Assembly (NCBI GenBank): GCA_037442485.1 | Contig: JBBIQE010000005.1 | Span: 1-58,683, forward strand | From: Candidatus Methylomirabilis sp. | GTDB taxonomy: Bacteria; Methylomirabilota; Methylomirabilia; Methylomirabilales; 2-02-FULL-66-22 | DNA: 58,683 nt | Reading direction: 5' to 3' | Shown here: one piece after another, positions 1-58,683 of the stretch | Position numbering within the stretch: position 1 is the stretch's first letter | Layout: each line of letters begins with the position of its first letter | Translations under genes and position numbers: made by a program | Notes under the pieces: model-generated | What the model saw: the letters and a program-made list of their open reading frames with translations, nothing else | Told to the model about the DNA's origin: nothing | Database searches by the model: none

Positions 1-3
1 CCG

Positions 4-267
4 ATGATGCCGGGTGGCGGGATGATGGGCTTGGGAGGGTTCGGCGGGTACGGGGGCTACGGCATGGGATTCGTGGGCTGGCTCTTTATGCTCCTGTTCT
101 GGGGGCTGATCATCGTGGGGCTGGTCCTCCTGATCCGCTGGCTCTGGGACCACGGGCGCCCGGCCGCCGGAGGGGCCGACGCCCCCATCGAGATCCTCAA
201 GCGCCGCTACGCGCGGGGCGAGATCAGCAAAGAGGAATTCGACCGGATGAAGCAGGACCTCCTGTGA
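4..267 (+). CDS. SHOCT-domain small membrane protein (possibly 5' partial at window edge)
   Basis: C-terminal ILKRRYARGEISKEEFDRMKQDL fits the SHOCT short C-terminal domain. Gly/Met-rich N-terminus followed by one hydrophobic helix (WLFMLLFWGLIIVGLVLLI). Confidence 0.7.
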   Translation: MMPGGGMMGLGGFGGYGGYGMGFVGWLFMLLFWGLIIVGLVLLIRWLWDHGRPAAGGADAPIEILKRRYARGEISKEEFDRMKQDLL

Positions 268-293
268 GCGACCTCGGGGGGAGGGGGAGCGAG

Positions 294-917
294 ATGGGGC
301 GATGGCTTTGGCTTCTCGGGGGAGGACTTGTCCTGATCGGTGCCGCCGGGCTGGCGTGGGTTTCCTCGGTGCAAGGCGGTCCGTGGCGGATTGCGCAGAT
401 GATGGGGCCCGGCGGCGGTATGATGGGGCCCGGGATGGGCCCGGGAATGGGAATGGGCCCTGGGATGATGGGTGGCTGGTCGGCCCAATGGTACGGGAAG
501 AAGAAGTTCGCATCGAATGGCGAGCAGATCTACTACACGGGCGTGAGCGCAAAGACCGGGCCCATCCCGACGCTGGGCGGTCCTCCCTGGATGCGCATGG
601 GACCCGCGGGCTGCGTTGCCTGCCACGGCGTGCACGGTCGGGGAGGGGTCCCGGTCATGATGGGGACCGCCATTCCCGAGGACATCCGCTACGAAGCGCT
701 TACGAGGCCGGAGCACGCCAAGAAAGAGCCGGGCGGCGAGACCGGGGGAAAGGGAGAGGCGATGGAGCACCCCCCCTACACCGATGCCCTCATCAAGCGG
801 GCCATCACCCAGGGAATTGACCCAGCGGGGGAGGCCCTGGACTGGACCATGCCTCGGTGGCAGATGGGAGAGGCCGACCTGGTTGACGTTTTGGCCTACC
901 TGAAGACGCTCCGATAG
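294..917 (+). CDS. membrane-anchored c-type cytochrome with Met/Gly-rich linker
   Basis: CVACH (CxxCH haem-binding motif). N-terminal helix WLWLLGGGLVLIGAAGLAWV. A purine-rich GGGGGAGGGGGAG run precedes ATG 294. The ORF-track start at 264 is a GTG overlapping the upstream stop. Confidence 0.7.
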   Translation: MGRWLWLLGGGLVLIGAAGLAWVSSVQGGPWRIAQMMGPGGGMMGPGMGPGMGMGPGMMGGWSAQWYGKKKFASNGEQIYYTGVSAKTGPIPTLGGPPWMRMGPAGCVACHGVHGRGGVPVMMGTAIPEDIRYEALTRPEHAKKEPGGETGGKGEAMEHPPYTDALIKRAITQGIDPAGEALDWTMPRWQMGEADLVDVLAYLKTLR

Positions 918-1126
918 GCCACGGAGCCGAGCGGGCCACGGTCTCTGCCGCGACGTCTTGCCGCGATGCGAGCGGACCCGCCAATCAGCGCAACATCCGG
1001 ACAAAGGAGCCAGCCCGGCTTGACCGGCGGCCTTTCCCCGCGTATGGTGGCTCGGTCCTGGCAGAAATGCAAGGCGAGCAGGCGTGGGGCAGGAAGGCAA
1101 CGGCGGTTCCCGTCCGGGAGGGGAAT

Positions 1127-1630
1127 ATGGGAAAGCGAAAGGGGAAGTCGAAGTCCACTTCGAAGGTGCAGCAAGGCTCCCGCTGGTCGAAGCTCCTGAT
1201 TCCGGCACTCTTGGCCGTTGCCCTGGCCGCAGGGGCGGCGACCTGGTTCTTCCTGCAGAAGTCGAGCCCGCAGGTCGTGGCGGCCCAGTACACGGGCGGG
1301 CCACGGTTGGCCGTGGACAAGGACTTCATTGACTTCGGCACCGTCCGCTTCGAGAAGTTCGTGACCGCCAGCTTCCGCCTGCGCAACGTCGGGGATCAGC
1401 CCCTTCGGCTGGCGGTGGACCGAAGGGTTGACGCCATCGAAGGCTGCTGACCCTCCGAGGTGGTCGTCGGTTCGACGACCTTGCGGCCGGGGCAGGAGAC
1501 CGAAGTTTCGACCGAATTCACCATGCACCAGGGGATGGGCGGCCCGCACCTCTTTGCGATCCGCGTGAAGACCAACGATCCCGTGGAGCCCGAGCGGGTC
1601 CTCAAGATCCGTTCGTACTGGCAGGGGTAG
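1127..1630 (+). CDS. DUF1573-like membrane-anchored protein with in-frame UGA (candidate selenocysteine, codon 108)
   Basis: ATG 1127 follows GGGAGGGG. Signal-anchor helix LLIPALLAVALAAGAATWFFL. The DUF1573-type pattern FIDFGTV...FRLRNVGDQPLRL...EGC[TGA 1448-1450]PSEVVVGSTTLRPGQETEV...FAIRVKTNDP continues in the same frame to TAG 1628-1630. The ORF track ends at the TGA. Confidence 0.6.
1462..1480 (+). promoter_or_regulatory. SECIS-like stem-loop downstream of UGA 1448-1450
   Basis: Perfect 8-bp stem GGTCGTCG/CGACGACC with a GTT apex (GGTTC if the closing pair opens). The stem starts 11 nt after the UGA and the apex is about 19 nt after it. Confidence 0.5.
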
Positions 1631-1693
1631 AAGGGGAGGCTTTGTCTTGACGATGAGACCCAGCCTGACTTGAAGGATGGCGCTTCCCATCCA

Positions 1694-1732
1694 GCCCCTT
1701 CTCGTTTCCCGACGAGAAGGGGCTTCGTTTTT
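1694..1732 (+). terminator. Rho-independent terminator after the DUF1573-like gene
   Basis: Perfect 11-bp stem GCCCCTTCTCG/CGAGAAGGGGC (1694-1704 / 1713-1723), 8-nt loop, then TTCGTTTTT. Confidence 0.7.
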
Positions 1733-1814
1733 CAGACGGCCATTGGGAGCGAGGCGATGAGAATGCGAACGTGTCTGGTGTAGGGCGGCAAGGCGGCCCA
1801 GTTCTTCGAGTCGG

Positions 1815-2250
1815 GTGCTCCAGGGCATCATCATCGGGATGGCCGCGGGCTTCTCCCCGACCAGGGGGAAGCCTCTGGCCAATCCCCTCGTCGGGGAAGG
1901 TTTGCCGGGGGGGCCGGGCGTCTATCCCCCGGGGGTTCCGGGGGTTGCCGGGCGGGCCGCGCTTCGGGCTGGGGGTGGTCGTGGCCGGCGGCTGCGCCCC
2001 GGGGACGCTGTACCGGATCGGCGAGGGCTGGGCAGCGTCCGTGTTCACGCGGGGGAGGGATGATCGTCGGCATGCCTGCGGGGACGTCGCCGGCCGCGGC
2101 CACCTGGGGGGCTCTTTTCGGCCGCGCCTGGCCCAGGGGTGTGACCTGGGCGCGTTCTTCTCGGCCCTGGGGCTGAACGGGTGGGTCTTTGGCGCGGGTC
2201 TGGCCGCCGGGGCGTATCTGGGTCTGCTGGGGATCAAGCGGCTGGCGTGA
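1815..2250 (+). pseudogene. YeeE/YedE-like (sulfur/selenium transport family) membrane protein remnant, frame-disrupted
   Basis: The segment FGLGVVVAGGCAPGTLYRIGEGWAASVF resembles the GGCxxG...GEG signature of YeeE/YedE. Hydrophobic segments lie in three different frames: VLQGIIIGMAAGF, GMIVGMPAG..ATWGALFG and LGAFFSALGLNGWVFGAGLAAGAYLGLLG. At least 2-3 frame changes are therefore needed. Confidence 0.4.
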
Positions 2251-2459
2251 GCGTTGGACTGATCGCCCCGAGTGGTTTCGTGGCGAGCCATATGCTGGCC
2301 GGAACGCAGAGGAGGTCGGCCCCTCGGAGTGGGCCCTGTCTGTCTGCAAGCGAGGCCGCTACGGGTCGAGTCGTCAATGCGTCGAGCGGTCAACTGCTCA
2401 AGACCGGTCTTGCCTCGTCCCCAATCGCCGAAATTGCCCGGTTGCCGGATGGCCAGTTC

Positions 2460-3740
2460 TCAGTGGAGGCGCTGGCCGCGTTCCGCGACCACCTTGCCGT
2501 TCTTGATCACCGCCTCCACGAGATTCACGCCGAAGTGGTAGCAGAGGTGCTCGTGGCTGGGGGCGTCCAGGACGAGGACGTCGGCCTGCTTGCCCACCTC
2601 CAGGCTGCCGGCGCAGTCCTCCTCGCCGATGGCCCAGGCGGCGTTGATGGTGGCGGCGGTGATCGCCTCGGATGGAAGCATCCGCATCTGGGTGCAGGCC
2701 ATGTTCAGGATGAGGGGCAGGGATTCGGTCATGCACGAGCCGGGGTTGAAATCCGTGGCCAGGGCCACGGGCACCCCGGCCGCGATCATGTCCCGGGCGC
2801 GGGCATACCGCTGGAGGTGGAGGAAGTAGGCGGTGCCGGGCAGGAGGACCGCAATGACACCGGCCGCAGCCATCTGGCGGATGCCGTCATCGCCGGCGAA
2901 CAGCAGATGATCGGCCGTCCGGGCCTTCACCCGGGCGGCCAGGGCCGCGCCGCCCAGGTCGCTGAGCTCATCGGCATGGATCCGCGGCTCCAGGCCGAGG
3001 GCGACCGCCGCACGGAGGATGCGCTCTGACTGCTCGGGCGTGAACACCCCTGCCTCGCAGAACACGTCACAGAACCGAGCCAGCTTCCGCGACGCCACCT
3101 CGGGCAGCATCCGCGTGAGGACGAGATCCACGTAGGCTTCGGGATTCTGCCGGAACTCCGGCGGGACCTCGTGCGCCCCCATGAAAGTCGGGATGACCGT
3201 CATGGGCCCTTCCTCGGCGAGTTCCCGGATGATCTCCAGCATCTTCAACTCGGTTTCCAATTCCAGGCCATAGCCGCTCTTGGCCTCGACGGTGGTGGTT
3301 CCCAACGCCAGCATCCGGTCCAGCGTCTTGCGGGCAGCCGCCTTCAATTCCTGCCGGCTCGCCTTGCGGGTGGCGGCCACGGTGGCGTTGATCCCGCCGC
3401 CCGCCGCGGCGATCTCCTGGTAGCTCTTCCCCTGGATCCGCAGGGCGAACTCGTTCTCGCGGCTGCCCGCAAAGACGAGATGGGTGTGGGGGTCCACCAA
3501 TCCGGGCATGACCGTTTTGCCGTAGGCATCAATGAGCCTGGAGAAGGCCATGGGCCGGACGGAGGTCAGGAGTTCGCCGGTGGGCCCCACCCAGACGATC
3601 TTCCCCCGGCGGGCCGCCAGGGCGCCCTGGCGGATGATGCCGAGGTCCCGCATCTCTTCGCCACGGCGCGGCCGGGAGGAGTTTCCACGCAGCGTCAGCA
3701 GCTCGGCCGCGCCCTCGATGATCAGGTCGGCCTGGATCAC
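2460..3740 (-). CDS. hutI: imidazolonepropionase
   Basis: GLVDPHTHLVFAGSRENEF and overall HutI amidohydrolase pattern. GTG 3740 is preceded by AGGAGG plus a 6-nt spacer. The ORF-track start at 3788 is probably too long. Confidence 0.9.
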   Translation of the reverse strand: MIQADLIIEGAAELLTLRGNSSRPRRGEEMRDLGIIRQGALAARRGKIVWVGPTGELLTSVRPMAFSRLIDAYGKTVMPGLVDPHTHLVFAGSRENEFALRIQGKSYQEIAAAGGGINATVAATRKASRQELKAAARKTLDRMLALGTTTVEAKSGYGLELETELKMLEIIRELAEEGPMTVIPTFMGAHEVPPEFRQNPEAYVDLVLTRMLPEVASRKLARFCDVFCEAGVFTPEQSERILRAAVALGLEPRIHADELSDLGGAALAARVKARTADHLLFAGDDGIRQMAAAGVIAVLLPGTAYFLHLQRYARARDMIAAGVPVALATDFNPGSCMTESLPLILNMACTQMRMLPSEAITAATINAAWAIGEEDCAGSLEVGKQADVLVLDAPSHEHLCYHFGVNLVEAVIKNGKVVAERGQRLH

Positions 3741-3826
3741 GGTGTCCCTCCTGGACGCCGCCTGCCCTCGTCCCTTCCTTCTCCCCACGCCCTAAGGGTG
3801 CCCGGAGAAGGCGAGGTCGAGGGGGG

Positions 3827-5497
3827 CTAGGCAGTCAGGCCGGGGATCTTGACGCCCTTCGCCTTGGCCGCGGCGATCGCCTCGGGATAGCCGGCGTCGG
3901 CGTGGCGCATGATGCCCGTGCCGGGGTCGGTGGTGAGCACCCGCTGGAGTCTGGCCTCGGTCTCGGGCGTTCCGTCGGCCACCACCACCATGCCCGCGTG
4001 GATCGAGTAGCCGATCCCCACGCCGCCGCCGTGGTGGACCGAGATCCATGAGGCGCCCGCGGCCGTGTTGAGCAGGGCGTTCAGGATGGGCCAGTCGGCG
4101 ATGGCGTCGCTTCCATCCCGCATGGCCTCGGTCTCGCGGTGGGGCGAGGCGACCGAGCCGGAATCCAGGTGGTCTCGACCGAAGACCACGGGCGCCTTGA
4201 GGTCTCCCGAGCGGACCATCCGGTTGACCAGGACGCCCAGGCGATCCCGCTCGCCATACCCCAGCCAGCAGATCCGCGCCGGGATGCCCTGGAAGTGGAC
4301 CTTCTCCCGCGCCAGGCGAATCCAGCGGGTGAGCGAGTCGTCGTCCTTGAACTCGCGCAGGACGACCTCGTCAATGCGGGCGATGTCAGCCGGATCGCCC
4401 GACAGGACGGCCCAGCGGAACGGGCCCCGACCCGCGCAGAAGAGCGGCCGGATGAAGGCCGGGACGAAGCCCGGGAAGTCGAAGGCGTTCTTCACCCCGC
4501 GGGAGAAGGCCTGGGCCCGGATGTTGTTGCCGTAATCGAACACGACGGCCCCACGCCTCTGGAACTCCAGCATGGCCTGGACGTGCACGGCCATGGAGTC
4601 CATGGCGCGACGGATGTACTCCTGCGGATTCCTCACGCGCAGGTCGCGCGCCTCCTCCAGCGTCAGGCCGGCCGGGACGTAGCCGTTCAGGGCGTCGTGG
4701 GCCGAGGTCTGGTCCGTCACGAGGTCGGGCAGAATGCCGCGCTTCAGGATCTCGGGGTGCACCTCGGCGGCGTTCCCGACCAGGCCGATGGACTTGGGGA
4801 TGCCCTGCCGCTTGGCGGTCAGGGCGAGATCCAGGGCCTCGTCCAGGTTCGCGGTCATGACCTCGCAGTAGCCGGTTTTGACCCGCTTCTCGATGCGCTT
4901 CGGATCCACCTCGACGGCGAGAATCACGCCGTCGTTCATGGTGACGGCCAGCGGCTGGGCGCCGCCCATCCCCCCCAGGCCTGCCGTGAGGGTGAGGCGC
5001 CCGCGGAGGCTCCCCCCGAAGTGCTTCCGGGCCGCGGCGGCGAAGGTCTCGTAGGTGCCCTGGAGGATGCCCTGGGTGCCGATGTAGATCCAGCTCCCGG
5101 CCGTCATCTGGCCGTACATGGTGAGGCCCAGCTCCTCCAGCTCGCGGAACTTCTCCCAGTTGCCCCAGGCGGGGACGAGCATGGCGTTGCTGATCAGGAC
5201 GCGGGGGGCGAAGGTGTGGGTCCGGAAGATCCCGACGGGCTTCCCCGACTGGACCAGCAGGGTCTCGTCGTTCTCCAGGGCCTTGAGGCTTTCGACGATG
5301 CGGTAGTAGCACTCCCAGTTCCGGGCCGCCTTGCCCGCGCCGCCGTAGACCACCAGGTCCTGCGGCCGCTCGCCCACCTCGGGATCCAGGTTGTTCATGA
5401 GCATGCGCATGGCCGCTTCCTGGTGCCAGCCCTTGCAGGACAGGCTCGGGCCCCGCGGCGCCCGGATCGGGTCCTGTGGCGGTTGATTGGAGATCAT
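3827..5497 (-). CDS. hutU: urocanate hydratase
   Basis: [51 protein letters not shown] is typical of HutU. ATG 5497 (MISNQPP) is preceded by AGGAGG. Confidence 0.95.
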
Positions 5498-5559
5498 GGC
5501 GAATACCTCCTGAATGAACCGCAGATCGAGAAGGTCCGGAAGCGATGGCCCGAATGCAT

Positions 5560-5668
5560 CCACAGATTACGCAGATCGCGCAGATTCCACCCCCACCCGA
5601 GCCCCCCTCTGAGGGGGAGGGGCTAGGAGGGGGGTTGTCCAGGTTTGTGAGGCCTGGGGCATCTGTGG
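5560..5668. repeat. GC-rich palindromic intergenic element, family 1, copy A
   Basis: CCACAGATTACGCAGATCGCGCAGATT - CCACCCCCACCC..CCCCCCTCTGAGGGGGAGGGG..GGGGGG - ..ATCTGTGG. The termini CCACAGAT/ATCTGTGG are inverted. Confidence 0.6.
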
Positions 5669-5745
5669 TTCATGGAACGTCTCGGATCGCACCAGACGAA
5701 GTATACGCCGCAGGCTCGCGGGAGGCAACCAAGTCTCGGGAGGAG

Positions 5746-5991
5746 GTGCCGACGCGGACGCTCGGGGCGCTCTTTGCCGCGCCGACTCGCAGCAATGTCC
5801 GATTCTCGGACATCGAGGCTCTGATCGTTGCCTTGGGCGGGGAGGTCCGTGAGGCCGCGGGCTCGCGCGTCGTGTTTGAACTGAAGGGAAGGCACCTGTA
5901 TCTGCACCGCCCCCACCCCGGGCGCGGGGCGAAGAGATGCCAGGTGGAAGAGGGTTGCGAGTTGCTGCGCTCGCTGGAGATTCAGCCATGA
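5746..5991 (+). CDS. hicA: HicA-like toxin (start uncertain)
   Basis: NVRFSDIEALIVALGGEVREAAGSRVVFELKGRHLYLHRPHPGRGAKRCQV fits the HicA/YcfA mRNA-interferase pattern. The stop overlaps the hicB ATG (ATGA at 5988-5991). GTG 5746 is a tentative start. Confidence 0.6.
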   Translation: MPTRTLGALFAAPTRSNVRFSDIEALIVALGGEVREAAGSRVVFELKGRHLYLHRPHPGRGAKRCQVEEGCELLRSLEIQP

Positions 5992-6316
5992 CCAACACGA
6001 TGACCTACAAGGGTTACACCGCTCGCGTTGAGTACGACCCCCGCGACGATATCTTCGTCGGCCGCGTGCTCGGAATCCAGGATCGCATCACGTTCCACGG
6101 TGGACGGTTGCCAAGCTGCGACGCGATTTTCGCGCTGCCGTGGATCACTACCTGGCCGATTGTGGCGCACGCCGCCGGGCCCCAGAGAAGCCCTATTCCC
6201 GCAAGATCTTGCTCCGGGTGCCCCCCGAGGTCCATGCCCGCGCCGCAATGACCGCCGAGGCTCAGGGGAAGAGTCTTAACCAGTGGGCAGCCGAGGTGCT
6301 ATCCCGCGCTCGCTGA
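5988..6316 (+). pseudogene. hicB: HicB-family antitoxin with an apparent 1-nt frame disruption near 6099-6104
   Basis: The N-terminal part MTNTMTYKGYTARVEYDPRDDIFVGRVLGIQDRITFHG is in one frame. The typical C-terminal part TVAKLRRDFRAAVDHYLADCGARRRAPEKPYSRKILLRVPPEVHARAAMTAEAQGKSLNQWAAEVL is in another frame and ends at TGA 6314-6316. Confidence 0.65.
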
Positions 6317-6936
6317 CCACGGGATTGTGCAGGCGGCTTCTGGGAGTGTGCGCACACTCCAGGAGTGGTTCTCGGGATGGCGGCCCGCATGCCCCCGCTT
6401 CGACCGCGCGGGCGACTGCGCCCCGTACACCGGGGCCTCCCCCGTTGGGCCACGCCGCCGCTGACTTGATAGCGTCGGAAATACTGCAGGCCTGGGTCCC
6501 GAGTCAAGCAGAAAGACTGGGCAGCGCCCCTCACCGCGCGTGGAAGCTGGCTGACGGCGTGGGAGGCGCGATTCGGCGGCGATGACCCGTTGGCGAGAGG
6601 ACGGCGACGCATACCCCGCGGGCGGGCGGTGGGCTTGGCTGGGCCACAACCCTGCCTCTGCCGTTGGCACAGGCAGAGAAGCGGGTGAGGATCCTCCCTC
6701 CCTGCCGCCTGCCTGTACGTGTCCGCACCTGTCTGCGTCGCCACGTGACAGGCAGGTGCAGACAGATGCTCGACACAGGTAGGTCGATGGCCTCCGGATG
6801 CTCGATGAAGGCGATGCGGGGCAGGGAGTGGGGGGCCTTCAGTAATTCGCGTAGTGCCCTATCGGCTCGTAGGAGACCCAGACCCCGGGACGGCGGCCGG
6901 ACTGCCTCGCCCCGCTCTTCCTCTGTTACCCTGGCT

Positions 6937-7323
6937 TCACCAGATCCGTCTGACTCCGTACCTTCGAAAGATAGGATCGGCAGAAACCACGGCCATGCCC
7001 TCCTCAAGGGCCTGCGCGGCCATGAGACGGTCGAAGGGATCGCGGTGGTGCCACGGGAGACGCGTCACGCGAACCACGTGGCGGAACTCGATAGGCAACT
7101 GCTGGAAACGATTGAGCGCGAGTTGCTCCGGGATGAAACGGTCCATGGTGGTGGGCAGCTTCAATTTGCCCAGGCCCAGCTTGATGGCCATCTCCCAGCA
7201 GCTAGCCAGGCTCAGGAGGCAATCGTTTTCGGGTCTTACGATGGCTGAATGGGCTTTGGCGGACAGGGCCGGTGCGTCTTGGACCCACCACAGAAAGGTC
7301 TGGGTGTCCAGCAGGAGGCGCAT
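6937..7323 (-). CDS. vapC: PIN-domain toxin (VapC-like)
   Basis: MRLLLDTQTFLWW... and ...HRDPFDRLMAAQA..VSADPIF show a PIN acidic-residue pattern. The start overlaps the antitoxin stop (TGATG). Confidence 0.85.
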   Translation of the reverse strand: MRLLLDTQTFLWWVQDAPALSAKAHSAIVRPENDCLLSLASCWEMAIKLGLGKLKLPTTMDRFIPEQLALNRFQQLPIEFRHVVRVTRLPWHHRDPFDRLMAAQALEEGMAVVSADPIFRRYGVRRIW

Positions 7324-7562
7324 CAGGTGTATTCCTTGAAGTCTTCAGGCGTCTCATCGAAATCGGGGGCCATCCACACGCGCCCTTTGGCCGAGCCCGG
7401 CGTGCGCGACCCCTTGGGCGGCTGCAACGGGACGAGCTTGAGGAGCGGCCTGTTGTCCCTGGCGATGATGACCTCCTCGCCCAGGAGTGCCTTGCGCACG
7501 AGCTCCGAGAAACGGGCCTTGGCCTCTGCCACATTGAATTTCGCCACAACAGCAACCTCCAA
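7323..7562 (-). CDS. Phd/YefM-type antitoxin
   Basis: FNVAEAKARFSELVRKALLGEEVIIARDNRPLLKLVPL is typical of the prevent-host-death antitoxin N-terminus. It lies immediately upstream of the PIN gene. Confidence 0.8.
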   Translation of the reverse strand: MEVAVVAKFNVAEAKARFSELVRKALLGEEVIIARDNRPLLKLVPLQPPKGSRTPGSAKGRVWMAPDFDETPEDFKEYT

Positions 7563-7753
7563 GAAACGATAGTCATTTTACTTGACCAACATGCTTCCGT
7601 CAAGCTCGCAGGCCACGCCGATCTCCTGGAAGTGGACCGCCCTCCGACGCGCCGCCGCAGATTCGGCGACGGCCAGTCGGGATCGCTCAGATACCACTCT
7701 TGGTGTGGGTTGAAATCTGCGCAAACGTCCCGGCTCGCCCTCTCGGCTCTCGG

Positions 7754-8632
7754 TCAGGCCTCGGCCCGCCGGATCCAGGCGATGCCGGCGCAGACGAGTG
7801 CGGCCCCCACGAACTGAATGGGGGCCAGCCGCTCGCCAAAGATGACCCAGCCCAGAAAGGCGGCCGTCACGACCTCCCACGTGGCGATGATGCTGGCCTG
7901 GCTCGCCGGCAGATCGCGGAGCCCGAGGGTGTAGAGGGCATAACCGCCGAGGCTCGGGACCAAGGCCAGCCCCACGATCCAGAGCCAGGCTCTTGCAGGG
8001 TAGTGCACTGCCCGGAGCAGGCGGGGGCCGCTCATCCCCGCCAGGAACAGGCCGCCCGCGGCAAAGGCGTAGCAGACCACGGTCCACGGCCCGTAGCGGA
8101 CCAGGGCGCGCTTGCCGAATACGCTGTAGCTCGCGGCCGTGATTCCGGCAAGGAACCCGAAAAGGATCCCGGTGAGGTTGAGCCGGAACCAGTCCGCATG
8201 GTGCACCTGGGCGACGAGGGCTGATCCGAGCAGAGTGAGGATGGCCGCTGCAATCTTGGTGCGCGAGAGGCGCTCGCCCAGAAAGGCGGCGGACAACAGC
8301 ACGACGAAGGCAGGGTAGGTGTACAGGAGGGTGATCGCCACGGCCAGGGTTGTGAACTTGAAGGAGGAAAAGTAGGCCCAGAAGTTCATCGTGACGCCCA
8401 TGAATCCGTACAGCGCGAAGAAGGCGAGATCGCGGGCGCGGATGCGAAGGAACTGCGGGTGAACGATAGCGAGGAGCACGCCCAGGGTCGTCGCCCCGAT
8501 GAGGGCCCGCCAGGTGACGACGGTCATCGGGTTCGGTTCGTACTGGTAGATGGTCCGTCCCCACGCCCCCATGGAGCCGAGGAGCGTCGCCCCTGCCACG
8601 ACCGTGATGGCGGCTCGCCTCTCTTTCAGCAT
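7754..8632 (-). CDS. EamA/DMT-family transporter
   Basis: About 10 hydrophobic helices with a two-EamA-repeat look. ATG 8632 (MLKERR). The 571-aa ORF-track entry runs on upstream through the livF region in another gene's space. Confidence 0.85.
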   Translation of the reverse strand: MLKERRAAITVVAGATLLGSMGAWGRTIYQYEPNPMTVVTWRALIGATTLGVLLAIVHPQFLRIRARDLAFFALYGFMGVTMNFWAYFSSFKFTTLAVAITLLYTYPAFVVLLSAAFLGERLSRTKIAAAILTLLGSALVAQVHHADWFRLNLTGILFGFLAGITAASYSVFGKRALVRYGPWTVVCYAFAAGGLFLAGMSGPRLLRAVHYPARAWLWIVGLALVPSLGGYALYTLGLRDLPASQASIIATWEVVTAAFLGWVIFGERLAPIQFVGAALVCAGIAWIRRAEA

Positions 8633-8727
8633 CTCCGAAGGCGTGCTGCGGTCCTGCCCTGCGGCGGTTGACGGCCTTCGTCGGCGACGGCAGCACTGCC
8701 GCACTTCCGACCCGGAGCACAGGCCGT

Positions 8728-9432
<705 letters not shown>

Positions 9433-9551
9433 GGCCGCGCGAACGCGTGGCGGGCAGTCGATTCGTCAATGGGTCGAATGGCGGGTTCGGAGTTTTTCAG
9501 GGTCTCCGGTTCTTCATTATCGACCATGTGACCCATTGACCGGTGGACTGC

Positions 9552-10301
9552 CTAGCCGCCGCCTTTGCCGAGGTAGGCCTCGATGACGAGGGGATCGCGG
9601 CGGATGGCGGCGGGATCGCCCTCGGCGATCCGCACGCCATGGTCCAGGACCACGAGGCGCCGACACACCCCCATGACGAGCGGCATATTGTGCTCGATGA
9701 GAACGACGGTAATGCCGTCCTGGTTCAGGCGGCGGATCAATTCCAGGAGCTGCTGCGATTCCTCGTGGCGCAGTCCCCCCGAGGGCTCGTCGAGCAGAAG
9801 CAGCGAGGGATTCAGGGCCAGCGCCCGTGCGATCTCCAGCCGTTTCTTGAGGCCCAGAGGCAGGGGACCCGCCGGCCGGGTGTGCCCGGTCGTCAACCCG
9901 ACCCGATCCAGCAGGCCGCGAGCCGCATCCAGGTTGGCGCGCGTGCGGCAGGCTGCGGTGGACGCGCGGATGTGGGGGTAGTACCGATGGCCATGAGCGA
10001 CCAGGACGTTGTCCGTGAGAGAGAGGGTGGGAAAGGGCCGGACGATCTGGAAGGTGCGGGCGATCCCCCGGCGGGCGATCTCGTGCGGCTTCCGGCCCTG
10101 GATCGGCTCTCCGCGAAAACGAATGGTCCCCCGGTCCGGCGGGAACAGCCCCATGACGCAGTTGAACAGAGTGGTCTTGCCCGCGCCGTTGGGGCCGATC
10201 ACGCCGAGGATCTCCCCCTGGCGCACCTCGAGGCTGACGTCCTGCAGGGCCGTCACCCCGTCGAACTCTTTGGTCAGATGCTCGATCTGGAGAAGCGCCA
10301 T
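9552..10301 (-). CDS. livG: branched-chain amino acid ABC transporter ATP-binding protein
   Basis: MALLQIEHLTKEFDGVTALQDVS..GPNGAGKTTLFN...IEAYLG is the LivG pattern. ATG 10301. Confidence 0.9.
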   Translation of the reverse strand: MALLQIEHLTKEFDGVTALQDVSLEVRQGEILGVIGPNGAGKTTLFNCVMGLFPPDRGTIRFRGEPIQGRKPHEIARRGIARTFQIVRPFPTLSLTDNVLVAHGHRYYPHIRASTAACRTRANLDAARGLLDRVGLTTGHTRPAGPLPLGLKKRLEIARALALNPSLLLLDEPSGGLRHEESQQLLELIRRLNQDGITVVLIEHNMPLVMGVCRRLVVLDHGVRIAEGDPAAIRRDPLVIEAYLGKGGG

Positions 10302-10390
10302 CGTTGTCTCGAAGACTTTCAACCTAGAACGGGCAACCGACAACCAACCATGCACAACGATCGGTTCTCCGGCCGCAGGCGGATCGGTTT

Positions 10391-11287
10391 TCAACTTTCT
10401 ACCGGCGCTGCGCTGCGTCGCCGTGTCTTCCACCCGCGAATCAGGAGGCTGCCCTCTCCGAGGATGCCCTCGGGCTGAAAGCGCATCAGGAGGAGCAGCA
10501 ACACCCCGTACAGCAGCGTGCGATACTCCATCGCCGGCCGGGAGATTTCGGGCAGCGCCCCCAGGACGATGGCACCCAGGATGGGTCCGCGGAGGGTGCC
10601 GATTCCTCCGAAGACCACCATGGAGAGGATGACGATGGACTGGCCGAAGCCGAAGTTGGCCGGCATGATGAAGGTGAGGAAATGGGCGTAGAGGCTTCCC
10701 GCCAGGCCGGCCACGGCGCTGCCCAGCGTGAAGGCGAGGACCTTGAACCGTACGATGTCTATTCCCATGGCCCCTGCGGCCTCCTCGTCCTCCCGGATGG
10801 CGGCCCAGGCCAGGCCGATCCACGAGCGCGCGAGCCAGCGATCCACGCCGACCACTGCCAGGATCACGCCGAGGATGAGGAGGAGGAATCCCGGCTTGCC
10901 GATCTCCTGGCCGAACAGACTCGGAGGATTGATCCCCCCGATACCCATGCCGGCACCGAAGAAGGGCACGTAGAGGAACGTCGCCTCCACCACGAAGTTG
11001 ATGCCCATGGTTGTGATGGCCAAAAAGTCCTCGCGCACCCGCAGGCAGGGGATTGCCAGCACCGCCCCGACCAGGCCGGCCACGAAGCCGGCGCAGAGGA
11101 AGGCCGGCCAGAAGCCGAATCCGGCCTTGGTATAGAGGAGCGCCGAGGTGTAGGCCCCGATCCCCATGAAGGCGGCGTGGCCGAGGGAGATCTGGCCCGC
11201 ATAGCCCGTGATCATGTTCAGGCTGAGGGCCAGGATCACGTAGATGCCGATGGTGATCAGGACGGTAGTCAGATATCCGCTGAACAC
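10391..11287 (-). CDS. livM: branched-chain amino acid ABC transporter permease
   Basis: LSLNMITGYAGQISLGHAAFMGIGAYT is the LivM signature region. GTG start at 11287. Confidence 0.9.
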   Translation of the reverse strand: MFSGYLTTVLITIGIYVILALSLNMITGYAGQISLGHAAFMGIGAYTSALLYTKAGFGFWPAFLCAGFVAGLVGAVLAIPCLRVREDFLAITTMGINFVVEATFLYVPFFGAGMGIGGINPPSLFGQEIGKPGFLLLILGVILAVVGVDRWLARSWIGLAWAAIREDEEAAGAMGIDIVRFKVLAFTLGSAVAGLAGSLYAHFLTFIMPANFGFGQSIVILSMVVFGGIGTLRGPILGAIVLGALPEISRPAMEYRTLLYGVLLLLLMRFQPEGILGEGSLLIRGWKTRRRSAAPVES

Positions 11288-11309
11288 TCGAAAGAGACCT
11301 CGGACTCAT

Positions 11310-11404
11310 CCGCAGATTTACGCAGATTTCGCAACCCCCCCTCCCACCCCTCCCCCTCAGAGGGGGGAGGGCACGGGTGGGGGTGAAGTCTGCGTAGTCT
11401 GTGG
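11310..11404. repeat. GC-rich palindromic intergenic element, family 1, copy B
   Basis: CCGCAGATTTACGCAGATTTCGC - CCCCTCCCACCCCTCCCCCTCAGAGGGGGGAGGGCACGGGTGGGGGTG - AAGTCTGCGTAGTCTGTGG. It lies between livM and livH. Confidence 0.65.
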
Positions 11405-11417
11405 ATTCATTGCAGTC

Positions 11418-12275
11418 CTATCCTTTCCCAAGCAGGCCGTGGGGCCGGAACATCAGGACCAGGATCATGGCGACGAAGGCCAGGGCATCCCGCGGGAAGG
11501 GGATGGCCAACAGCCCGAGGAGCAGGGTTTCCGCCAGCCCGATGAGGAACGAGGCCAAGACGCTCCCCGGGATGTTTCCCAAGCCTCCCAGCACGACGAT
11601 GGCCAGGCATTTGTACGCCGGGACGCTGCCCATGGTGGGCCAGACCTGGTTGTCGTAGACGCCGATGAGGACCCCGGCAGCCCCCGCCAGGGCGGAGCCG
11701 ATCAGGAAATTCAGCGTGATGACGGCGCGCGTGTTGACGCCGAAGCTGGAGGTGGTCTCCGCGTCCATGGCGGTCGCCCGCATGGCCAGGCCCAGCCGGG
11801 AGCGGGACAGGAGCAGCCAGAGCAGCCCCAACAGCGCCACGGCCACGACGAGGATCAGCGTCTGCGGGCCGGTCAGATGCATGGGGCCCACCCTCAGGCC
11901 CCCGAAACGAATCTCCGCGTCGTAGGCGAGTGCATACGGCCCCGCCACGATCCGGAACGCCTCTTCCATGGCGATGAAAAGACCGATGCTGGCGATCAGG
12001 GGAACAATCCGAGGGAGATGGAGGAGGGGCGCGTAGAGGAATCGCTCGATCAGCACGCCGGCCAGGGCGCATCCAGCCATGGCGATGACCAGGCTGAGCC
12101 AGAAGCTTGCACTGGCCCGAAACGCCCAGAGACCCACATAAGCCCCCAGCGCGTAGACGCCCGCGTGCGCCACATGGAGCACCCGCAGCACCCCGTAGAC
12201 CATGGTGAGGCCGAGGGTGGTCAGGGCGTACACGGCCCCCGTGGCGATACCGTTCGCGAGCTGCTGCCAGATCAT
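11418..12275 (-). CDS. livH: branched-chain amino acid ABC transporter permease
   Basis: MIWQQLANGIATGAVYALTTLGLTMVYGVLRVLHVAHAG is the LivH pattern. Confidence 0.9.
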   Translation of the reverse strand: MIWQQLANGIATGAVYALTTLGLTMVYGVLRVLHVAHAGVYALGAYVGLWAFRASASFWLSLVIAMAGCALAGVLIERFLYAPLLHLPRIVPLIASIGLFIAMEEAFRIVAGPYALAYDAEIRFGGLRVGPMHLTGPQTLILVVAVALLGLLWLLLSRSRLGLAMRATAMDAETTSSFGVNTRAVITLNFLIGSALAGAAGVLIGVYDNQVWPTMGSVPAYKCLAIVVLGGLGNIPGSVLASFLIGLAETLLLGLLAIPFPRDALAFVAMILVLMFRPHGLLGKG

Positions 12276-12294
12276 CCGGAAAGAAGCCCCGAAA

Positions 12295-12396
12295 CCACAG
12301 ATTCCGCAGATTGCGCGGAATTCACCCCCAGCCTGTCCCTCTCCCCTCTGAGGAGGAGGGGTGGAAGGGGGGTCGAGGAATCTGCGAAATCTGGGG
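12295..12396. repeat. GC-rich palindromic intergenic element, family 1, copy C
   Basis: CCACAGATTCCGCAGATTGCGCGGAATTCACCCCC..CCCTCTCCCCTCTGAGGAGGAGGGG..GGGGGG..GAATCTGCGAAATCTGGGG. It lies between livH and the binding-protein gene. Confidence 0.6.
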
Positions 12397-12482
12397 TTGA
12401 TTTTGAGGGTCTTCCCCCGGCTGCGGACACGGGAAGGCGGGGGGCCGAGCCGGTCGGCTCCCCGCCTGGCTGTCCCTGCCGG

Positions 12483-13652
12483 TCACTGCACCGGCGGCGT
12501 GATGACCTCGGGATTGTTCACCACGCCCTGCCGCCGGAACTTGCCGTCCTTGACGATCTGGAACTGCACCGGCTTGACCACCTCGCCCTTGACGAAGCGG
12601 CTGATCTTGCCGGTCAGGCCGTTGTAGTCCTTGGTTTCGAGCAGGGCCTTGATGACGGCCTTCCGATCGGTGCTCCCCGCGCGCTGGATGGCATTCACCA
12701 GGATCATGAAGGCGTCGTAGCTGCTGGCCCCCACCATGTCGGGGTCAATCCCATAGGCGGCCTTGTAGTTCTTGAGGAAGTTCTGCACCACGGGCCGGGG
12801 ATCATCCCGATCCAGGTTGGTGGCAATGATCACCCCCTCCGCGTCCTTCCCCGCCAGCTCGATGAACTTGGGGGAGTCGAATCCCTCCTCGCCCAGGATC
12901 TGGACGGTGATCCCCAGCTCCTTCGCCTGGCGCACGATCAGGGCGGCCTCGTTGTAGTAGCCCGCGGCGAAGATCAGGTCGGGCTTGGCCTCCTTGATGC
13001 GGGTGAGGAATGGGCGGAAGTCCTTCTCGCCCGGAAACTTGTACACCTGCTGGGCCGCAAGCGTGGCCCCGAGCTTCTCGGCCCGCTTGATGAATCCGGC
13101 CGAGATCTCCCGACCGAAGTCGTTGTCCATGTAGATGACGGCCGGACGCTTTGCCTTCAGGACCTTGACGGCGTACTCGCCCGCCGCCGCACCCTCGACT
13201 TGGCCCAGGAATCCGTTGCGGAAGTTCGACTCGCCCGCCTTGGTGACGTCGGGGTGGACGGCATAACCCGCCACCATGGGGACGCCGGCCTTGGCAAAGA
13301 TGGGGGCGGTCACGCGCGTCGGCCCACTGTAGGAGCCGCTGACCACCCCGACCACCTGGTCCTTCTCGATCAGCTTGTTCGCGATGGCCACCGCCTCCTG
13401 CGGGCTGAAGCGATCGTCGTAAACGATCAGCTCCACTTTCTTGCCCGTGATCCCGCCGGCCCCGTTCACCTCTTTCAGGCCCAGTTCCACCGCGTGCTGG
13501 GCGCTGGCGCCATCCGCGGCCGCCGGGCCGGTGATCGGCGCGAAGAAGCCGATCTTGATCGTCTCCTGGGCCAGGGCCGGGGCGGCCGCCAGGAGAACGA
13601 CCGCGGTCAGTGCAAGCAGCTTTCCCATTCCCCTTCCAGCGTTGTGGTCCAT
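12483..13652 (-). CDS. LIV-type (family 4) periplasmic substrate-binding protein
   Basis: Signal peptide LLALTAVVLLAAAPALA. IKIGFFAPITGPAAADGASAQHAVELGLKEVNGAGGI is typical of Leu/Ile/Val-binding family proteins. ATG 13652 is preceded by AAGGAGGAG. Confidence 0.85.
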   Translation of the reverse strand: MDHNAGRGMGKLLALTAVVLLAAAPALAQETIKIGFFAPITGPAAADGASAQHAVELGLKEVNGAGGITGKKVELIVYDDRFSPQEAVAIANKLIEKDQVVGVVSGSYSGPTRVTAPIFAKAGVPMVAGYAVHPDVTKAGESNFRNGFLGQVEGAAAGEYAVKVLKAKRPAVIYMDNDFGREISAGFIKRAEKLGATLAAQQVYKFPGEKDFRPFLTRIKEAKPDLIFAAGYYNEAALIVRQAKELGITVQILGEEGFDSPKFIELAGKDAEGVIIATNLDRDDPRPVVQNFLKNYKAAYGIDPDMVGASSYDAFMILVNAIQRAGSTDRKAVIKALLETKDYNGLTGKISRFVKGEVVKPVQFQIVKDGKFRRQGVVNNPEVITPPVQ

Positions 13653-13796
13653 GGGCGACTCCTCCTTTCCCCTCACCTCACCATCGAGTGGCCCCCGCGA
13701 AGCGGCGGAGCGAGTTGGCGACACGAGCTCCCGCGACAGAATTAGGCCACGGATCGATCCGGTTCGTCAAGGACCCCGCCGGGATCATCCCCCGGA

Positions 13797-15326
13797 TCAG
13801 GCGAGCGGGCCCACGGCCTCTTCGACGGCGGCCAGGAGGCTGCCGTCCGCGAGCAGCGGGAGGATCCGATCCAAATCCCCCCGGAGGACGCGGTCCTCCT
13901 CGAGGTGGGGCACGTGGGCGCGGACCACCTCGTAGGCCCGGAGGGCGCCCCGCCCGGGCCGGAGCGGACGCCGAAAATCCAGGCCCTGGGCGGCGCAGAG
14001 GAATTCCAGCGCCAGGACTGCCGCCAGGCGATCGGTCACCTGGGCGGCCTTGACGGCGGCCAGCCAGCCCATGCTGACGAAGTCCTCCTTGCTCCCCGAG
14101 GTGGGGATCGAGTCCACGGAGGCTGGCGAGGCGAGCACCTTCGCCTCGGACACGAGGGAGGCGGCGGAGATCTGCGCCGCCATGAATCCCGAGTGCAGGC
14201 CGCTCGACTTCACCAGGAACGGCGGCAGCTCGCTGAGCTGCGGGTTCACCAGGCGCTCGATGCGACGCTCGGACATGCCGCACAGTCCCGCGAGGGCCAC
14301 GGCCAGAAAATCGAGGGCCAGGGAGATCGGGTGGCCGTGAAAGTTCCCTCCCGGCAGGATGTCCCCCGAATCCGCGAAGATCAGCGGATTGTCGGTGGCC
14401 GCGTTCAGCTCGCGGGCGAGGGCCGCACCGGCAACGGCCAGGGTATCCCGCACCGCGCCATGGACCTGGGGGATGCAGCGGAGGGTGTAGCTGTCCTGGA
14501 TCTTGCCGCAGTCTTTGTGGGAGACCATCACCTCCGAATCCTGGAGCAGTTGCCGCAGGTTCCGGGCCGAGGCGGCCTGGCCGGGGTGCGGCCGGACGCG
14601 CTGGAGCCGGTCGTCAAAGGGCACCTGAGAGCCGCGCAGGGCCTCCAGGGTCATGGCCCCGGCCACGTCGGCGAGCTTGACCAGGCGTGCGGCTCGCGCG
14701 AACACGAGGGCGCCGATCCCGGTCATGCCGCAGGTCCCGTTAATCAGGGCCAACCCCTCTTTGGCCTTGAGGCTGAGCGGGGCGAGGCCGGCGCGGCGGA
14801 GCGCCTCGGCCCCCGGCAGCCGCTCCCCGCGGACGCGGGCCTCTCCCTCGCCGATCAGGACGAGGGCGAGGTGCGCCAGGGGGGCCAGATCGCCGCTCGC
14901 CCCCACCGAACCTCGCTCGGGGATGATGGGGTGGACGCCGCGGTTCAGCAGCTCGCAGAGCAGCTCGATGACCTCCGGCCGGACGCCCGAGTAGCCCTTG
15001 GCCAGGACGTTGGCCCGGAGGAGGATGGTGGCCCGCGTCTCGGCCTCGCCGATGGGAGCGCCGATGCCGATGGCATGGCTGCGGAGGAGGTTCCGCTGTA
15101 ACGCATCCCGGTCCGCGGCGCCGACGAACACGTCGCTCAGCGGGCCGAAGCCGGTGCTTACGCCGTAGATGGGGCGCGCGGTCGCCAGGGCGGATTCGAT
15201 GACGCGGCGGGCCGCCTCGACCTTGGGGCGGGCCGCCGGATCCAGGCCCACGGCCTCGCCGTGACTGGCCACCCGCTCCACATCGTCCAACGTCAGCCGT
15301 TCACCGTCGAGGAGGATGGGCGACAT
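13797..15326 (-). CDS. hutH: histidine ammonia-lyase
   Basis: GSVGASGDLAPLAHL (ASG MIO-forming triad) and overall HAL pattern. ATG 15326 (MSPILLDG). Confidence 0.95.
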   Translation of the reverse strand: MSPILLDGERLTLDDVERVASHGEAVGLDPAARPKVEAARRVIESALATARPIYGVSTGFGPLSDVFVGAADRDALQRNLLRSHAIGIGAPIGEAETRATILLRANVLAKGYSGVRPEVIELLCELLNRGVHPIIPERGSVGASGDLAPLAHLALVLIGEGEARVRGERLPGAEALRRAGLAPLSLKAKEGLALINGTCGMTGIGALVFARAARLVKLADVAGAMTLEALRGSQVPFDDRLQRVRPHPGQAASARNLRQLLQDSEVMVSHKDCGKIQDSYTLRCIPQVHGAVRDTLAVAGAALARELNAATDNPLIFADSGDILPGGNFHGHPISLALDFLAVALAGLCGMSERRIERLVNPQLSELPPFLVKSSGLHSGFMAAQISAASLVSEAKVLASPASVDSIPTSGSKEDFVSMGWLAAVKAAQVTDRLAAVLALEFLCAAQGLDFRRPLRPGRGALRAYEVVRAHVPHLEEDRVLRGDLDRILPLLADGSLLAAVEEAVGPLA

Positions 15327-15440
15327 GGACACCTCTCGGGCAGTCTCCCCCGCAGGATAGTCCCTGGCGAGATTTCCCGTCAACGAGAAAGCGGCCTCAC
15401 CCGAGTGCCTGGTGGAGCGTGACACCAGGGGCGGGAGCGA

Positions 15441-17867
15441 TCAGGAGTCGGCCGGTGGGGGGGCGGGGGAGGCGCCGCTCTCGCGAAAGCTCCTGGCCTG
15501 CTCGGCCAGCTCCTTGAGGCGGCGCTGCACGAGGAAGTTCACCGTCCCCTCGGGGTAAACGCCGCCCTCGCCGGCTTCGCCCGCGGGGACGCCGGTGAGC
15601 AGTGCGATTCCCTCGTCAATGGTCCGGACGGGATAGATGTGGAACGTCCCCTCGCGGACCGCCTCGACCACATCCTCGCGCAGCATGAGGTTGCGCACGT
15701 TGCTGGCGGGGATCAGGACCCCCTGATCGCCGGTGAGGCCGCGGGCCTTGCACACGTCGAAGAAGCCCTCGATCTTGGCGTTCACCCCGCCGATGGCCTG
15801 CACCTCGCCGCGCTGGTTGACCGATCCCGTGACGGCCAGGCCCTGCTTGAGGGGCAGGCCCGACAGGCTGGAGAGGATGGCGTACAGTTCGGCCGAGGAG
15901 GCGCTGTCCCCCTCCACCTCCTCGTAGATCTGTTCGAAGGCGATGCTGGCGGACATCGAGAGCGGGACCTCGCTGGCGTAGCGGCCGCCCAGGTACCCGG
16001 AGAGGATGAGCACGCCCTTGCTGTGGATGCGGCCGCCGGTCTTGGCCTCGCGCTCGATGTCCACGATGCCGCCCCGGCCCAGGAACGTCCGGGCGGTGAT
16101 CCGCGAGGGCTTGCCGAACCAGTAATCCCCCAGGGGGATGATGGCGATGCCGTTCACCTGGCCGATGACGGCGCCCTGGGTGTCAATGAGCAGCGTCCCC
16201 TCGAGGATCAGCTCCTGCAGCAGCTCCTCGACGCGGTTGGACCGGAAGATCCGAGCGCGAATGGCGGCCGTGACATCCTCGGCCGTCACCCGGTCGCGAC
16301 CGCCGCGCTCGGCCCGGAAGCTGGCCTCCCGCGCCACGTCCAGAATCTCGCCGAAGCCGGTGGACAGCCGTTCCTGATCCTCCACCATGCGGGAGCTGTG
16401 CTCCACCAGCTTGGCCACACCGGTGCGGTCGAAGGGCAGGAGCTGCTCCTCGCGGCACGAGGTGGCCAGGACCCGGGCGAAGGCCTGGATGTTTTCCGGC
16501 GTTCGGGCGACGTGATACCCGAAATCCACCTTGACCTTGAACAGTTCGGCAAACTCGGGATCGTAGGTGTAGAGCAGGTAGTAGAGCCAGGGGCTCCCCA
16601 GCAGGACCACCTTGACTTCCAGGGGGATCGGCTCCGGCTCCAGCGTCACGGTGCTGATCATGCGGAACTGCTCGCCCGGCTCCTCGATCTTGATGCGCTT
16701 GTTCTTCAGCGTCCGCTTGAGGGGATCCCAGGAGAAGTACTGCTTGAGCAGCTCCAGGGCCTCCACCACCAGAAAGCCGCCGTTGGCGCGATGGAGCGCC
16801 CCCGCCTTGACCATGGTGAAGTCGGTGAACAGGGCGCCCATGTGGGCCTGGTGCTCGATCCGGCCCAGGAGGTTGGCGCAGGTGGGATGCGGCTCGACCA
16901 CCACGGGCGCGCCCTCGCCGTCGCTGTGCTCGACCAGGACGTTCACCCGGTAGCGGTCGAAGGGGTCGCGGCCGAGCTGGGCCAGCGCCAGCATCTCCAT
17001 AGGGCCGGCCTGGCCGCTGGCGGCCTTGCGGAAGAGGTCCGCGTGGCCGACGACGTCCTCCCGCATGGCGTCGAAGTGGGCGAGGATCTCCGGGCTGTCC
17101 CCGTACTTGTCCCGGATCTCGTCCATGAGGTGCCCGACGACGGAAGAGGCCACCTCGCGGTCCAGGGCCTCCAGCCTGGCCTTGGATTCCTTCTCGATCT
17201 CGCGGAGCCGGCGCAGGGTGGCCGCCACGTCGTTCTGGACGGCCTCGTGGCGTGCTTTGAACTCCTGTCTCGCCGCCTCGTCCAGGCTGTTGAGCGTCTC
17301 CGGGTCGAGGGGCTTGCCCCGCAGGACCGGCACCGCCATGAGTCCGCTGGGGGTCTTGGCCAGGGCGAAGCCGCGGGCCTCGACCCGTTCCTTCAAACCC
17401 TCCAGCTCCTTCGACTGTCCCTGCTCGGCGGCCTGGGTGATGGCGTTCTTCTGCTGCTCGTAGGCCTCGGTTTCGAAGGCGCGAGGGATACCCGTCTTGA
17501 GGTCCCCGATCAGCCGCTCGCAGTCGCTCTTGAACACGCGGGCGCGACCCGGCTGCAGCCGGATGGCCTTGGGCCGGTGCGGGTCGGCGAAGTTATTGAC
17601 GTAGCACCAGTCGGGCGGCGTGGGGAGCTTGGCCGCCTCGCGGCTCAGGAACCGGCGGACGGCCGTGGCCTTCCCGGTGCCGGGCGGGCCCAGGACGAAG
17701 AGGTTGAAGCCGGCGCTCCGGATGCCGATGCCAAAGCTGATGGCCTGGACGGCCCGGTCCTGCGCCACGATCTCCTCCAGGGCTTCCAGGGCTTCGGTGC
17801 TTTCGAAGGGGAGGCTCTCGGGCGGACAGATCCGTCGCAGGGCCTCCGGCGCGAGTGGTGCGGTCAT
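15441..17867 (-). CDS. Lon-like (LonB-type) AAA+ ATPase/S16 protease family protein
   Basis: Walker A GPPGTGKATAVR. The C-terminal region (GGIHSKGVLILSGYLG...VTGSVNQRGEVQAIGGVNAKIEGFF) resembles a Lon proteolytic domain. 808 aa. Confidence 0.85.
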   Translation of the reverse strand: MTAPLAPEALRRICPPESLPFESTEALEALEEIVAQDRAVQAISFGIGIRSAGFNLFVLGPPGTGKATAVRRFLSREAAKLPTPPDWCYVNNFADPHRPKAIRLQPGRARVFKSDCERLIGDLKTGIPRAFETEAYEQQKNAITQAAEQGQSKELEGLKERVEARGFALAKTPSGLMAVPVLRGKPLDPETLNSLDEAARQEFKARHEAVQNDVAATLRRLREIEKESKARLEALDREVASSVVGHLMDEIRDKYGDSPEILAHFDAMREDVVGHADLFRKAASGQAGPMEMLALAQLGRDPFDRYRVNVLVEHSDGEGAPVVVEPHPTCANLLGRIEHQAHMGALFTDFTMVKAGALHRANGGFLVVEALELLKQYFSWDPLKRTLKNKRIKIEEPGEQFRMISTVTLEPEPIPLEVKVVLLGSPWLYYLLYTYDPEFAELFKVKVDFGYHVARTPENIQAFARVLATSCREEQLLPFDRTGVAKLVEHSSRMVEDQERLSTGFGEILDVAREASFRAERGGRDRVTAEDVTAAIRARIFRSNRVEELLQELILEGTLLIDTQGAVIGQVNGIAIIPLGDYWFGKPSRITARTFLGRGGIVDIEREAKTGGRIHSKGVLILSGYLGGRYASEVPLSMSASIAFEQIYEEVEGDSASSAELYAILSSLSGLPLKQGLAVTGSVNQRGEVQAIGGVNAKIEGFFDVCKARGLTGDQGVLIPASNVRNLMLREDVVEAVREGTFHIYPVRTIDEGIALLTGVPAGEAGEGGVYPEGTVNFLVQRRLKELAEQARSFRESGASPAPPPADS

Positions 17868-18091
17868 GATGGTGGTCCCCTCTCCCCGGTGCTCGACCCC
17901 CGGTGCCGCCTTGCCCAGTATTGTACTTCATATCCTGCTTCCCGTCTCGGTGCAAGAGGCGGCCGCCATCCGAGGCCCGGATCGTCCGGAATCCCTGACT
18001 GGCGCAAGCCGCCCTCATGCCTTCGCCCTTGCAATCCATCCGCCTGGGCATAGATTGGTGGAGGGAGAGGTCCTGGGCGAAGGAGGGACCC

Positions 18092-18799
18092 ATGAAACGG
18101 CGGACGGTGCTGGGCGGGGCAGCGGCTGCGGCGGGGATGGCCTCGTTGATCGTTCGGCGCAAAGCGGGAGCGGCGGGGCAACCCGGGACCGGGAGCTCTT
18201 CGACAGACCGGCCGGACATCTCCCTGCCCCGACCGAACCTCAAGGGCGAGATGAGCCTGGAGGAGGCCATCGCCCGCCGGCGGTCGGTCCGAGAATTCAT
18301 CCGCCAGCCGCTCACGCCGGCCCAGATCGGACAACTGGTCTGGGCGGCGGAGGGCATCACGGGGAGGGCAGCCTCCCTCCGCGCCCATCCGTCCGCCGGC
18401 GCCTTGCATCCGCTGGAGATCTACCTGGTGGCCCCGGAGGGGATCTTTCATTATCGGCCGGAGGGGCATCGCCTGCTCCTCGTGCGTCAGGGCGATCACC
18501 GATCCGCCCTGGCGGAAGCCGCGTACGGCCAGGGCTTCGTGGCCGAGGCGGGTTGCGTCATCGCCATCCTGGCCGTCTATGCGCGCACGACGAGGAAGTA
18601 CGGGGACAGGGGCCGGATGCGCTACGTCCCCATGGATGCGGCCCATGCCGCGCAGAACGTCCTGCTCCAGGCGGTGGCCTTGGGCCTGGGGGCGGTGCCG
18701 GTGGGGGCCTTCGACGACGCCGGGGTCCGCACGGTCCTGGGGGCGCCGGCGGACGCGGTGCCGCTCTACCTGATCCCGGTGGGGAAGGTGAGGGGCTGA
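18092..18799 (+). CDS. SagB/ThcOx-type nitroreductase-family protein with twin-arginine signal
   Basis: MKRRTVLGGAAAAAGMA is Tat-like. RRSVREF...PSAGALHPLEIY...DAAHAAQNVLLQAVALGLGAVPVGAF is nitroreductase-fold. AAGGAGG lies 5 nt before ATG 18092. Confidence 0.75.
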   Translation: MKRRTVLGGAAAAAGMASLIVRRKAGAAGQPGTGSSSTDRPDISLPRPNLKGEMSLEEAIARRRSVREFIRQPLTPAQIGQLVWAAEGITGRAASLRAHPSAGALHPLEIYLVAPEGIFHYRPEGHRLLLVRQGDHRSALAEAAYGQGFVAEAGCVIAILAVYARTTRKYGDRGRMRYVPMDAAHAAQNVLLQAVALGLGAVPVGAFDDAGVRTVLGAPADAVPLYLIPVGKVRG

Positions 18800-18842
18800 G
18801 GGACGGAGGGAAACGGAGACACGGAGACGCCGAGAGTGGGCG

Positions 18843-19883
18843 ATGCGGGGACAGACAGGGGTGAGCAGGAGCAGGTTCGTGAGGCCGGCCCTCCTGCACC
18901 AGAAGGACGGACGGCGCGTCGTGTGCCTCGCGTGCGAGCGGCGATGCCGCCTCGTGGAGGGCGGGACGGGCTGGTGCCGGAGCCGCCGAAACATCGGCGG
19001 GGTCCTTTACACCCTGAGCTATGGCGCCCTTTCCTCCGTGTCCGCAAATCCCATCGAGAAGAAGCCGCTCTACCACTTCTATCCGGGGACCTTTGCCCTC
19101 ACCGCCGGGAGCTGGGGATGCAACTTCGGCTGTCCGTGGTGCCAGAACTGGGAGATCAGCAAGGAGCGACCGCCAGTGGCGGGTCCTTTCACCTCTCCGG
19201 ATGCGTTCGTGGACGAGGTGCGCCGGCTGGGCTGCCGGGGGACGTCCATCAGCTTCAACGAGCCGACGCTTTCCCTGGAGTGGTCCCTGGAGGTGTTCCG
19301 ACTGGCCCGCGCACAGGGCCTGTACAACACGTTCGTCACCAATGGCTACATGACGCCCGAGGCCCTCCGGCTCCTGGTGGGGGCGGGTCTGGACGGGATG
19401 AACGTGGATGTGAAGGGCGGGGGAGCGGCGGTGCGCCGTCACTGCAAGGGCATTGACGTCGAGAAGGTGTGGAGCACCTGCCGTCTGGCCCGTGAGATGG
19501 GGGTGCATCTCGAAGTCACCACACTGGTTATCCCCGGGATCAATGACGACGCCGCGTCGCTCGCGGCGATCGCCGGGCGCATCGTCGCCGAGCTGGGGGC
19601 CGATGTGCCCTGGCACCTCAGCGCCTATTTCCCGGCCTACCGGTTCGATGCGCCGCCGACGCCCATCACGACACTGGAGCGGGCGCTGGCCATCGGGCGG
19701 GAGGCCGGCCTCCGCTTCACCTATCTGGGGAACGTTCCCGGCCATCCATCCGCCCATACCGCCTGCCCGCACTGTGGGGAGTTGCTCATCGAGCGGCAGG
19801 GCTTTTCCGTGCTCCGGAACCGCCTGCGAGGAGGAGGCTGTCCGACCTGCGGAAAGCGCGTGGCCGGCATCTGGGGCTCCTGA
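18843..19883 (+). CDS. radical SAM enzyme, AmmeMemoRadiSam-system / PflA-like type
   Basis: N-terminal CLACERRC...GWC. Radical-SAM cluster motif CNFGCPWCQNW (CxxxCxxC). C-terminal CPHCG...CPTCG. Confidence 0.8.
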   Translation: MRGQTGVSRSRFVRPALLHQKDGRRVVCLACERRCRLVEGGTGWCRSRRNIGGVLYTLSYGALSSVSANPIEKKPLYHFYPGTFALTAGSWGCNFGCPWCQNWEISKERPPVAGPFTSPDAFVDEVRRLGCRGTSISFNEPTLSLEWSLEVFRLARAQGLYNTFVTNGYMTPEALRLLVGAGLDGMNVDVKGGGAAVRRHCKGIDVEKVWSTCRLAREMGVHLEVTTLVIPGINDDAASLAAIAGRIVAELGADVPWHLSAYFPAYRFDAPPTPITTLERALAIGREAGLRFTYLGNVPGHPSAHTACPHCGELLIERQGFSVLRNRLRGGGCPTCGKRVAGIWGS

Positions 19884-19978
19884 CCGGCGGAATGGAAAAA
19901 AGGGGGCAGACAGGGCGGACTGTCCGCGGTAAAATGCATCATCCCGGTTGCATCAACCCAGCCTCCCGCGAGGAGAGC

Positions 19979-20743
19979 ATGTCGCAGAAACGTCGAAGGA
20001 CAGGGCTGCTATGGCTGTGGGCGCTGGCGCTGCTCGCGGCAGGCTGCTCCAGGGCGACCGCGGTGATCCCCTCCCCCCCGATCGAGGCCTATCCCTTCCG
20101 TGAGGTGAGGGGTGGGATCGGCGTCGGGCTGGAGCCCTACTTTACGGCGGAGCAGAGTGCGCGGGCGTTTCGCGGCGGCGAGAGTTTCCCGGAGAACGGC
20201 GTGCTCCCGGTGCGGGTGTTCATCCAGAACGGCACCGGCGCAGAGATTGCGGCGGATCCGCAGGAGTTCCGGCTGATCCGGCCCGGCTCGCGCGGCGAGG
20301 CCCCGCTGTCCCCTCAGGATGCCTTCGCCTTCGTGAAGGTGCCGCCGCGGGCGTGGGCCGCCATCCCCATCGTCGGAGAGTCGGTCACCGCGGCCCGGAA
20401 CGAGCCCCGGCTGAAAGACCTCGAATCCCGCGCGCTGCGGGAGACGACGATTCCCGCGGGCGGCTCCGCAACCGGGTTCGTGTATTTCAGGTTCCCCGAG
20501 GCGGAGAAGAGCCTGGCGGGGAGCCGCGTCGCGCTGGTGGTGAAGTCAACCGCGAGCCGGGGCATCGCCTTCGAGATCCCCCTCCAGGGACGCCGGGACA
20601 TCCCCACGCCTTCGGCTGGGGGCGGGTCGGCCGGCGTCTCCACCCTGCCCGCGCCGAAGCCATCGGTTTCGACGACCCCCTCGGGCGCCACCCGCATTGA
20701 GGGGCTCGGCGGGGGCCTCATCATCCGCAGCCCGTCGCAGTAA
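19979..20743 (+). CDS. hypothetical lipoprotein
   Basis: Lipobox LLAAGC after a basic N-terminus (MSQKRRRTGLLWLWALA). Pro/Ser/Gly-rich C-terminal tail. No family recognised. Confidence 0.6.
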   Translation: MSQKRRRTGLLWLWALALLAAGCSRATAVIPSPPIEAYPFREVRGGIGVGLEPYFTAEQSARAFRGGESFPENGVLPVRVFIQNGTGAEIAADPQEFRLIRPGSRGEAPLSPQDAFAFVKVPPRAWAAIPIVGESVTAARNEPRLKDLESRALRETTIPAGGSATGFVYFRFPEAEKSLAGSRVALVVKSTASRGIAFEIPLQGRRDIPTPSAGGGSAGVSTLPAPKPSVSTTPSGATRIEGLGGGLIIRSPSQ

Positions 20744-20828
20744 TCCCGCTTCAGGGGGGTAGAGGGAGACGGAGGATCCTCGTGACGGATGCGAACGAGG
20801 AGTCGGAGGGGTCGCTTCGGACGGGACG

Positions 20829-21398
20829 CTAACCCTGGTGGAGGCGGCGCCAGGGACCCTCAAAGCACTCGGCGAGTTCGGGCACCTCCAGCGCGGCCGA
20901 GAATTCGCGGAGCCGGTCTCGAATGTATCGGGCGTCGAGCGTTTCCCGCTGGCGAAAGACAATGCCCTCGATGTCCTGGAGATCGAGAGGCCTTCCGGCA
21001 ACCGCCTTGTGGATGATCAGGTCTTCGGCCGAACAGAATCGCAGCTGCTGCCCGGGTTTCGTCTCGTACAGGACGGCGCGGGCCATTACCGAGTCTTCGT
21101 ACCCTGGAATGGCCAGGGAGATGTCCACTGGACAGCCGTTGGTAGCGCGAATGGGGATGACTCGCGTGTCACGAGCAAAGATCGCGGCCTCTTCCACTCT
21201 CGTCGAGAATCGGGAGATTACAGTCTGGACGAAGGACTGGGCCTGCTCTGCCCGCACGGAGACCGTGAGATCCACAGCGACAGTGAGGCGTGGTTCCCCC
21301 CAATGCTGAACCGCCAACCCACCGATGATGACGTAAGAAACGCCTTCTGCCGTCAGGAACTCGTGAAGCTCGGAGGCGGCCTCGAGTGGGTCGCTCAC
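20829..21398 (-). CDS. nucleotidyltransferase-fold protein (possible TA-type component)
   Basis: VIIGGLAVQHWGEPRLTVAVDLTV resembles the GGxA..G..R.T.DxD minimal NTase motif, though the first Asp position reads Ala. It is paired with a small upstream ORF. Confidence 0.5.
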   Translation of the reverse strand: MSDPLEAASELHEFLTAEGVSYVIIGGLAVQHWGEPRLTVAVDLTVSVRAEQAQSFVQTVISRFSTRVEEAAIFARDTRVIPIRATNGCPVDISLAIPGYEDSVMARAVLYETKPGQQLRFCSAEDLIIHKAVAGRPLDLQDIEGIVFRQRETLDARYIRDRLREFSAALEVPELAECFEGPWRRLHQG

Positions 21399-21399
21399 G

Positions 21400-21639
21400 T
21401 TAGCCCCGATTGGCTGCGAGGCGATCCAACCTTCGGCGCAGCTCGATTAGCCGGTCAATCCTGAGGGCGTCCAACGAATCTAGATCGCTTGCCGTGCCCC
21501 CTGTCTGTGCCCAGGAGCGCCACAACGCGCGGAACGCGGCCCAGGCCCCTTCGGAGGTCAGGCCTGCCAGAGCAGCCCGACGCTCTCGCTGAATAAACAG
21601 ATCGGCCCGAGCGTACCCCTCAACGATCTCCCGGAGCAT
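21400..21639 (-). CDS. small helical protein upstream of the NTase-fold gene (start uncertain)
   Basis: MLREIVEGYARADLFIQRERRAALAGLTSEGAWAAFRALW...RLIELRRRLDRLAANRG. It ends 1 nt before the next gene. An alternative ATG is at 21696. Confidence 0.35.
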   Translation of the reverse strand: MLREIVEGYARADLFIQRERRAALAGLTSEGAWAAFRALWRSWAQTGGTASDLDSLDALRIDRLIELRRRLDRLAANRG

Positions 21640-21778
21640 GCTGTTCCCGCTCACCGGATTGATCCCTCCGCCCGCAGGAAATATACGCGGGATCATTTCA
21701 GACTGCAGTGCGAAAGACCGTGTGCGAGGAAACCAAGGCGATCCTGGGCGAAAATACCCAGGAGGCGAGGGGAGAAGG

Positions 21779-22219
21779 TCAAGGACGGGAAAGAACCTCA
21801 ACCACACCTGCCGTTCCGTTGACCCGGACGCGGTCGCCCGTCCGGAGGGCCTCGAGGGGGTTCGCGTCCAGACCGTCCACGATGGGGATCCGGACCTGGA
21901 AGAAGGCCTCGGCGAGGATGGCGCACATGACGATCATGGGCTCGCTCGTGACGTTCACGATGGCGGCGGGGGCGCAGCCGTTGCGCACGGCCTCGAGGAA
22001 GATGCCGGGAGTCCCCGTGGAGCCTCGCCCGTAGGGGAACACGAACACCTTGCCCTTGACGGAGGCGCCGCAGAGCTCGTGCCGCCTGTCTATCACGATC
22101 CCCGTCCGGGGATCCATGCCCTGCCAGAAGCCGAAGGGCTGCCGGGAGACGATCGCCTCGCCCTCGCAGGCGCCGGCGGCGCAGCCCCGCCCCCGCAGGA
22201 TGACGCCCGCATGGCTCAT
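21779..22219 (-). CDS. aconitase X swivel-domain subunit (DUF126)
   Basis: GEAIVSRQPFGFWQGMDPRTGIVIDRRHELCGASVKGKVFVFPYGRGSTGTPG..NGCAPAAIV fits the DUF126 pattern. The ATG overlaps the upstream stop (ATGA). Confidence 0.8.
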   Translation of the reverse strand: MSHAGVILRGRGCAAGACEGEAIVSRQPFGFWQGMDPRTGIVIDRRHELCGASVKGKVFVFPYGRGSTGTPGIFLEAVRNGCAPAAIVNVTSEPMIVMCAILAEAFFQVRIPIVDGLDANPLEALRTGDRVRVNGTAGVVEVLSRP

Positions 22220-23457
22220 GGCCGCTCCACCCGTCCGGTGAGGGCGGCCTGGATGCAGGCCTCGGTGCTGGTGAAGACGCACTCGCTGCCGACCGTGGTG
22301 GGGGTGTAGTAGGCGAACTTCCCCGAGTCGGTGGCGAGCCGCCGGAATCCCCAGGCCCCCAGCGGGCAGTCGTTGTGGCAGGTGCCGACCATCAGCCTGC
22401 CCCCGGCCCGCTCGATCACCTGGACATATCCCATCCTGCGGGCCATCTCCTCCACCACGCTATTCGTGCAGACCCACAGCTGGACGCCGGGATGGACCCG
22501 CTTGCCGTCGAGGAGGGCGGCGTAGCGGCGCATCTGGTCAATGGAGGCGTGGGGGCAGCCCACGCCCACCACGTCCACCGGTCCCCCTTCCCCGGTGCTC
22601 ATCTGGTCCAGGATCCGGGCGATCTCCTGTCTGCCCACGCGGAGGCGCTCGACCGGGGGCCGCCCGCCGAAGGCCTCCTCCATCGTGCGGGCCTCCGGCG
22701 TGATGCCGACCATGTGATAGAGGGCGACGGAGCCGCTGGCCGCGGCCGCCGCCCCGAAGGCCTTCAACTGGTCGAAGGTCGCCCGCGGCAGGCCGGCGAT
22801 CACGGGGATCCGGTCGCCCACCCTCTGGCCGACGAGGTAGCCCAGGGCCGGGAAGTAGTGATCCGCGAATCCCGCGGAGAGGTCGGGGTCCAGCTCGAAG
22901 AGGACCTCGCCCCGGCGGCGCTCCGGCAGATGCAGGCCGAAGCGGGGAACGCGCCCCGTCAGGGCGGCGCACAGATCCACGTAGGCGGCCAGCCGGTTGG
23001 TCCGCGCCCCGATGACCGAGTTGGCGAAGATGACGGCGCTGGATTCCGACCAGCCGAGGTCCTCGCCGAACCTGGGCACGTTGAAGGTGGTGTACGGCGT
23101 GCAGGTCCAGGTGGGGATCACGCCCATCCGGTCGAGCAGCTCCGCGATCCTGATCTGCCGTTCGGCGTACTCCGCGGGGGTCTTGAAGTCCCGCCAGCGG
23201 GCGAAGTCGATGGAGCCGGGGTCGGAGGTGGTGCGCACCTTCACCCGGGCCCCCTGCTCGGCGAGCCGGGTATAGATCTCGATCCCCGCCTCGCCGGCGA
23301 TCTGGTACGAGGAGGCGACCAGGTGGGCGCTGGCGATCTCCACCAGGCGGTCGGCGCCGTAGACCTCGCCCAGCTTCACCAGGACGCCCAGGGCGATCCG
23401 CTGGGGCTCCCCGCCCGCGCCGTCGAGGATCCGCCTCTCCTCATCCGTGAGCCGCAT
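22216..23457 (-). CDS. aconitase X catalytic subunit (DUF521)
   Basis: MRLTDEERRILDGAGGEPQRIALGVLVKLGEVYGADRLVEIASAHL... fits the DUF521 N-terminal pattern. 413 aa. Confidence 0.85.
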   Translation of the reverse strand: MRLTDEERRILDGAGGEPQRIALGVLVKLGEVYGADRLVEIASAHLVASSYQIAGEAGIEIYTRLAEQGARVKVRTTSDPGSIDFARWRDFKTPAEYAERQIRIAELLDRMGVIPTWTCTPYTTFNVPRFGEDLGWSESSAVIFANSVIGARTNRLAAYVDLCAALTGRVPRFGLHLPERRRGEVLFELDPDLSAGFADHYFPALGYLVGQRVGDRIPVIAGLPRATFDQLKAFGAAAAASGSVALYHMVGITPEARTMEEAFGGRPPVERLRVGRQEIARILDQMSTGEGGPVDVVGVGCPHASIDQMRRYAALLDGKRVHPGVQLWVCTNSVVEEMARRMGYVQVIERAGGRLMVGTCHNDCPLGAWGFRRLATDSGKFAYYTPTTVGSECVFTSTEACIQAALTGRVERP

Positions 23458-23478
23458 GCATCCTTCCCGACCTCGAGG

Positions 23479-24162
23479 CTACAGACCGAGGTACGCCACC
23501 TTGACGTGCGGGTTCTCCAGGAGGTCCCGGCTGGGCCCCTGGAGGACGACCTGGCCGCCTTCCAGGACGTAGCCGCGATCCACGAGGCCCAGGGCCCGCT
23601 GGACGTTCTGCTCCACCAGCAGGATGGCGATCCCTTCCCTCCGCACCTCGGCGATCTTCTCGAAGGTAAGATCCACGACGAGGGGGGCGAGGCCGAGGGA
23701 GGGCTCGTCGAGCATCAGGCCGCGCCCCACAGCCAACATCTGCTGCTCCCCGCCCGACAGGGTCCCCGCACGCTGGCGCCGCCGCTCGGCCAGGCGGGGG
23801 AAGATCCCGTACACCCACTCCAGGCTCTCGCGGCGGCGGGCCTTGGGGCCCGGGAGGTAGGCGCCCAGCTCCAGGTTCTCCTCCACCGTCATGTCCGGAA
23901 GCACCCGCCGTCCCTCGGGGACGTGGGCGATGCCCAGGCCGGCGATCTCGTAGGGCGGCCGGTGGTCCACGCGAGTCCCGTCGAAGAGGACGGCGCCGCG
24001 CCGCGGCCGGAGGAGGCCCGAGATCACCCGGAGGAGGGTGGACTTGCCCGCCCCGTTCGCCCCGATGACGGAGACGCTCTCGCCCGGGCCGATGGCCAGG
24101 CTGATCCCCCGCAGGACCGTGACCTCGCCGTAGGCCGCATCCAGGTCCCGGATCTCAAGCAT
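23479..24162 (-). CDS. LivF-like ABC ATP-binding protein (short signature-to-Walker-B spacing)
   Basis: [44 protein letters not shown]. ATG 24162 overlaps livG-like by 8 nt. Confidence 0.85.
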   Translation of the reverse strand: [227 protein letters not shown]

Positions 24163-24889
24163 GGCGGTACTCCGCCCCCAGGTAGGCTTGAATGACCCGC
24201 GGATCCGACGAGATCTCCTTGGGCTGGCCCTCGGCAATCTTGGTGCCCTGGTCCAGGACGATGATCCGGTCGGACAGGGACATGACGGCCCGCATGACGT
24301 GTTCGACCACGACGACCGTGAGGCCCCGATCCCGCAGCCGGCCGATGAGGCGTATGGCCTCCCCCATTTCGGTGGGGGTGAGGCCGGCCATGGTCTCATC
24401 GAGGAGGAGCAGCCGCGGCTCGGTTCCGAGGGCCCGGGCCACCTCCAGGCGCCGCTGGTCGATGGTGGTGAGGCTCCCCGCCTCGGTGTGGGCGCGACCC
24501 TCCAGGCCGACCAGCCGGAGGAGCTCCTCCACCCGGACCGCCGCGGCCGTCGGGTTCGGGTGCCGGAGGAGGGCGCCCATCAGCACGTTCCGGAAGACCG
24601 TGAGGTCGCGGAAGGGCTTGGCGATCTGGAAGGTCCGGCAGATTCCCCGGGCGCAGATCTCGTGGGGCTTCTGACCCGTGATGTCCTCGCCGGCGAAGCG
24701 GACCCGCCCGTGATCGGGACGGTAGAAGCCGGTGATCAGGTTGAAGGTGGTCGTCTTCCCGGATCCGTTGGGGCCGATCACGCCCAGTATCTCTCCCGGG
24801 CGGACCGAAAACGACAGGCCCAGGACGGCCTGCACGCCGCCGAACCGTTTGCCGAGGTTCTCCACCTCGAGGAGCGGGGCATGGCTCAT
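24155..24889 (-). CDS. LivG-like ABC ATP-binding protein
   Basis: [46 protein letters not shown]. The ATG overlaps the upstream stop (ATGA). Confidence 0.9.
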   Translation of the reverse strand: [244 protein letters not shown]

Positions 24890-25884
24890 GGGGTCGCGGC
24901 CCCCAGGGCGGGCAGGCGGGAGAGCACCCATCCGTACAGCCGGGCGACCCACGGGAAGACGCCCCGCGGGCGCCACAGGATCACCGCCACGAGCAACCCG
25001 CCGTACACCATCAGCTCCAGGCCGGGGTACTGCCCGGCGAAAACGACCTGGGTGGACTGGATGAAGGATTCCATGATCACCGCCCCGATCGCCGGTCCCA
25101 AAATCGTCCCCACCCCCCCCACGATGGCGACCAGGGCGATCTGCACGCTCAGGCCGAGGCCGAAGACGCTGTCGGGATGGATCACGTAGGTGTACTGGGC
25201 ATAAAAGACGCCCGCGACGCCGGTGATGAAGGCGCTGAGGGCCAGGGCCCTCGCCTTCGCCCGGGACGAGTTGATCCCCAGGGCCTCGGCCGCATCCTGG
25301 TTCTGGCCGATGGCGACGAGGTAATGCCCCAGGCGCGCCTGCTCCATACGGCGGGTGACGAGGACGCTGGCCACGGCCAGGAGGAGCGCGATGTAGTAGT
25401 AGGGGAACTTGGACTCGAACTGGAGGAGCCAGGGGGCATTCCCCTTGAAGGGAACCGTCAGGCCCTGGGCGCCGTTGGTGATCTCGCGGAAGTGCAGGAC
25501 CAGCAGGCGCAATGTCTCGGCCAGCCCGATGGTGGCGATGGCGAAATAGGGCCCCTGGAGCCGGAAGCAGATGATGCCGATGGGCCAGCTCAGCAGCAGG
25601 GCGCAGAGGCCCCCCAGCCACAGCGTGATCCAGGGGGAAAGGCCGTACCAGTTCACGAGGAGCGTCGAGACGTAGGCCCCGGTGCCGAAGAACGCCGCAT
25701 GGCCCAGGGAGAGTTGGCCGCCGTAGCCGCCGATGAGGTTCCAGGCCTGGCCCAGGACGACGAAGATGGCCATCATGACCAGGATGTGGATGTAGAACGG
25801 GTTCGGCAGAAGATGCGGGAGCACCATCAGGAAGAGCAGGATGGCGGCGGGAACGTAGTTCTCGGGCGACAGGGCAGCCTTCAC
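24886..25884 (-). CDS. LivM-like ABC permease
   Basis: GQAWNLIGGYGGQLSLGHAAFFGTGAYVS is the LivM signature region. Confidence 0.9.
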   Translation of the reverse strand: MKAALSPENYVPAAILLFLMVLPHLLPNPFYIHILVMMAIFVVLGQAWNLIGGYGGQLSLGHAAFFGTGAYVSTLLVNWYGLSPWITLWLGGLCALLLSWPIGIICFRLQGPYFAIATIGLAETLRLLVLHFREITNGAQGLTVPFKGNAPWLLQFESKFPYYYIALLLAVASVLVTRRMEQARLGHYLVAIGQNQDAAEALGINSSRAKARALALSAFITGVAGVFYAQYTYVIHPDSVFGLGLSVQIALVAIVGGVGTILGPAIGAVIMESFIQSTQVVFAGQYPGLELMVYGGLLVAVILWRPRGVFPWVARLYGWVLSRLPALGAATP

Positions 25885-25966
25885 GCGCTTGCCCTCCCTC
25901 GGCGGACCGTTCTCGGCTCGCCGCCGCCCAGGCTGTGGCGCGGGGACTGGGCGCTCGGTGCGGCGT

Positions 25967-26833
25967 TCATGCCTGTCCCCGCAGGCCCGAGGGCTTGAAG
26001 ACCAGGGTCGCCACCAGGATGGCGAAGACCACGACCAGACCCAGGTCGGCCCCGGCGAAGAGGATTCCCAGGGATTCCGCCACCCCCACGATGAGGGACG
26101 CCAGGAGGGCCCCCTCGATGCTGCCCAGGGTCCCCAGGATCACCACGACAAAGGCGATGAGGACGAAGATCACACCCACCGTCGGGAATACGTAGAAGAA
26201 CGGGACGATGAGACCCCCCGCCGCGCCGGACAGGGCGGCCCCCAGGCCCACGGCCAGCAGATACATCCGGTCCGGATTGATCCCGAGGAGCATGCTCACC
26301 TCCCGGTCTTGGGCCACCGCCCGCAGGGCCTTTCCCACGTCCGTCCTGAGGAGGAAAAGGGCCAGCAAGCCCGCCAGCAGGAGCGCCCCGGCGAAGGCGA
26401 ACAGCCGGGGCACCGGGAGGGTGATCCCGCCCACGCGGAGGGTCCACTCCGAATAGACGGTCTTGACCGAGCGGAAGTCGGCCGTGAAGAAGAAGAGGGC
26501 GGCGTTCATGAGGACCACCGACAGCCCCACGGTCATGAAGATCTGGGCAAGATCGGGGGCCTGCAGGATGGGGCGGAAGAGGAAGTGCTGCACCAGGACC
26601 CCGAAGAGGAAGAGCAGGGGCATGGTGATGAGCAGGGACAGGTAGGGGTCGATCCCCCACAGCTTCCACAGCCAGTAGGTCGCGTACATCCCCAGCATCA
26701 CGAACTCGCCCTGGGCGAAGTTGACGATCCGGACGACGCCGAAGATCAGGGTGAGCCCGATGGCCACCAGGGCGTAGATCCCTGACATGAGGAGGCCGGT
26801 GAGGAGGCCCTGCAGAAACGTGGTGAAGTCCAT
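25967..26833 (-). CDS. LivH-like ABC permease
   Basis: MDFTTFLQGLLTGLLMSGIYALVAIGLTLIFGVVRIVNFAQGEF. ATG 26833; the ORF-track start at 26842 is a TTG. Confidence 0.9.
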   Translation of the reverse strand: MDFTTFLQGLLTGLLMSGIYALVAIGLTLIFGVVRIVNFAQGEFVMLGMYATYWLWKLWGIDPYLSLLITMPLLFLFGVLVQHFLFRPILQAPDLAQIFMTVGLSVVLMNAALFFFTADFRSVKTVYSEWTLRVGGITLPVPRLFAFAGALLLAGLLALFLLRTDVGKALRAVAQDREVSMLLGINPDRMYLLAVGLGAALSGAAGGLIVPFFYVFPTVGVIFVLIAFVVVILGTLGSIEGALLASLIVGVAESLGILFAGADLGLVVVFAILVATLVFKPSGLRGQA

Positions 26834-26844
26834 GGCACACAAAA

Positions 26845-26879
26845 CCCCCCCGCCCCCTTTTTCCGAGGGGGCGAGGGGG
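26845..26879. repeat. GC-only hairpin between binding-protein and permease genes
   Basis: CCCCCCCGCCCCC-tttttccga-GGGGGCGAGGGGG. Confidence 0.4.
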
Positions 26880-26899
26880 ATTCCATGACACGGGAGGAT

Positions 26900-28174
26900 C
26901 TACCCGCGCTTGTCCCAGGCGGGGACCGGCCAGACCGGCTTCACCCGGGAGTCAGAGGGGGGGTACACGGTGCGCAGCTCCCCCTTCTGCCACTGGGTCA
27001 TGACCGGGTGGACCCACTTGTTCCAGCCGGTGTCGTCGAATTCGACCCGGCAGCCGGGCATGACCGACCCGGGGCCCTTGGTCAGGTTCGTCTTGGCCAG
27101 GGCATCCCGGACCTTCACGGGGTCCGTCGAGGCGGCCCGCTCCAGGGCATCGGCCAGGACCCAGATCATCACGTACGCCTCGCCCGCATGCTCCATCAGG
27201 AACTCGCCGAATCGCTTCTGGTAGGCGGCCGCGATGGCCGGCACCTCGGGGCAGTTGATGTCATAGTTCCAGGAGCCGACGGAGAAGACGTACTCGGAGT
27301 CCTTGCCGAGGTCTTTGTAGAAGTCGGGAATCAGGTAGCCCGCCCCCCCGGCGATGATGCCGGCATTGACGTTGAGCTGCTTCATCGTCCGGATGATCAG
27401 CAGGGCGTCGGTAATGTAGGAGACGGGGAAGAGCAGGTCGGGCTTGGCCGCCTTGATCTTGTTGACCAGCGGCGTGGCGTCGGTGAACTTGGCGGTATAG
27501 GGTTCGGCCATGACCACCTCGAAGCCCACCTTCTTGGCCCCCTCGATGAGGCCCTTGGAGGTCGAGGTCCCGTAGTCGGTGTCCTCGTACACGACCGCGG
27601 CCCGCTTGCCCTTTCCGGCGAGCTTGCCGGCGAACTCCATCTGCATCTCGCCGAACATGGTGGCCTTGGGCGACACCTGGAAGGTGAATTTGAATCCCCG
27701 CTCGGTGAGCTTGTTGGCGATGGATCCGGTGAGGAAGGGGATCTTGTACCGCTCGGCCACCTCGGTGGCCACCAGGGTGTAGGTGCTCACGTAGGAGCCG
27801 GTGGCGGCCGCCAGGTTCCCCGTGGCCATGAGCCGCTCGGCCTGGTTCCGGGTGACGCCGGGGTCGCTCTGGATGTCGGCGTAAATCGGCTTCAGCCTGG
27901 CGCCGCCCAGGGATTTGATCCCGCCGGCCGCATTGACATCGTCCACGGCGAGCTTCACCGCGTTCTCGCACATCTGGCCGAAGCGCGCCTGGGATCCCGA
28001 GGTGGGATACAGGACCCCGATGTTGACCTCCTTGGCGGCCGCGGCCGTCACCTTGCGCAGGGCCAGGCCACTCATCCCCGCGCCGACCCCCAGACCGGCC
28101 GCCCCCTTGAGGAAGTCGCGCCGGCTGACCGGATGGCGGAATCGTTGCCTCGAGACCCGGTGACCCTTCTGCAT
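26900..28174 (-). CDS. LIV-type substrate-binding protein with twin-arginine signal
   Basis: SRRDFLKGAAGLGVGAG is a canonical Tat motif. NIGVLYPTSGSQARFGQMCENAVKLAVDDVNAAGGI is typical of the Leu/Ile/Val-binding family. Confidence 0.85.
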   Translation of the reverse strand: MQKGHRVSRQRFRHPVSRRDFLKGAAGLGVGAGMSGLALRKVTAAAAKEVNIGVLYPTSGSQARFGQMCENAVKLAVDDVNAAGGIKSLGGARLKPIYADIQSDPGVTRNQAERLMATGNLAAATGSYVSTYTLVATEVAERYKIPFLTGSIANKLTERGFKFTFQVSPKATMFGEMQMEFAGKLAGKGKRAAVVYEDTDYGTSTSKGLIEGAKKVGFEVVMAEPYTAKFTDATPLVNKIKAAKPDLLFPVSYITDALLIIRTMKQLNVNAGIIAGGAGYLIPDFYKDLGKDSEYVFSVGSWNYDINCPEVPAIAAAYQKRFGEFLMEHAGEAYVMIWVLADALERAASTDPVKVRDALAKTNLTKGPGSVMPGCRVEFDDTGWNKWVHPVMTQWQKGELRTVYPPSDSRVKPVWPVPAWDKRG

Positions 28175-28273
28175 GGTGGCTCCCTCCTCGGTATGCGGTT
28201 TCTTTCTCCGACGCGCCGGGATGGATTCTATTTGAAGGCCGCCCGGAAAGTCAACCGGCCTCCCCCTGCATCC

Positions 28274-29068
28274 CTACATCACCACGCCGCCGTCCACGTG
28301 CAGGGCCTGGCCGGTGATGTTGCGCGCCTCCTCCGAGGCCAGGAAAGCGGCGGCCCAGCCGATGTCCTCGGGCGTCTGCTCGCGCTTCATGGGGACGATG
28401 GCGTTCACCCGGCTCTCGAAGACCTGGCGCGGCGTCATCCCGGCGTACTGGCCGCCACCCTTGGCCATCCGCTCGGCCGTCTCCTGCCAGAAGGCGGTCC
28501 AGAGGATGCCGGGGCAGATGGCATTCACGTTGATGCCGTGCGCCGCCAGCTCCTTGGCCACGATCTTGGTGAAGGTGATCACCCCCATCTTGGAGACGCT
28601 GTAGGGGGGCATGGAGGGGGAGCTCATGGGACCGGCGATAGAGGCGATGTTGATGATCTTGCCGCTCTTCCGCTGGATGAAGTAGGGGGCGATGGCCTTG
28701 CAGGCGAAGAAGATGGACTTGACGTTGACGGAATAGACCCGGTCCCAGTCCTCCTCGACGTTGTTGGTGAAGGGAAGACCGGGCCTGCAGGCCACCCCGG
28801 CGTTGTTCACCAGGATGTCGATCTTCCCCAACTCTTTTCTGACCCGGTCGAAGAGCGTGGGGAAGTCGGCCTCCCTGGTCACGTCGGTCCGGACCGCGAT
28901 CGCCTTCCGGCCCAGGGCCTGGACCTCCTCCGCGACCCTGGCCGCGGCCTCGACCTGGAGGTCGGCGATGGCGATGTCGGCGCCCTCTCTGGCCATGCAC
29001 AGGACGATCCCGCGCCCGATGCCCATGGCCCCGCCGGTCACGATGGCTACCTTGCCTGCGAGTCGCAT
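28274..29068 (-). CDS. SDR-family oxidoreductase
   Basis: TGGAMGIGRG (TGxxxGxG), NNAG, and YSVSK (YxxxK). ATG 29068 is preceded by AAAGGAG. Confidence 0.9.
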   Translation of the reverse strand: MRLAGKVAIVTGGAMGIGRGIVLCMAREGADIAIADLQVEAAARVAEEVQALGRKAIAVRTDVTREADFPTLFDRVRKELGKIDILVNNAGVACRPGLPFTNNVEEDWDRVYSVNVKSIFFACKAIAPYFIQRKSGKIINIASIAGPMSSPSMPPYSVSKMGVITFTKIVAKELAAHGINVNAICPGILWTAFWQETAERMAKGGGQYAGMTPRQVFESRVNAIVPMKREQTPEDIGWAAAFLASEEARNITGQALHVDGGVVM

Positions 29069-29132
29069 GACCACTCCTTTCTCCGAGGCTCTCTCCGATC
29101 CGCAGCCTGCGTCGAGCGCAGGCGAGATGCTT

Positions 29133-29221
29133 CCGCAGATTCGCGCAGATTCCACCCCCTCCCACCCCTCCCCCTTCGGAGGGGGGAGGGCACGGGTGGG
29201 GGTGAAATCTGCCATCTCCGG
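29133..29221. repeat. GC-rich palindromic intergenic element, family 1, copy D
   Basis: CCGCAGATTCGCGCAGATT - CCACCCCCTCCCACCCCTCCCCCTTCGGAGGGGGGAGGGCACGGGTGGGGGTG - AAATCTGCCATCTCCGG. The core is nearly identical to copy B. Confidence 0.65.
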
Positions 29222-29234
29222 ATAGTTCAGTACT

Positions 29235-31124
29235 CTACCAGGTGTCGCCGGGTTTGGCCGCCCACTCGATCCCCAGCTCGGCCAGCTTGGCGAAGGTCGG
29301 CCAGCCGGTGTCCGGGTCCCACCCCTCCATCTGGTAGTACAGCCGGAGGGCCCGCCCGAACTCCGCGGGGTCAATCCGCACGCCCGTGAGCGGCCCGCGG
29401 GCGAAGGCCTCGTGCAGGCGGGCCGGGAGCTGCTCGTCCTTGGGGGTGATGCCCTCGCGGCAATTGATGACCCGGGCGAGCGCCGCCCCCCGCTCCGCCA
29501 CCTTGAACAGCTCCCACAGGCTGGTGTCCCAGCCGGTCAGGGCCCGGGCCAGGTTGACCACGGGCGTCGGGGGCAGGATGTCAATGGGCGCCGAGGCGAG
29601 ATGGCAGACGCCCAGCGAGCTGGCCAGGTTCCACCAGTGGTGGGCGTAGTAGTAGGCCCGCACCTTGCGCGGCGACAGCTCGCGGCGGGGCAGGGGCTCG
29701 CACAGGCCCAGGGGCTCGAGGGCGTGCCCGCCGGAGGGGTGGAACCCCTCGTAGGCCGGATCGTGCGGCGCCCGCATGTGGTCGGCGCCCCCGGGTGCGG
29801 TGGCGTAGGCCAGCGCCAGGCCCTGCTTGCCCCGCGGCTCGTGCATGGGGATCTCCTGTCCCTTGACGTGCATGGCGTACCGCTCGGATCCTTTGCCGAT
29901 CCGCTGGGCCGCCCGCTTCACCCCCTCGGCGAGGATGTCCCCGAGACCCTCGCGCCTGGCGATCCTCTCCGTCATCTGGAGCAGGGCCTCGGCATTGCCG
30001 AAGGTGAGCTCGATCCCGCCGGTGTCGGCATTGGTCAGGATGCCCCGCTCGAAGCACTCCATGGCGAAGGCGATGGCCACCCCGGTGGAGATGGTGTCCA
30101 TGACGTACTCGCCGCAGAGCTGGTGAAACTTGGCCAGGCTCTTGATGTCGCCGATCCCGCAAAAGGAGCCGCCGGCGGCGAGGGTCTCGTACTCGGGGCC
30201 GCCGTACTTGTCCGTCACCCCCAGCTCGGGCACCTCGACCTCGCGCTTGCAGGCGATGGCACAGGCGAAGCAGGTGCCCTCGTCGGTCAGGATGGTGGCC
30301 GCCATGTTCTGGCCGCTCATCTCCTGGGCGTACTCGAAGGAGCCCTCCTGGAAGTTGCGCGTGGGCAGGATGCCGTCGGTGCTGAAGGCCACCACGTTGC
30401 GCGAGGTGCCGAACTTGTGGAGCATGTCGGCGTTGCGGTCGTAGTGCTCGCGGAACCACTTCAGGACCGCCGCCAGGCCGGCCGGGTCCCTGGCTTCCAT
30501 CTTGCCCCGGCCCCGGACGACGATGGCCTTCAGCCGCTTGCTGGCCATGACGGCGCCCAGGCCGTTGCGGCCGTTGAAATGCTTCAGCTCGTTGACGATG
30601 TTGGCGAAGCGCACGCCGTTCTCGCCGGCGATCCCGCACTGCAGCACCCGCGCCCGCTTGTCCGTCTGCTCTTTGAGGGTATCCTGGGCCTCACCCGAGC
30701 GCTTCCCCCAGACGTGCGAGGCATCCCGCAGCTCCGCCGTCCCGTCGGCGATCCACAGATAGAGGGGGCGGGGAGACTGCCCCGTGACGATGATCCCGTC
30801 GAAGCCGGCCAGCTTCAGCTCCGGCCCCCACCAGCCGCCGGCCTCGGACTCGCCATAGCCGCCGGTGAGCGGCGACTTGGCCACCACGCTGAACCGGTTG
30901 GAGCCGGAGACGGGGGACCCCGTGGTGAGGCAGGTGGCGACGACCAGGATGTTGTCCGGTCCCAGGGGGTCCACCCCCGGCTTCAGCTCGCGGGCGAGCC
31001 AGTAGGCCCCCATGGCGTTTCCGCCCAGGTACATGCGGTAAATGAGCTCGGGAACCTCCTCGACCTGCGTCCTCCCCTTCGTCAGGTCCACCCGTAGGAA
31101 CTTTCCGTTGTACGCGCCCTGCAT
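29235..31124 (-). CDS. aldehyde:ferredoxin oxidoreductase (AOR family, tungstopterin-type)
   Basis: GKFLRVDLTKGRTQVEEVPELIYRMYLGGNAMGAYWL..SPLTGGYGESEAGGWWG..CFACAIACKR is the AOR family pattern. 629 aa. Confidence 0.9.
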   Translation of the reverse strand: MQGAYNGKFLRVDLTKGRTQVEEVPELIYRMYLGGNAMGAYWLARELKPGVDPLGPDNILVVATCLTTGSPVSGSNRFSVVAKSPLTGGYGESEAGGWWGPELKLAGFDGIIVTGQSPRPLYLWIADGTAELRDASHVWGKRSGEAQDTLKEQTDKRARVLQCGIAGENGVRFANIVNELKHFNGRNGLGAVMASKRLKAIVVRGRGKMEARDPAGLAAVLKWFREHYDRNADMLHKFGTSRNVVAFSTDGILPTRNFQEGSFEYAQEMSGQNMAATILTDEGTCFACAIACKREVEVPELGVTDKYGGPEYETLAAGGSFCGIGDIKSLAKFHQLCGEYVMDTISTGVAIAFAMECFERGILTNADTGGIELTFGNAEALLQMTERIARREGLGDILAEGVKRAAQRIGKGSERYAMHVKGQEIPMHEPRGKQGLALAYATAPGGADHMRAPHDPAYEGFHPSGGHALEPLGLCEPLPRRELSPRKVRAYYYAHHWWNLASSLGVCHLASAPIDILPPTPVVNLARALTGWDTSLWELFKVAERGAALARVINCREGITPKDEQLPARLHEAFARGPLTGVRIDPAEFGRALRLYYQMEGWDPDTGWPTFAKLAELGIEWAAKPGDTW

Positions 31125-31224
31125 GCCGTCCTCCTCGTGATGTCGAAGTGAAGAATGCGGCCCCGTGGCCGGCCTCTGCCCGGGCGATGCTGCCTCGCTT
31201 GGCCCTGGCAGGAAAGGCCCAAGG

Positions 31225-32166
31225 CTATCGGCGCCACTTCGTCAGGTGCGACCGCGCGGCCTCGGCCACGTGGCGCGCGGTGACGCCGTACTTGTGCAGC
31301 AGCGCGTCGTTGGGGGCCGATTCGGCATAGACGTCCCGGATCCCGACCCGGGCGAGCGGGGTGGGGCGGTGCTCGGAGAGGGCCTCGGCCACGGCGCCGC
31401 CGAGTCCCCCGAGGATGCTGTGCTCCTCGGCCGTCACGACGAGGCCGGTCCGCTCGGCCGCGGCGATGACGGCGTCCACATCCAGCGGCTTCAGCGTGGG
31501 CACGTGCAGGACCAGGGCCGAGATCCCCTGCGACTTCAGCAGGTCGGCCGCCTCGAGCGTCCGCGGCGTCTGGATGCCCGTGCTGATCAGGGCCACGTCG
31601 CCCCCGTCCCGGAGCTGCACGGCGCGGCCGATCTCGAACCGGTACGCGGCGTCGAAGATGACCGGGCTCGGGTCCCGCCCCAACCGGAGGTAGGCCGGCC
31701 CGTGCACGGCCACCAGGGCCTCCATCGCCTTCTCGACCTCGACCCCGTCGGCCGGCGCGATGACCGTCATGTTGGGCATGGACCGCATGATGGCCAGGTC
31801 CTGGATGGAGAGATGGGTCTTGCCCGTCTTGCCCGCCAGCAGGCCGCTGTAGTGTCCCGTGATCTTCACGTTGTTCCTGGGCTGGGCCACCACGATCCGG
31901 ATCTGGTCCAGGTCCCGCTTGACAAAGCAGGCGAAGGTGCTGGTGAAGGGGATGAAGCCCAGGGTGGAGAGGCCCGCGGCCATGCCGATCATGTTCTGCT
32001 CGGCGATCCCCACCTGGAAGAAGCGCTCGGGGAAGGCTTGGGCGAAGAGGACGGCGCGGGTGGAGGGCGCCACGTCGGCGTCCAGGACCACCAGGTCCGG
32101 TATCCGCTTGCCCAGGCGGACCAGGCTCTGTCCGAAGGCCTCCCGCATGGCCATGGGATCTGGCAT
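31225..32166 (-). CDS. transketolase, C-terminal (pyrimidine-binding) subunit
   Basis: MREAFGQSLVRLGKRIPDLVVLDADVAPSTR..FFQVGIAEQNMIGMAAGL. It starts 5 nt after the N-terminal subunit gene. Confidence 0.9.
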   Translation of the reverse strand: MPDPMAMREAFGQSLVRLGKRIPDLVVLDADVAPSTRAVLFAQAFPERFFQVGIAEQNMIGMAAGLSTLGFIPFTSTFACFVKRDLDQIRIVVAQPRNNVKITGHYSGLLAGKTGKTHLSIQDLAIMRSMPNMTVIAPADGVEVEKAMEALVAVHGPAYLRLGRDPSPVIFDAAYRFEIGRAVQLRDGGDVALISTGIQTPRTLEAADLLKSQGISALVLHVPTLKPLDVDAVIAAAERTGLVVTAEEHSILGGLGGAVAEALSEHRPTPLARVGIRDVYAESAPNDALLHKYGVTARHVAEAARSHLTKWRR

Positions 32167-32171
32167 GGCGC

Positions 32172-32999
32172 TCACCTCCTCACCGCCAGCTCGGCTCTGG
32201 CCTGCCGATACTCCTGCTCGTTGGGGGGCTTGGCGTGCCAGGCCGGCACGTTTTCCATGAAGGAGACGCCCTTGCCCTTGACCGTGTGCGCCAGCAGGAC
32301 GCCGGGCCGGCCCTGGACCCGCTGCAGCTCCTCCAGGCCGCCCAGGATGGAGGCGACATCGTGGCCGTCGCACTCGCGGACCTCCCAGCCGAAGGCGCGC
32401 CACTTCTCCGGGACCGGGTCCATGGGCATGGCCTTGGCGATGAAGTCGCTCAACTGGATCTTGTTCCAGTCCACGATGGCCGTCAGGTTGTCCAGGCGGT
32501 AGGCCGCGGCCGCCATGGCGGCCTCCCACACCTGCCCCTCCTGGATCTCGCCATCCCCCAGCAGGACGTACACGCGGAACTTCTTGCCGCGAAGGCGCGC
32601 GCCCAGCGCCATGCCGATCCCGGGGGAGAGGCCCTGGCCCAGGGAGCCCGAGGACATGTCCACGCCCGGGGTGTGCATATCGGGATGGCCCTGCAGGATG
32701 GAGTCCAGCTCGTCGTAGGTCTTCAGGACCTCCGGCGGGAAGAATCCGCGCTCGGCCAGGGTGACATAGTAGATGGGTGCGGCGTGCCCCTTGCTGAGGA
32801 TGAACCGGTCCCGATCCGGCCAGTCGGGCCGGGCCGGGTCGATCCGCAGCACCCGGAAATACAGGCAGGCCAGGATCTCGGCCAGGGAGAAGGACCCCCC
32901 GGGGTGCCCGGCCTGGGCGTGCCAGATCATGTCCAGGGTGCGGCGGCGCAGGCGATGGGCCACCTCCTGGATCTCGCCAACGGTGAGGAGTTCCTCCAT
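32172..32999 (-). CDS. transketolase, N-terminal (TPP-binding) subunit
   Basis: HAQAGHPGGSFSLAEILACLYF..SKGHAAPIYY..LLGDGEIQEGQVWEA. Confidence 0.9.
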   Translation of the reverse strand: MEELLTVGEIQEVAHRLRRRTLDMIWHAQAGHPGGSFSLAEILACLYFRVLRIDPARPDWPDRDRFILSKGHAAPIYYVTLAERGFFPPEVLKTYDELDSILQGHPDMHTPGVDMSSGSLGQGLSPGIGMALGARLRGKKFRVYVLLGDGEIQEGQVWEAAMAAAAYRLDNLTAIVDWNKIQLSDFIAKAMPMDPVPEKWRAFGWEVRECDGHDVASILGGLEELQRVQGRPGVLLAHTVKGKGVSFMENVPAWHAKPPNEQEYRQARAELAVRR

Positions 33000-33423
33000 A
33001 GTCACCCCCTTCGCGTTTGGATGCGTGAGCGCCCGCGCCCACGCCGGATGATGGGAGGGCCCGCGGCGCCGGCCGAGGGTCCGGGATGCGCCCGGGACCG
33101 CAGAGCCGGTCCGGGCATTCGGCCGAGACTCTAGCCCCTCGCGCCGGCCCTCGCAAGCCGGAGCGCGCAAATGCCTCGGAAAACATACATGCGCGGCGGG
33201 GATGCCGCCGGCACGCCGCCCCTCCGGTGCAGCCCCCGGATCTCCTCCGGCCCGTCGCCGAGCGACGAAGGGCGGCCCCGGGACCGGGTCTCGTCGCCCG
33301 CCCCGGGCTCCTCGACCCTGATCGCATCCGCCCCCGTGTCGGCCGGCCTCTCGGAGCGGAACGGCCCACCGGGATCCGGCGGAGGTCCAGGACCGCGAGG
33401 CCCTCCAGCGCCCCGGCCAGGCT

Positions 33424-34305
33424 TCACCTCGCCGCCTCGCCCCGGCCCCCGAGGAGCTGATCGAGGGGCGAGCGGGTCTCGCGCGGCGCCCAGGTCCCGC
33501 GCACCCAGGCGTAGGCCGGGTCGTCCGACGCCTGCATGCTCCGGACATCGCCGGCCAGGACATTCAGGTAGTAGCAGTGATACCCGGGGGCGACCGCCAC
33601 CGGGTGATAGCCCTCGCGGATCAGGACCAGGTCGTTGTCCCGGACCGTCAGGGTCTCGTCCACGCGGCCGTCGCCGGTGTAGAGGCGCTGGAGGGCGAAG
33701 CCGTCGGGGTGGCTCAACTTGTAATAGTAGGTCTCCTCCAGCTTCACCTCGCGGGGGGGATCGTGCCGGTCGTGCTTGTGGGGCGGATAGCTCGACCAGT
33801 TGCCGCTGGGCGTATAGACCTCGACGATCAGCAACCGGTGGGCGGGGAATTCCGGCTTCAGCAGGTGGACGATCCGCCGCGTGGCGTTCCGTCCGCCCCG
33901 GATCTCGACCTCCACATCCGGGGGCGAGATCAGGCGCGCCGGGAAGTCCCGGTCGGTCCGGGCGCTGCAGAGGGCGACCTCCAGGGGCCTCGTCGCCCGC
34001 AGCGCATAGGCGGTCCGTCGCGGCAGGTAGAGGGCGTGGGGCAGGCCGTCGAAGACGGTCGGTCGCTCTCCCAGGCCCTTCCAGGTTCCGGCCGTGGACT
34101 GCACGTCGCACTGGCCTCCCAAAACGACCAGGGCGGTCTCGTGATCCCCGGTCTCTGCCGACAGCGTTTCCCCGGGCCGAAGGGCCCGGACCCCGAAGCC
34201 GATGTAGCGCCAGGCCGCGCGCTCGGGACTCACCGAGTGGATCTCGCCCGCCCCCTCCGGCCCCAGGCGGTTCCCGTGAATCAGCGGATCAATCCTGGTC
34301 GTCAT
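33424..34305 (-). CDS. iolB: 5-deoxy-glucuronate isomerase-like (KduI/IolB family cupin)
   Basis: VYTPSGNWSSYPPHKHDRHDPPREVKLEETYYYK is the IolB signature region. ATG 34305 is preceded by GGGAGG. Confidence 0.8.
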   Translation of the reverse strand: MTTRIDPLIHGNRLGPEGAGEIHSVSPERAAWRYIGFGVRALRPGETLSAETGDHETALVVLGGQCDVQSTAGTWKGLGERPTVFDGLPHALYLPRRTAYALRATRPLEVALCSARTDRDFPARLISPPDVEVEIRGGRNATRRIVHLLKPEFPAHRLLIVEVYTPSGNWSSYPPHKHDRHDPPREVKLEETYYYKLSHPDGFALQRLYTGDGRVDETLTVRDNDLVLIREGYHPVAVAPGYHCYYLNVLAGDVRSMQASDDPAYAWVRGTWAPRETRSPLDQLLGGRGEAAR

Positions 34306-34466
34306 GGTGTGACCTCCCGCGGCCTCCCGCGCCTCCCTGTCCTGCGGCCTCCACGCCCCCCGGGCTGTGGCGGTGGCCTGCACGATAGCACAGCGGATGC
34401 CCATCCGGCCAATGCCAATCGCGCGCGGGGGTCGGCGGCTCACAGGATGCCGGGGCCTCCATCCGC

Positions 34467-34495
34467 TTGCCCTCGGCCGCGCCTTCGTGCATAAT
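34467..34495 (+). promoter_or_regulatory. possible sigma70-type promoter for the ferritin operon
   Basis: TTGCCC - 17 nt - CATAAT, about 100 nt upstream of ATG 34594. This is a by-eye match only. Confidence 0.25.
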
Positions 34496-34593
34496 GGCGC
34501 CGCCCCCGGGCGGTCGCCCTTGCCGGGGGCCGATTCCCTCCCGTGAGCCGTGCGTGCCACAGACCTTGCGATACAGAAAGGAGAGAGCGGGCC

Positions 34594-35091
34594 ATGCTCA
34601 GTCAAGCGATGCAGGAGGCGCTCAACGCGCAGATCAGTGCCGAGATCAGCTCCGCCTACCTGTACCTGTCCATGGCGGCGTACTGCGCGGCCAGCAACCG
34701 CCCGGGGTGCGCCCACTGGATGCGCGTGCAGTGGCAGGAAGAGCTGGGCCATGCCCTGAAGCTGTTCGACCACATCCACGACCGGGGCGGGCGCGCCGTC
34801 CTCAAGGCCATCCCCCAGCCGGCCACGGAGTTCACGTCGCTCCTGGATGTCTTCCGGCAGGTCCTGGATCATGAACGGGACGTGACCGCGAGGATCCACC
34901 GGCTCTACGAGACGGCGGTCAAGGAGAACGATTACCCGGCCCAGGTCATGCTGCAGTGGTTCATCACCGAACAGGTGGAGGAGGAGAAGACGGCCGCCGA
35001 GGTCCTGGAGCAGCTCAAGCTGATCGGCGACCAGGGGCCCGCCGTGATCATGCTGGACCACCACCTGGGGATGCGCAAGGCGGGGGAGTAG
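34594..35091 (+). CDS. non-haem ferritin
   Basis: LNAQISAEISSAYLYLSMAAY...WQEELGHALKLFDHI...LQWFITEQVEEEK carries the ferroxidase-centre pattern of bacterial Ftn. AAAGGAGAG precedes the ATG. Confidence 0.9.
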   Translation: MLSQAMQEALNAQISAEISSAYLYLSMAAYCAASNRPGCAHWMRVQWQEELGHALKLFDHIHDRGGRAVLKAIPQPATEFTSLLDVFRQVLDHERDVTARIHRLYETAVKENDYPAQVMLQWFITEQVEEEKTAAEVLEQLKLIGDQGPAVIMLDHHLGMRKAGE

Positions 35092-35146
35092 CGAGGAGAC
35101 GGCTCGGGTGTCGCGTGGCCCGGCGGATCCGGGCGGAGGATGACCG

Positions 35147-35647
35147 ATGGCAACCCGCGATCAGGTTCTGGCCGAGGTGTACGAGCTGGCCCTGCAGAAC
35201 GACATGCACTACTTCGGGTGAACGCAGGCCGTGCTTGCAGCTTTGCAGGCGACGCTGGGCGTAGGCGACACCCTGGTGTTGAAGGCGGGCAGCGCCCTGG
35301 CGGGCGGGGTGGCCGTGCAGGGCGAGACCTGCGGGGCGCTGACCGGCGCCATCATGGCCCTGGGCTGCGTGGTCGGGCGGGAGCGGCTGGAGGACATCGC
35401 GCAGTACCAGCGGGCCAAGGAGCCGGCGCAGGAAATGTACCGGCGGTTCCGCGACGAGGTGGGGCACAGCATCTGTGCCGAGATCCACAAGCTCAAGTAC
35501 GGCCGGGTCTATCGCTTGTCCGATCCCGAGGAGGCGAAGGCCTTCCACCAGGACGGCGGACACAGCCGGACCGGCTGCCCCGAGGTGTGCGGGATCGCCG
35601 CCCGGATCGCCGCCGACATCATCCTGCGCCTGCGCGCGGGCGACTGA
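35147..35647 (+). CDS. C_GCAxxG_C_C family protein with in-frame UGA at the first conserved Cys (candidate selenocysteine, codon 25)
   Basis: ATG 35147 follows GGAGGA plus a 6-nt spacer. Translation reads MATRDQVLAEVYELALQNDMHYFG[TGA 35219-35221]TQAVLAALQ...GETCGALTGAIMALG...HSICAEI...GCPEVCG. The ORF track only reports the part after the TGA, from GTG 35231. Confidence 0.65.
35232..35251 (+). promoter_or_regulatory. SECIS-like stem-loop downstream of UGA 35219-35221
   Basis: 8-bp stem TGCTTGCA/TGCAGGCG (two G-U pairs) with a GCTT apex. The stem starts 10 nt after the UGA and the apex is 18 nt after it. Confidence 0.45.
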
Positions 35648-35658
35648 GGGGAGGGTCC

Positions 35659-36051
35659 ATGGTCACGATCCAGCCCTACTGCGCCAAGGGGGTGTTCGAC
35701 CCGCCCACCTACCACCAGGCCATCAAGGTCACGGGGGGCCAGACGATCCTCTTCCTCTCGGGGCAGGTGGCCTACGACGAGAAGGGCGCCCCCGCGCATC
35801 GGGGCGATTTCGTGGCCCAGGCGCGCGCCGTGTTCCGGGCCATCAGGGCCCAGGTGGAGGCGGGGGGCGGAACGGTCGCGAACATCGTGAAGGTCAACAC
35901 CTACCTCACCGACATTCGCTACCGGGCCGACCTGCTGCCGGTGCGGGAGGAGTTCTTCGGGAAAAAGATGCCGGCCTCCACCCTGGTCGAGGTCTCGGCC
36001 CTCGCCCACCCCGACTGGCTGATCGAGGTGGAGGCCATCGCGGTCCTGTGA
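35659..36051 (+). CDS. ridA: RidA/YjgF-family enamine/imine deaminase
   Basis: PPTYHQAIKVTGGQTILFLSGQVAYD...VKVNTYLTDI...PASTLVEVSALAHPDWLIEVEAIAVL. Confidence 0.9.
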   Translation: MVTIQPYCAKGVFDPPTYHQAIKVTGGQTILFLSGQVAYDEKGAPAHRGDFVAQARAVFRAIRAQVEAGGGTVANIVKVNTYLTDIRYRADLLPVREEFFGKKMPASTLVEVSALAHPDWLIEVEAIAVL

Positions 36052-36106
36052 CCGTCCGCGGGGCAAGAGGAGGGGCGCTCGCGGACTGAGAGGGGGCGGC
36101 GCGGCC

Positions 36107-36709
36107 ATGGCGACGTTGCATCTCGGCTTTCTCGCCTCCCACGGCGGCAGCAACATGCAGGCCATCATTGACGCCTGCAAGTCGGGGCGGCTGGATGCCA
36201 AGCCCTGCGTCGTGATCAGCAACAATTCCGGCTCCATGGCCCTGCAGCGGGCGAAGAACGAGGGGATCCCGCATTACCACATCAGCGCCCTGACCCACCC
36301 CGGCACCCTGGAGGACGAGGAGATCCTCCGGGTGCTGAAACGGCACGGCGTGGACACGGTGGTCCTGGCCGGCTACATGAAGATGCTGGGCCCCGCCACC
36401 CTGGGGGCCTACCGCGGCCGGATCCTCAACATACATCCCGCGCTGCTTCCCAAGTTCGGCGGAAAGGGCATGTACGGCAAGCGGGTGCACGAGGCGGTCC
36501 TGGCCGCCGGCGAGACGGTGACGGGCGTGACGATCCACATCGTGGACGAGCACTACGATACCGGGCCGATCATCGCCCAGTGCCAGGTGCCGGTCCTGCC
36601 GGAGGACACGGTGGAGTCGCTGGCCGAGCGGGTGCTGAAGCACGAGCACGTCCTGTACGCCGAGACCCTCCAGAAGATCGCCGACGGCCGGATCGTGTTG
36701 CCGAGCTGA
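36107..36709 (+). CDS. purN: phosphoribosylglycinamide formyltransferase
   Basis: LASHGGSNMQAIIDAC...VVLAGYMKML...ILNIHPALLPKFGG...GVTIHIVDEHYDTGPIIAQ. Confidence 0.9.
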   Translation: MATLHLGFLASHGGSNMQAIIDACKSGRLDAKPCVVISNNSGSMALQRAKNEGIPHYHISALTHPGTLEDEEILRVLKRHGVDTVVLAGYMKMLGPATLGAYRGRILNIHPALLPKFGGKGMYGKRVHEAVLAAGETVTGVTIHIVDEHYDTGPIIAQCQVPVLPEDTVESLAERVLKHEHVLYAETLQKIADGRIVLPS

Positions 36710-37323
36710 TGCGGGCGGCGCGGAGCCGGGACAGCCTGCGATCGGGACCTTGCCGATGGCAGGATATGGAACGCCCGGCGCCCGTGGAGCCGGTAGAGGC
36801 CGAAGCCCTGCTGGTCGAGTGCGAGAATGGTAGCCCATCCCAGCTCTCTCCCTCCCCACGGATGAACCCCATCCGGTCCCGCGGCAGGGCGCGCTGAAGC
36901 CTCTCCTGTCTTGGGGCTTTTCGAAACTTCGCCCCGCCTTCCCGCATGGGCGTTGCTTCCGGTGCGCGCAGCGCCAGACCATCGGTGCCCCCTCGGAGTG
37001 TTCTGTCAAGAGCCATCCGGGGACTGGAGGCGGGATGCGGCGCGCAGGAAACCGACGCCGAGGCTGAGCCGAGGCGAGGCTGACACGGGGTGGGGGAGCC
37101 CGTGGCGTTGGCGGGCGACCTCCGGGTTCCGAACCTGGTGGGGGTGGTCCAACTGGTATGCCTGGAGCGGGCCGGCACGGGCAGGCGGCGTCCCGGAGCC
37201 CGACCACCGGAAAATTTGCGGAGCCGAAAACCCGGGGGGCGGGAAGGGCCTCCCCATTCTCCTCCCGCCCCGCCGCCTGGTCTGTACCGAGCAGCTCTTC
37301 TCCCCGAAGGTTCCCCCCGGGTC

Positions 37324-39759
37324 CTACCGCCGGCGGGCCTGGGCCTGGCCGCGGGACGGCGTCTTCCCCCGGGCGGCCCGGGGCGCCGACTTCACCGTCC
37401 GCCGGAGGGCCTCCACGTACTTCTTGATGGCCCGGTACTGGCTCCGGCCGTCCAGGCCGGCCTCGGCCAGCACCATCTCCCCCTGACCGCTGCCCAGGAA
37501 GTGGCCCTTCCGGAACGGGTGGAGCGTCAGGGACCGCCCGAGGTCGGATCGCACCCAGCGGAACATCGTGGGCAGGGTGAAGCCGGTGATGCCCATGGCC
37601 TCCCTGGCCCGCTCTTCCGGGAAGAGCTTGCGCTGCCTCGCCGGGGGGAGCAGGGCGAACAGCTCGGCGCTGGAGACGTAGTAGATCCAGAGGTCCAGGC
37701 CGTCCTGGTCGAGAAGCGGCAGCGCCTCCTCGACGAAGGCGTAGGTGGCCGCACTCTCCTGCAGGACGATCGTCCCCTCGCCCTGGCCGCGAGGCCGGCG
37801 CAGCAGATACAGGCCGGTCACGCTCTCTTCGGCCGGGGCCAGCCCCAACCCGGCGCGGTCGAGCACCTTCTCGTTGGGCCGCGTCACGAAGGGGGCGATG
37901 ATGGCGGGCCGGCGGGCGAGGGCGGCCGCCACCAGCGGCCAGATCTCCTGGGGATCCCAGGGGGTCAGCGTGACGATCGTCCCCTGCGGGAAGTTCTCCT
38001 GGAGGAGCTGGAGCGGCTGTGGGTCGGCGTGGGTGGGTCCATCCTCGCCGGTCTTGAGACCCGCGTGGGCGCAGATGAGGAAGAGCGGCCGGTACGGCTG
38101 GCCCGTCACCGCCTGCTTGGCCTGGGCGCCGATGGCGTGCAGCCGCGAGGCGATGTGGCCCAGGGCGGCGATGAAGGCGCCATACGACGAGCCGACGCCG
38201 ATGTGGTGGCCGAAGGTGGACAGGCCGGACAGCACGCCCGTTATCCCGTCCTCGCAGATGCCGCCGACGGCCAGGAGCCGCGCGCCCGGATTCCGCACCG
38301 CGTTCCAATAGCCGTCGCCGAACCCGGCCCCTATCACGTTCACGCTGGTCGAGCCGAGCAGGTCGGCCGCGGCGGCGAGGATGGCCCCGCCGGACACCTT
38401 GTTGTAGTAGTTGAGGGCACGGCCCAGCTCGGCGCGCAGCGTCGTGACACTTCCCGGCTGCAGCTTCACCTCGGCGGGCGGCTGGGGACCCCTGGCGGCC
38501 AGTGCGTACACGGCCTCGACCCGCGGCGCGTCCGGGCGCGGCTGCCGGTTGAGCCGGTCGAGCCGGTCGCGGGCGGCCGTGAGGCGCGCGACGAAGGCCT
38601 CGACCGCCGGCCGGCTCTCCCCGATGACTTTCCGCACGATCTGGAGCGACTCCCAGAAGCACTGCTCCAGGATGGCCGCGCCGTCCGGGCCCGCCTGGCA
38701 CCGCTGCTTCCCGGCCTCGCAGGTCGGCACCATCATGTTGGCCTTCCCCGTGAGATCGGCGACGGCCCTGCAGAAGCCCTCGGAGCAGAGCTTGTGGCCG
38801 GCCCCGTGGGCGGCCTTGCCCTCGATGCCGTACTGCCAGCCCTTCAGCGTCCGGTAGATGACCGCGGTGGGCTGTCCGTTGCCGATGGCGAGGGCGGCGC
38901 GCTGCGCCGCCACGATCTGCTGGAAGTCCCGCCCGTCGGGGACGTAGATCACATTCCAATCGTGGAGGTGGAACAGTTCGGCCGGGCTCCACTGGACGTA
39001 GTCGCCGGGCTGGCCATCCTCGCGGCACACGCGGTTCGTGTCAATGGAGGCCTGGTTCCAGTCCAGGTGCAGGATGGCGTTGCCGAGCGACGCGGTGCCC
39101 GCACCGGCCAGGGCTTCCGCCACGCGGCCGGGGGTGAGGCCCCCCTCGCCCTCGACGATGTGGACGAAGGGTGCGGCCGCGCCATAGTAGTCCCTGGCGC
39201 CGAAGGCCAGCCCGAGCGAGCTGGCGACGCCCACGCCGGAGGCGCCGGTGGAGAGGCGGATGAAGGGGGTGGCCGGGGTGGGGTGGCCATCCAGCGCCTT
39301 GGCCCCGAACTGCGTGAACAGCGGGGTCTTGGTGATGGGATTGCGCCGGAAGCCCAGGAGGTCCTCCAGGCGGAGGCGGAACTTCACGTCCGCGGGGAGG
39401 AGCTGGGGCGCGGCCAGCCGGGCCATCTCGTCCCGGATGGCCCACATGGCGTACAGCCCCATGGCCTTGTGCCCGGCCGCGTACGAGATGATGTCCGCGT
39501 CCTCCCGGTCGGGCTGGGCCAGGTCATAGGCGAGCGCATCGAAGAGCAGGGCGGCCACGAACCGCCCGGAAGAGATCGAGCCTCCCGGGTGCCCCGACAT
39601 CGGGACGTAGTTGTACAGGAGGGCGCACAGCGACCGGTAGATCATGTCCAGGGTCTCGAAGTGGCCGACCTCCTCCGGCGAGAGCGGGGGCTGCCCCGCC
39701 TTGAGGATCTCGGTCACATCCGCGTACGTCCCGCGCCTCGGTCCAAACTCGAATGCCAT
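37324..39759 (-). CDS. long transketolase-family (TPP-dependent) protein, 811 aa
   Basis: MSGHPGGSISSGRFVAALLF...AAGHKAMGLYAMW...EGEGGLTPGRVAEA is TK N-domain-like. The remainder has pyrimidine-binding and C-terminal-like regions. Basic C-terminal tail. Confidence 0.75.
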   Translation of the reverse strand: MAFEFGPRRGTYADVTEILKAGQPPLSPEEVGHFETLDMIYRSLCALLYNYVPMSGHPGGSISSGRFVAALLFDALAYDLAQPDREDADIISYAAGHKAMGLYAMWAIRDEMARLAAPQLLPADVKFRLRLEDLLGFRRNPITKTPLFTQFGAKALDGHPTPATPFIRLSTGASGVGVASSLGLAFGARDYYGAAAPFVHIVEGEGGLTPGRVAEALAGAGTASLGNAILHLDWNQASIDTNRVCREDGQPGDYVQWSPAELFHLHDWNVIYVPDGRDFQQIVAAQRAALAIGNGQPTAVIYRTLKGWQYGIEGKAAHGAGHKLCSEGFCRAVADLTGKANMMVPTCEAGKQRCQAGPDGAAILEQCFWESLQIVRKVIGESRPAVEAFVARLTAARDRLDRLNRQPRPDAPRVEAVYALAARGPQPPAEVKLQPGSVTTLRAELGRALNYYNKVSGGAILAAAADLLGSTSVNVIGAGFGDGYWNAVRNPGARLLAVGGICEDGITGVLSGLSTFGHHIGVGSSYGAFIAALGHIASRLHAIGAQAKQAVTGQPYRPLFLICAHAGLKTGEDGPTHADPQPLQLLQENFPQGTIVTLTPWDPQEIWPLVAAALARRPAIIAPFVTRPNEKVLDRAGLGLAPAEESVTGLYLLRRPRGQGEGTIVLQESAATYAFVEEALPLLDQDGLDLWIYYVSSAELFALLPPARQRKLFPEERAREAMGITGFTLPTMFRWVRSDLGRSLTLHPFRKGHFLGSGQGEMVLAEAGLDGRSQYRAIKKYVEALRRTVKSAPRAARGKTPSRGQAQARRR

Positions 39760-40077
39760 GGAGCGTCTCCTTTCTGCCGGATCGGCGACCTCGCGGCGAC
39801 TCCGGGCCCGGGGCGCCGCGGCGCATGCGTCCGGGGGCCGCCGGGAATCCTGCCTGCGGTCCCTCGGGATGAGTGCCCACGCTTCTCGTTGAACCGCTGC
39901 AAATTAAAGCCACCGCCGATCGCGGTGCAATGACTTTTCGCGGAATGATCGGATTTGAGGACAGACCTCCAGAGGTCAGCGGCGGCGGGATTGAGCTTGT
40001 CTCTGCGGGATCATCTGGGATAGTATAGTTTGCGGGCGCCTGCGCCGAATGATCCGGGCGTCAGATGCGGGCACAGC

Positions 40078-40458
40078 ATGCGCAAGGATGTCGAGCGACT
40101 CGTCCTTCAAGCGCGCCGAGACCTGGAAAACGCGCGCAAGAACATTGGGATCGGCGCCTACGAGGTGGCCGCCTTCCTCTCCCACCAGGCGGTGGAGGAA
40201 TACCTCAAGGGGGCGTGGATCCAGAAACGGCGCGCGCGCCCACCGGCAACTCAGTATCTCAGGGAGTTGGGGGAGGGGCTCAAGATTCCGAAGCGACTCA
40301 TGGCGCACTTGCTCTTCTTGAACCCGGATTATACGGTGGCCCGCTATCCGGACGCGGCCAACGGGGTCCGGTACGAACTCTACGACCGGGCCATCGCCGG
40401 CGCCAAGGTGAAGGCTGCGGAAGAGGTGGCTCGGTGGATCGAGTCGTTGATCCGATAG
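40078..40458 (+). CDS. HEPN-domain protein
   Basis: LVLQARRDLENARKNIGIGAYEVAAFLSHQAVEEYLKG...LNPDYTVARYPD fits the HEPN pattern (an R-x4-6-H-like region). Confidence 0.8.
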   Translation: MRKDVERLVLQARRDLENARKNIGIGAYEVAAFLSHQAVEEYLKGAWIQKRRARPPATQYLRELGEGLKIPKRLMAHLLFLNPDYTVARYPDAANGVRYELYDRAIAGAKVKAAEEVARWIESLIR

Positions 40459-40787
40459 TCAAGCGGTTTGCCGATCGGTACCTCCCCCGGTTGCGGCGAC
40501 GCTACCGGCCAGAACTGGTTCTGGCCTTCGGCTCTCGCGTCCGCGGCGAGGCACTGGCCGAAAGCGACCTGGACCTTCTGGTGGTCTCCGAACGCTTTCG
40601 GGGCATTCCGTTCCTGGAGCGGGCCTCAAGGCTTTTGATCGATCTCGATCTCCCCTTTCCCACAGATGTCCTGTGCTACACGCCCGAGGAGTTTGTCCGG
40701 AAACGGCGCGAACTCGGCATCGTCAGCCTCGCCGTGGAAGAGGGACTATGGCTTGAGACGCGCGCTCTCAAGGCGGGGGGGCCATAA
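40434..40787 (+). CDS. minimal nucleotidyltransferase (MNT) partner of HEPN
   Basis: LVLAFGSRVRGEALAESDLDLLVV (GSxxRGE...DxD). The GTG 40434 start is tentative and overlaps the HEPN gene by 25 nt. Confidence 0.75.
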   Translation: MDRVVDPIVKRFADRYLPRLRRRYRPELVLAFGSRVRGEALAESDLDLLVVSERFRGIPFLERASRLLIDLDLPFPTDVLCYTPEEFVRKRRELGIVSLAVEEGLWLETRALKAGGP

Positions 40788-41164
40788 TGAGTGACGGCTC
40801 GTGCTTCTACAACCTGCGGGAAGGCGGGCTCATCCGGCAGCTCGCGCCGGGGATCACGGCGCGGATCTTTCCGGGAGTGCACGTGATGCTCTCGGTGGTG
40901 ACCATCGAGCCCCATTCCACCTCGCCGGTGCATTCCCATCCCAACGAGCAGTGGGGGGTGTGTCTGGAGGGGGAGTGGATTCGCATCCAGGACGGGAGCG
41001 AGCATCGCGTCCGGGCCGGCGACTTCTGGCAGACGCCCCCGCACGTGCCGCATGGGGGGCGCACCCTCGACCGGCGCTGCGTCCTCCTCGACATCTTCGC
41101 CCCCCCGCGCCAGGAGTACCGGCAGGCCGGCCAGGGCTATGGCGACGCGTCCCGGGCAGGGTGA
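40787..41164 (+). CDS. cupin-domain protein
   Basis: PHSTSPVHSHPNEQWGVCLEGEW...GDFWQTPPHVPHGG (cupin motifs 1 and 2). The ATG overlaps the MNT stop (TAATG). Confidence 0.8.
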   Translation: MSDGSCFYNLREGGLIRQLAPGITARIFPGVHVMLSVVTIEPHSTSPVHSHPNEQWGVCLEGEWIRIQDGSEHRVRAGDFWQTPPHVPHGGRTLDRRCVLLDIFAPPRQEYRQAGQGYGDASRAG

Positions 41165-41255
41165 GGGTCCCTTCCGGTCGGGAGAGCGAAACCGCAAGGT
41201 CCGGGCAACGCCCCTGGGCTTTCCCTTCGACGATCCGCAATCCGCAGTTCGCCTC

Positions 41256-42038
41256 CTACTCCGCCAGCCACCGCTTCAGGTAGGCCAGGGCGCGGGGGAT
41301 GCCGGTGGCCTCGGCCTCCTCCGCCTCGTACTCGAAGCTCACCCAGCCGTCATAGCCCGCCCGGCGAAGCGCGGGGATGATCCGGGCGTAATCCACGCTC
41401 TCGTCCGAGCCGTCGGCCGCGACCCTCCAGAACTTGGCGTGCACGTGCGCCGCGAGGCGGAGGGTCTTTTCCACGGAGGGCCACCCGTCGGTGAAGTTGC
41501 CGGTGTCGAGCAGCGGGGTCAGGTGGGGGGAGTGGACCTCCTCCAGGACCCGCAGGTACTCGGCCGCGGTCGGCGTGAAGGCGCCGTGGTTGTGGTTCTC
41601 CAGGCCCAGACGGATCCCCGCGTGGCCGGCGAAGGCGGCGACGTCCCGGAGACTGTCGACCATGGCGGGCCAGCGCGGCCCCCTCTGCGCGGGGCCGCCC
41701 TCGGGGTAGCCGGCGAAGACGCGGAGGAGGGGCGCGCCGAGCTGCTCGGCCACCTCGACCCACTGCTTGACCTTCACCACCTCGCTCTGCCGGAGGGTGG
41801 GATCGGCCCGCCCGAAGTCGTTGTGGACGCCGATGCCGATGATGGTGAGGCCATGGTCCCGGGCGGTCCGTCGGAGCATCCGGAGGTAGGCCGGGCGTGT
41901 CTGGGGGAAATGAATGTCCTGCAGTTCCACCCCCTGAACCCCGAGCTCGGTGGCGCAGCGGGCGAGGAACCGGACCTGGTCCATTGTCCCGGCCTCGAAG
42001 GAGCGGTTGAAGGTGCCGCAGATGCAGCCGAGCTTCAT
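41256..42038 (-). CDS. sugar phosphate isomerase/epimerase (xylose-isomerase-like TIM barrel)
   Basis: GVQGVELQ...LRVFAG...GIRLGLENH...PLLDTGNF...HVHAKF. ATG 42038 is preceded by GGAGGA. Confidence 0.85.
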   Translation of the reverse strand: MKLGCICGTFNRSFEAGTMDQVRFLARCATELGVQGVELQDIHFPQTRPAYLRMLRRTARDHGLTIIGIGVHNDFGRADPTLRQSEVVKVKQWVEVAEQLGAPLLRVFAGYPEGGPAQRGPRWPAMVDSLRDVAAFAGHAGIRLGLENHNHGAFTPTAAEYLRVLEEVHSPHLTPLLDTGNFTDGWPSVEKTLRLAAHVHAKFWRVAADGSDESVDYARIIPALRRAGYDGWVSFEYEAEEAEATGIPRALAYLKRWLAE

Positions 42039-42066
42039 GGCACGAGTCCTCCCCAATCCGAAATTA

Positions 42067-42215
42067 TCAACCGCCAAGGCGCCAAGAACGCCAGGCCCGA
42101 CATGGCGCATTTGCAGGAAACGCACGAAACTTCTGAATGCCTCCTGAACCGGTTTTCGCGTTCTTCACTGGAGGGATCGGAAACACCAGCTCCTTGGCGT
42201 CATGGCGGTTCAAGG
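42067..42215. repeat. long imperfect palindromic intergenic element, family 2
   Basis: The left arm TCAACCGCCAAGGCGCCAAGA matches the reverse complement of the right arm CCTTGGCGTCATGGCGGTTCA at 17 of 21 positions. The inner arms GGAAACGCACGAAAC and GGTTTTCGCGTTCTTC are also partly complementary. Confidence 0.4.
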
Positions 42216-42226
42216 CTCCTTTTGGA

Positions 42227-43117
42227 TCATGGTCCTTTCGGCGGCACGATGCCCTTGAGGGCGTGCAGCACCTGTTCGTGCAGACGGGGGTTGGCGCTGC
42301 ACACCAGGCTGTAGACCGCATGGATGTCCGGGCGAAACCGGACCGGGGATCCGTCCCAGCCGGTGACGACGCAGCCCGCCCGCTCCGCAATGGGGAGGGC
42401 GGAGAAGACCTCGGTCAGCGCCTCGTTCCAGGCGAAGTAGACGTCGATCCGCCCGCAGGCCACATCCGCGAAGCCGTTGGGGCCGCCGTTCGGCAGGATG
42501 AACTTGGCCCGCTCGAAGAGGGGGCGGAGGGCGCTCGCCGTGGGATACAGAAAGGCCGGCTTGCCCAGGTACGCCTCCAGGACGGCGCCGTCCAGGCTGG
42601 CCGTGGCGGCCGGCCGGACAGGGACGGCGCGGGCGCCCGGGCGGGCGATCCGGACGGCGCCGTCGGCATCCGCCAGGACGATCTCGCCGGTGATGTGGTC
42701 AATCGTGCCCGCCGCCCGAGGCGTTTCATCCAGGCCGTAGATCCCGAGGGCCGTGAACCAGTGGGCGCGGATGCCGCGCCGGTACAGCAGGCTCCCGTCG
42801 AAGGGGTCCGCGACGACGTACACCACCTCGTGGCGCGGGGGGGCGCCGCGCCGCTCCCCCAACCGCGCCTCCCCGGCCTCTTCGGAGAGGAGTGTCGCCC
42901 GGACCCCGCCCCGCCTCAGGGCGTTGATGATGGCGCGCTCCGCCGCCGTGTCCACCCCGATGACCTCGGGGTCCCACGGGCGGTAGCCCGCTTCCCGGCC
43001 GGCCACCACCCGTTGGCCCGCGCGCGGCGCCAGCCGGCGGACCGCGGCGTTGGCGGCAAGCAACCCGTCCCGGACCTTCCGCCGCCAGGGAAAAGGGGTC
43101 TTCCGCCTTCCGGTCAT
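42227..43117 (-). CDS. IMPase/FBPase-superfamily phosphatase-like protein
   Basis: VVADPFDGS (DPxDG[ST]-like motif) and overall fold-family look. Divergent. Confidence 0.65.
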   Translation of the reverse strand: MTGRRKTPFPWRRKVRDGLLAANAAVRRLAPRAGQRVVAGREAGYRPWDPEVIGVDTAAERAIINALRRGGVRATLLSEEAGEARLGERRGAPPRHEVVYVVADPFDGSLLYRRGIRAHWFTALGIYGLDETPRAAGTIDHITGEIVLADADGAVRIARPGARAVPVRPAATASLDGAVLEAYLGKPAFLYPTASALRPLFERAKFILPNGGPNGFADVACGRIDVYFAWNEALTEVFSALPIAERAGCVVTGWDGSPVRFRPDIHAVYSLVCSANPRLHEQVLHALKGIVPPKGP

Positions 43118-43130
43118 GTTCCCTCCTGCC

Positions 43131-43880
43131 TCACCATTCTTTCCCCGCTCGATCCACGTGGCGCAGCAGCCGGACGATCTCGCTCACGATGTGGCCCAGG
43201 GCCTTCTCGCCCAGGGCGCGCGAGACCCTGGAGGTATCGCCCCGGACCCCCGTCGGGTATTCCGTCTCGGGGTGGGCCAGCACGCGGAACCGGGAGAGCC
43301 GAGGGCGCGTTACCCTAGGGATGCGGTCCAGCCGGACCAGCTCTTCCGCGACGACCAGCATTTCCGAGGTTTCGATGGAGCCGGCGTGGCCGTCTTTGCC
43401 CTGGAGATCCGCTCCGTGCCGGATGGGATCGAGGAAGTCGTAGGGGCCGATGGTGAGGACGAGCAGGCCCGGGTCGGCGTTCACCAGGGGCAGGACGGCC
43501 TCGCGCATGGCCTCCAGCTGGGCCGGCTCGGCGTGGCCCGTGATCAGGGCGAACTTGCGGCCCCCGTGGCGCACATACTCGGCCACCACCTCGCGGACGA
43601 CGGCCTCCAGGGTGGCCGGGGCCAGCGAGATCGTCCCCGGCAAGTTCCGCATGGTCCGGCAGACGCCGTAGGGAAGGGCCGGCGCCACCAGGCCGCCCAC
43701 CTGTCCCGCCACCGCGGCGCACACGTGCTCCGCGTACAACAGGTCGGTCCCGAGCGGGAGGTGCGGCCCGTGCTGCTCCACCGCCCCGAAGGGCAGCAGG
43801 ATCCATCGCCCCGCCTGCATGGCGGCGGCGAATTCGTCCTTGGTCAGATTGGCCAAGCGGATCTCGGTGTGCTCGGACAT
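43131..43880 (-). CDS. creatininase-family amidohydrolase
   Basis: LLPFGAVEQHGPHLPLGTD...GHAGSIETS is typical of the creatininase/ArfB/MftE family. Confidence 0.85.
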   Translation of the reverse strand: MSEHTEIRLANLTKDEFAAAMQAGRWILLPFGAVEQHGPHLPLGTDLLYAEHVCAAVAGQVGGLVAPALPYGVCRTMRNLPGTISLAPATLEAVVREVVAEYVRHGGRKFALITGHAEPAQLEAMREAVLPLVNADPGLLVLTIGPYDFLDPIRHGADLQGKDGHAGSIETSEMLVVAEELVRLDRIPRVTRPRLSRFRVLAHPETEYPTGVRGDTSRVSRALGEKALGHIVSEIVRLLRHVDRAGKEW

Positions 43881-43963
43881 GACTCCTCTTGTCGGCGGGG
43901 CACCGACGGCTTCCGCCGTTGGCGGATTCGGGCCTTCGGGAAGGGTCGAACAGCCGAACGGTC

Positions 43964-45037
43964 TCAGCCGGATGTCATCGCCCAGCAGCGGATGCGCGGC
44001 AAGCGGATCCGGACCTCTGCCCCCGGGGCGAAGCGCCGTTGGGCGTCGGTCTGGACCCGCAAGGGCAGATCCTGGCCGAAGACCAAGCGGTAATCAATGG
44101 TGTCGCCGAGGTACGTCGTCTTCTCGACGCGGGCCTCGAAGACGTTGGTCCCGCCGGGATCGCCGGGGCGCAGCAGCTCGACCTCGCTGGGGCGCAGGAA
44201 CAGCAGGACCCGCTGGCCGGCACCGACGTTGGGCAGGGCGGGAACGGTCACCCCGAGCTCGCCGATGCCCACCCGCATGGTCTCACCGTCCACGGCCAGG
44301 ACGGAACCCTCGAGAAAATTCGACAGGCCGATGAATTCGGCCACGAACCGGGATTGCGGGTGTTCGTAGATCTCCTCCGGCGTGCCCACCTGCTCGAGCC
44401 GGCCGCGATTCATGATGGCCACTCGGTCGGACAGCGCCAGCGCCTCGCCCTGGTCGTGGGTCACGTACAATGCGGTGATGCCCAGCCGCGTCACCACCTC
44501 CTTGATCTCGAAGCGCATCTCTTCCCGCAGCTTGGCATCCAGGTTGGAGAGCGGCTCGTCCAGGAGCAGGACCTTGGGCCGGTAGACCAGGGCGCGGGCC
44601 AGGCCCACCCGCTGCTGTTGCCCGCCCGAGAGCTGTCGGGGGTAATGCGCCGCGTAGCCTTCCAACCGGACCAGGCGCAGCGCCTGGGCGACCCGCGCGT
44701 CCCGCTCGGCCCGGGAGAGGTTCCGGATCATCAGGGGGAACCCGACGTTGTCCTGGACCGTCATGTGGGGGAACAGGGCGAAGTTCTGGAAGACCATCCC
44801 CAGCTCCCGCTGGTGGGTGGGCAGATCCGTGACGTCCGCCCCGTCAATGAAGACCCGTCCCTCGTCCGGACGCACGTAGCCCGTGAGGCAGCGCAGCGCG
44901 GTGGTCTTGCCGCAGCCCGAGGGGCCCAGGAGGGTCATCAGCTCGCCGCGCCGGATCGTCAGGCTCAGGTGATCGTTGGCGAGCAGGGGGCCGTAGCGCT
45001 TGGTGACGTCGCGGAACTCGATCATGGCGTCGGTCAT
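43964..45037 (-). CDS. ABC transporter ATP-binding protein (PotA/MalK-like with C-terminal TOBE-type domain)
   Basis: GPSGCGKTT, LSGGQQQRVGLARAL, LLLDEPLSNLD, FVAEFIG. Confidence 0.9.
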   Translation of the reverse strand: MTDAMIEFRDVTKRYGPLLANDHLSLTIRRGELMTLLGPSGCGKTTALRCLTGYVRPDEGRVFIDGADVTDLPTHQRELGMVFQNFALFPHMTVQDNVGFPLMIRNLSRAERDARVAQALRLVRLEGYAAHYPRQLSGGQQQRVGLARALVYRPKVLLLDEPLSNLDAKLREEMRFEIKEVVTRLGITALYVTHDQGEALALSDRVAIMNRGRLEQVGTPEEIYEHPQSRFVAEFIGLSNFLEGSVLAVDGETMRVGIGELGVTVPALPNVGAGQRVLLFLRPSEVELLRPGDPGGTNVFEARVEKTTYLGDTIDYRLVFGQDLPLRVQTDAQRRFAPGAEVRIRLPRIRCWAMTSG

Positions 45038-45040
45038 GCC

Positions 45041-45877
45041 TCACACTCCCTTGAACCCTCCCACCAGCTTCTCCGGCTCGGCCCGCCGCTGGATCATGGC
45101 GAGGATCGCCAGGGATGGGAGGACCATGATCACGGCCATGGCGCTGGTGATCTCCCAGTACCCGTCCCCCACCGCCAGGTACGTCCGGATCGGCAGCGTC
45201 ACGGTGTGGGGTCCGTAGGTCAGAAGCGTCAGGGTGAACTCGTTGTAGGAATGGGTGAAGGAGAAGATCATGGAGGCCAGGATGCCGGGCATGATCAGGG
45301 GCAGGACGACGTAGAAGAACCGCTTGAGCGTGTTGGCGCCGCAGACCCCGGCCGCCTCCAGCACGCGCTCGTCCAGGCCCTCGAAGGTGGCGGAGAGGAC
45401 CAGAATGGCGTAGGGGGCGCAGACGGAGACGTGGGCCAGCGCCACGCCGAGATAGGTATCCACCAGGTCGAGGGTGTAGAAGATCTTGGCCACCCCCAGC
45501 GCGTAGGTGATGGGCGGGATCATCCGCGGCAGGAGGATCAGGGCCATCAGCACCTCCTTGCCCGGCATCTGCCGCCGCCCGAAGGCCCAGCCGGCGAAGA
45601 TGCCGATCACGGTGCTGACCGCCACGGCGATGACCCCGATGATCAGGGTGTTCTTCATGACCTCGGGGATGTTGCCCACCTCGACCGCCCAGCGGTACCA
45701 CTCCAGGGTGAGCTCGGGCGGCAGCCAGAGGCGGCCGAACCATCCCTTGCCCACGGACCGCAGCGCGATCATGAGAAAGGGGGCCAGGATGAGCAGGCTG
45801 AGGCTGGCGAGCAGGGTGTAGCCCAGGAGGAGCTTCCCGTCCCACAGACCGCGGAGGTACGCCCTGAGCAGCCTCAC
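45041..45877 (-). CDS. ABC transporter permease (PotC-like)
   Basis: Six hydrophobic helices and an EAA-type loop LEAAGVCGANTLKRFFYVVLPLIMPG. Confidence 0.9.
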   Translation of the reverse strand: MRLLRAYLRGLWDGKLLLGYTLLASLSLLILAPFLMIALRSVGKGWFGRLWLPPELTLEWYRWAVEVGNIPEVMKNTLIIGVIAVAVSTVIGIFAGWAFGRRQMPGKEVLMALILLPRMIPPITYALGVAKIFYTLDLVDTYLGVALAHVSVCAPYAILVLSATFEGLDERVLEAAGVCGANTLKRFFYVVLPLIMPGILASMIFSFTHSYNEFTLTLLTYGPHTVTLPIRTYLAVGDGYWEITSAMAVIMVLPSLAILAMIQRRAEPEKLVGGFKGV

Positions 45878-46764
45878 CGCACGCCTCCCGCCCCGGCGCC
45901 GCCGGCAGCGGCGCCGCCGGCCCGGCGCACCAGGCGCATGTACAGGGCCAGGAAGACCACCTGCAAGGCGCCCATCACCACGGCGATGGCGCTGGCGGCG
46001 GACCAGCGGGCCGGGATGGGCACCGCGATCTGCTTGTAGATCTCGACGGCGAGCGGCCGGTAATTGCCCCCGGCGATCAGGGGAACGCTGAACGCCCCGA
46101 AGGCGGCCATGAAGGTGAGGACCGACCCGGCCAGGATGCCGGGCGTGATGAGGGGCAGGACGATGTGGCGCAGGACCTGCCAGCGATTGGCGCCCGAGAC
46201 CTCCCCCGCCTCCTCGAGACTGCGGTCCAGGGACTCCAGGGCCGACAGGGTGGTCACGCAGGTGTAGGGGAAGTAGAGCCAGACGTAGAAGAACATCAGG
46301 CCGTGGATGGTGTAGTTCACGGCCACGGGCCGGCGGATGAAGGGGATGAACTGCATGAGGAAGAGGTTGAACCAGCCCCGCGTGCCGAAGAACAGCAGCA
46401 GGCCCAGGGCCCCGATCAGGCCGGGGATGACGAGGGGCACCAGGATCATCAGCCGGTAGAACCGGTGGCCCCGAACCTTCTCACGCAGGATCAGGGCCAG
46501 GGGCACGCTGAGCAGGACGGAGAGCGCGGTGGAGCCCAGGGCCAGGAGGAAGGTCAGCAGGATGACCCACTGGCCGTCGGGGTCCCGGAGGAAGCGGGTA
46601 TAGTTCTGGAGAGTCCATCCGGCCGTCTGTCCCTCCGGCCGGAAGCTGAGGATCAGGGTGAGGAGCATCGGGTAGAAAAAGAGGCCGAAGAATCCCGCCA
46701 AAGCGGGAAAGAGCAGGAGCAGCGTGGTCAGGTTCGAGGAGTGCGCCCGCCAGAATCGGGTCAT
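45874..46764 (-). CDS. ABC transporter permease (PotB-like)
   Basis: EAA-type loop LEEAGEVSGANRWQVLRHIVLPLITPG. ATG 46764 (MTRFW). The ORF-track N-terminal extension runs into a repeat element. Confidence 0.85.
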   Translation of the reverse strand: MTRFWRAHSSNLTTLLLLFPALAGFFGLFFYPMLLTLILSFRPEGQTAGWTLQNYTRFLRDPDGQWVILLTFLLALGSTALSVLLSVPLALILREKVRGHRFYRLMILVPLVIPGLIGALGLLLFFGTRGWFNLFLMQFIPFIRRPVAVNYTIHGLMFFYVWLYFPYTCVTTLSALESLDRSLEEAGEVSGANRWQVLRHIVLPLITPGILAGSVLTFMAAFGAFSVPLIAGGNYRPLAVEIYKQIAVPIPARWSAASAIAVVMGALQVVFLALYMRLVRRAGGAAAGGAGAGGVR

Positions 46765-46790
46765 GTCCGCGGTTTTCGTCCCAACCAATT

Positions 46791-46889
46791 CCCTCTCCCC
46801 ACTGCGGGAGAGAGGCCAGGGTGAGGGGGTCGAACGGGACGGCCAAATGACCCTCACCCCGCCCTCTCCCACAGGGAGGGGGGCAGGGG
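46791..46889. repeat. GC-rich multi-hairpin intergenic element (variant of family 1)
   Basis: CCCTCTCCCC-actgc-GGGAGAGAGG. GGGTGAGGG pairs with CCCTCACCC. CCCTCTCCC-acag-GGAGGGGGG. It lies between the binding-protein and permease genes. Confidence 0.45.
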
Positions 46890-46894
46890 TCTCG

Positions 46895-48034
46895 CTACGG
46901 GATCAGCTCTTTGGCGTGCCCTTTGATGTAGTCGATCATGTCCTTGCGGATCCGCTCCCGCGGAATCGCCGTCTTGGTCAGGACGTCCAGCTTGGGGATG
47001 ATCTCCCACACGATGCCGGGGATCTGATCGGTGATCTCTGTCCCCGGGTACTGCCACATGGTGGTGATCAGGCGGATCTGCTGGTCATCGGAGAGGAGGT
47101 AGTTGACGACCTTGAAGGCCACCTCCTTGTACTCCGGGGGGATGTTGGCGGGGACGGCCAGGTAGGCCGTGGCGATCTCGTCGGCGCCCTCCTCGGGATA
47201 CACCGCCTTGATGGTCGGCGGCATGGTCCCCTGGCGGGCCGACCAGAGGGAGTAGTCCTGGGCGTACAGGGAGAGCCAGGTGTCCCCCGCGTTGAAATCC
47301 TCGAACATGTTGGGGGGCTCGGCCGGCAGGGGCAGCTTGGCGTACTTGGTGAAGTCGATGAGCTTGGCCCAGGCGTCCTTGAAGGCGGGGTCCTTCTCGA
47401 GCTGGGCGATGGGCTGGGTCATCTTCTCCTTCAGGAAGGCGTGCAGGAACACCAGACGCTGCCGCCAGGCGGAGCTGGACTTGGCATCGGGCCGGATCAG
47501 GCCGATGTGGCCCTTGAATTCCGCGCGGCGGTCGTAGAACTCCTTCCACGACTTGGGCGGGGTCTTGATGTACTGGCTGTTGTAGATCAGGGCGTAGGAG
47601 GTGCGCCAGTACAGCGCTCCTTTCCCCTGCAGATCCACACCCTCATCGCTCTTGAGGTAGCGCGGGTCAACCTTGGCCAGGTTGGGGACATGGGCCGTGG
47701 AGAGGGTTTCCAGGGGAACGCCCGACTTCACCCAGGTCGCCATGGACTTGGGGAACAGGATGTGGACGTCGCCCTGGCCCGGCTTCCAGGCCTTGGTCTT
47801 CTGGATCTGCTCGGCGTCGCTGGTGACCAGGTACTTCAGGCTCACGCCGAGGGACTGCCTGACGGCCGGGATCACGTACTTCTGCCAGTAGGCCTGGAAG
47901 TTGGCCCCCGACTGGCTGTCCGCCATGACCAGTTCGGTCGGGGCCCCGGCCGTGGTCGGGGCAGGGCTCGCCAGCGGGACGAGCGCCAGGCCGAGGATCG
48001 CGAGAATCGTGGCTGGCCGCATGCGACTTTTCAT
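46895..48034 (-). CDS. extracellular solute-binding protein (family 1, PotD/iron-type)
   Basis: Signal peptide [22 protein letters not shown]. It is the first gene of the permease/ATPase set. Size and pattern fit a periplasmic binding protein. Confidence 0.8.
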
Positions 48035-48243
48035 GGTCTACCCCCTTCCCCCTCTCGAAAGGAAGAACCCTGCGGTTCCATGGGATGCCGCCCGTGCGGG
48101 GCCTCCTGCGCGGTTCGTGACCACCCCCCTTCGCAAACCGTAGGACCCTGTCGGGCCAGGTCCCTTCACTCATACCAGATATTCTCGGAGAATGCCATGC
48201 TGTTTCGCCCACCCCCCGGGGCCTCCGGCCCCGCTCCCGCGGC

Positions 48244-49409
<1,166 letters not shown>

Positions 49410-49410
<1 letters not shown>

Positions 49411-50207
49411 CAGGACCTCCGGGATGCCGCCCTGACGGGCTGGCGGTTCAGGGCCGTGATCAGATGGCGATGAATGCGGCCGTTACTGGCGAGGATGGTC
49501 GGCTGCTCCAGGGCGAAGGGGCGGCCCGCGCCGTCCGTGACGCGCCCGCCTGCTTCCCGCACCAGGAGGGCCCCCGCGGCCACGTCCCAGGGACGGGCGC
49601 TCTGCTCCCAGTAGGCGTCCAGCCGCCCGGCCGCGACGTAGGCCAACGAGAAGCCGGCGCCGAAGATGCGGACGTTCCGCACCCGGAGGGCCAGCCGGGC
49701 GATCCGCTCGCGTAAGGGCCGGTCGCGCCAGACCGAGTCGTCCTGCCAGAGGGCGACCACACACTCGATGAGGCGCCGCCTGGCCGATACCCGGATCCGG
49801 CGGCCGTTCAGCCAGGCCCCCCGCCCCCGCTCTGCCACGAACAGCTCTCCCAGCCGGGGCAGCAGGATCACGCCCGCCTCTACGCGCCCCTGCCGCTCCA
49901 GGGCGATGGAGACGGCGAAGCAGGGCAGGCCGCTCAGGAAGGCGAGCGTGCCGTCCAGCGGATCCGCGATCCAACGGCCATCCGGCCCGTCGGCGCTGCT
50001 GCCCTCCTCGCCGACAAATCCGATGCGCGGGAAGCGGCGCGCCAGGGTGACGCGAATGCAGCGCTCCGCGGCCACGTCCGTCCTCGTGACGGGGTCCTTT
50101 ACCCCCTTGAGGCGGACGGCCCGCACACGGCCGAAGTGGCGGAGGAGGATCTCACCCGCCGCCTCGGCCGCCTCGATGGCCGCCCGGGTCTCGGACCAAA
50201 ACCTCAT
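49410..50207 (-). CDS. inositol monophosphatase-family protein
   Basis: IADPLDGTLAFL and RPWDVAAGALLVREAGG are canonical IMPase motifs. ATG 50207; the ORF-track start at 50213 is a TTG. Confidence 0.85.
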
Positions 50208-50209
50208 TT

Positions 50210-50381
50210 GCAAACGTTCAGCCCGTCCATGCTGCCGAGTTGGCCTCTTCCTGCGTCTTCATTCCGGCAGAAGCCGGAATCCAGGGCGCCGGAATTTCTC
50301 GACCCCGGCGCCTGCCCCGGACTCCGATCCGGGGTTCGCCGGAGTGACAACGTGGGATGCGGCCCGAGTCTGAACGTTTAC
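50210..50381. mobile_element. MITE-like palindromic element with an 8-bp target-site duplication
   Basis: The terminal inverted repeats are GCAAACGTTCAG and CTGAACGTTTAC (11 of 12 positions). They are flanked by direct CCTCATTT at 50202-50209 and 50382-50389. There are three internal stem-loops: ATTCCGGC/GCCGGAAT, GCGCCGG/CCGGCGC and CCCCGG/CCGGGG. Confidence 0.6.
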
Positions 50382-50383
50382 CC

Positions 50384-51463
50384 TCATTTCAGCGGCCGCT
50401 TGATGGCCTTGAAGATCTGGTGGAGCAGGGCGATGTCGCCCCGGGCTTCTTCCGGCGTCGTGATGGGGGGTTTCCCTTGCTGCACGCACGCGGCAAAGTG
50501 CAGCAGCTCCTCCTTGAACGCCTCCTGCATGGAGGCGATGACCCGCTTCTCGAAGGGCTTGCCATCCTCCATCCCTTCCACGATGACGGGCGTGGGCATG
50601 TTGCGGAAGAACGGGGAGGGGAAGACCAGCCGGACCCGGTCGGCCTTGCCGTAGTAGGCGACGGTCTCCTCGTAGTGGGCCAGGTCCCAGAGGTAGTGCA
50701 GGCTGATGACGGCCCGGACGCCGGAGGCGTAGCGCAGGCAGGTCATCAGACTGTCGCCCCCGGCCCAGACGTCGGTGTAGAGCACCTCGGCGGGATCCCC
50801 CGAGAGCCCCCGCAGGAGGTTGATGTCGTGGACCAGGGTGGACAGGAGATTCTCGGCGAATACGCGGCGCTCGAGCGGGGTAAACTCGCCGATCGCCTCC
50901 CGGATGAGCTGATCCTGCTCGGCCCGGAGCGTGGCCCGAGCTGCCTCGGGGACGTCCGGGAAGCGGCGGACGTCGTGGTGGCCGATCTGGTTCGCCTCGG
51001 AGGGGTGCAGGACGGTGATGTGGATCGCCTGGAGATCCTTCATCTTCTGGATGATCGGCTGGGCATAGCGGAAGCCGGGATCGTACCGCTTCATGTAGGT
51101 CACCATGCACACGGTCCCGGCCCGCTGGTGGGCGGCCAGGATCTCGTCCGCCTCCCGAAGCGTGTAGCACATCGGCTTCTCGGTGAAGACGTGCTTCCCC
51201 GCCTTGAGGGCGTCCAGGATGACCTTCCCGTGGGAGTCGGCGGAGAGGACCACCACCACGTCCAGCGACTCCTTCAGCAGGTCGCGGTAGTCCGTGAACC
51301 GCTGGCTCACCCCGTAGTAGTCGCCCACGTACTTCAAGGTTCCTGGCGACACGTCGCAGAGCGCCACGACCTCGAACAACTCGTGCAGCTCCCTCAGGTG
51401 GGGCAGGTGCATGACCTGGGCGATCAATCCGCATCCGATGACTCCGACTCGCATGCGACTCAT
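50384..51463 (-). CDS. Gfo/Idh/MocA-family oxidoreductase
   Basis: MRVGVIGCGLIAQVMHLPHL...HVFTEKPM is a Rossmann plus EKP motif. Confidence 0.9.
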   Translation of the reverse strand: MSRMRVGVIGCGLIAQVMHLPHLRELHELFEVVALCDVSPGTLKYVGDYYGVSQRFTDYRDLLKESLDVVVVLSADSHGKVILDALKAGKHVFTEKPMCYTLREADEILAAHQRAGTVCMVTYMKRYDPGFRYAQPIIQKMKDLQAIHITVLHPSEANQIGHHDVRRFPDVPEAARATLRAEQDQLIREAIGEFTPLERRVFAENLLSTLVHDINLLRGLSGDPAEVLYTDVWAGGDSLMTCLRYASGVRAVISLHYLWDLAHYEETVAYYGKADRVRLVFPSPFFRNMPTPVIVEGMEDGKPFEKRVIASMQEAFKEELLHFAACVQQGKPPITTPEEARGDIALLHQIFKAIKRPLK

Positions 51464-51483
51464 GACGGTCTCCCTCTGGTGTT

Positions 51484-52350
51484 CTACTGCGGTTCAGGCG
51501 CTCCTGCCGGTTCCTGCGGCCAGTGTCGCCGCAGCGCCGTCAGCGACTCGCGGATGTAGCCGTCGAGGATCCCCGGAGATCGCTCGTCCTTGATCGCCCG
51601 GAAGGGATCCGGTCCGGGAGGCATGACCTCGACCACGATGGCGGCTGCATACCGGATCTCGCGGAGGGCCGTGGCGACCGCGACCAGATCCAGATGCCCT
51701 TTCCCCAGCGCCTGGCGGTTCGTGTCGGCCACGTGGACGTGGAAAAGGCGCGGGCCGGCGGCCCGGATGGATTTCGGGATGTCGGGCTCTTCGAGGTTGG
51801 CGTGGAACATGTCGAGCGTCACGCCGACCCACGGAGATGCGATGGCGTCCACATAGGCGATGGCCTCCTGGGCCGTCGTTACCAGGTAGGCCTCGTACCG
51901 GTTGAGGGGTTCGATGCTGATGCGAACCCTCTGCCGCTCGGCCTCCCGGGCGGCCTGGCGCATGGCCTCGACGGACCAGGCCCATTCCTCGGCCCGGGTG
52001 GCGATGGGCGCGAGCCGCGTCTCGCCCGAGGGGAGCATCTGGATCAGCGGGGCGCCAATCTCCGCCGCAAACCGGAGGCAGCTCACGACGTAGGCCACGG
52101 CATCCTTCCGGATGGCCGGATCGGGATGGGCCAGGTCGCGCCGCGTCTGCGGCACCATGCACGAAGCCGTGAGCGCGAGCGGGGCCAGGCCATGCCGGCC
52201 AAGGAGCCGCCGAAGCTCCCCGCGGGAGAACTGCTCCGGCTCCCCCGGCAGTTCCACTCCGTCGTAGCCTGCGGCGGCAATGCGGGCCACGGTCTGCTCC
52301 AGGGGGGCCTCTCCGTAGATCCAGGCGCAGACACCGAAACGCGGCATCAT
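51484..52350 (-). CDS. sugar phosphate isomerase/epimerase (TIM barrel)
   Basis: GYDGVEL...RISIEPLNRYE...TLDMFHANLEE...HVHVADTNR. ATG 52350 follows GGAGTGGAG. The ORF-track start at 52356 is a GTG. Confidence 0.85.
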   Translation of the reverse strand: MMPRFGVCAWIYGEAPLEQTVARIAAAGYDGVELPGEPEQFSRGELRRLLGRHGLAPLALTASCMVPQTRRDLAHPDPAIRKDAVAYVVSCLRFAAEIGAPLIQMLPSGETRLAPIATRAEEWAWSVEAMRQAAREAERQRVRISIEPLNRYEAYLVTTAQEAIAYVDAIASPWVGVTLDMFHANLEEPDIPKSIRAAGPRLFHVHVADTNRQALGKGHLDLVAVATALREIRYAAAIVVEVMPPGPDPFRAIKDERSPGILDGYIRESLTALRRHWPQEPAGAPEPQ

Positions 52351-52374
52351 CTCCACTCCGCCCGGGGGCGATGC

Positions 52375-52617
52375 TCAGTCGGCGGCGACCTCCGCGCCCA
52401 GGACGCGGCGGCGGCCCAGCCAGTGGGCGGGCAGGATACAGGCCGCCAGGACCAGGATCAGCAGCGTGGACAGGGCGGCCCCGCGTCCGATGGTCCCGTA
52501 CTCCGCCCACGAGAGGATGAGGACCGTCACCAGGTCGTGGCCCGGCGAGACCAGGAAGATGACCTGGCTCACGGCCGTCATGGCCCGGACGAAACTGTAG
52601 ATTTCGTAACGCGCTCA
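52375..52617 (-). pseudogene. 3' fragment of an ABC transporter permease gene
   Basis: ARYEIYSFVRAMTAVSQVIFLVSPGHDLVTVLILSWAEYGTIGRGAALSTLLILVLAA matches only the last two helices of iron/PotB-type permeases. The frame is closed by a stop at 52618-52620, exactly where base composition changes. Confidence 0.6.
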
Positions 52618-52637
52618 TCCTGCACTGCCCATTCTTC

Positions 52638-53066
52638 CTATTTCTTCTCGAGCCGATATGTTCCCGTGGAGCTACTCTTCTGGTATTTGTATTCGCCCTG
52701 CATTACTCTTCCACCCTCTTCCAGCCAGACGGTGTCCATTCTCTTGTCACCGGGGAAATCGTCGCCAGGAAAGATAGCCCGACCCCTTTGGTCAGCCCGG
52801 CCAACCGCTTGCCACTTGGAGGTCAACCGACCCACTTCATAAAAGGAACCTTTTAGTTGATTGGTGGCCGAGTCGAGTTCAATGACGACCCCTATCAATC
52901 CTGTGTTGCCCCTTGCGCTTCTCCAGGTTCCGGACCAATTACCCTCAAAGGCCCTCAGCTGTTCGATCTGGGCAGAAGGCCCCTGACCCAAGGCGGTCAC
53001 GGGTCCGATTACCAAAGAGCCAAAGGTCATTGTCAGGACGAGCAGAGGAAATGAGGTGTTCCGCAT
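52638..53066 (-). CDS. hypothetical secreted protein
   Basis: Signal peptide MRNTSFPLLVLTMTFGSLVIGPVTALG. Lower-GC codon usage. No family recognised. Confidence 0.5.
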   Translation of the reverse strand: MRNTSFPLLVLTMTFGSLVIGPVTALGQGPSAQIEQLRAFEGNWSGTWRSARGNTGLIGVVIELDSATNQLKGSFYEVGRLTSKWQAVGRADQRGRAIFPGDDFPGDKRMDTVWLEEGGRVMQGEYKYQKSSSTGTYRLEKK

Positions 53067-53256
53067 CTTTGTCCCCCCTTCGCTTGCCTAAATCTCAAAT
53101 GAGTTGGAGCGCGCTTCAGTCCGCCAAGTCAGAAATGCAATGTGATGAAATCTCGGCGAGACGCTGACATTAAATTCCAAAGTGGCCTACCGGTATGATC
53201 AAGGACCGCTCGCGCTGTGCCCACATCCGGGGGTATCAGTCCGAGCAATGATTTCA

Positions 53257-53902
53257 TCACCTCCCTCTGATTTTTGGTGGGGCGATTTCGGCAACGAATC
53301 CCACCTGGTCACCGATCCAGAGGATACGGGTCAGAGGATACGCCATCTTTGCCGATTGGAAGGGGGGCGTACCCCGCGTGTAGGTAAGGACCAGCTCAGG
53401 ACCGGTTACTCTATCGAGCAGATATCCACCCATCGGTTCGAGGCGTTCCGGAGCCCTGATGCCTGGTTGGACCTGGGCTTGACGGTGCTGGGGAAGCAGG
53501 GCAGGCCCCGGGACTTCCTCGGACCAGTAGGCGTCTGAGATCTCCCGCACCCAGAATTGAAAGTCGGCCTTCCAGCGGTCATCGCTCACCCGAATCATGT
53601 AGAAAAAAAGCGGCGGTGCGACCGCTTTCCAGATTCGTTCGGTTCAGAATCAGTCGCTCCGTCGTCAGATAAACCTTTATGATAGGCCAGCCGAGGGCTT
53701 TCTCTCGCTCATCCGGGCTCAGGGTGATAGGGTTCTTGGCGAAGAGAGGGGTTGCTCTGAGAAAATTGACCATTTCATCTTCGGCACCTCTCGCTACCTC
53801 GGCGTTGATCCCCTCTAGGGTCAGCAGAGAGAGAGCGGAGGTACGGCTTGCCAATCTAGGCAGAAAGGTGCGCTTCATCCTGAGACCCCCGATGATGTTC
53901 AT
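53257..53902 (-). pseudogene. hypothetical protein split by a frameshift at an A7 (T7 on the coding strand) tract
   Basis: ORFs 53579..53902 and 53257..53598 overlap. Removing one base of the run at 53603-53609 joins ...GRTAAFF to YMIRVSDDRWKADF... as one protein of about 215 aa. Confidence 0.4.
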
Positions 53903-53933
53903 TCCTGTTGGCTCGAAAAGGTCCCATGCTCAT

Positions 53934-54407
53934 TCACCGATCTTCGCTGACCTCTGGCCCGACGCCCAAATCCACCGGACTGGAAATCCGCCGTAGCCAG
54001 GGAACCCTATCGAAATCCGGATCCAGGCTAGCGATGTCCCTTATCCCATGTTCCCTTGCAAGAAGGGCGATAAGCGCATCATGGAAGTTCAGTTTCCCCC
54101 CAGAAACGGAGACCAAATCCAGCACGGCGGAGAACAACCGTTCGATCTCTCGGGAAACCCATACGGGAGGATGCCTCTCCACGAAGGCGCGATATCGGCT
54201 GAAGAGCAGCGTCCATTCGTCCTGCTTTCTCCGCTCCTCACAGCGCCGAGCCAGCACGGAGATTGTCTCATTGGCAACGCAGTCTAGAAAGAGGAGGGAA
54301 GCTTCGACTTGTTCCAGTGACTTCCAGAGCGCGAGTGCAACAGCCCGCTGGCTATCCCGCTCGTCGATTCTGGCAACGACAATGCTGGTATCGATAATGA
54401 TCCTCAT
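53934..54407 (-). CDS. PIN-domain toxin (VapC-like)
   Basis: MRIIIDTSIVV..., ...NFHDALIALLA..., ...SLDPDFD (PIN acidic residues). It overlaps the upstream small gene by 4 nt. Confidence 0.8.
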   Translation of the reverse strand: MRIIIDTSIVVARIDERDSQRAVALALWKSLEQVEASLLFLDCVANETISVLARRCEERRKQDEWTLLFSRYRAFVERHPPVWVSREIERLFSAVLDLVSVSGGKLNFHDALIALLAREHGIRDIASLDPDFDRVPWLRRISSPVDLGVGPEVSEDR

Positions 54408-54613
54408 TCATAGAGTCTCTCTGTGTCCTCGACCGCATCCCCCCCCCACGCGACGATGGCGTCCAGCTCGCGAAAAGCCGAGGCTGGAATGCCGACCCAA
54501 TCTTTCTCTTCCCCAGGAAACAGGACGTATGCCTCCGAACCCTCTGGAACTTGGGGATCTTCGGCGAACCGAACGACTCCCCTCTCATAGACACCCTTTA
54601 CTGCTTTCGCCAT
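54404..54613 (-). CDS. DUF104/AF2212-like antitoxin
   Basis: VKGVYERGVVRFAEDPQVPEGSEAYVLF fits the DUF104 pattern (..YenGv..l.e...lpEG..v.v). It lies upstream of, and overlaps, the PIN gene. Confidence 0.6.
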   Translation of the reverse strand: MAKAVKGVYERGVVRFAEDPQVPEGSEAYVLFPGEEKDWVGIPASAFRELDAIVAWGGDAVEDTERLYE

Positions 54614-54807
54614 CCCTGTTCCTCCCCCCTGTCATGACCAAATAGAGGTCGGTCTACGTTTCTCCCCTTGACCCATCAGGATCGCCATTTCAGTCAGAGC
54701 ACTTCGTAACACGCGCCACTTGCGAAGTCAACCCTCGCGAGGGGAACCAGGGCTCGCGCCCGGACCCTCGGGACTGTACGAACTGTAAAGCAGTTGCTGC
54801 CCGGGTA

Positions 54808-56118
54808 TCATCCGATCACCTGATCCAGATTCGCGAAGACCCGCTGGAACGCCTCCACGTAGTCGCGCATCAGCTCCATCGGCTGGGGGAACAGGGGATG
54901 CGAATGCGAGCCCACAACCAGCGAGTCATTGAGCAGCTTCAGCGTTTCAGGATACTCGGTGAGGTCGTACTTCACCTCCTCGCCCAGGGGGCATTGCCAG
55001 GGGCAGGCGAGGCCATAGCCCGTGCGTTCCTGGAACAGGGTCTGGCCCGGGACGGGCACGGTCTGCCACAGGCTCACCTCGACCCCCTCGGCCTTGAGCG
55101 CGGCCAGCACCTTGAGCCGGAACTCTCGCGCCGGCAGGGTGACGCCCGCGGCGCGGGGATCCAGCCGGATGCGGTACTGGTAGAAGCTGGACGTGCAATC
55201 GGGCGGGACGTAGGGCGGGGTGATGCCCGGGATCTTCGCGAGCTGCTCCGTGAGGTAGGCGGCGTTGCGCCGCGTGTTGGCCAGGGAGTCGTCGAGGCGC
55301 CGGAGCTGGCTGCGGCACAGGGCCGCGGTCAGTTCGTTCGTCCGGTACATCCACCCCATCATGAGCGAGTTGTACTCCCGCACCCCGTCCAGGGGCCGGG
55401 CGGGATCGAAGGCCCTCCGGTCGCTCTCGCGGATGTCCTCGCCGAACATGCGGAACATGTTCCCCCGGTCCCGAAGCTCCTCGCGGTTCGTCACGAAGAT
55501 CCCGCCTTCGCCGGCGGGCAGGTTCTTGCTGCCCTGGAAGGAGAAGCAGCCCATGTCCCCGATGCCGCCGACCTTCCTGCCCTTGTACGTCGAGCCGTGA
55601 GCCTGCGCCGCATCCTCGATCACCAGGAGGCCGTGCTTCCTGGCGATGGCCAGGATGGGGTCCATGTCGGCGGGCAGGCCATGGATGTGCACCGGGATGA
55701 TAGCCCGGGTCCGGGAGGTGATCCGTTCCTCGATCTTCGCCGGGTCCATGTTGTAGGTGCGGGGGTCGATGTCCACGAAGACGGGCACGGCGTTCTGCTG
55801 CAGCACCGCCAGGGCCGTGGCCAGGAAGGTGAAGGCCGTCGTGATGACCTGATCGCCGGTGCCGATGCCGCCGGCCGCCACCGCGGTGTGCAGCGCGGCC
55901 GTGCCGCTGTTGGTGCTGAGCGCGTACTTCACCCCGCAGTAGCGCGCCCATTCCTCCTCCAGGGCCTTGACCTGGGGGGCGTAGGGACCGTTGAGGATGC
56001 CGGAATCCAGGGCGGCGGCCACGGCGGCCTTGTCCTCCGGGGTGATGACGGGCCAGCGGACGTGCAGGGCCTTGCGAACGACCGGGGAACCGCCCCGGAG
56101 GGCCAGGGTGTCTTTCAT
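54808..56118 (-). CDS. DegT/DnrJ/EryC1/StrS-family PLP aminotransferase
   Basis: ALSTNSGTAALHTAV...IIPVHIHG...DAAQAHG...CFSFQGSKNLPAGEGG (PLP-lysine region). Confidence 0.9.
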   Translation of the reverse strand: MKDTLALRGGSPVVRKALHVRWPVITPEDKAAVAAALDSGILNGPYAPQVKALEEEWARYCGVKYALSTNSGTAALHTAVAAGGIGTGDQVITTAFTFLATALAVLQQNAVPVFVDIDPRTYNMDPAKIEERITSRTRAIIPVHIHGLPADMDPILAIARKHGLLVIEDAAQAHGSTYKGRKVGGIGDMGCFSFQGSKNLPAGEGGIFVTNREELRDRGNMFRMFGEDIRESDRRAFDPARPLDGVREYNSLMMGWMYRTNELTAALCRSQLRRLDDSLANTRRNAAYLTEQLAKIPGITPPYVPPDCTSSFYQYRIRLDPRAAGVTLPAREFRLKVLAALKAEGVEVSLWQTVPVPGQTLFQERTGYGLACPWQCPLGEEVKYDLTEYPETLKLLNDSLVVGSHSHPLFPQPMELMRDYVEAFQRVFANLDQVIG

Positions 56119-57224
56119 GGAGGACTCCTTCTGGTTGGACGTGATCGCCGCCCCAGGAGGCTGGGCCCGGCGCCGGCCCCGCCACCGGCGCCACAGGACG
56201 ACCGGATCAACAGGGTATGAGAGACGACGGTGGTCGTGAAGACGTGCCGCTCCCCCTGCTCCATCTGGGCGATGGCCCGACGCACGGCCAGGCGGCCCAT
56301 CTCCTCCTTGGGGACGGCGACGGTGCTGAGCGGCGGCGTGGTGTGGGCCGCGTACTCGATGTCATCGTAGCCGACGATGGCGATGTCCTCGGGCACCCGC
56401 AGGCCGTGGTCGTGAATGGCCCGCAGGGCCCCGATGGCCATGTCGTCGTTGGTGAAGACGGCCGAGGGCCGCTGGGCGGCCTTGAGGAGGGACTCGGCCG
56501 CCTCGTACCCGCCCTCGGGCCGGAAGGCCGCCTCGACCACCAGATCCTCCCGCAGCGGGAGGCCGGCCTCGCTGAGCGCGCGCCGGTAGCCGCTGGTGAG
56601 GGCCCGGGAGAAGGGGTGGCGGGCCGGACCGCGGATCAGCCCGATGCGCCGGTGGCCGAGCTTGATGAGATGGCGGGTGGCCTCGTACGCTCCCTCGGCA
56701 TCGTCGCAGACCACGGCGTCCACGCCCTTGAGCGGCGGCCGCATGTCCACCAGGACCAGGGAGAACCCGTTGCCGTGAAGCTGCCGCACGAACCGCGGGG
56801 CCACCTTTCCCACCAGGATGAGCCAGCGGGTCATCATGTCGCGGATCATCCGGGGATAGTCGGAGGGGTGTGCCGCATCGCCCAGGCCGTACCCCAAGAG
56901 GAGGTGGCAGTCGGAGCGGCGGGCCTCGTCGGCGATGCCCTGGATGATCCCGGCGAAGTAGCTGTGCGAGGTCACGACCTCGCGGCTGAAGATGGTGCCC
57001 ACGATCCGGTCGCCGCGCGGGCCGGGGGCCGTGCGGCTGACCAGGAGCTGGGCGGCCGGATTGGGGATGTAGCCCAGCCGGCGCACCGCCGCTTCCACCT
57101 TCCGACGGCTGGCGGCGCTCACGTCGGGGCGGTCCCGCACCACGCGCGAAACCGTCATGATGGAGAGTCCCGTGTGCCGTGCGATGTCGCGCAGCGTCAC
57201 CGAGGTCCGGACAAACTTGGGCAT
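56115..57224 (-). CDS. LacI-family transcriptional regulator
   Basis: N-terminal HTH TLRDIARHTGLSIMTVSRVV plus a periplasmic-binding-fold effector domain (AVFTNDDMAIGAL..IVGYDD). The stop overlaps the DegT ATG (ATGA). Confidence 0.9.
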   Translation of the reverse strand: MPKFVRTSVTLRDIARHTGLSIMTVSRVVRDRPDVSAASRRKVEAAVRRLGYIPNPAAQLLVSRTAPGPRGDRIVGTIFSREVVTSHSYFAGIIQGIADEARRSDCHLLLGYGLGDAAHPSDYPRMIRDMMTRWLILVGKVAPRFVRQLHGNGFSLVLVDMRPPLKGVDAVVCDDAEGAYEATRHLIKLGHRRIGLIRGPARHPFSRALTSGYRRALSEAGLPLREDLVVEAAFRPEGGYEAAESLLKAAQRPSAVFTNDDMAIGALRAIHDHGLRVPEDIAIVGYDDIEYAAHTTPPLSTVAVPKEEMGRLAVRRAIAQMEQGERHVFTTTVVSHTLLIRSSCGAGGGAGAGPSLLGRRSRPTRRSPP

Positions 57225-57239
57225 TCCTGCAGGAGTCGG

Positions 57240-57253
57240 TGTTAGCGTTAACG
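57240..57253. promoter_or_regulatory. possible LacI-type operator half-palindrome upstream of the regulator gene
   Basis: TGTTAGCGTTAACG has a central CG, and its core GTTAGCGTTAAC matches its own reverse complement at 10 of 12 positions. It lies 16 nt upstream of ATG 57224. The match to the TGNAANCGNTTNCA-type consensus is weak. Confidence 0.2.
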
Positions 57254-57421
57254 GTACGCTTTTACTCCAGGTCGGTCCCGGGCGTCAAGGAATTTCTCGG
57301 ACGTTCCCACCCACGAGGCTCTCTCAATTTCCCCTTGACTCTTGGCAACGCTTTGAACAACTTTGCGTGCGAGTGTCCCTCCTGCAATGCTCCCCATTTG
57401 TCAAGACACTTTTTCTGGGGG

Positions 57422-58673
57422 TGAGAGTGAGTCATTCTACGCAGCCGCTTGGGCTGCCTCCTGCATGCGAAGCGCGGCCTCGAATTCCTGTGGGCTCCGG
57501 TAGCCGAGCGCCGAGTGCACGTACCGCTGGGTGTCGTCCACCGCGATCCCCTGGGCGATGACCTCCCGCGCCGCCTCCAGGCTCGTGCACTCCCGCAGCC
57601 AGAGCCGCTCTTCCTCGATCGTCCGCATCAGCCGCTCGGTTTCGGCGTTGCCCTTCGGGTTATCAGAGCTGGTGAAGACCTGCTCGATCCCCAACCGGCT
57701 CAGGGTGGCCATGAACCGGGTCGCGGTCGGTTGGCTCCCGTTGTCGGAGACCAGCCTCAGCCCGGCCCCCCGCCCCCCCTGCGGGCATGCGGCCTGGACC
57801 GCCTGGGCCCGGGCCGCCTCCCACTCCTGCCGGCGGCTGCGGAGGGCCAGGTTCCAGCCGACGATCTTCTTCGGGTACCCGTCCCGCCCGATGCCCACGG
57901 ACGCCCAGCCCAGGGCGGGGAGCAGGCACGTCGTCCTGTCGATCCCCCCGTACGGCCGGGGCCGGGTGGCCGTCGGCTGCGCCTGGGGCGTCCGCGGCGC
58001 GGTATGAGGCGCCCGCTTGAGGGTCCAGCCGGCCGCCCGCATCAGCCGGTACCCCCGCTTCGTATGGACGCGGAGCCCCTCCCGGTACCGCAGCCCGGCC
58101 CACACCCGCCGGGTACCCGCTTTGCGGGTGCCCAGAAGGGATGGGCCTCCGGGATCGGGCGGAGCCGCGCCCGGAGCGCCGCATCGGGGGGATTCGGCAG
58201 GGCCGCCGGCACCGGGCGCTCTTGCCGAGCGGCCTAGGAGCCGCTCCGGGACAGCCCGAGGATCCGGCAGGCTGCCGCCACCGACCACCCGGCCTCCCGC
58301 AGCGCGTCCACCGGGGCCACCGCCGCCCGACCAGTTCGTCGGTTTTTTTTAACAGCTCAATGGCCACGGCTTGTTTGCCGATGAGACGCTGGAGCGTCTC
58401 GATCTCGCGCCGGAGCGCCTCCTCCGTGTTCGGGATCCCATGGGTCACGGCCCGCGGGCCCCCTTCCAGGAAGCGATCCCGCCACTGGTCGGACTGGGTC
58501 TGAGCACTCTGATGCTCCCGGCAAAGCTCGGCGACCGGTTTGGCCCCCTTCAGTCCCTCCAGCACGATGGCGAGCTTCTCCTCGGCGGTCCACTTGCGCC
58601 CCTTCATCTTGGACACCTCCTTCGGTCAGTGTTGCATCCTCCGCACTCACTCTCGAACGTGTCCACTCTCTCA
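57422..58673 (-). mobile_element. IS3-family insertion sequence (decayed)
   Basis: orfA HTH (KWTAEEKLAIVLEGL..AELCREH) is followed by an A8 slippery run and then an orfB rve/DDE core (..SDNGSQPTATRF..DNPKGNAETERL). The ends read TGAGAG...CTCTCA with flanking GGGGG on both sides. An inner 10-bp inverted repeat GAGAGTGAGT lies at 57423-57432 and 58645-58654. Confidence 0.75.
57437..58616 (-). pseudogene. IS3 transposase orfAB with extra lesions
   Basis: After a -1 shift at T8 58343-58350 (A AAA AAA on the coding strand), the orfB frame reads VDALREAGWSVAAACRILGLSRSGS then TAG (58234-58236). A further 1-nt shift near 58131-58134 is needed to reach RRVWAGLRYREGLRVHTKRGYRLMR. Confidence 0.7.
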
Positions 58674-58683
58674 GGGGGGCGGT

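Follow-up and report, generated by a model that had tools for sequence, protein, structure and literature searches.

The twelve minus-strand genes that span positions 21,779 to 34,305 of the window (the whole stretch of 58,683 nt that was analysed, from an NC10/Methylomirabilota metagenome-assembled genome) probably do not form one operon. The reading that we favour, with a probability of about 0.55, is that the string is built, mosaic-like, from three adjacent same-strand units, namely iolB, TKN-TKC-AOR(-SDR), and SBP-LivHMGF-AcnX, in which the split transketolase (TK) and the aldehyde:ferredoxin oxidoreductase (AOR) would act on 2-deoxy-5-keto-gluconate (DKG), and the importer and aconitase X (AcnX) would serve a separate import and dehydration. 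Gene families assigned with Pfam and NCBIfam (Table 1) agree with the identities given in an earlier note on this DNA, and the coordinates bear out its account of twelve genes joined by overlaps and one 424-nt spacer. The junctions from iolB to the small AcnX gene measure 424, -4, 100, 166, 99, 66, 82, -4, -8, 21, and -4 nt, the overlaps being of the ATGA/GTGA kind. The eleven genes from TKN to the small AcnX subunit occur in identical order in three other genomes of the genus (G019, G007, and G006), and in G001 and G003 as far as their contigs extend, with protein identities in the range of 75-92% in both sets, and the arrangement is more than a chance one. The genus has greatly enlarged AOR and split-TK families, with as many as 11 and 8 copies, respectively, so that their adjacency is less surprising.

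Table 1. Genes and predicted regulatory features of the array (positions in the window)
Feature	Position	Strand	Family match or remark
IolB gene	33424-34305	minus	TIGR04378, 331 bits vs cut-off 205
Spacer with conserved promoter-like element P_tk	33000..33423	minus	424 nt, upstream of TKN
P_tk, AT-rich box	33190-33168	minus
P_tk, -35-like TTGCGA	33156-33151	minus
P_tk, -10-like TAGAGT	33133-33128	minus
TKN	32172-32999	minus	Pfam Transketolase_N
TKC	31225-32175	minus	Pfam Transket_pyr + Transketolase_C
AOR	29235-31124	minus	Pfam AFOR_N + AFOR_C
SDR	28274-29068	minus	Pfam adh_short
Promoter-like site P_sbp	28225..28254	minus	TTGACT-18-TAGAAT, upstream of SBP gene
SBP	26900-28174	minus	Pfam Peripla_BP_6 + TAT_signal
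Attenuator-like hairpin	26845..26879	minus	strong GC hairpin + T-run, between SBP and LivH
LivH, LivM permeases + LivG, LivF ATPases	23479..26833	minus	BPD_transp_2 x2, ABC_tran x2, BCA_ABC_TP_C
LivH	25967-26833	minus	Pfam BPD_transp_2
LivM	24886-25884	minus	Pfam BPD_transp_2
LivG	24155-24889	minus	Pfam ABC_tran
LivF	23479-24162	minus	Pfam ABC_tran
AcnX large	22216-23457	minus	PF04412, 486 bits
AcnX small	21779-22219	minus	PF01989

The earlier note had proposed a single operon encoding a single route for one imported substrate, which is unlikely considering that promoter-like elements precede both TKN and SBP and that the modules are found separately in relatives. In five genomes of the genus whose flanks are otherwise unalignable, the element P_tk can be aligned upstream of TKN; the 424-nt spacer that holds it has no Rfam match. 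P_tk is also present upstream of AOR in G016 and, as a weaker match, in G015, both of which are without TK genes at the locus, suggesting that AOR does not strictly depend on this TK. P_sbp scores 10 of 12 in a consensus scan, the promoters being consensus-like matches only, and its TTGACTTTCCGGGC box and -10-like element are kept in 7/9 genomes of the genus. Such matches point to promoter function and may still be compatible with transcription running on from iolB, or past SDR into SBP. Between SBP and LivH, a hairpin with a 14-bp stem (12 GC pairs) followed by TTTTGTGTG could play an attenuator-like role. As for the separate modules, SBP-LivHMGF-AcnX occurs without TK/AOR in G020 and G013, and AOR-SDR-ZnADH without ABC-AcnX in G016 (96% complete).

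TKN (275 aa; NF004559 at 310 bits) is the N-terminal ThDP-binding subunit, whose translation shows GHPGG, KGH, GHP, and GDG..N motifs, and TKC (316 aa) is the C-terminal (Pyr + C) subunit with the motif GKTGKTH. They have the same fold as E. coli TktA, human TKT, and 6YAJ from Carboxydothermus hydrogenoformans, the last of which also has a two-subunit layout (314 bits); retained in the window pair are the motifs for ThDP binding and for the catalytic His, as well as Arg, Ser, His, and Arg at the anion site. However, the alignment shows G-K-T-G-K-T-H in TKC versus G-E-D-G-x-S-H/Q in the split TK 6YAJ and human TK, so that Thr replaces the otherwise invariant Asp of the GxDGxTH motif (E. coli D469, human D424), with Lys, Lys, and Leu in place of the neighbouring Glu, Pro, and Gln. 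This Thr matches an engineered change in acceptor specificity: in E. coli TK, D469T alters the acceptor range, and T469 and R520 touch substrate carboxylates (PMC5073344).

All sequences with xTGKTH form one clade (support 100/94), which includes every iol-adjacent homologue in the tree. Among loci that leave 2.5 kb or more of flanking DNA, IolB/IolD adjoined 11/23 Thr-type loci versus 0/14 Asp-type loci, and full clusters of Thr-type TK and iol genes (Gfo, TIM, TKN, TKC, IolB, and IolD) were found at L107 and L108. The genomic partners of the window TK are iol genes and AOR, not pentose-phosphate genes; one Thr-type subclade (13 rows) has no iol neighbours. The NC10 group to which the window TK belongs is a separate branch within the Thr-type clade, the tree does not fix its placement relative to the iol-adjacent subclades, and within this group IolB is a neighbour in this genome only.

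The IolB of the window (293 aa) is a 5-deoxy-glucuronate isomerase of the KduI/IolB cupin family, matching both TIGR04378 (an NCBIfam equivalog) and Pfam KduI. Its identity to each of the nine IolBs that adjoin a transketolase in other phyla is 42-57%, and it is closer to them than the genome's own paralogue on contig C14 (30-44%). IolC was detected above cut-off in 0/21 genomes of the genus, including this one, and in 0/3 genomes with TK-iol clusters. IolD was above cut-off in 12/21 genomes of the genus, and in this genome there is a bona fide IolD (894 bits) together with an IolE-like gene on contig C55. As the genus has IolD and IolB with no IolC above cut-off, another use of the IolB product is needed. 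Bacillus subtilis-type inositol catabolism (IolG, IolE, IolD, IolB, IolC, IolJ, and IolA) has in common with the window an IolB that passes the equivalog model, and the window also has Gfo/Idh/MocA dehydrogenase and TIM-barrel genes nearby. However, a Thr-type split TK and AOR are found here in place of kinase, aldolase, and semialdehyde dehydrogenase, and cleavage would yield C2 + C4, not C3 + C3.

It might also be, although we consider this doubtful, that these genes are neighbours by history, with TK-AOR-SDR acting on another keto-sugar or keto-acid and IolB placed there by a local rearrangement. IolB adjoins TKN in this genome alone within the genus, and orthologues of IolB, present in 6/20 genomes of the genus, are mostly divergent from a ferritin-CGCAxxG-RidA-PurN block, as in G019, G016, and G012, where they lie away from TKN. 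Part or all of the same block follows the small AcnX gene in G006, G007, and G015, indicating rearrangement at this spot, and the unsettled place of the window TK group inside the Thr-type clade would fit such a history as well. What argues against it is that Thr-type TKs are specifically enriched beside IolB/IolD, that the IolB copy in the window is the one most similar to TK-adjacent IolBs, and that a route for the IolB product other than IolC is needed in the genus.

AOR (629 aa) belongs to the aldehyde:ferredoxin oxidoreductase family, its closest solved relative being P. furiosus AOR (1AOR, 362 bits), and its translation carries a C-x2-C-x3-C motif. The order TKN-TKC-AOR is found in six genomes counting this one (five others of the genus), and an unrelated metagenome contig (L117) has a Thr-type TKC followed by an AOR-family gene. 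SDR (264 aa) matches NF005559 (glucose 1-dehydrogenase subfamily) at 239 bits versus a cut-off of 215. It lies directly before SBP in G007, G006, G001, and G020; in G019 and G017 one or two genes intervene, and a Zn-ADH takes its position in G015.

What the sequences show are the gene identities, the synteny patterns, the active-site substitutions, the clade membership, and the lack of an IolC above cut-off; the promoters, the step order, and all substrates and products of the mosaic reading are those that we infer from them. IolB would convert 5-deoxy-glucuronate to DKG. TKN-TKC-AOR, probably with SDR, would be transcribed from a promoter within the 424-nt spacer, and the Thr-type split transketolase would take a C2 ketol unit off DKG or a close keto-sugar acid and transfer it to an aldose phosphate. 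A ketose phosphate would result, along with a C4 aldehyde-acid, 3-hydroxy-4-oxobutanoate. AOR, with ferredoxin, would then oxidise the latter, probably to malate, and the two steps would substitute for the IolC kinase, IolJ aldolase, and IolA of the textbook pathway. The idea that a transketolase step delivers an aldehyde for AOR and a ketose phosphate, the two products named in the earlier note, holds up in this respect, the TK clade being tied to IolB/IolD in clusters free of kinase and aldolase. In the sulfo-TK pathway, the split transketolase SqwGH (6-deoxy-6-sulfofructose transketolase) cleaves a non-phosphorylated anionic ketose and an aldehyde-handling enzyme acts next; the resemblance to the window TK is in logic only, not from sequence, and sulfoquinovose genes are not present here. 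SBP-LivHMGF and both AcnX subunits would be transcribed from their own promoter, the importer would take up a hydroxy-carboxylate, and AcnX, as an Fe-S enzyme, would dehydrate it across C2-C3, with a dehydrogenase encoded next to it (SDR here; elsewhere Zn-ADH, 3HCDH, or Fe-ADH) acting before or after.

No block other than the importer and AcnX was present in all relatives that have the orthologue and sufficient contig. Synteny of the block extends over all eight loci of the genus that were looked at first and over MAGs of Thermodesulfobacteriota and deltaproteobacteria, and in a Chloroflexia MAG the SBP orthologue adjoins an AcnX that is less similar (49%). SBP (424 aa; Tat-signal with an RRDFLKG motif; Peripla_BP_6 (LIV) type) has as its top solved relative 8WCH at 178 bits, the next reaching only 71. 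This structure is SAR11_0655 bound to L-pyroglutamate (PMC11485210), a protein that falls in the Peripla_BP_6 subfamily of the window SBP and serves a LIV-type ABC importer. The likeness is by overall score, and because the SAR11 locus carries 5-oxoprolinase genes and the present locus carries AcnX, the ligands need not match. LivG/LivF-like NCBIfam models were matched below cut-off. Seven residues (LMLRPRL), which lie between the ABC signature and Walker B in 4/4 aligned orthologues, are missing from LivF, and the importer of this MAG may be disabled by the deletion.

The large AcnX subunit (413 aa) was aligned to solved AcnX structures and interpreted with PMC8184944. It retains three Cys ligands (C119, C301, and C360), E138-S139, K380, and Y384, and has Val47 at the equivalent of Asp203, Ile53 at that of Asn53, and Asp79 at that of Asn79; all examined residues, kept or substituted, are invariant in 11 orthologues. 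The small (swivel) subunit (146 aa) has the catalytic Ser within an RGSTG motif and the equivalent of AtAcnX Trp35, and Gly at the Thr72/Val64 position. Judged by these positions, the window AcnX keeps the catalytic and Fe-S residues and lacks those that give both known AcnX enzymes their specificity. The best solved match is mevalonate-5-phosphate dehydratase (Type IIb; T. kodakarensis TK1248/1249, 7CNR/7CNS; 258 bits for the large and 91 bits for the small subunit), which has in common with the window AcnX the two subunits, three Cys ligands, Glu-Ser pair, Lys, Tyr, and catalytic Ser. However, Ile and Asp stand here for its Asn53 and Asn79, which bind phosphate, and the window AcnX is bacterial, importer-coupled, and without a mevalonate-pathway context. 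AtAcnX shares the family, catalytic Ser, Lys, Tyr, and Trp35 equivalent, but differs in Asp203 (Val here), Thr72 (Gly here), and the Fe-S ligand set. That the enzyme acts as a dehydratase of cis-3-hydroxy-L-proline, as the retained Trp, the amino-acid-type importer, and a nearest solved SBP that binds a proline derivative might suggest, is very improbable: the NCBIfam score is 327 bits versus a cut-off of 700, the ring-nitrogen-binding Asp203 and the Thr72 position are substituted, the Fe-S ligands follow the three-Cys Type-II pattern (PMC8184944), and hydroxyproline-pathway genes were found in 0 neighbourhoods examined.

The conserved eleven-gene array in several species would fit a single pathway too, in which AcnX dehydrates a single imported acid (hydroxylated or a sugar acid), SDR oxidises it, the cupin isomerises it, TK cleaves it, and AOR oxidises the aldehyde (for example, hexonate to 2-keto-3-deoxy-hexonate to 2,5-diketo-3-deoxy-hexonate, then to a C2 unit and formylpyruvate, and finally oxaloacetate). 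Window-type TK orthologues lie upstream of the ABC-AcnX array wherever the contig allows a check, transketolase genes recur less than 10 kb from AcnX homologues in other lineages (L033, L042, and L060/L065), in L047 such genes lie between SDR and AcnX, accompanied by a LacI regulator and Fe-ADH, and the window SDR passes a sugar-dehydrogenase subfamily model. Nevertheless, we regard this pathway as unlikely. Apart from the promoter-like elements and separate modules, the transketolases that adjoin AcnX in other phyla are members of different subfamilies, with other active-site motifs and outside the Thr-type clade; AcnX orthologues at 67-82% identity neighbour acyl-CoA dehydrogenase, CoA-transferase, 3HCDH, and BKACE genes, not sugar-acid genes; and outside the genus no iol gene was found beside AcnX orthologues.

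In agreement with the earlier note, our literature search found no described pathway combining these genes, nor any paper on the AOR version of a transketolase-based inositol cluster or on its AcnX neighbour. By its sequence, the AcnX represents an uncharacterised Type-II subclass. New here is the AOR version of the transketolase-based inositol cluster together with its AcnX neighbour, and TK and AOR probably form a kinase-free end to inositol breakdown.

The contig (C5) belongs to a 3.07-Mb MAG that is 70.7% complete, with a G+C content of ~68%, and close homologues of its proteins are labelled candidate division NC10, Candidatus Methylomirabilota or Methylomirabilales. An earlier note on this DNA had proposed twelve co-directional minus-strand genes, and gene prediction with a codon-usage caller trained on the window, combined with inspection of start codons, ribosome-binding sites and junctions, bore this out in every detail; all families named in that note were also confirmed by Pfam and NCBIfam searches. 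The genes are, in order, IolB, a split transketolase (TKN and TKC), an AOR-family protein, SDR, a Tat-signal Peripla_BP_6 solute-binding protein (SBP), LivH, LivM, LivG, LivF, and the large and small subunits of aconitase X (AcnXL and AcnXS), and they are separated by junctions of 424, -4, 100, 166, 99, 66, 82, -4, -8, 21 and -4 nt. For comparison within the genus, 20 other species-level genomes (1.7-7 Mb) were used. Considering that the MAG is incomplete, genes reported as not found are not necessarily absent; genomes of one genus are not independent samples, and the shortness of metagenome contigs makes neighbourhood counts lower bounds.

Positions of the features discussed in the text
Feature	Sequence	Position	Strand	Content
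Twelve-gene array	Window	21779-34305	minus	IolB to AcnXS
LivF gap	Window	23701-23760		Between two LML repeats
Hairpin	Window	26845-26879		14 bp plus T-run, directly 3' of the SBP gene
Ferritin block	Window	34543-39759		Ferritin, C_GCAxxG, RidA, PurN, 811-aa TK-like protein
Dehydrogenase cluster	Window	41256-52356	minus	Two Gfo/Idh/MocA dehydrogenases, TIM-barrel genes, IMPase, creatininase-like gene, sugar-type ABC importer
Paralogous TK locus	Contig C55 of the same MAG (locus L100)	841-10685		Split TK after IolE-like TIM-barrel gene; divergent from Zn-ADH, creatininase-like and TIM-barrel genes
Broken AOR orthologue	Genome G006 (locus L025)	2119-4010		AFOR_N fragment and short AFOR_C fragment

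With regard to a single operon, all genes lie on one strand with short gaps, yet conserved promoter-like elements are located before TKN and SBP. The first of them, hereafter P_tk, lies ~110-190 nt upstream of TKN in the 424-nt spacer and consists of an AT-rich box followed by TTGCGA-17 nt-TAGAGT; multiple alignment reveals that this block aligns across five genus genomes, the flanking DNA being otherwise unalignable. A similar block is present upstream of AOR in G016 and, in weaker form, in G015, two genus genomes whose loci lack the TK genes. When the P_tk box was sought as a strict motif, allowing 5 substitutions at most, two copies only were detected, the multiple alignments being more informative. 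Between SDR and SBP, a consensus scan identified TTGACT-18-TAGAAT (P_sbp), and 7 of 9 genomes retain the TTGACTTTCCGGGC box before SBP. Searching the whole window against Rfam at gathering thresholds gave no match, and therefore no riboswitch or other known RNA is recognized in the spacer. The possibility of a decayed gene in the spacer was rejected, as tblastx against all fetched loci returned weak low-complexity matches only, apart from the promoter-like block. These sequence features argue for, but do not prove, at least three units, namely iolB, TKN-TKC-AOR, and the stretch from SBP to acnXS; SDR probably goes with TKN-TKC-AOR, but may instead belong to the importer-AcnX genes. Here and below, we infer promoters, substrates and products. 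The hairpin 3' of the SBP gene is very GC-strong. A GC hairpin with a T-run after the SBP gene is common in ABC operons, and this one probably sets the SBP:permease ratio.

Gene order within the genus also points to a division of the array. An AcnX orthologue (77-86% identity) was detected in 12 of the 20 other genomes, and SBP-LivHMGF-AcnXL-AcnXS is intact and unchanged in order in all eight loci fetched first; the genes upstream of SBP vary among species (see the table below). The TKN-TKC-AOR trio is kept in six genomes, this one included. It is possible that the broken AOR in G006 is a pseudogene, or it may equally reflect indel errors from long-read assembly. AOR-SDR-ZnADH is present in G016 (96% complete), where AcnX was not found. 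G001 was considered as a TK-AOR genome without AcnX and rejected, its contig running out within the SBP gene.

Genes upstream of SBP in genomes of the genus
Genome	Upstream genes
This genome, G007, G006	TKN-TKC-AOR-SDR (G006 AOR broken)
G019	TKN-TKC-AOR-SDR plus two inserted genes
G001, G003	TKN-TKC-AOR-SDR up to contig limits (G003 contig without TKN)
G017	AOR-SDR plus one inserted gene
G015	AOR plus Zn-ADH
G020	SDR alone
G014	Other TK paralogue, divergent orientation
G013	Unrelated genes

Within the genus, adjacency of IolB and TKN was observed in this genome only. Orthologues of IolB (73-77% identity) are present in six of the 20 genomes, and here as well as in G019, G016 and G012 the gene is divergent from a block comprising ferritin, C_GCAxxG, RidA and PurN genes. 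Because part or all of this block is located 3' of AcnXS in G006, G007 and G015, the IolB-TKN junction is a rearrangement point, and indeed a hot spot, given that species differ in where the block lies and which way it faces with respect to the AcnX array. The block of the window, with its TK-like gene, also occurs at loci L016, L020, L024, L096 and L097. In an early reading IolB was regarded as an accidental neighbour, none of eight related loci having IolB beside TKN. This reading was revised because the TK subfamily turned out to be tied to IolB or IolD elsewhere.

The split transketolase has the expected domains (Pfam Transketolase_N, Transket_pyr and Transketolase_C; the halves score 310 and 288 bits on NF004559), and TKN contains the usual ThDP and His motifs. 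In transketolases, an Asp (D469 in E. coli) reads the substrate hydroxyl. TKC departs from the family at this point, since the conserved Asp of GxDGxTH is replaced by Thr: its GKTGKTH aligns to GEDGASH of the Carboxydothermus split TK 6YAJ (314 bits) and to GEDGPSQ of human TK. The distal anion (phosphate) site is kept in TKC (R of AMRE, S of PST, H of GHY and R of LGRD), the residues of which we take to correspond to human R318, S345, H416 and R474. The engineered D469T substitution in E. coli TK opens the enzyme to unnatural acceptors, and T469 together with R520 has been proposed to contact the substrate carboxylate in the engineered enzyme (PMC5073344). The Thr motif is common to the NC10 orthologues, the C55 paralogue and ~100 Chloroflexota/Thermoleophilia homologues at 62-68% identity.

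Maximum likelihood analysis placed all xTGKTH sequences in one clade (100/94*), which takes in all iol-adjacent sequences of the tree as well as the C55 paralogue and the NC10 group of the window; the tree gives no clear placement of the NC10 group within this clade, and one subclade of 13 rows is without iol neighbours. Among TKC loci whose free flank measured 2.5 kb or more, drawn from 80 metagenome loci and two Thermomicrobiales-type loci, IolB or IolD was located next door in 11 of 23 Thr-type, 0 of 14 Asp-type and 1 of 12 other loci. The two Thermomicrobiales-type loci show the complete arrangement of Gfo/Idh/MocA, TIM barrel, TKN, TKC, IolB and IolD. The C55 paralogue, a Thr-type TK 55% identical to that of the window, adjoins an IolE-like gene (220 bits), with a bona fide IolD (894 bits) ~6 kb away. 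The TK of the window carries both marks of an iol-associated Thr-type clade, a group without a family name: it falls in the clade and IolB is adjacent. An MFS gene is also found ~6 kb from the C55 TK, and a Thermoleophilia genome (L106) has a set similar to that of C55, namely Zn-ADH, TKN, TKC, creatininase-like, IclR and TIM genes. Genomes of the genus contain as many as eight split transketolase C-subunits each.

IolB of the window scored 331 bits on the NCBIfam equivalog TIGR04378 (cut-off 205), and a control search with this model matched the three inositol-using control genomes only. When compared with nine TK-adjacent IolBs, it is 42-57% identical, versus 30-44% for the second IolB of the genome. 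IolD exceeded the cut-off in 12 of 21 genus genomes. No IolC kinase scored above the cut-off of 300 bits in this genome (70.7% complete; best 92 bits), across the 21 genus genomes (best 198 bits), or in any of the three genomes with TK-iol clusters. The dehydrogenase cluster downstream in the window could provide IolD, IolB and TK with intermediates derived from inositol.

It is possible to draw a reaction scheme for these genes, IolB and TKN-TKC-AOR(-SDR), which we call module A. The product of IolB would be 2-deoxy-5-keto-gluconate, which has the HOCH2-CO-CHOH head of transketolase donors and a distal carboxylate. Cleavage by the TK would transfer a C2 unit to an aldose phosphate, giving a ketose phosphate, and release 3-hydroxy-4-oxobutanoate, which the AOR encoded directly downstream could plausibly oxidise to malate. 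The textbook route of inositol breakdown depends on a kinase, an aldolase and a semialdehyde dehydrogenase; such an ending would be transketolase-based and kinase-free. The AOR itself matches AFOR_N (245 bits), AFOR_C (407 bits) and 1AOR (362 bits), and its translation contains a C-x2-C-x3-C motif for the [4Fe-4S] cluster. On L117, an unrelated contig, a TKC of the Thr type likewise has an AOR-family gene 3' of it. Adjacency of TK and AOR should be read with the caveat that, in the genus genomes with any found, AOR paralogues number 2-11 and split-TK loci as many as 8 per genome, and their coupling with the caveat that the P_tk-like element stays with AOR where TK is missing. Six AOR-family copies were found in this ~70%-complete MAG, one of which, on contig C9, is 77% identical.

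The remaining genes encode a complete LIV-type importer (Peripla_BP_6 SBP, two BPD_transp_2 permeases and two ATPases) and aconitase X. The SBP has a Tat signal (TAT_signal, 24.6 bits versus 22.7), and its nearest solved structure is 8WCH (178 bits), which binds L-pyroglutamate (PMC11485210). Seven residues (LMLRPRL) that all four aligned orthologues have between the ABC signature and Walker B are missing from LivF, so that the importer of this MAG may be inactive. The gap lies between two LML repeats, and it may therefore represent a slippage deletion or an assembly collapse, i.e., a real defect or an artefact.

Both AcnX subunits have the expected domains (PF04412, 486 bits versus 31.5; PF01989, 93 bits versus 27). 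AcnXL has C119, C301, C360, E138-S139, K380 and Y384, all of which show no variation among 11 orthologues, and AcnXS carries its catalytic Ser in an RGSTG motif; in this family, Cys residues ligate the Fe-S cluster, a Glu-Ser pair is among the expected residues, Lys and Tyr hold the carboxylate and beta-hydroxyl, and the small-subunit Ser is catalytic (PMC8184944). Compared with the solved enzymes, the ligand set is of the three-Cys Type-II. Among the residues binding cis-3-hydroxy-L-proline, Asp203, which contacts the ring nitrogen (PMC8184944), corresponds to Val47 and Thr72 to Gly, both invariant in the 11 orthologues, and Ile206 to Ser, Trp35 alone being kept; the score on NCBIfam NF051439 is 327 bits (cut-off 700). 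Asn53 and Asn79 of the large subunit, which bind the phosphate of mevalonate-5-phosphate in the Type IIb dehydratase (PMC8184944), are Ile53 and Asp79 here, invariant in the 11 orthologues. By these residues, the AcnX of the window fits the description of Types IIc-IIf, which are without the landmark residues of both functions and uncharacterised (PMC8184944). By analogy with the family mechanism, it should take water off a 3-hydroxy-carboxylate or add it to an enoate. The importer-coupled AcnX is abundant in soil metagenomes, with over 100 protein clusters at ≥76% identity. MAGs labelled Xanthobacteraceae, Betaproteobacteria, Ramlibacter, Pseudolabrys and delta proteobacterium (L027-L030, L033, L040 and L041) encode large subunits sharing 79-83% identity with the NC10 protein, which points to a recent horizontal transfer, to mis-binning or to a chimeric assembly; the L033 gene has a GC3 of 0.80 on a contig of 52% G+C.

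Partners of AcnX differ by locus, a LIV-type importer and a dehydrogenase always being among them, and no iol genes were found beside AcnX orthologues outside the genus. For these reasons, the importer and AcnX genes were treated as a separate module (module B), which would take up and dehydrate some hydroxy-carboxylate apart from the TK-AOR unit.

Genes accompanying AcnX at other loci
Locus	AcnXL identity	Partners
L054, Chloroflexia MAG	49%	LacI, Zn-ADH; SBP 60% identical
L047, deltaproteobacterial MAG	69%	LacI, NAD-epimerase, SDR, canonical-Asp TK, Fe-ADH
L030, Betaproteobacteria	83%	GntR/FCD, SDR, 3HCDH
L101, Thermodesulfobacteriota	67%	Acyl-CoA dehydrogenase, 3HCDH, ADP-forming acyl-CoA synthetase, BKACE
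L023, ENA metagenome contig	79%	GMC oxidoreductase, GntR, BKACE, LarA

Several species share the order of eleven genes, all window-type TK orthologues lie upstream of the ABC-AcnX array where contigs permit checking, and in four or five lineages TKs recur close to AcnX homologues, above what chance would give from 1-8 TK loci per genome. Even so, it seems unlikely that all of the genes serve a single pathway, considering the conserved promoter-like elements inside the array, the separate occurrence of the modules, and the fact that TKs beside AcnX elsewhere belong to other subfamilies. A TK-AcnX pathway shared across phyla was rejected on this last account, as those TKs carry GPDGATH, G-GGPTH or GADGATH, and the two included in the tree both fall outside the Thr-type clade. 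One explicit version, in which the twelve genes form one route from inositol-type cyclitols to C4 dicarboxylates with AcnX acting on a malate-type product, appears very improbable (perhaps one chance in ten). In this route, IolB would yield 2-deoxy-5-keto-gluconate, the Thr-type TK would split it into a C2 unit for the pentose-phosphate pool and 3-hydroxy-4-oxobutanoate, a putatively tungsten-type AOR with ferredoxin would convert the latter to (D-)malate, the AcnX pair would act as a dehydratase of D-malate or a related hydroxy-dicarboxylate to give fumarate, and the importer would scavenge the same acid from outside. If true, it would imply both a third AcnX function and an AOR-coupled, kinase-free inositol pathway.

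The enzyme families of the two modules are all known, and it is their combination and implied reactions that are without description: a literature search, incomplete in coverage, retrieved no paper tying IolB or IolD to transketolase, reporting a third AcnX function or describing either module. This locus adds a putative AOR-coupled version of a transketolase-based inositol pathway, in a phylum of the aerobic-soil type, together with the adjoining AcnX module. The importer-coupled AcnX falls in subclasses that the authors of the structural study consider to be without known function (PMC8184944), and the ligand of its SBP would offer a direct way to a third AcnX reaction. If our reading of the Thr-type TK is true, it would be a natural counterpart of the D469T transketolases engineered for biocatalysis. 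Inositol is an abundant carbon source from plants and soil. A transketolase ending of its breakdown, if true, would save ATP and direct two carbons to the pentose-phosphate pool and four to malate, and the AOR step, if true, would link an inositol pathway to ferredoxin in a soil phylum that is uncultured and whose AOR family is unusually large.

Follow-up and report, generated by a model that had tools for sequence, protein, structure and literature searches.

Within the 58.7-kb window (58,683 nucleotides, the whole stretch of DNA that was analysed), a ferritin gene and a RidA/L-PSP family gene enclose a reading frame that is interrupted once by TGA (Table 1). From ATG 35147 the frame reads MATRDQVLAEVYELALQNDMHYFG-TGA(35219-35221)-TQAVLAALQ... 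and is terminated by TGA 35645-35647, with the nearest upstream in-frame stop at 35141. The mechanical list of open reading frames reports a single ORF of 138 aa at this locus, starting at GTG 35231, and the public gene call, from an NCBI-derived collection, is likewise a 138-aa product. A sequence-only reading made earlier of this DNA had pointed out that the ORF track holds the short form alone, and that an ATG with a GGAGGA and a 6-nt spacer opens a longer frame running through the TGA at 35219-35221; the sequence agrees on both counts. The 24 codons 5' of the UGA have a GC3 of 0.88 and a GC2 of 0.25, the values that mark coding sequence in this window of 68% GC.

Table 1. Positions of the genes and sequence elements discussed in the text, numbered from the first nucleotide of the window.
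Feature	Position	Strand	Details
Ferritin	34594..35091	+	PF00210, E = 1.2e-41; directly upstream, 55-nt gap
Shine-Dalgarno-like GGAGGA	35135..35140	+	6-nt spacer to ATG 35147-35149; read from sequence
C-GCAxxG-C-C selenoprotein CDS (predicted)	35147..35647	+	166 residues, U at residue 25, plus stop
UGA, predicted Sec	35219..35221	+	first invariant Cys column
Core bSECIS hairpin (predicted)	35232..35251	+	5' arm UGCUUGCA 35232-35239; loop GCUU 35240-35243; 3' arm UGCAGGCG 35244-35251
RidA/L-PSP family	35659..36051	+	PF01042, E = 8.7e-24; 11 nt downstream; same order in L001
PurN-like formyltransferase	36107..36709	+	PF00551, E = 2.4e-50; next downstream; syntenic in 9 NC10-type loci
Second selenoprotein gene (predicted), membrane-anchored DUF1573-like Ig-fold	1127..1630	+	UGA 1448-1450, 'EGC-U-P'

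The 166-residue product, entered in family-model queries with Cys substituted for U25, scores above the cutoffs of the two models that had been proposed for comparison, PF09719 (C_GCAxxG_C_C; Pfam, E = 2.4e-23, 82.9 bits against a cutoff of 27, residues 24-158) and TIGR01909 (62.7 bits against a cutoff of 47.4), the latter currently named "C-GCAxxG-C-C family (seleno)protein" in NCBIfam. The four-Cys signature of the family, C ... (G)C(G)AxxG ... C ... C, appears as U25, C62, C110, and C148, plus C144. Three of these residues lie in the motifs TCGALTG (C62, in GETCGALTG), SICAEI (C110), and EVCG (C148), and C62, C110, C144, and C148 are invariant in homologue alignments A1 and A3. The earlier description of three family cysteines with the fourth replaced by TGA is borne out by these motifs and by the Cys column in homologues.

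A search of 5.8 billion proteins returned close relatives of 124-145 aa (65-99% identity, covering 68-84% of the query) and near-full-length relatives (53-69% identity, covering 89-100%), all of them 165-200 aa long except one of 151 aa. The full-length homologues align end to end across the TGA, with the consensus NDMxYFG[C/W]TQAVLAALQ. The 'W' in such database entries arises because gene calls read TGA as Trp: for one 'W' entry, P0015, all three encoding loci have TGA at this position, and the bacterial code does not yield the database protein. Codons at this column were tallied over 80 loci from a scan that took one genome for each GTDB species, a further five loci, and the window itself. 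TGA occupies the Sec column in 60 loci (55 distinct sequences) from NC10/Methylomirabilota, Syntrophales and other Thermodesulfobacteriota, Nitrospinota, and a Baltobacteraceae MAG; the closest loci of the scan, at 82-84% identity, belong to candidate division NC10/Methylomirabilota MAGs. Carriers of the TGA form include L014, from the complete NC10 chromosome OY970067.1, and L019, a Candidatus Methylomirabilis sp. TGC or TGT occupies the column in 25 loci (24 distinct sequences), mostly more distant homologues from Alphaproteobacteria, Chloroflexota, Bathyarchaeota, and some Thermodesulfobacteriota. Both kinds of homologue on which the sequence-only reading would have had its proposal judged, with UGA and with Cys at this column, thus exist, and its placement of Sec at the first invariant Cys is matched by TGA in 55 distinct orthologues and TGC/TGT in 24 distinct homologues.

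The segment upstream of the TGA belongs to the same conserved unit. At least 24 codons are open upstream of the TGA in 59 of the 60 TGA loci, the remaining locus being cut by a contig end, and the entropy of the 22 codons before the TGA is 0.89, 0.65, and 1.48 bits at codon positions 1, 2, and 3, respectively. Of the 55 distinct TGA forms, 36 have the non-start codon GTT at the position of 35231, and there is therefore no conserved start at this point. Two observations that the sequence-only reading had named as fatal to its own proposal, a lack of conservation in the upstream 24 codons and a start of the homologues at the equivalent of 35231, were accordingly sought and the opposite was found in each case, with conserved codons that vary in a coding-like manner and with GTT, in most TGA forms, where the start would have been.

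A hairpin with an 8-bp stem and a GCUU apex begins 10 nt after the UGA, and its loop begins 18 nt after the UGA, as had been read from the sequence before. The 24-nt core folds with -10.3 kcal/mol (z = -2.4), and 5 of 200 shuffled sequences fold equally well, while its 55-nt context (z = -0.41) is unremarkable for a sequence of 68% GC. The case for a SECIS element rests on comparative data; taken alone the candidate hairpin is modestly unusual, and the comparative data put it far beyond chance. In the ungapped alignment of the 55 TGA forms (A2), with helix columns 14-21/26-33, 97.3% of cells are paired across the 55 sequences, a share that drops to 43-58% if the 3' partners are shifted by 1-3 columns, and none of 500 shuffles matches the observed helix pairing or covariation score. 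At pair 15-32 (35233/35250 in the window), 36 of the 55 forms have U-A and 17 have G-C, and this compensatory change couples a synonymous Val difference (GTT/GTG) to a Glu/Ala replacement (GAA/GCN). The codons that make up the stem are nearly fixed in the TGA forms, with CTT (Leu) in 55/55, GCA/GCG in 55/55, GCT in 49/55, and YTG in 55/55, although a genome whose GC3 is ~0.9 uses such codons rarely. The Cys forms differ in all of these measures: third-position entropy over the stem is 0-0.6 bits in the Sec forms and 1.4-2.0 bits in the 24 distinct Cys forms, helix pairing falls from 97% to 58%, and the mean MFE rises from -10.6 to -5.3 kcal/mol, so that most Cys forms lack the hairpin. Judged from the aligned sequences, the hairpin is under nucleotide-level selection, being both conserved and covarying. 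The earlier proposal that the hairpin downstream of the UGA serves Sec decoding gains support from this conservation and covariation and from the frozen synonymous sites.

The bSECIS model (Zhang & Gladyshev 2005, as given in PMC13188914) has a loop of 3-9 nt, a stem of 4-16 bp, a G in the first two loop positions, a spacing of 16-37 nt from the UGA, and an MFE of at most -7.5 kcal/mol. The hairpin agrees with each of these constraints, with a 4-nt loop, a stem of 7-8 bp, G as the first loop nucleotide, a spacing of 18 nt, and -10.3 kcal/mol, although the loop GCUU departs from the commoner G[G/U] pattern. Like the E. coli fdhF-type SECIS and the general bSECIS model, it is a coding-region hairpin immediately 3' of the UGA; unlike the fdhF-type element, it has a GCUU rather than a G[G/U] loop, and it shows no sequence similarity or Rfam match to that element. 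Rfam searches of the whole window at gathering thresholds and of 35150-35350 at permissive E-values gave no SECIS or other relevant family, with two chance matches in all Rfam runs, and a missing match is expected because bacterial SECIS elements are diverse. In the mechanism we propose, hairpin 35232-35251 would act as a bacterial SECIS and recruit SelB carrying Sec-tRNA(Sec), so that Sec would occupy the first of the invariant Cys positions of the family.

Individual loci vary around this pattern. An NC10 orthologue (L022:3073-3120) has a UCUC apical loop, with Ser TCT replacing Ala GCT, and hence no G in the first two loop positions, while the other 54 sequences obey the bSECIS rule. Three Cys-form loci within Sec-rich clades (L051, L020, and L061) keep 7-8 of the 8 SECIS helix pairs (GTTCTTGCAGCTCTGCAAGAA in L051), and these hairpins look like fossil SECIS elements left after recent Sec-to-Cys conversions.

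When the whole window was scanned, four in-frame TGAs had coding signal before and after them, at 35219, 1448, 45041(-), and 52375(-). The two sites on the reverse strand were rejected as Sec codons, since they look like an ordinary stop followed by the next gene in frame (MTDAMIEF... at 45041). The site at 1448 lies in a predicted second selenoprotein gene, whose product matches PF07610 (34.8 bits against a cutoff of 26.1) and, weakly, the OS_HP2 (seleno)protein model. In public data the gene is called as P0122 (107 aa), which ends at the TGA, as do ~100 public homologue entries, each 107 aa long; two homologues have 'W' and three have Cys ('EGCCP') at the position, and the 59 residues after TGA 1448 are conserved among homologues. 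A hairpin of 8 bp at 1462-1480 has a GUU loop starting 19 nt after the UGA. The homologues and the hairpin both agree with the earlier recognition of 1448 as a second case of UGA at a Cys position with a similar hairpin, and this gene thus offers independent in-genome evidence that Sec decoding operates. DUF1573 proteins are included in a list of selenoprotein families (PMC13188914). The published Sec motif of DUF1573 proteins is UGC and the window has the CU form, which may represent a different Sec position or a subfamily. Directly downstream, an ORF at 1669-2250 (+) has a partial match to the YeeE/YedE 'Sulf_transp' family (PF04143, 35.2 bits) and a GGCAPG motif in which the residue is Cys; YeeE/YedE is itself a listed selenoprotein family. 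Pfam annotation of ~45 ORFs found no selA, selB, or selD in the 58.7-kb window, and a tRNA scan of the same window found no selC/tRNA-Sec among zero tRNA genes.

These observations can be set against other ways of accounting for the TGA. If TGA 35219 were a true stop, the product would be the 138-aa protein from GTG 35231, which lacks the first Cys, and the 24 codons before it would be a leader or a mini-ORF. Public gene calls take the 138-aa form, and for most close homologues they give products of 124-145 aa, but the called starts vary between relatives (124, 130, 134, and 138 aa), and so there is no conserved alternative start; the GTT codon at the 35231 position in most TGA forms points the same way. 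Moreover, conservation of the upstream 24 residues extends across phyla, and in Cys homologues these residues run directly into the domain; their variation has the codon-position periodicity described above, and every one of the 25 non-TGA loci has Cys at the column. We consider a true stop extremely improbable. A single TGC to TGA change would be enough to produce the TGA as a nonsense mutation, in a pseudogene or otherwise, or as an assembly error, but the same TGA recurs in 55 distinct sequences, which belong to several phyla and were assembled independently, and both of its flanks are under purifying selection as judged by GC3 and conservation. The comparative data have in effect refuted this explanation already, and we put its probability close to nil.

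The remaining alternative is that the UGA is read as Trp, Gly, or Cys, genome-wide or locally, with the hairpin stimulating generic readthrough. It draws on the public calls that give W and on the lack of visible Sec machinery in the window. However, TGA is the stop of 26 of the 41 Pfam-supported genes in the window, including the C-GCAxxG-C-C gene itself, and there is therefore no global recoding; the W calls derive from TGA loci whose database proteins the bacterial code does not give. In addition, non-TGA homologues invariably align a Cys here, as is standard for Sec/Cys pairs, the hairpin has bSECIS geometry, and the phylum is documented as Sec-using. Decoding by a standard amino acid is thus highly improbable. 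With very high confidence, we interpret UGA 35219 as a Sec codon in a 166-residue C-GCAxxG-C-C protein that gene callers have shortened, an assignment drawn from comparative sequence analysis.

The family was first reported as a selenoprotein, a 'putative redox protein', in an Olavius symbiont metagenome (Zhang & Gladyshev 2007, PMC1976440), and selenoproteome reviews include it, one of them as 'form 1' and 'form 2' (PMC13188914). Methylomirabilota are among the phyla with Sec-type Group 4 hydrogenases. Both the family and the phylum (NC10/Methylomirabilota) are therefore already known to use Sec, and the window gene is a mis-annotated member; because the family-level discovery dates from 2007, no new kind of system is involved, and the novelty implied by the sequence-only reading was overrated for a family already catalogued as selenoproteins. 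Published C-GCAxxG-C-C selenoproteins likewise have the four-Cys signature, Sec at one Cys position, and Cys homologues, and the new families of PMC1976440 have a hairpin just downstream of the UGA, as in the window gene. Compared with the published family, the orthologue group of the window gene has an additional CPxVC pair (C144/C148), and close NC10 relatives place the gene in a ferritin-RidA-PurN block.

The consequences are mainly for annotation. The 138-aa public call misses the N-terminal helix and one invariant residue of the predicted centre, and public entries for the closest homologues mostly repeat this miscall or carry a spurious Trp; among entries P0001-P0120, most of the closest are mis-called, at 124-145 aa with varying starts or with Trp at the Sec column. 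Correction adds two selenoproteins to one contig, in a phylum reported to have the largest bacterial selenoproteome: according to a groundwater MAG survey, as cited in a 2026 review, 63 selenoprotein genes are predicted in a Methylomirabilota MAG, the largest bacterial count. The nearly invariant SECIS GUKCUUGCAGCUYUGCARG, found across several phyla, is a marker of the orthologue group, and also marks Sec-to-Cys reversions that keep the fossil hairpin.

A structural model gives some indication of what the residue might do. A PDB sequence search with the single protein gave chance antibody matches alone. AlphaFold gives a confident all-helical model (pLDDT 94.1, pTM 0.90) for P0020, a Cys homologue with 67% identity to the window protein, and the sole credible PDB match of this model is 1h21_A, the 'novel iron centre' of split-Soret cytochrome c (Foldseek E = 0.03, probability 1.00, TMq 0.60, rmsd 6.7). 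When the family profile is compared with the PDB, 1h21 reaches just E = 0.66, with GETCGALxGA aligned on GTICGALYGA of 1h21, and the matching 33-residue fragment of 1h21 hits PF09719 alone in Pfam (E = 8e-5). The centre in 1h21 is said, from work of Abreu et al. in 2003, to be a Cys-ligated [2Fe-2S] cluster. The window protein and the non-haem iron-centre domain of split-Soret cytochrome c (Desulfovibrio desulfuricans ATCC 27774, PDB 1h21) have the GxxCGAxxGA motif in common, whereas the cytochrome has 247 residues, haems, and Cys rather than Sec, and the window protein has no CxxCH and only ~20% identity to it. Because the split-Soret iron-centre domain is the sole structural relative, the model suggests that U25, C62, C110, and C148 (plus C144 in this clade) may form a metal or redox centre, in which Sec would replace one metal-centre ligand or redox-active residue.

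The gene neighbourhood bears on function in this clade. A scan of 34200-37000 found a single promoter-like site, at 34467-34495 upstream of ferritin, and no terminator-like sites in the same interval, thus none between the four genes, which is consistent with one operon; ferritin is probably the first gene of a transcription unit shared with the predicted selenoprotein gene. Of the 85 related loci, 8 have ferritin at a distance of no more than ~3 kb, and these are without exception close NC10 relatives; the synteny is kept in L001, L002, and L006-L011 only, with ferritin downstream rather than upstream in L011. All-against-all ORF clustering of 86 loci found no neighbour shared across clades beyond spurious high-GC ORFs. 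Ferritin as a family-wide partner is ruled out by this restriction to close NC10 loci. The sequence-only reading was right about the flanking ferritin and RidA genes, but the role in iron handling that it took from ferritin is weakened by an adjacency found in 8 of 85 loci. In Bacteroides, a member of the family shares an iron-responsive cluster with an Nramp transporter (PMC10434189), and an iron-related role in this clade is plausible but weakly supported. A more specific possibility, which we put forward tentatively and consider unlikely, is that in the NC10 clade the Sec selenolate ligates a split-Soret-type non-haem iron/[2Fe-2S] centre in a small cytoplasmic protein that is co-transcribed with ferritin and tunes the redox potential for ferritin iron loading or release. 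If true, iron storage would be linked here to a natural Fe-S protein with a Sec ligand.

Several other features were seen in the window and in a relative. In that relative, L001 (NC10 contig Ga0181524_10000055), an RVT_1 reverse transcriptase gene sits beside an STM3845-family gene (L001:4585-6674) just upstream of the syntenic ferritin block; the window lacks this pair, which could form a defence or retroelement module. In the window, transketolase-type loci at 31225-33563 (-) and 37324-39903 (-) flank the ferritin block, one being a split N-terminal/C-terminal pair and the other long (~810-860 aa) and also syntenic in L001. At 6937-7344 (-), 40024-40458 (+), and 57437-58348 (-) lie isolated PIN- and HEPN-domain genes, which are probably toxin-antitoxin components, together with a fragment of an integrase core (rve) close to the end of the contig.

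Follow-up and report, generated by a model that had tools for sequence, protein, structure and literature searches.

In an uncultured NC10 bacterium (Methylomirabilota), 13 co-directional minus-strand genes form a 16-kb operon at positions 41256-57224 of the analysed stretch of DNA (58,683 nucleotides; here called the window). In our reading, this operon probably provides uptake and the "upper pathway" for a regulon of inositol/cyclitol catabolism under LacI control. Taken jointly, the regulon link and the assignment of the cluster to cyclitols are highly probable. Judged from gene content and context, the substrates may include phosphorylated and amino-bearing inositol-like ring sugars, and the operon would represent a hitherto undescribed variant of inositol catabolism.

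Organization of the gene cluster

The gene list of the original prediction was confirmed: every gene is present on the minus strand, in the order given and with the predicted family. Two of the longest listed ORFs proved to be wrong frames; the real GFO1 is a 359-aa ORF and the real TIM1 a 290-aa ORF. The features are as follows.

33499-34236, minus: IolB (5-deoxy-glucuronate isomerase), heading an upstream operon (TIGR04378, 331 bits, cut-off 205)
41256-42125, minus: TIM2, xylose-isomerase-like TIM barrel (AP_endonuc_2, 132 bits)
42227-43117, minus: IMP2, divergent IMPase-superfamily protein (PF00459, 30 bits)
43131-43880, minus: creatininase-family binuclear metallohydrolase (PF02633, 185 bits)
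43964-45037, minus: ABC ATPase with TOBE domain (ABC_tran, TOBE_2)
45041-45877, minus: ABC permease 2 (BPD_transp_1)
45874-46872, minus: ABC permease 1 (BPD_transp_1)
46895-48034, minus: SBP, substrate-binding protein (SBP_bac_8)
48244-49410, minus: GFO2, Gfo/Idh/MocA dehydrogenase
49410-50213, minus: IMP1, typical inositol-monophosphatase-family phosphatase (PF00459, Inositol_P, 202 bits)
50210-50381, unstranded: repeat-bounded insert of 172 bp at the GFO1/IMP1 junction
50384-51463, minus: GFO1, Gfo/Idh/MocA oxidoreductase (PF01408, 84 bits)
51484-52356, minus: TIM1 (AP_endonuc_2, 155 bits)
52407-52602, minus: 3' remnant of a fused permease, last 65 codons (tblastn, blastn)
about 52603-54807, unstranded: low-GC island (GC 0.56-0.58)
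54808-56118, minus: DegT/DnrJ/EryC1 PLP aminotransferase, DegT (PF01041, 319 bits)
56115-57224, minus: LacI, first gene of the operon (Pfam LacI, Peripla_BP_1, Peripla_BP_3)
57240-57253, minus: putative LacI operator, the imperfect palindrome CGTTAACGCTAACA (coding strand), from sequence conservation
57437-58616, minus: IS3-family element (HTH_Tnp_1 and rve domains)

The LacI and DegT reading frames overlap by 4 nt. A gap of 170 nt separates GFO1 from IMP1, whereas adjoining genes elsewhere in the cluster abut. Inspection of the N-terminus places the true start of ABC permease 1 probably near 46764, and ABC permease 2 is 82-95% identical among relatives.

The island carries a PIN (VapC-type) toxin gene (53934-54407, PIN domain). 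A simple insertion was considered and rejected, as a second ABC importer has been replaced and a permease remnant left behind. Ten NC10 relatives carry a second binding protein and a fused permease where the island stands; the lost importer consisted of a phnS2-like binding protein, which the island displaced, and the fused permease, most of which went with it. The remnant is 78% identical to residues 649-713 of the 723-residue permease of one relative, L098 (tblastn), and matches two others, L004 and L016, at 85-90% (blastn). At the other end, the IS3-family element abuts the LacI promoter on its upstream side and occupies the place of a divergent third IMPase-family gene found in relatives (43-47% to IMP1).

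A shared operator and the inositol enzymes of the genome

The LacI-family repressor matched no NCBIfam equivalog at cut-off. Its putative operator closely follows a conserved promoter (-35 TTGACG at 57283-57288, -10-like element at 57262-57267), and promoter and operator are kept together in 14 NC10 loci. The exact 14-mer CGTTAACGCTAACA occurs twice in the 3.07-Mb source genome (71% complete), against 0.0036 copies expected, and the LacI site is its sole match within the window. The second copy (contig C55, 4085-4098) is flanked by IolE-like and split-transketolase genes and by iolM-iolN-iolO-like genes; it does not cover the transcription start but sits about 45 nt upstream of the -35 element of iolM. 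Three other NC10 genomes have second operator sites in the equivalent intergenic region. Because the LacI operon and the iol genes of C55 share this operator, one repressor probably co-regulates both.

Genuine inositol enzymes are encoded in this genome, namely IolM (559 bits, cut-off 450), IolN (contig C55, 320 bits, cut-off 245) and IolD (894 bits, cut-off 715). The "iolB-like" gene suspected upstream is a true IolB, situated inside the window and outside the cluster, in an operon that also contains a split transketolase. A search of this genome and of four relatives, among them a 5.6-Mb single-chromosome assembly, found no inositol-1-phosphate synthase, and the role is therefore catabolic and not biosynthetic. 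The catabolic or salvage reading of the original prediction is supported by the shared operator, the cassettes that adjoin IolD, IolE and IolM, the iol operons of the DegT clade (both described below), IolB and the absence of the synthase.

Conservation across lineages

Of the NC10 and Rokubacteria loci fetched, about 35 from two taxonomic orders, all contain the block of SBP, two permeases, ATPase, creatininase-family gene, IMP2 and TIM2, so the arrangement is not due to chance. The creatininase-family gene is followed by IMP2 without exception in these loci. GFO1 occurs in the cassettes of both lineages, and in one Rokubacteria locus the cassette adjoins IolD (941 bits) and IolE (413 bits). 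DegT is absent from the Rokubacteria-type cassettes fetched and is thus an accessory module. GFO2 keeps company with LacI and DegT. Importers of the phnS2-like type adjoin an IMPase in NC10 and Rokubacteria; on an archaeal-labelled contig, one stands beside a non-homologous Cof-type HAD phosphatase, adjoining an inositol operon. These pairings of importer and phosphatase favour a phosphorylated substrate.

The SBP belongs to a small, distinct subfamily of the PotD/FbpA fold class, with only 112 cluster representatives at E<=1e-3 among 1.8 billion. It had no match in a PDB sequence search, and no PotD or PotF equivalog model matched it. Its AF2 model (pLDDT 90.7) had PotD as top Foldseek match (17% identity, TM 0.60), a comparison that gives no ligand; source annotations call it a "putative spermidine/putrescine" binding protein. 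The family's neighbours are inositol genes, not polyamine genes: a homologue of 41% in a proteobacterial genome is flanked by IolD (908 bits) and by LacI plus an IMPase, and homologues of about 50% adjoin IolM (559 bits), IolG-like genes and UxaE. More distant relatives occur in sugar loci under LacI or RpiR regulators. From these contexts we predict that the SBP binds a cyclitol or a derivative of one. Some loci with relatives of about 50% identity contain no IMPase, so its ligand may just be free inositol.

Enzymes of the cluster

DegT carries the lysine motif of the SFQGSK type, as originally described. Its best solved relative is Fic25 (8gyh, 343 bits, full length); it matches scyllo-inosose aminotransferases at 183-205 bits, no better than GDP-perosamine synthases, and NtdA is detectable at 114 bits. 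In the tree it falls in a clade of NC10, Wallbacteria and Bipolaricaulota members (support 100/99) apart from this genome's paralogues, and it did not group with the genome's other sugar aminotransferases. In Bipolaricaulota and on an archaeal-labelled contig, clade members head operons of the order DegT-SBP-permease-permease-IolG-IolM-IolN-IolO-like. A Firmicute member adjoins glutamate dehydrogenase, LacI and a dehydrogenase 39% identical to GFO2, an arrangement that fits net deamination. Other members stand near URO-D genes, split transketolases or a PIG-L deacetylase. We predict DegT to be an aminocyclitol (inosamine):2-oxoacid aminotransferase.

Both dehydrogenases score well under the IolG cut-off of 355 (GFO1 91 bits, GFO2 88 bits). 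GFO1 is a candidate inositol dehydrogenase. The best family of GFO2 is levoglucosan dehydrogenase, its closest characterised relative (NF052479, 324 bits, cut-off 650), and its PDB matches are 6a3f (285 bits) and 5ya8 (165 bits); on these scores it is placed in the levoglucosan-dehydrogenase/scyllo-inositol-dehydrogenase subgroup. For IMP1 the best model is HisN (188 bits), followed by SuhB (152 bits), both under cut-off. IMP2, aligned to the IMPases 5zhh and 2qfl, retains EE and DPFDGS and has TE in place of WD.

The label "IolE-like" for the TIM barrels did not hold, since TIM1 reaches 32 bits with IolE and 157 bits with IolO (NF041099, cut-off 300). PDB D-psicose/tagatose 3-epimerases and TM0416 match it at about 100 bits, and by these matches TIM1 is classed as a xylose-isomerase-like barrel of the ketose 3-epimerase/IolO (5-keto-L-gluconate epimerase) type. 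TIM2 has no assignable subfamily, all NCBIfam matches being <=37 bits and the best PDB match 4ovx (62 bits). The creatininase-family hydrolase retains the metal ligands and the catalytic His and scores 134 bits with the creatininase model (cut-off 235). Its identification as IolN was rejected: the IolN model reaches 52 bits over the N-terminal part only, and the true IolN is on C55.

Alternative explanations

The inositol regulon could be kept while DegT transaminates an acyclic 1,3-dihydroxy-2-keto intermediate in place of a ring (5-keto-L-gluconate, tagaturonate, 2-deoxy-5-keto-gluconate or a transketolase product). The model would be Fic25/AziC7, where a split transketolase yields a ketone that the aminotransferase then aminates. 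Besides the similarity to Fic25, this is suggested by an Omnitrophica member of the DegT clade followed by two split transketolases (51% and 41% identical to that of C55), by the operator region common to LacI and the C55 transketolase, and by the split transketolase in the window's IolB operon. However, the Bipolaricaulota and archaeal-labelled operons lack a transketolase and have DegT at their head beside the importer, which suits an imported compound, and the cluster's Pfam results contain no carrier-protein genes (AmCP/LysW type). We regard this alternative as unlikely. Rather improbable, too, is an oxidoreductive operon for amino-sugar or glycoside catabolism, in which the levoglucosan-dehydrogenase-like enzyme would form a 3-keto sugar, the TIM barrels eliminate or hydrate, the second Gfo enzyme reduce, and DegT deaminate a 3-amino sugar by kanosamine-type NtdC/NtdA/NtdB logic in reverse. 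The Lgd pathway is composed of two Gfo enzymes and two xylose-isomerase-like TIM barrels. This composition matches the cluster's two pairs, and the family assignment of GFO2, the relationship of DegT to NtdA and the sugar loci of distant SBP relatives point the same way. Yet GFO2 is far under the LGDH cut-off, the operator is common to iolM-iolN, the cassette adjoins IolD, IolE and IolM in several lineages, the DegT clade lies within IolG/M/N/O operons, and the enrichment of IMPases is given no role.

A biosynthetic aminocyclitol cluster, as also considered originally, would run from IMPase (inositol) through dehydrogenase (inosose) to DegT (inosamine), on the model of the hygromycin A or streptomycin pathways, and make a secondary metabolite or lipid head group. 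The cluster has the trio of IMPase, inositol dehydrogenase and aminotransferase of the proposed Hyg25/Hyg17/Hyg8 route (PMC10949010), and scyllo-inosamine has been made in vitro by IolG plus MosB (PMC6668481). Against this stand the missing inositol-1-phosphate synthase, the LacI repressor and ABC importer, the operator common to catabolic iolM/iolN, and Pfam results for the cluster that include no glycosyltransferase, methyltransferase, kinase, amidinotransferase or exporter; this reading is very improbable. Equally remote is a chance juxtaposition in which a PotABCD polyamine importer and housekeeping enzymes (HisN/SuhB-type phosphatases, a sugar-nucleotide aminotransferase) stand side by side without sharing a pathway. 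The source annotation of the SBP, its structural match to PotD and the HisN score of IMP1 would agree with it, but the synteny largely refutes it, the SBP has little identity to PotD and no PotD/PotF equivalog match, every model scores under its cut-off, and operator and gene context indicate a single pathway.

Proposed pathway and comparison with known systems

In the cyclitol pathway that we favour, the PotD-class importer with its pathway-specific SBP would take up a cyclitol or cyclitol derivative. The phnS2-like second importer (deleted here), IMP1 and IMP2 would handle phosphorylated cyclitols, e.g. inositol phosphates. GFO1 and GFO2 would oxidize ring hydroxyls to give inososes, which DegT would also supply by transamination of an aminocyclitol (inosamine). 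The inososes would then pass to IolM/IolN for ring opening or to IolE/IolD/IolB, with TIM1 in the part of an IolO-like epimerase. Behind the transporter comes the invariant trio of creatininase-like hydrolase, IMP2 and TIM2, which would probably act on the compound taken up, by cleaving an amide, diketone or phosphoester. We infer the roles of IMP1 and IMP2, the inosamine step and the functions of the hydrolase and TIM2. Inosamine and inositol phosphate are tentative as specific substrates, the probability of each falling somewhat short of even. Several observations weigh against the favoured pathway: the low IolG scores of both dehydrogenases and the levoglucosan-dehydrogenase relationship of GFO2, the modest scyllo-inosose aminotransferase scores of DegT, its absence from the Rokubacteria-type cassettes and the other contexts of its clade, the SBP relatives without IMPases and the uninformative SBP fold, the placement of the C55 operator, and the incompleteness of the genome.

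The likeness to the rhizopine moc system that had been suggested was not upheld: the NC10 cluster differs from it in the class of its SBP and in its regulator, and it has no oxygenase. The second comparison concerns Fic25, a homodimeric aminotransferase (PDB entry 8GYJ) that has been compared with AziC7 (PMC11726168). Fic25 aminates an acyclic carrier-bound ketone, which speaks against the ring aminocyclitol predicted as substrate of DegT.

Gene organization of the cluster

The source genome is a metagenome-assembled NC10 (Methylomirabilota) genome of 3.07 Mb, which is 71% complete and has a GC content of about 0.68. All genes of the minus-strand set originally predicted at window positions 41256-57224 were found again. 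Starting from the head of the cluster, they are:

56115-57224, minus strand: LacI-type regulator, head of the cluster
54808-56118, minus strand: DegT-family aminotransferase (DegT), overlapping the LacI gene by 4 nt
about 52603-54807: low-GC island with a PIN toxin gene
51484-52356, minus strand: xylose-isomerase-like TIM barrel (TIM1)
50384-51463, minus strand: Gfo/Idh/MocA dehydrogenase (GFO1)
49410-50213, minus strand: IMPase (IMP1)
48244-49410, minus strand: second Gfo/Idh/MocA dehydrogenase (GFO2)
46895-48034, minus strand: substrate-binding protein (SBP) of an ABC importer
45874-46872 and 45041-45877, minus strand: ABC permeases
43964-45037, minus strand: ABC ATPase
43131-43880, minus strand: creatininase-family hydrolase
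42227-43117, minus strand: divergent member of the IMPase superfamily (IMP2)
41256-42125, minus strand: second TIM barrel (TIM2)

Two of the longest raw ORFs proved to be wrong frames; the true GFO1 is a 359-aa ORF and the true TIM1 a 290-aa ORF. Adjacent genes mostly abut or overlap, and larger intergenic gaps are found at the island, at a 172-bp insert, before the SBP gene (209 nt) and before TIM2 (101 nt). Just downstream of the cluster, a stretch with a GC content of 0.64 carries an ORF with an NTP_transf_2 nucleotidyltransferase domain (window 40065-40787, plus strand), which may be one half of a toxin-antitoxin pair.

A shared operator and further inositol genes

The 230 nt upstream of the LacI gene were aligned for 14 loci. 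Three elements stand out as conserved: a -35 box (TTGAC), a -10-like box and, immediately following it, the imperfect palindrome CGTTAACGCTAACA (window 57240-57253). The exact 14-mer is present in 2 copies in the 3.07-Mb assembly, compared to 0.0036 expected from the base composition. Its second copy (positions 4085-4098 of C55, another contig of the same genome) is located 185 nt upstream of iolM, between two divergent operons, one with the iolE-like and split transketolase genes and the other with iolM, iolN and an iolO-like gene. Three further NC10 genomes were searched with up to one mismatch allowed, and the only additional site in each falls into this very intergenic region, between iolM and the iolE-like and transketolase genes. 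A reversed control pattern gave 0-3 matches per genome at this setting, so that the count is weak and the recurring location is the evidence. Being shared and conserved in position, the operator is the strongest of the new findings and argues that a single LacI-type repressor most probably controls both loci, and that the cluster is part of an inositol catabolic regulon. Transcription of the 16-kb operon probably begins at the LacI promoter, and there may be additional internal starts that are not regulated.

No further operators were detected within the window at up to two mismatches. The perfect palindrome GTTAACGTTAAC on another contig (C101:6322-6333, locus L121), which has one mismatch to the operator core, was judged a chance occurrence or unrelated; it lies upstream of a gene for an AddA-like helicase-nuclease, and its other neighbours are unrelated as well.

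The inositol genes outside the cluster, with their scores against the cut-off of the respective family model, are as follows:

C55:841-12032 (L111): second inositol locus, with split transketolase, IolE-like, IolM, IolN, IolO-like and IolD genes
C55:4283-5455: IolM (scyllo-inosose 3-dehydrogenase), 559 bits, cut-off 450 (NF041097)
C55:5471-6583: IolN (3-dehydro-scyllo-inosose hydrolase), 320 bits, cut-off 245 (NF041098)
C55:6775-7446: IolO-like, 153 bits, below the cut-off of 300 (NF041099), IolO (5-keto-L-gluconate epimerase) being the best-matching family
C55: IolD, 894 bits, cut-off 715
C55: IolE-like, 220 bits, below the cut-off of 290
window 26900-34305: IolB operon
window 33499-34236: IolB, head of this operon, 331 bits, cut-off 205
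window about 31225-33563: split transketolase
window 29235-31124: tungsten-type aldehyde:ferredoxin oxidoreductase (AOR)
window 26900-28174: LIV-type SBP

The upstream gene that had been described as iolB-like is thus a true IolB. Like the IolD and IolE-like genes, it lies outside 41256-57224; IolM is also outside the cluster, but inside its regulon. The best genome-wide score for the inositol 2-dehydrogenase IolG (TIGR04380, cut-off 355) was 151 bits in this 71%-complete genome, and no IolC, IolJ or IolA was identified in its data. A kinase-free lower branch of inositol degradation is conceivable at the IolB operon: the transketolase would take C5-C6 off 2-deoxy-5-keto-gluconate, and the AOR would oxidise the left-over 4-carbon aldehyde to malate. 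A third transketolase-like gene close to the cyclitol genes (window 37324-39759, minus strand) encodes an 811-aa transketolase-family protein with weak Transketolase_N and Transket_pyr matches.

Conservation and loss of a second importer

Conservation was assessed by tblastn of the window proteins against loci gathered with DegT and with the creatininase-like protein. The block comprising the SBP, both permeases, the ATPase, the creatininase-like protein, IMP2 and TIM2 is kept in all sufficiently long NC10 and Rokubacteria loci, the last three forming an invariant trio behind the transporter. GFO1, IMP1 and TIM1 are usually found in these loci, while the NC10 loci also have LacI, DegT and GFO2, all three of which are missing from the 5 Rokubacteria-type loci examined.

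Ten NC10 relatives carry a second importer between DegT and TIM1, made up of a phnS2-like SBP together with a fused permease. The window retains only the last 65 codons of the fused permease (52407-52602, 78% identity), so the island did not merely insert but took the place of about 3 kb of importer genes. Judged by its sequence, this strain is without one of the cluster's two importers, which was lost to the PIN-toxin island. Upstream of LacI, the relatives have a divergent third IMPase-family gene, which was not found in our 71%-complete assembly. Its position is taken by an IS3-family element (window 57437-58616) about 185 nt upstream of the LacI start, with the contig end just beyond.

The DegT aminotransferase

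DegT carries the PLP-lysine motif. Among solved structures, Fic25 (8gyh) comes closest, with 343 bits across the whole length; it is the ficellomycin aminotransferase that has been set against AziC7 (PMC11726168). The characterised inosose aminotransferases (StsC, BtrS, MosB, Hyg8) were compared by bit scores against solved structures only. Gln:scyllo-inosose aminotransferases scored 183-205 bits (7b0d 205, BtrS 191), about the same as GDP-perosamine synthases (perosamine synthase 214), and structure similarity therefore leaves the substrate of DegT undecided.

In a maximum-likelihood tree of 81 homologues, the NC10 proteins form one clade with one protein each from Wallbacteria and Bipolaricaulota (support 100/99), apart from the 5 other DegT paralogues of our genome. 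Members of the clade are found in the following surroundings:

Bipolaricaulota: DegT, SBP, permease, permease, IolG (458 bits, cut-off 355), IolM (569), IolN (321), IolO-like
archaeal-labelled contig: Bipolaricaulota-type operon plus UxaE (IolG 446, IolM 556, IolN 318)
Wallbacteria: DegT, then an IolG-like gene
Firmicute: DegT, glutamate dehydrogenase, LacI, GFO2-like dehydrogenase (39% to GFO2), TIM barrel, Zn-ADH, SBP
Anaerolineae: DegT, PIG-L/BshB-like deacetylase, importer
Omnitrophica: DegT, then two split transketolases, 51% and 41% identical to those on C55
spirochaete: DegT adjoining URO-D-family genes

Broader homologues with 35-45% identity (Chloroflexota, Armatimonadota, Planctomycetota) showed no iol association, and the link to inositol genes is thus limited to the closer DegT clade. 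Its position at the head of operons, beside importers, and the glutamate dehydrogenase gene next to it in the Firmicute are what one would expect of a transaminase in catabolism, which would strip off the amino group and pass the carbon skeleton on to the inositol pathway. The simplest reading of the reaction is inosamine to inosose; less probably, the substrate would be an acyclic keto-acid rather than the ring. Several URO-D-family (corrinoid methyltransferase-like) genes surround the clade members in the spirochaete and Omnitrophica loci (L136:10340-14097 and L138:1187-12574); they may serve in the demethylation of O-methyl cyclitols.

Binding protein, dehydrogenases and phosphatases

The SBP belongs to the SBP_bac_8 family (PotD class). 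It has no sequence relative among the solved structures of the PDB and no match among the NCBIfam PotD/PotF models (best scores: PRK11622 44 bits, YdcS 18 bits). An AF2 model reached a pLDDT of 58.7 with an alignment of 13 sequences and 90.7 with 38. Foldseek matched this model to PotD, FbpA/FutA and MalE at the level of the fold class only (identity <=17%, TM <=0.68; PotD, 1pot: E 2.6e-17, 17% identity, TM 0.60), and ligand inference from the predicted fold was therefore dropped. The family is small, with 112 cluster representatives at E<=1e-3 among 1.8 billion. Homologues with about 50% identity are encoded in operons with IolM (559 bits), IolG-like dehydrogenases, TIM barrels, a PfkB kinase and UxaE; in a proteobacterial genome, a 41% homologue is flanked by IolD (908 bits) on one side and by LacI and an IMPase on the other; and members at 30-40% belong to LacI- or RpiR-regulated sugar-type loci. 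On a Rokubacteria contig, the homologous cassette has a true IolD (941 bits, cut-off 715) and a true IolE (413 bits, cut-off 290) as its neighbours. By sequence and context, the SBP belongs to a separate small subfamily with inositol enzymes as its genomic partners.

Neither dehydrogenase is an IolG equivalog (GFO1 91 bits, GFO2 88 bits; cut-off 355, TIGR04380). For GFO2, the nearest enzymes are levoglucosan dehydrogenase and scyllo-inositol dehydrogenase; as GFO2 scores 324 bits against the cut-off of 650 of the levoglucosan dehydrogenase equivalog (NF052479), which defines that pathway, we rejected membership in the levoglucosan pathway. TIM1 matches IolO best (NF041099), with 157 bits below the cut-off of 300. 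The creatininase-family protein is not IolN (52 bits, cut-off 245) and remains below the cut-off of TIGR04448 (134 bits, cut-off 235). It has kept the metal ligands E, H, D, H and E and the catalytic His, while Tyr121 is replaced; by these residues and scores it is a member of the superfamily, not creatininase proper.

IMP1, with 202 bits, is a typical IMPase; the divergent IMP2 keeps the EE and DPFDGS metal-binding motifs and has TE in place of WD. Inositol-1-phosphate synthase (PF01658) was absent from our genome (71% complete) and from 4 cluster-bearing relatives, one of which is a single chromosome of 5.6 Mb; IMP1 and IMP2 are thus not for de novo inositol synthesis. Together with the presence of importers and a repressor, this supports the catabolic or salvage direction favoured in the original prediction. 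Binding proteins of the phnS2 type, a family named for 2-aminoethylphosphonate, accompany IMPases in NC10 and Rokubacteria, and alongside the inositol operon of the archaeal-labelled contig, a phnS2-like importer stands next to a Cof-type HAD phosphatase, which is not homologous to the IMPases. This recurrence of the importer with two unrelated phosphatase families suggests that a cyclitol phosphate is imported and then dephosphorylated in the cytoplasm.

A possible scavenging route

The shared operator and the IolD, IolE and IolM neighbours support the core of the original interpretation, and we regard the cluster as a predicted cyclitol/aminocyclitol catabolic operon. Going further, we offer as a tentative and rather doubtful proposal that NC10 and Rokubacteria, and variably other uncultured bacteria and archaea, possess an undescribed scavenging route for inositol phosphates and inosamines. 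Uptake would involve a new cyclitol-specific family of binding proteins of the PotD class and, for phospho-forms, a phnS2-like importer working together with IMPase or HAD phosphatases of the cytoplasm. Transamination would fall to a DegT-type inosamine:2-oxoacid aminotransferase, and the creatininase-like, IMPase-like and TIM-barrel trio would also take part. The products would enter the IolM/IolN branch as well as the IolE/IolD/IolB branch, and this second branch may end in a kinase-free step of transketolase and aldehyde:ferredoxin oxidoreductase, leading to malate.

Inositol phosphates are a major pool of organic phosphorus in soil, and aminocyclitols form the cores of aminoglycoside antibiotics and rhizopines. 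To our knowledge, the uptake or degradation of either by uncultured soil and groundwater bacteria is poorly known. The NC10 phylum is known chiefly for nitrite-dependent methane oxidation; the cluster points to a heterotrophic use of sugar alcohols in this phylum. Candidates that can be cloned are the small-subfamily binding protein, the two IMPase-family phosphatases, the repressor with its defined operator, and DegT, from a clade that accompanies inositol operons in both bacteria and archaea. They make the question testable in E. coli, without an NC10 culture.

Comparison with known systems

The myo-inositol pathway of Thermotoga maritima reportedly consists of IolG, IolM, IolN, IolO and an ABC importer, in the account of Rodionova et al. 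2013. Similarly, our genome has IolM, IolN and an IolO-like gene under the cluster's operator, the cluster has Gfo/Idh/MocA dehydrogenases, an IolO-like epimerase and an ABC importer, and DegT relatives stand at the head of complete IolG-M-N-O operons. In contrast to T. maritima, however, the cluster's importer is PotD-class and not sugar-type, its regulator is LacI-type, DegT and the two IMPase-family proteins have no counterpart there, the creatininase-family gene is not IolN, and the dehydrogenases are not IolG equivalogs. With the canonical iol system (Bacillus subtilis iolABCDEFGHIJ; NCBIfam TIGR04377-TIGR04380), our genome shares a true IolD (on C55), IolB (in the window) and an IolE-like gene, and the Rokubacteria cassette lies beside IolD and IolE. 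Unlike in that system, none of the three is inside the 16-kb cluster, and split transketolases and the AOR accompany IolB.

Like the biosynthetic aminocyclitol trios, e.g. Hyg25/Hyg17/Hyg8 of hygromycin A (PMC10949010), or IolG/IdhA with MosB for scyllo-inosamine (PMC6668481), the cluster combines an IMPase, a Gfo/Idh/MocA inositol dehydrogenase and a DegT-type aminotransferase, and the common chemistry connects inositol phosphate, inositol, inosose and inosamine. Its predicted direction is the reverse (catabolic), though: importers and a repressor are present, the genome is without inositol-phosphate synthase, the cluster is without tailoring enzymes, and DegT is not demonstrably in the StsC/BtrS/MosB clade by bit scores. 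Rhizopine catabolism (mocCABRDEF of Sinorhizobium meliloti), which depends on the inositol pathway (PMC6668481), is also aminocyclitol catabolism with a MocA-family dehydrogenase, a TIM-barrel protein and a binding-protein-dependent importer. The likeness to moc that had been suggested does not extend to the regulator (LacI, compared to MocR/GntR-type), the binding protein (SBP_bac_8, PotD class, compared to MocB-type) or the oxygenase, since the cluster's Pfam results contain no Rieske or ferredoxin oxygenase domain of a MocDE-type enzyme; moc in turn has no DegT aminotransferase or IMPase. The cluster was therefore not assigned to the moc system. The SBP, two permeases and ATPase with TOBE domain resemble PotABCD and have the SBP fold class in common with it, but the SBP is only 17% identical to PotD and has inositol enzymes as partners. 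As it is not a PotD/PotF orthologue, identity with the polyamine importer was rejected.

A literature search of incomplete coverage yielded no description of a catabolic inosamine aminotransferase, of an inositol-phosphate ABC importer or of inositol use in NC10 or Rokubacteria, and no report of such a catabolic arrangement. Taken as a whole, the system works like the B. subtilis-type and T. maritima-type inositol routes extended by an aminotransferase module, phosphatases and unusual importers.

Follow-up and report, generated by a model that had tools for sequence, protein, structure and literature searches.

The element studied here lies in a sugar/inositol operon of a Methylomirabilota (NC10/Rokubacteria-like) bacterium, between two intact genes encoded on the reverse strand of the window, i.e. 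of the whole 58,683-nucleotide stretch of DNA that was analysed. The upstream gene (50384-51463, reverse strand) codes for an oxidoreductase of the Gfo/Idh/MocA family of 359 amino-acids (Pfam PF01408, E = 1.3e-23), the homologues of which are 84-99% identical and in some cases labelled Methylomirabilota or NC10. The downstream gene (49410-50207, reverse strand) codes for a 265 amino-acids protein of the inositol-monophosphatase (IMPase) family (Pfam PF00459, 201.8 bits, E = 2e-59). Its third-codon-position GC content, 0.90, is similar to that of the adjacent genes, and the operon genes downstream of the insertion are all intact. The corresponding gene call in the database, P0121, also has 265 amino-acids and thus places the IMPase start at the ATG carried by the left copy of the direct repeat described below.

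Between the two genes is a GC-rich, non-coding and MITE-like element of 172 bp (50210-50381, reverse strand), defined by inverted repeats, a target duplication, empty sites and a hairpin fold. Its ends are 12-bp terminal inverted repeats with a single mismatch: GCAAACGTTCAG at 50210-50221 (forward strand) and CTGAACGTTTAC at 50370-50381. On the coding strand (reverse) the latter reads GTAAACGTTCAG, its reverse complement, and constitutes the 5′ end of the element in the mRNA. According to the repeat search the perfect inverted core is 10 bp long; the clean repeat of 12 bp reaches about 16 bp if one allows a bulge and a mismatch, and both the repeat search and the fold indicate that the arms pair well past the terminal repeats. 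On either side of the element stands an exact copy of one octamer, CCTCATTT (50202-50209 and 50382-50389), a direct repeat that the repeat search also recovered. On the coding strand (reverse) both copies read AAATGAGG; the copy at 50382-50389 contains the stop codon of Gfo/Idh/MocA, TGA (50386-50384), and the copy at 50202-50209 the ATG of the IMPase gene (50207-50205). Inside the element there are three hairpins. The first (TCATTCCGGCAGAAGCCGGAATCCAG, 50258-50283, forward strand, with its stem at 50261-50268 and 50273-50280) and the second (GGCGCCGG...CCGGCGCC, 50285-50312, forward strand) were found by both the repeat search and the local fold, and the third (CCCCGGA CTCCGA TCCGGGG, 50315-50334, forward strand) by the local fold. 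When the 172 bp are folded as a whole, they form one long hairpin of -91.7 kcal/mol, with a z-score of -4.9 relative to shuffled sequences. A preliminary description of this DNA had claimed an element of this length with these inverted repeats, 8-bp flanks and three internal hairpins, all of which are present where it had placed them; its assignment of one repeat copy to the Gfo stop and of the other to the IMPase ATG agrees with the gene coordinates and with the start of P0121.

Such an arrangement is not readily produced by chance. At up to one mismatch, the window contains the terminal 12-mer three times, where 0.09 occurrences would be expected; a near-match at 13419 was considered as a possible other copy and rejected, being located inside a binding-protein gene. 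We also counted pairs of 12-bp inverted repeats (one mismatch at most) situated 40-600 bp apart and directly abutted by an exact 8-bp direct repeat: there is one case in the real window, the present element, and there were two in total in 200 Markov-simulated windows, which gives a chance expectation of about 0.01 per window.

Comparison with orthologous loci reveals what the junction looked like in the absence of the element. Four loci with 84-90% protein identity are devoid of the 172 bp, and their junctions (L024, CTGAAATGACGCTCTGG; L025, CTGCTATGACG; L044, GGGATGATGG; L047, GCATGATGG) all display, at the predicted position, an ATGA overlap of the Gfo stop with the IMPase start; in two more, L048 and L049, the gene coordinates are the same as in the empty-site loci. 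If the element and one copy of the repeat are taken out of the window, CTGAAATGAGGTTTTGG results, whose junction octamer agrees with that of L024 at 7 of 8 positions. The ATGA junction reconstructed in the preliminary description is therefore also that of the orthologues, and the empty sites for which it proposed to search do exist. Its own counter-hypothesis, that the repeats are conserved coding sequence rather than a duplication, is contradicted by the four loci lacking a spacer. A filled site is provided by L023 (Logan SRR11582146), a separate assembly in which the same insertion occupies the same site and the Gfo protein is 99% identical. Between the window and L023 there are differences at 8 of 118 positions of the element, 12 of 1080 of the gene and 7 of 188 four-fold degenerate sites; the element has therefore been drifting roughly as fast as neutral sites, or faster, since one common insertion. 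A search for homologues of the IMPase, aimed at the remaining half of the element in the L023 strain, gave nothing above 85% identity in the database. The element entered the octamer AAATGAGG, which ancestrally spanned the ATGA by which the Gfo/Idh/MocA gene overlapped the IMPase gene. Staggered cleavage followed by repair doubled this octamer; since the upstream copy retained the TGA and the downstream copy the ATG, both reading frames remained whole.

By its 172-bp non-coding length, terminal inverted repeats, target duplication with an empty site, and stable hairpin fold, the element has the characteristics of a MITE. As for membership of a repeat family, one homologous element was found in another organism, and no further copy in the window or in DNA scans that are weak for the reason given below. 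We consider it very probable that the present element is of the MITE type, a non-autonomous DNA transposon moving by cut and paste, and that a real insertion placed it at the gene junction.

The homologous element shows that elements of this type occur elsewhere; the preliminary description had counted a complete absence of other copies against its reading. The L050 element is 161 bp long and lies at positions 1995-2155 of that unrelated locus, where it separates a NAD kinase gene from the one that follows. It was reached via a single-frame peptide query of a representative protein library, the relevant match being a spurious 74 amino-acids ORF overlying this copy of the element. Its ends read GTAAGCATTCAC... 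and GTAATCATTCAC..., its terminal repeats match at about 18 of 22 positions, and its flanks, CCTGAAGA and CCTCCAGA, are identical at 6 of 8. The cores of the two elements are homologous, with an alignment score of 123 versus 19.4 +/- 5.8 for shuffled sequences, and the L050 element adopts the same fold, a closing stem and three hairpins (z = -7.4). Hairpin 1 is conserved, hairpin 3 falls within the best-conserved block of the alignment with few mismatches, and the position of hairpin 2 is occupied by a hairpin formed by a different sequence. Positions 7 and 12 of the terminal repeats differ between the two elements, and do so in concert at both ends, as expected if one transposase must fit both.

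The existence of this second element bears directly on another possible origin, namely that the present one is left over from a full-length insertion sequence whose interior was deleted in place, and hence a one-off remnant and not a member of a mobilisable MITE family. A remnant would likewise show inverted repeats and a target duplication, and a single copy is known from this lineage. But two independent deletions would not yield the same ends, core and fold at two unrelated loci, and arms that pair well beyond the terminal repeats are typical of MITEs, not of insertion-sequence ends, so that we regard such an origin as unlikely.

Members of the IS66 family of insertion sequences are 2-3 kb long and encode TnpA, TnpB and TnpC, whereas the present element has 172 bp, encodes nothing and possesses a clean repeat of 12 bp only. 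It has an 8-bp duplication in common with them, and one of its two ends starts with GTAA: IS66-family inverted repeats begin with GTAAGCG, extend over 20-30 bp and are accompanied by 8-bp direct repeats (PMC11946415), and examples with such ends and duplications are available (PMC12888890). Compared with GTAAGCG, the ends of the window element match at 6 of 7 positions (GTAAACG) and at 5 of 7 (GCAAACG, this end having GCAA and not GTAA), while those of the L050 element read GTAAGCA and GTAATCA. The 8-bp target duplication has the IS66 length and the 12-bp repeats fall short of the 20-30 bp of that family. From the sequences we infer that the GTAAACG ends and the 8-bp duplication would fit mobilisation in trans by an IS66-family transposase; none is present in the window, where the sole transposase is a degraded IS3-family gene. 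In Methylomirabilota, the element would define a small family of MITEs whose ends resemble those of IS66.

Further copies, relatives or a parent were sought in several ways, and neither a parent insertion sequence nor a second copy from the same genome came to light. Short-word BLAST of the 58.7-kb window gave only chance matches of at most 16 nt. The pattern AAACGTTCAG-N(135-165)-CTGAACGTTT, which demands exact terminal repeats, was found at 22 loci in species-representative genomes and at 18 loci in JGI metagenomes, numbers close to chance, none of them with the interior of the window element; since these DNA scans also missed the window's own contig, the lineage is outside those collections and this negative result is weak. 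They turned up, on the other hand, unrelated inverted-repeat families that share AAACGTTCAG and are without obvious flanking duplication. The element was not matched in the plasmid collection, and a six-frame peptide query of 5.8 billion proteins gave nothing at E ≤ 10, hence no real protein relative. Among viral contigs, neither core block B, TCCGGGGTTCGCCGG(A/G)GTGAC, with or without its upstream flank, nor the terminal repeat combined with a hairpin gave a match, and hairpin 3 alone retrieved two unrelated hairpins only. A literature search with the terminal-repeat string led to unrelated papers only. Two other identifications were rejected: LacI/PurR-type operators, because each terminal repeat matches one half-site only (TGCAAAC), and integron attC sites, because the order of the conserved blocks is wrong for the Proteobacterial look-alike elements.

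Hairpin 1 is a near-copy of a widespread stand-alone hairpin, GTCATTCCGGCGAAAGCCGGAATCCAG, which occurs in 27 viral contigs and in many cases by itself. Its design (ATTCCGG-N6-CCGGAAT) is the same palindromic one as that of the Neisseria dRS3 repeat, ATTCCC-N8-GGGAAT, and of REP-like sequences, a likeness limited to one internal module; the sole paper containing a hairpin 1-related string concerns Neisseria. One could therefore suppose that a REP-like or dRS3-like inner hairpin was spread by a tyrosine or an IS200/IS110-type enzyme and that the 8-bp repeat is incidental, and the families sharing AAACGTTCAG without obvious duplication would point the same way. However, the inverted repeats are immediately bordered by a perfect duplication, the empty site can be reconstructed precisely and in agreement with the orthologues, and to our knowledge REP-type and IS110-type insertion makes no 8-bp duplications; this origin is thus highly improbable. 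A native structured intergenic RNA with repeats derived from conserved coding ends, or else an assembly chimera, is hardly credible: strong structure and a position inside an operon would suit such an RNA, but the four orthologous loci have the ATGA only and no spacer, no Rfam family matches in the element region or in the whole window, and the insertion is no artefact of assembly, since L023, assembled independently, carries it too.

The insertion of a MITE-type element, the reading that we favour, is a clean case of a known kind of event and not a new mechanism, and it does not overturn current understanding. We know of no MITEs described for Methylomirabilota. A comparable one from another bacterium is Chunjie, reportedly described by Chen et al. 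(2008, Genetics 179:2291). In PMC3184786 and PMC10969869, Chunjie of Geobacter uraniireducens Rf4 is presented as a non-coding element of 178-235 bp forming a very stable hairpin, A+T-rich, with inverted repeats of 21 bp and direct repeats of 9 bp, one genome containing some 38 full copies. Both elements are small and non-coding, have terminal inverted repeats and flanking direct repeats and fold into a stable hairpin, whereas the repeats and the duplication of the present one, which is GC-rich, measure 12 bp and 8 bp; it is known from its genome in a single copy, and its duplication remakes an overlapping stop and start. It illustrates how, when a transposon strikes such an overlap, both genes can be saved by duplication of the target site, with both the filled and the empty alleles known. 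This pair of alleles would be well suited to testing how far coupling depends on physical overlap and how far on local RNA unfolding.

No promoter or terminator consensus was found within the element, and the operon is therefore presumably still transcribed through it. The transcript would then carry a very stable hairpin of 176 nt between the Gfo stop and the IMPase start. In the uninterrupted locus, the ATGA overlap seen at 4 of 4 loci presumably coupled the translation of the two genes, and the insertion may have uncoupled it, as the preliminary description supposed. The IMPase start lacks a Shine-Dalgarno sequence and is separated by 2 nt from the hairpin base, which suggests that IMPase translation is probably lowered by the insertion, not necessarily abolished. 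Elements known to act at this level are the Correia element of Neisseria and the enterobacterial ERIC, which also reside in or near operons, are co-transcribed into the mRNA and have hairpins that can alter expression post-transcriptionally, an example being the RNase cleavage of mtrCDE transcripts at a Correia element (review PMC10969869); their sequences and ends are unlike those of the present element.

A further possibility, on the doubtful side, is that the insertion was tolerated because the terminal stem preserves the coupling of the two genes. Once the mRNA is folded, the stop and the start in the two repeat copies are each 2 nt from the base of one and the same helix, so that a ribosome ending the Gfo gene would have to melt the first turns of this helix and would free the strand located just upstream of the IMPase ATG. 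If so, coupling would outlast a 176-nt insertion by way of RNA structure, and MITE hairpins would be unusually harmless at coupled junctions. A folding calculation suggests that coupling could partly survive: opening the IMPase start region costs 18.1 kcal/mol, and 10.2 kcal/mol once a ribosome occupies the Gfo stop.

The direct and inverted repeats were found in the window sequence exactly where the preliminary description had placed them. The 8-bp direct repeat CCTCATTT is present in two copies that match exactly (50202-50209 and 50382-50389), and immediately inside these lie the terminal inverted repeats GCAAACGTTCAG (50210-50221) and CTGAACGTTTAC (50370-50381), with one mismatch. A repeat search recovers the identical direct repeat, a perfect 10-bp inverted core and two internal hairpins, and the three internal hairpins described earlier are all seen in the local fold, at 50261-50280, 50285-50312 and 50315-50334. 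On the coding strand, the element as a whole forms a single long hairpin (-91.7 kcal/mol; z = -4.9 against dinucleotide shuffles), while the opposite strand gives z = -4.5. A chance origin of this arrangement is unlikely. Allowing up to one mismatch, 3 occurrences of the terminal-repeat 12-mer are found in the window, where 0.09 would be expected; pairs of 12-bp inverted repeats (≤1 mismatch, 40-600 bp spacing) with an exact 8-bp direct repeat immediately outside were counted once in the real window, this being the element, and twice in total in 200 simulated windows.

The gene coordinates bear out the proposal that one octamer copy provides the TGA of the Gfo/Idh/MocA oxidoreductase (Gfo) gene (50384-51463, minus strand, PF01408; stop at 50386-50384) and the other the ATG of the inositol-monophosphatase (IMPase) family gene (49410-50207, minus strand, PF00459, 201.8 bits; start at 50207-50205). 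The database gene call for IMPase is of 265 amino acids and therefore uses this ATG. The operon comprises, in order, a xylose-isomerase-like TIM barrel, Gfo, the element, IMPase, a second Gfo, a solute-binding protein, two permeases and an ABC ATPase; every gene around the element is intact, in line with the earlier claim that the insertion spared both ORFs at the junction.

Contigs of Gfo homologues were retrieved to compare the Gfo-IMPase junction. Empty orthologous loci, proposed earlier as a check, were found four times: L024 and L025 (Gfo protein identity of 89% for both), with junctions CTGAAATGACGCTCTGG and CTGCTATGACGCTCTGG, L044 (90%), with GGGATGATGG, and L047 (84%), with GCATGATGG. 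In all four, the stop codon of Gfo overlaps the start codon of the following gene in an ATGA, with zero spacer; two further loci, L048 and L049, have a 4-nt overlap too, as judged from gene coordinates. Removal of the element and of one repeat copy from the window, which had been said to restore an ATGA junction, does so: the result, CTGAAATGAGGTTTTGG, matches the L024 junction except at one octamer position. The filled site is found again in L023 (Gfo identity of 99%), a contig from an independent Logan assembly (SRR11582146), which shows the octamer of the window and, after it, GTAAACGTTCGGACTCGG..., and terminates within the element. Since the orthologues are empty and the filled state is shared by this pair, the insertion is derived; it is a single event, posterior to the split from the lineages of ~90% identity and anterior to the divergence of the 99% pair. 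Window and L023 differ at 8 of 118 positions in the element, 12 of 1080 in the gene and 7 of 188 four-fold degenerate sites; the element therefore drifts at close to the neutral rate or a little above it. Half of its changes (4/8) fall in loops of the three-hairpin fold and others preserve pairing (e.g. A-U to G-U, G-U to G-C), which, coming from a single pairwise comparison, can do no more than hint at constraint on the stems.

A DNA search revealed no second copy within the window. A scan for the terminal-repeat pattern gave 22 genome and 18 metagenome matches, 0 of them with the interior of the element, and neither a plasmid collection nor a six-frame peptide query against proteins gave any match. 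The negative DNA scans weigh little because the lineage is absent from those collections; the window's own contig was likewise not returned. When the reading frame that is open throughout the element was compared by phmmer to 1.84 billion representative proteins, one relevant match emerged, P0244 (74 aa, 65% identity, E = 3.6e-4). This 'protein' is a spurious ORF over a 161-bp element on contig L050 (GCA_040961595.1; 1995-2155), which separates a NAD kinase gene from the gene that follows. Its ends are GTAAGCATTCACTTATGAGGGG and, for the opposite end in reverse complement, GTAATCATTCACGTACGCGGGGG, and its flanks, CCTGAAGA and CCTCCAGA, are identical at 6 of 8 positions. The core can be aligned with the window element; hairpin 1 is nearly identical, and the alignment includes the block GACCCCGG.GC.TGCCCCGGAC.CCGATCCGGGGTTCGCCGG.GTGAC. 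The global alignment scores 123, compared with 36 in reverse orientation and 19.4 +/- 5.8 for shuffled sequences. It also adopts the same fold, three hairpins closed by a terminal stem (z = -7.4). The two elements diverge at positions 7 and 12 of the terminal repeat, at both ends in concert, as expected if both ends have to suit one transposase. Such comparisons are good evidence that both belong to a real, sparsely sampled MITE family. Two other database 'proteins' matched by the element peptide, P0241 and P0242, are made up of 3-7 tandem repeats with the motif (L/R)(D/N)PG..(P/S)(G/S), e.g. ...LNPGSCSSSRGG... and ...RDPGSSPGIRGGV...; rather than being real proteins, both probably result from translation of other hairpin-repeat arrays.

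As to the transposase, IS66-family elements have inverted repeats of 20-30 bp starting with GTAAGCG and direct repeats of 8 bp (PMC11946415), and published examples of their ends are GTAAGCGTCCGG... and GTAACCGTCCGG... (PMC12888890). In the window element one terminus reads GTAAACGTTCAG and the duplication is of 8 bp, and the L050 element has GTAAGCA; against this, the clean repeat of the window element is just 12 bp long, one of its ends reads GCAA, and no parent element was found. On balance, an assignment to IS66 has roughly an even chance of being right, or slightly better. Other makers of 8-bp duplications, IS6, ISL3 and IS256, have quite different ends. The sole transposase gene in the window, degraded and in two frames (57437-58616, minus strand), is of the IS3 family (OrfB, 95 bits for a cut-off of 160; OrfA-like N-terminus, 34-38 bits) and lies at the window's end, adjoining a LacI-family regulator. 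It was rejected as parent, since IS3 duplications are shorter and the ends are TG...CA.

How the insertion affects expression may be considered from the sequence and from calculated folds. Neither a sigma-70 promoter consensus nor an intrinsic terminator consensus occurs in the element, and it matches no family in Rfam. The operon would be read through, giving an mRNA in which a 176-nt hairpin separates the Gfo stop from the IMPase start. In filled and empty junctions alike, the IMPase ATG lacks a usefully spaced Shine-Dalgarno sequence, so that ancestral IMPase presumably had to depend on coupling. Both codons of the filled allele are 2 nt from the base of the terminal stem, the Gfo stop preceding it and the IMPase ATG following it. 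Opening the start region (-18 to +12) is calculated to cost 18.1 kcal/mol in the filled transcript, compared with 15.9 kcal/mol in the reconstructed empty one; with a ribosome footprint placed on the Gfo stop, the figure for the filled transcript drops to 10.2 kcal/mol. From these values we infer that IMPase translation would be lowered in the filled allele, and some dependence on upstream translation may be kept through unmasking of the stem.

In two of the relatives the IMPase gene has decayed: L024 (1783-2400) has lost ~190 nt from the interior of the gene, with a frameshift, and, in L044 (3568-3730), a short ORF joins the two ends of the gene, the rest being gone. IMPase seems to be dispensable in the operon, which would make an insertion at its junction easy to tolerate. 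The operon is part of a wider neighbourhood for inositol/sugar utilisation. More inositol-related genes are found upstream (33424-35064, 41256-43117): one of the KduI/IolB family, another xylose-isomerase-like TIM barrel and another, divergent member of the IMPase family; a possible IMPase paralogue may explain why the junction copy can be lost. Named homologues indicate an affiliation to Methylomirabilota/candidate division NC10. The GC content of the window is 68%, but falls to 52-60% in an island (52450-54850) between a DegT-family aminotransferase and the TIM-barrel gene, with a 142-aa ORF without family match, whose N-terminus is a candidate signal peptide, and a putative PIN/VapC-like ORF recognized by eye (53934-54407, minus strand). 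Since in L044 the aminotransferase is directly followed by Gfo, the island is an insertion or rearrangement.

The observation made in the preliminary description is confirmed and its interpretation supported. Correia elements and other co-transcribed MITEs are known to influence the processing of mRNA. The kind of event is already known; the present case adds a new MITE family in a little-studied phylum. A further detail, compared to known cases, is that the duplicated octamer holds the overlapping stop and start, so that both genes are repaired automatically.

Similar structures were noticed elsewhere. Hairpin 1 (50258-50283) is nearly the same as a hairpin that also stands alone, (C)GTCATTCCGGCGAAAGCCGGAATCCAG, and that is present nearly unchanged in 27 IMG/VR viral contigs (L051-L077), mostly in intergenic position and directly 5' of a ribosome-binding site; in three of them (L054, L061, L062) it is paired with a mate in inverted orientation, CTGGA..CCGG......CCGG.GTGACG. 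The stand-alone hairpin resembles a widespread unit of REP-like or dRS3-like type. Proteobacterial genome or metagenome contigs (L005, L010, L013, L026, L029, L032, L035, L037, L040, L042) carry inverted-repeat elements of 155-162 bp which end exactly with the 12-nt terminus of the window element (GTAAACGTTCAGCAGC.../...GCTGCTGAACGTTTAC) around an unrelated interior; no flanking duplication was seen by eye, and some loci have several copies or half-copies. Actinobacterial elements (Solirubrobacterales and similar; L001, L011, L020, L038), of ~160-165 bp, have inverted ends GCAAAACGTTCAG(A/G)GG..., and their outer flanks are inverted repeats too, varying by copy (TCCTCAGTC/GACTGAGGA, TCCTCCCGC/GCGGGAGGA, TCCTCCTCC/GGAGGAGGA, GCCAGCGGC/GCCGCTGGC) in what looks like covariation of an outer stem; in three copies this stem would sequester a GGAGGA-like sequence. 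Finally, three contigs of one Dehalococcoidia MAG (CAXXBX01; L004, L007, L021) hold three copies of a palindromic element of ~160 bp, with long inverted repeats (ATATCCGAAGAGAAACGTTCAGCGCGCCGTCTGG...) whose interior includes the AAACGTTCAG motif.
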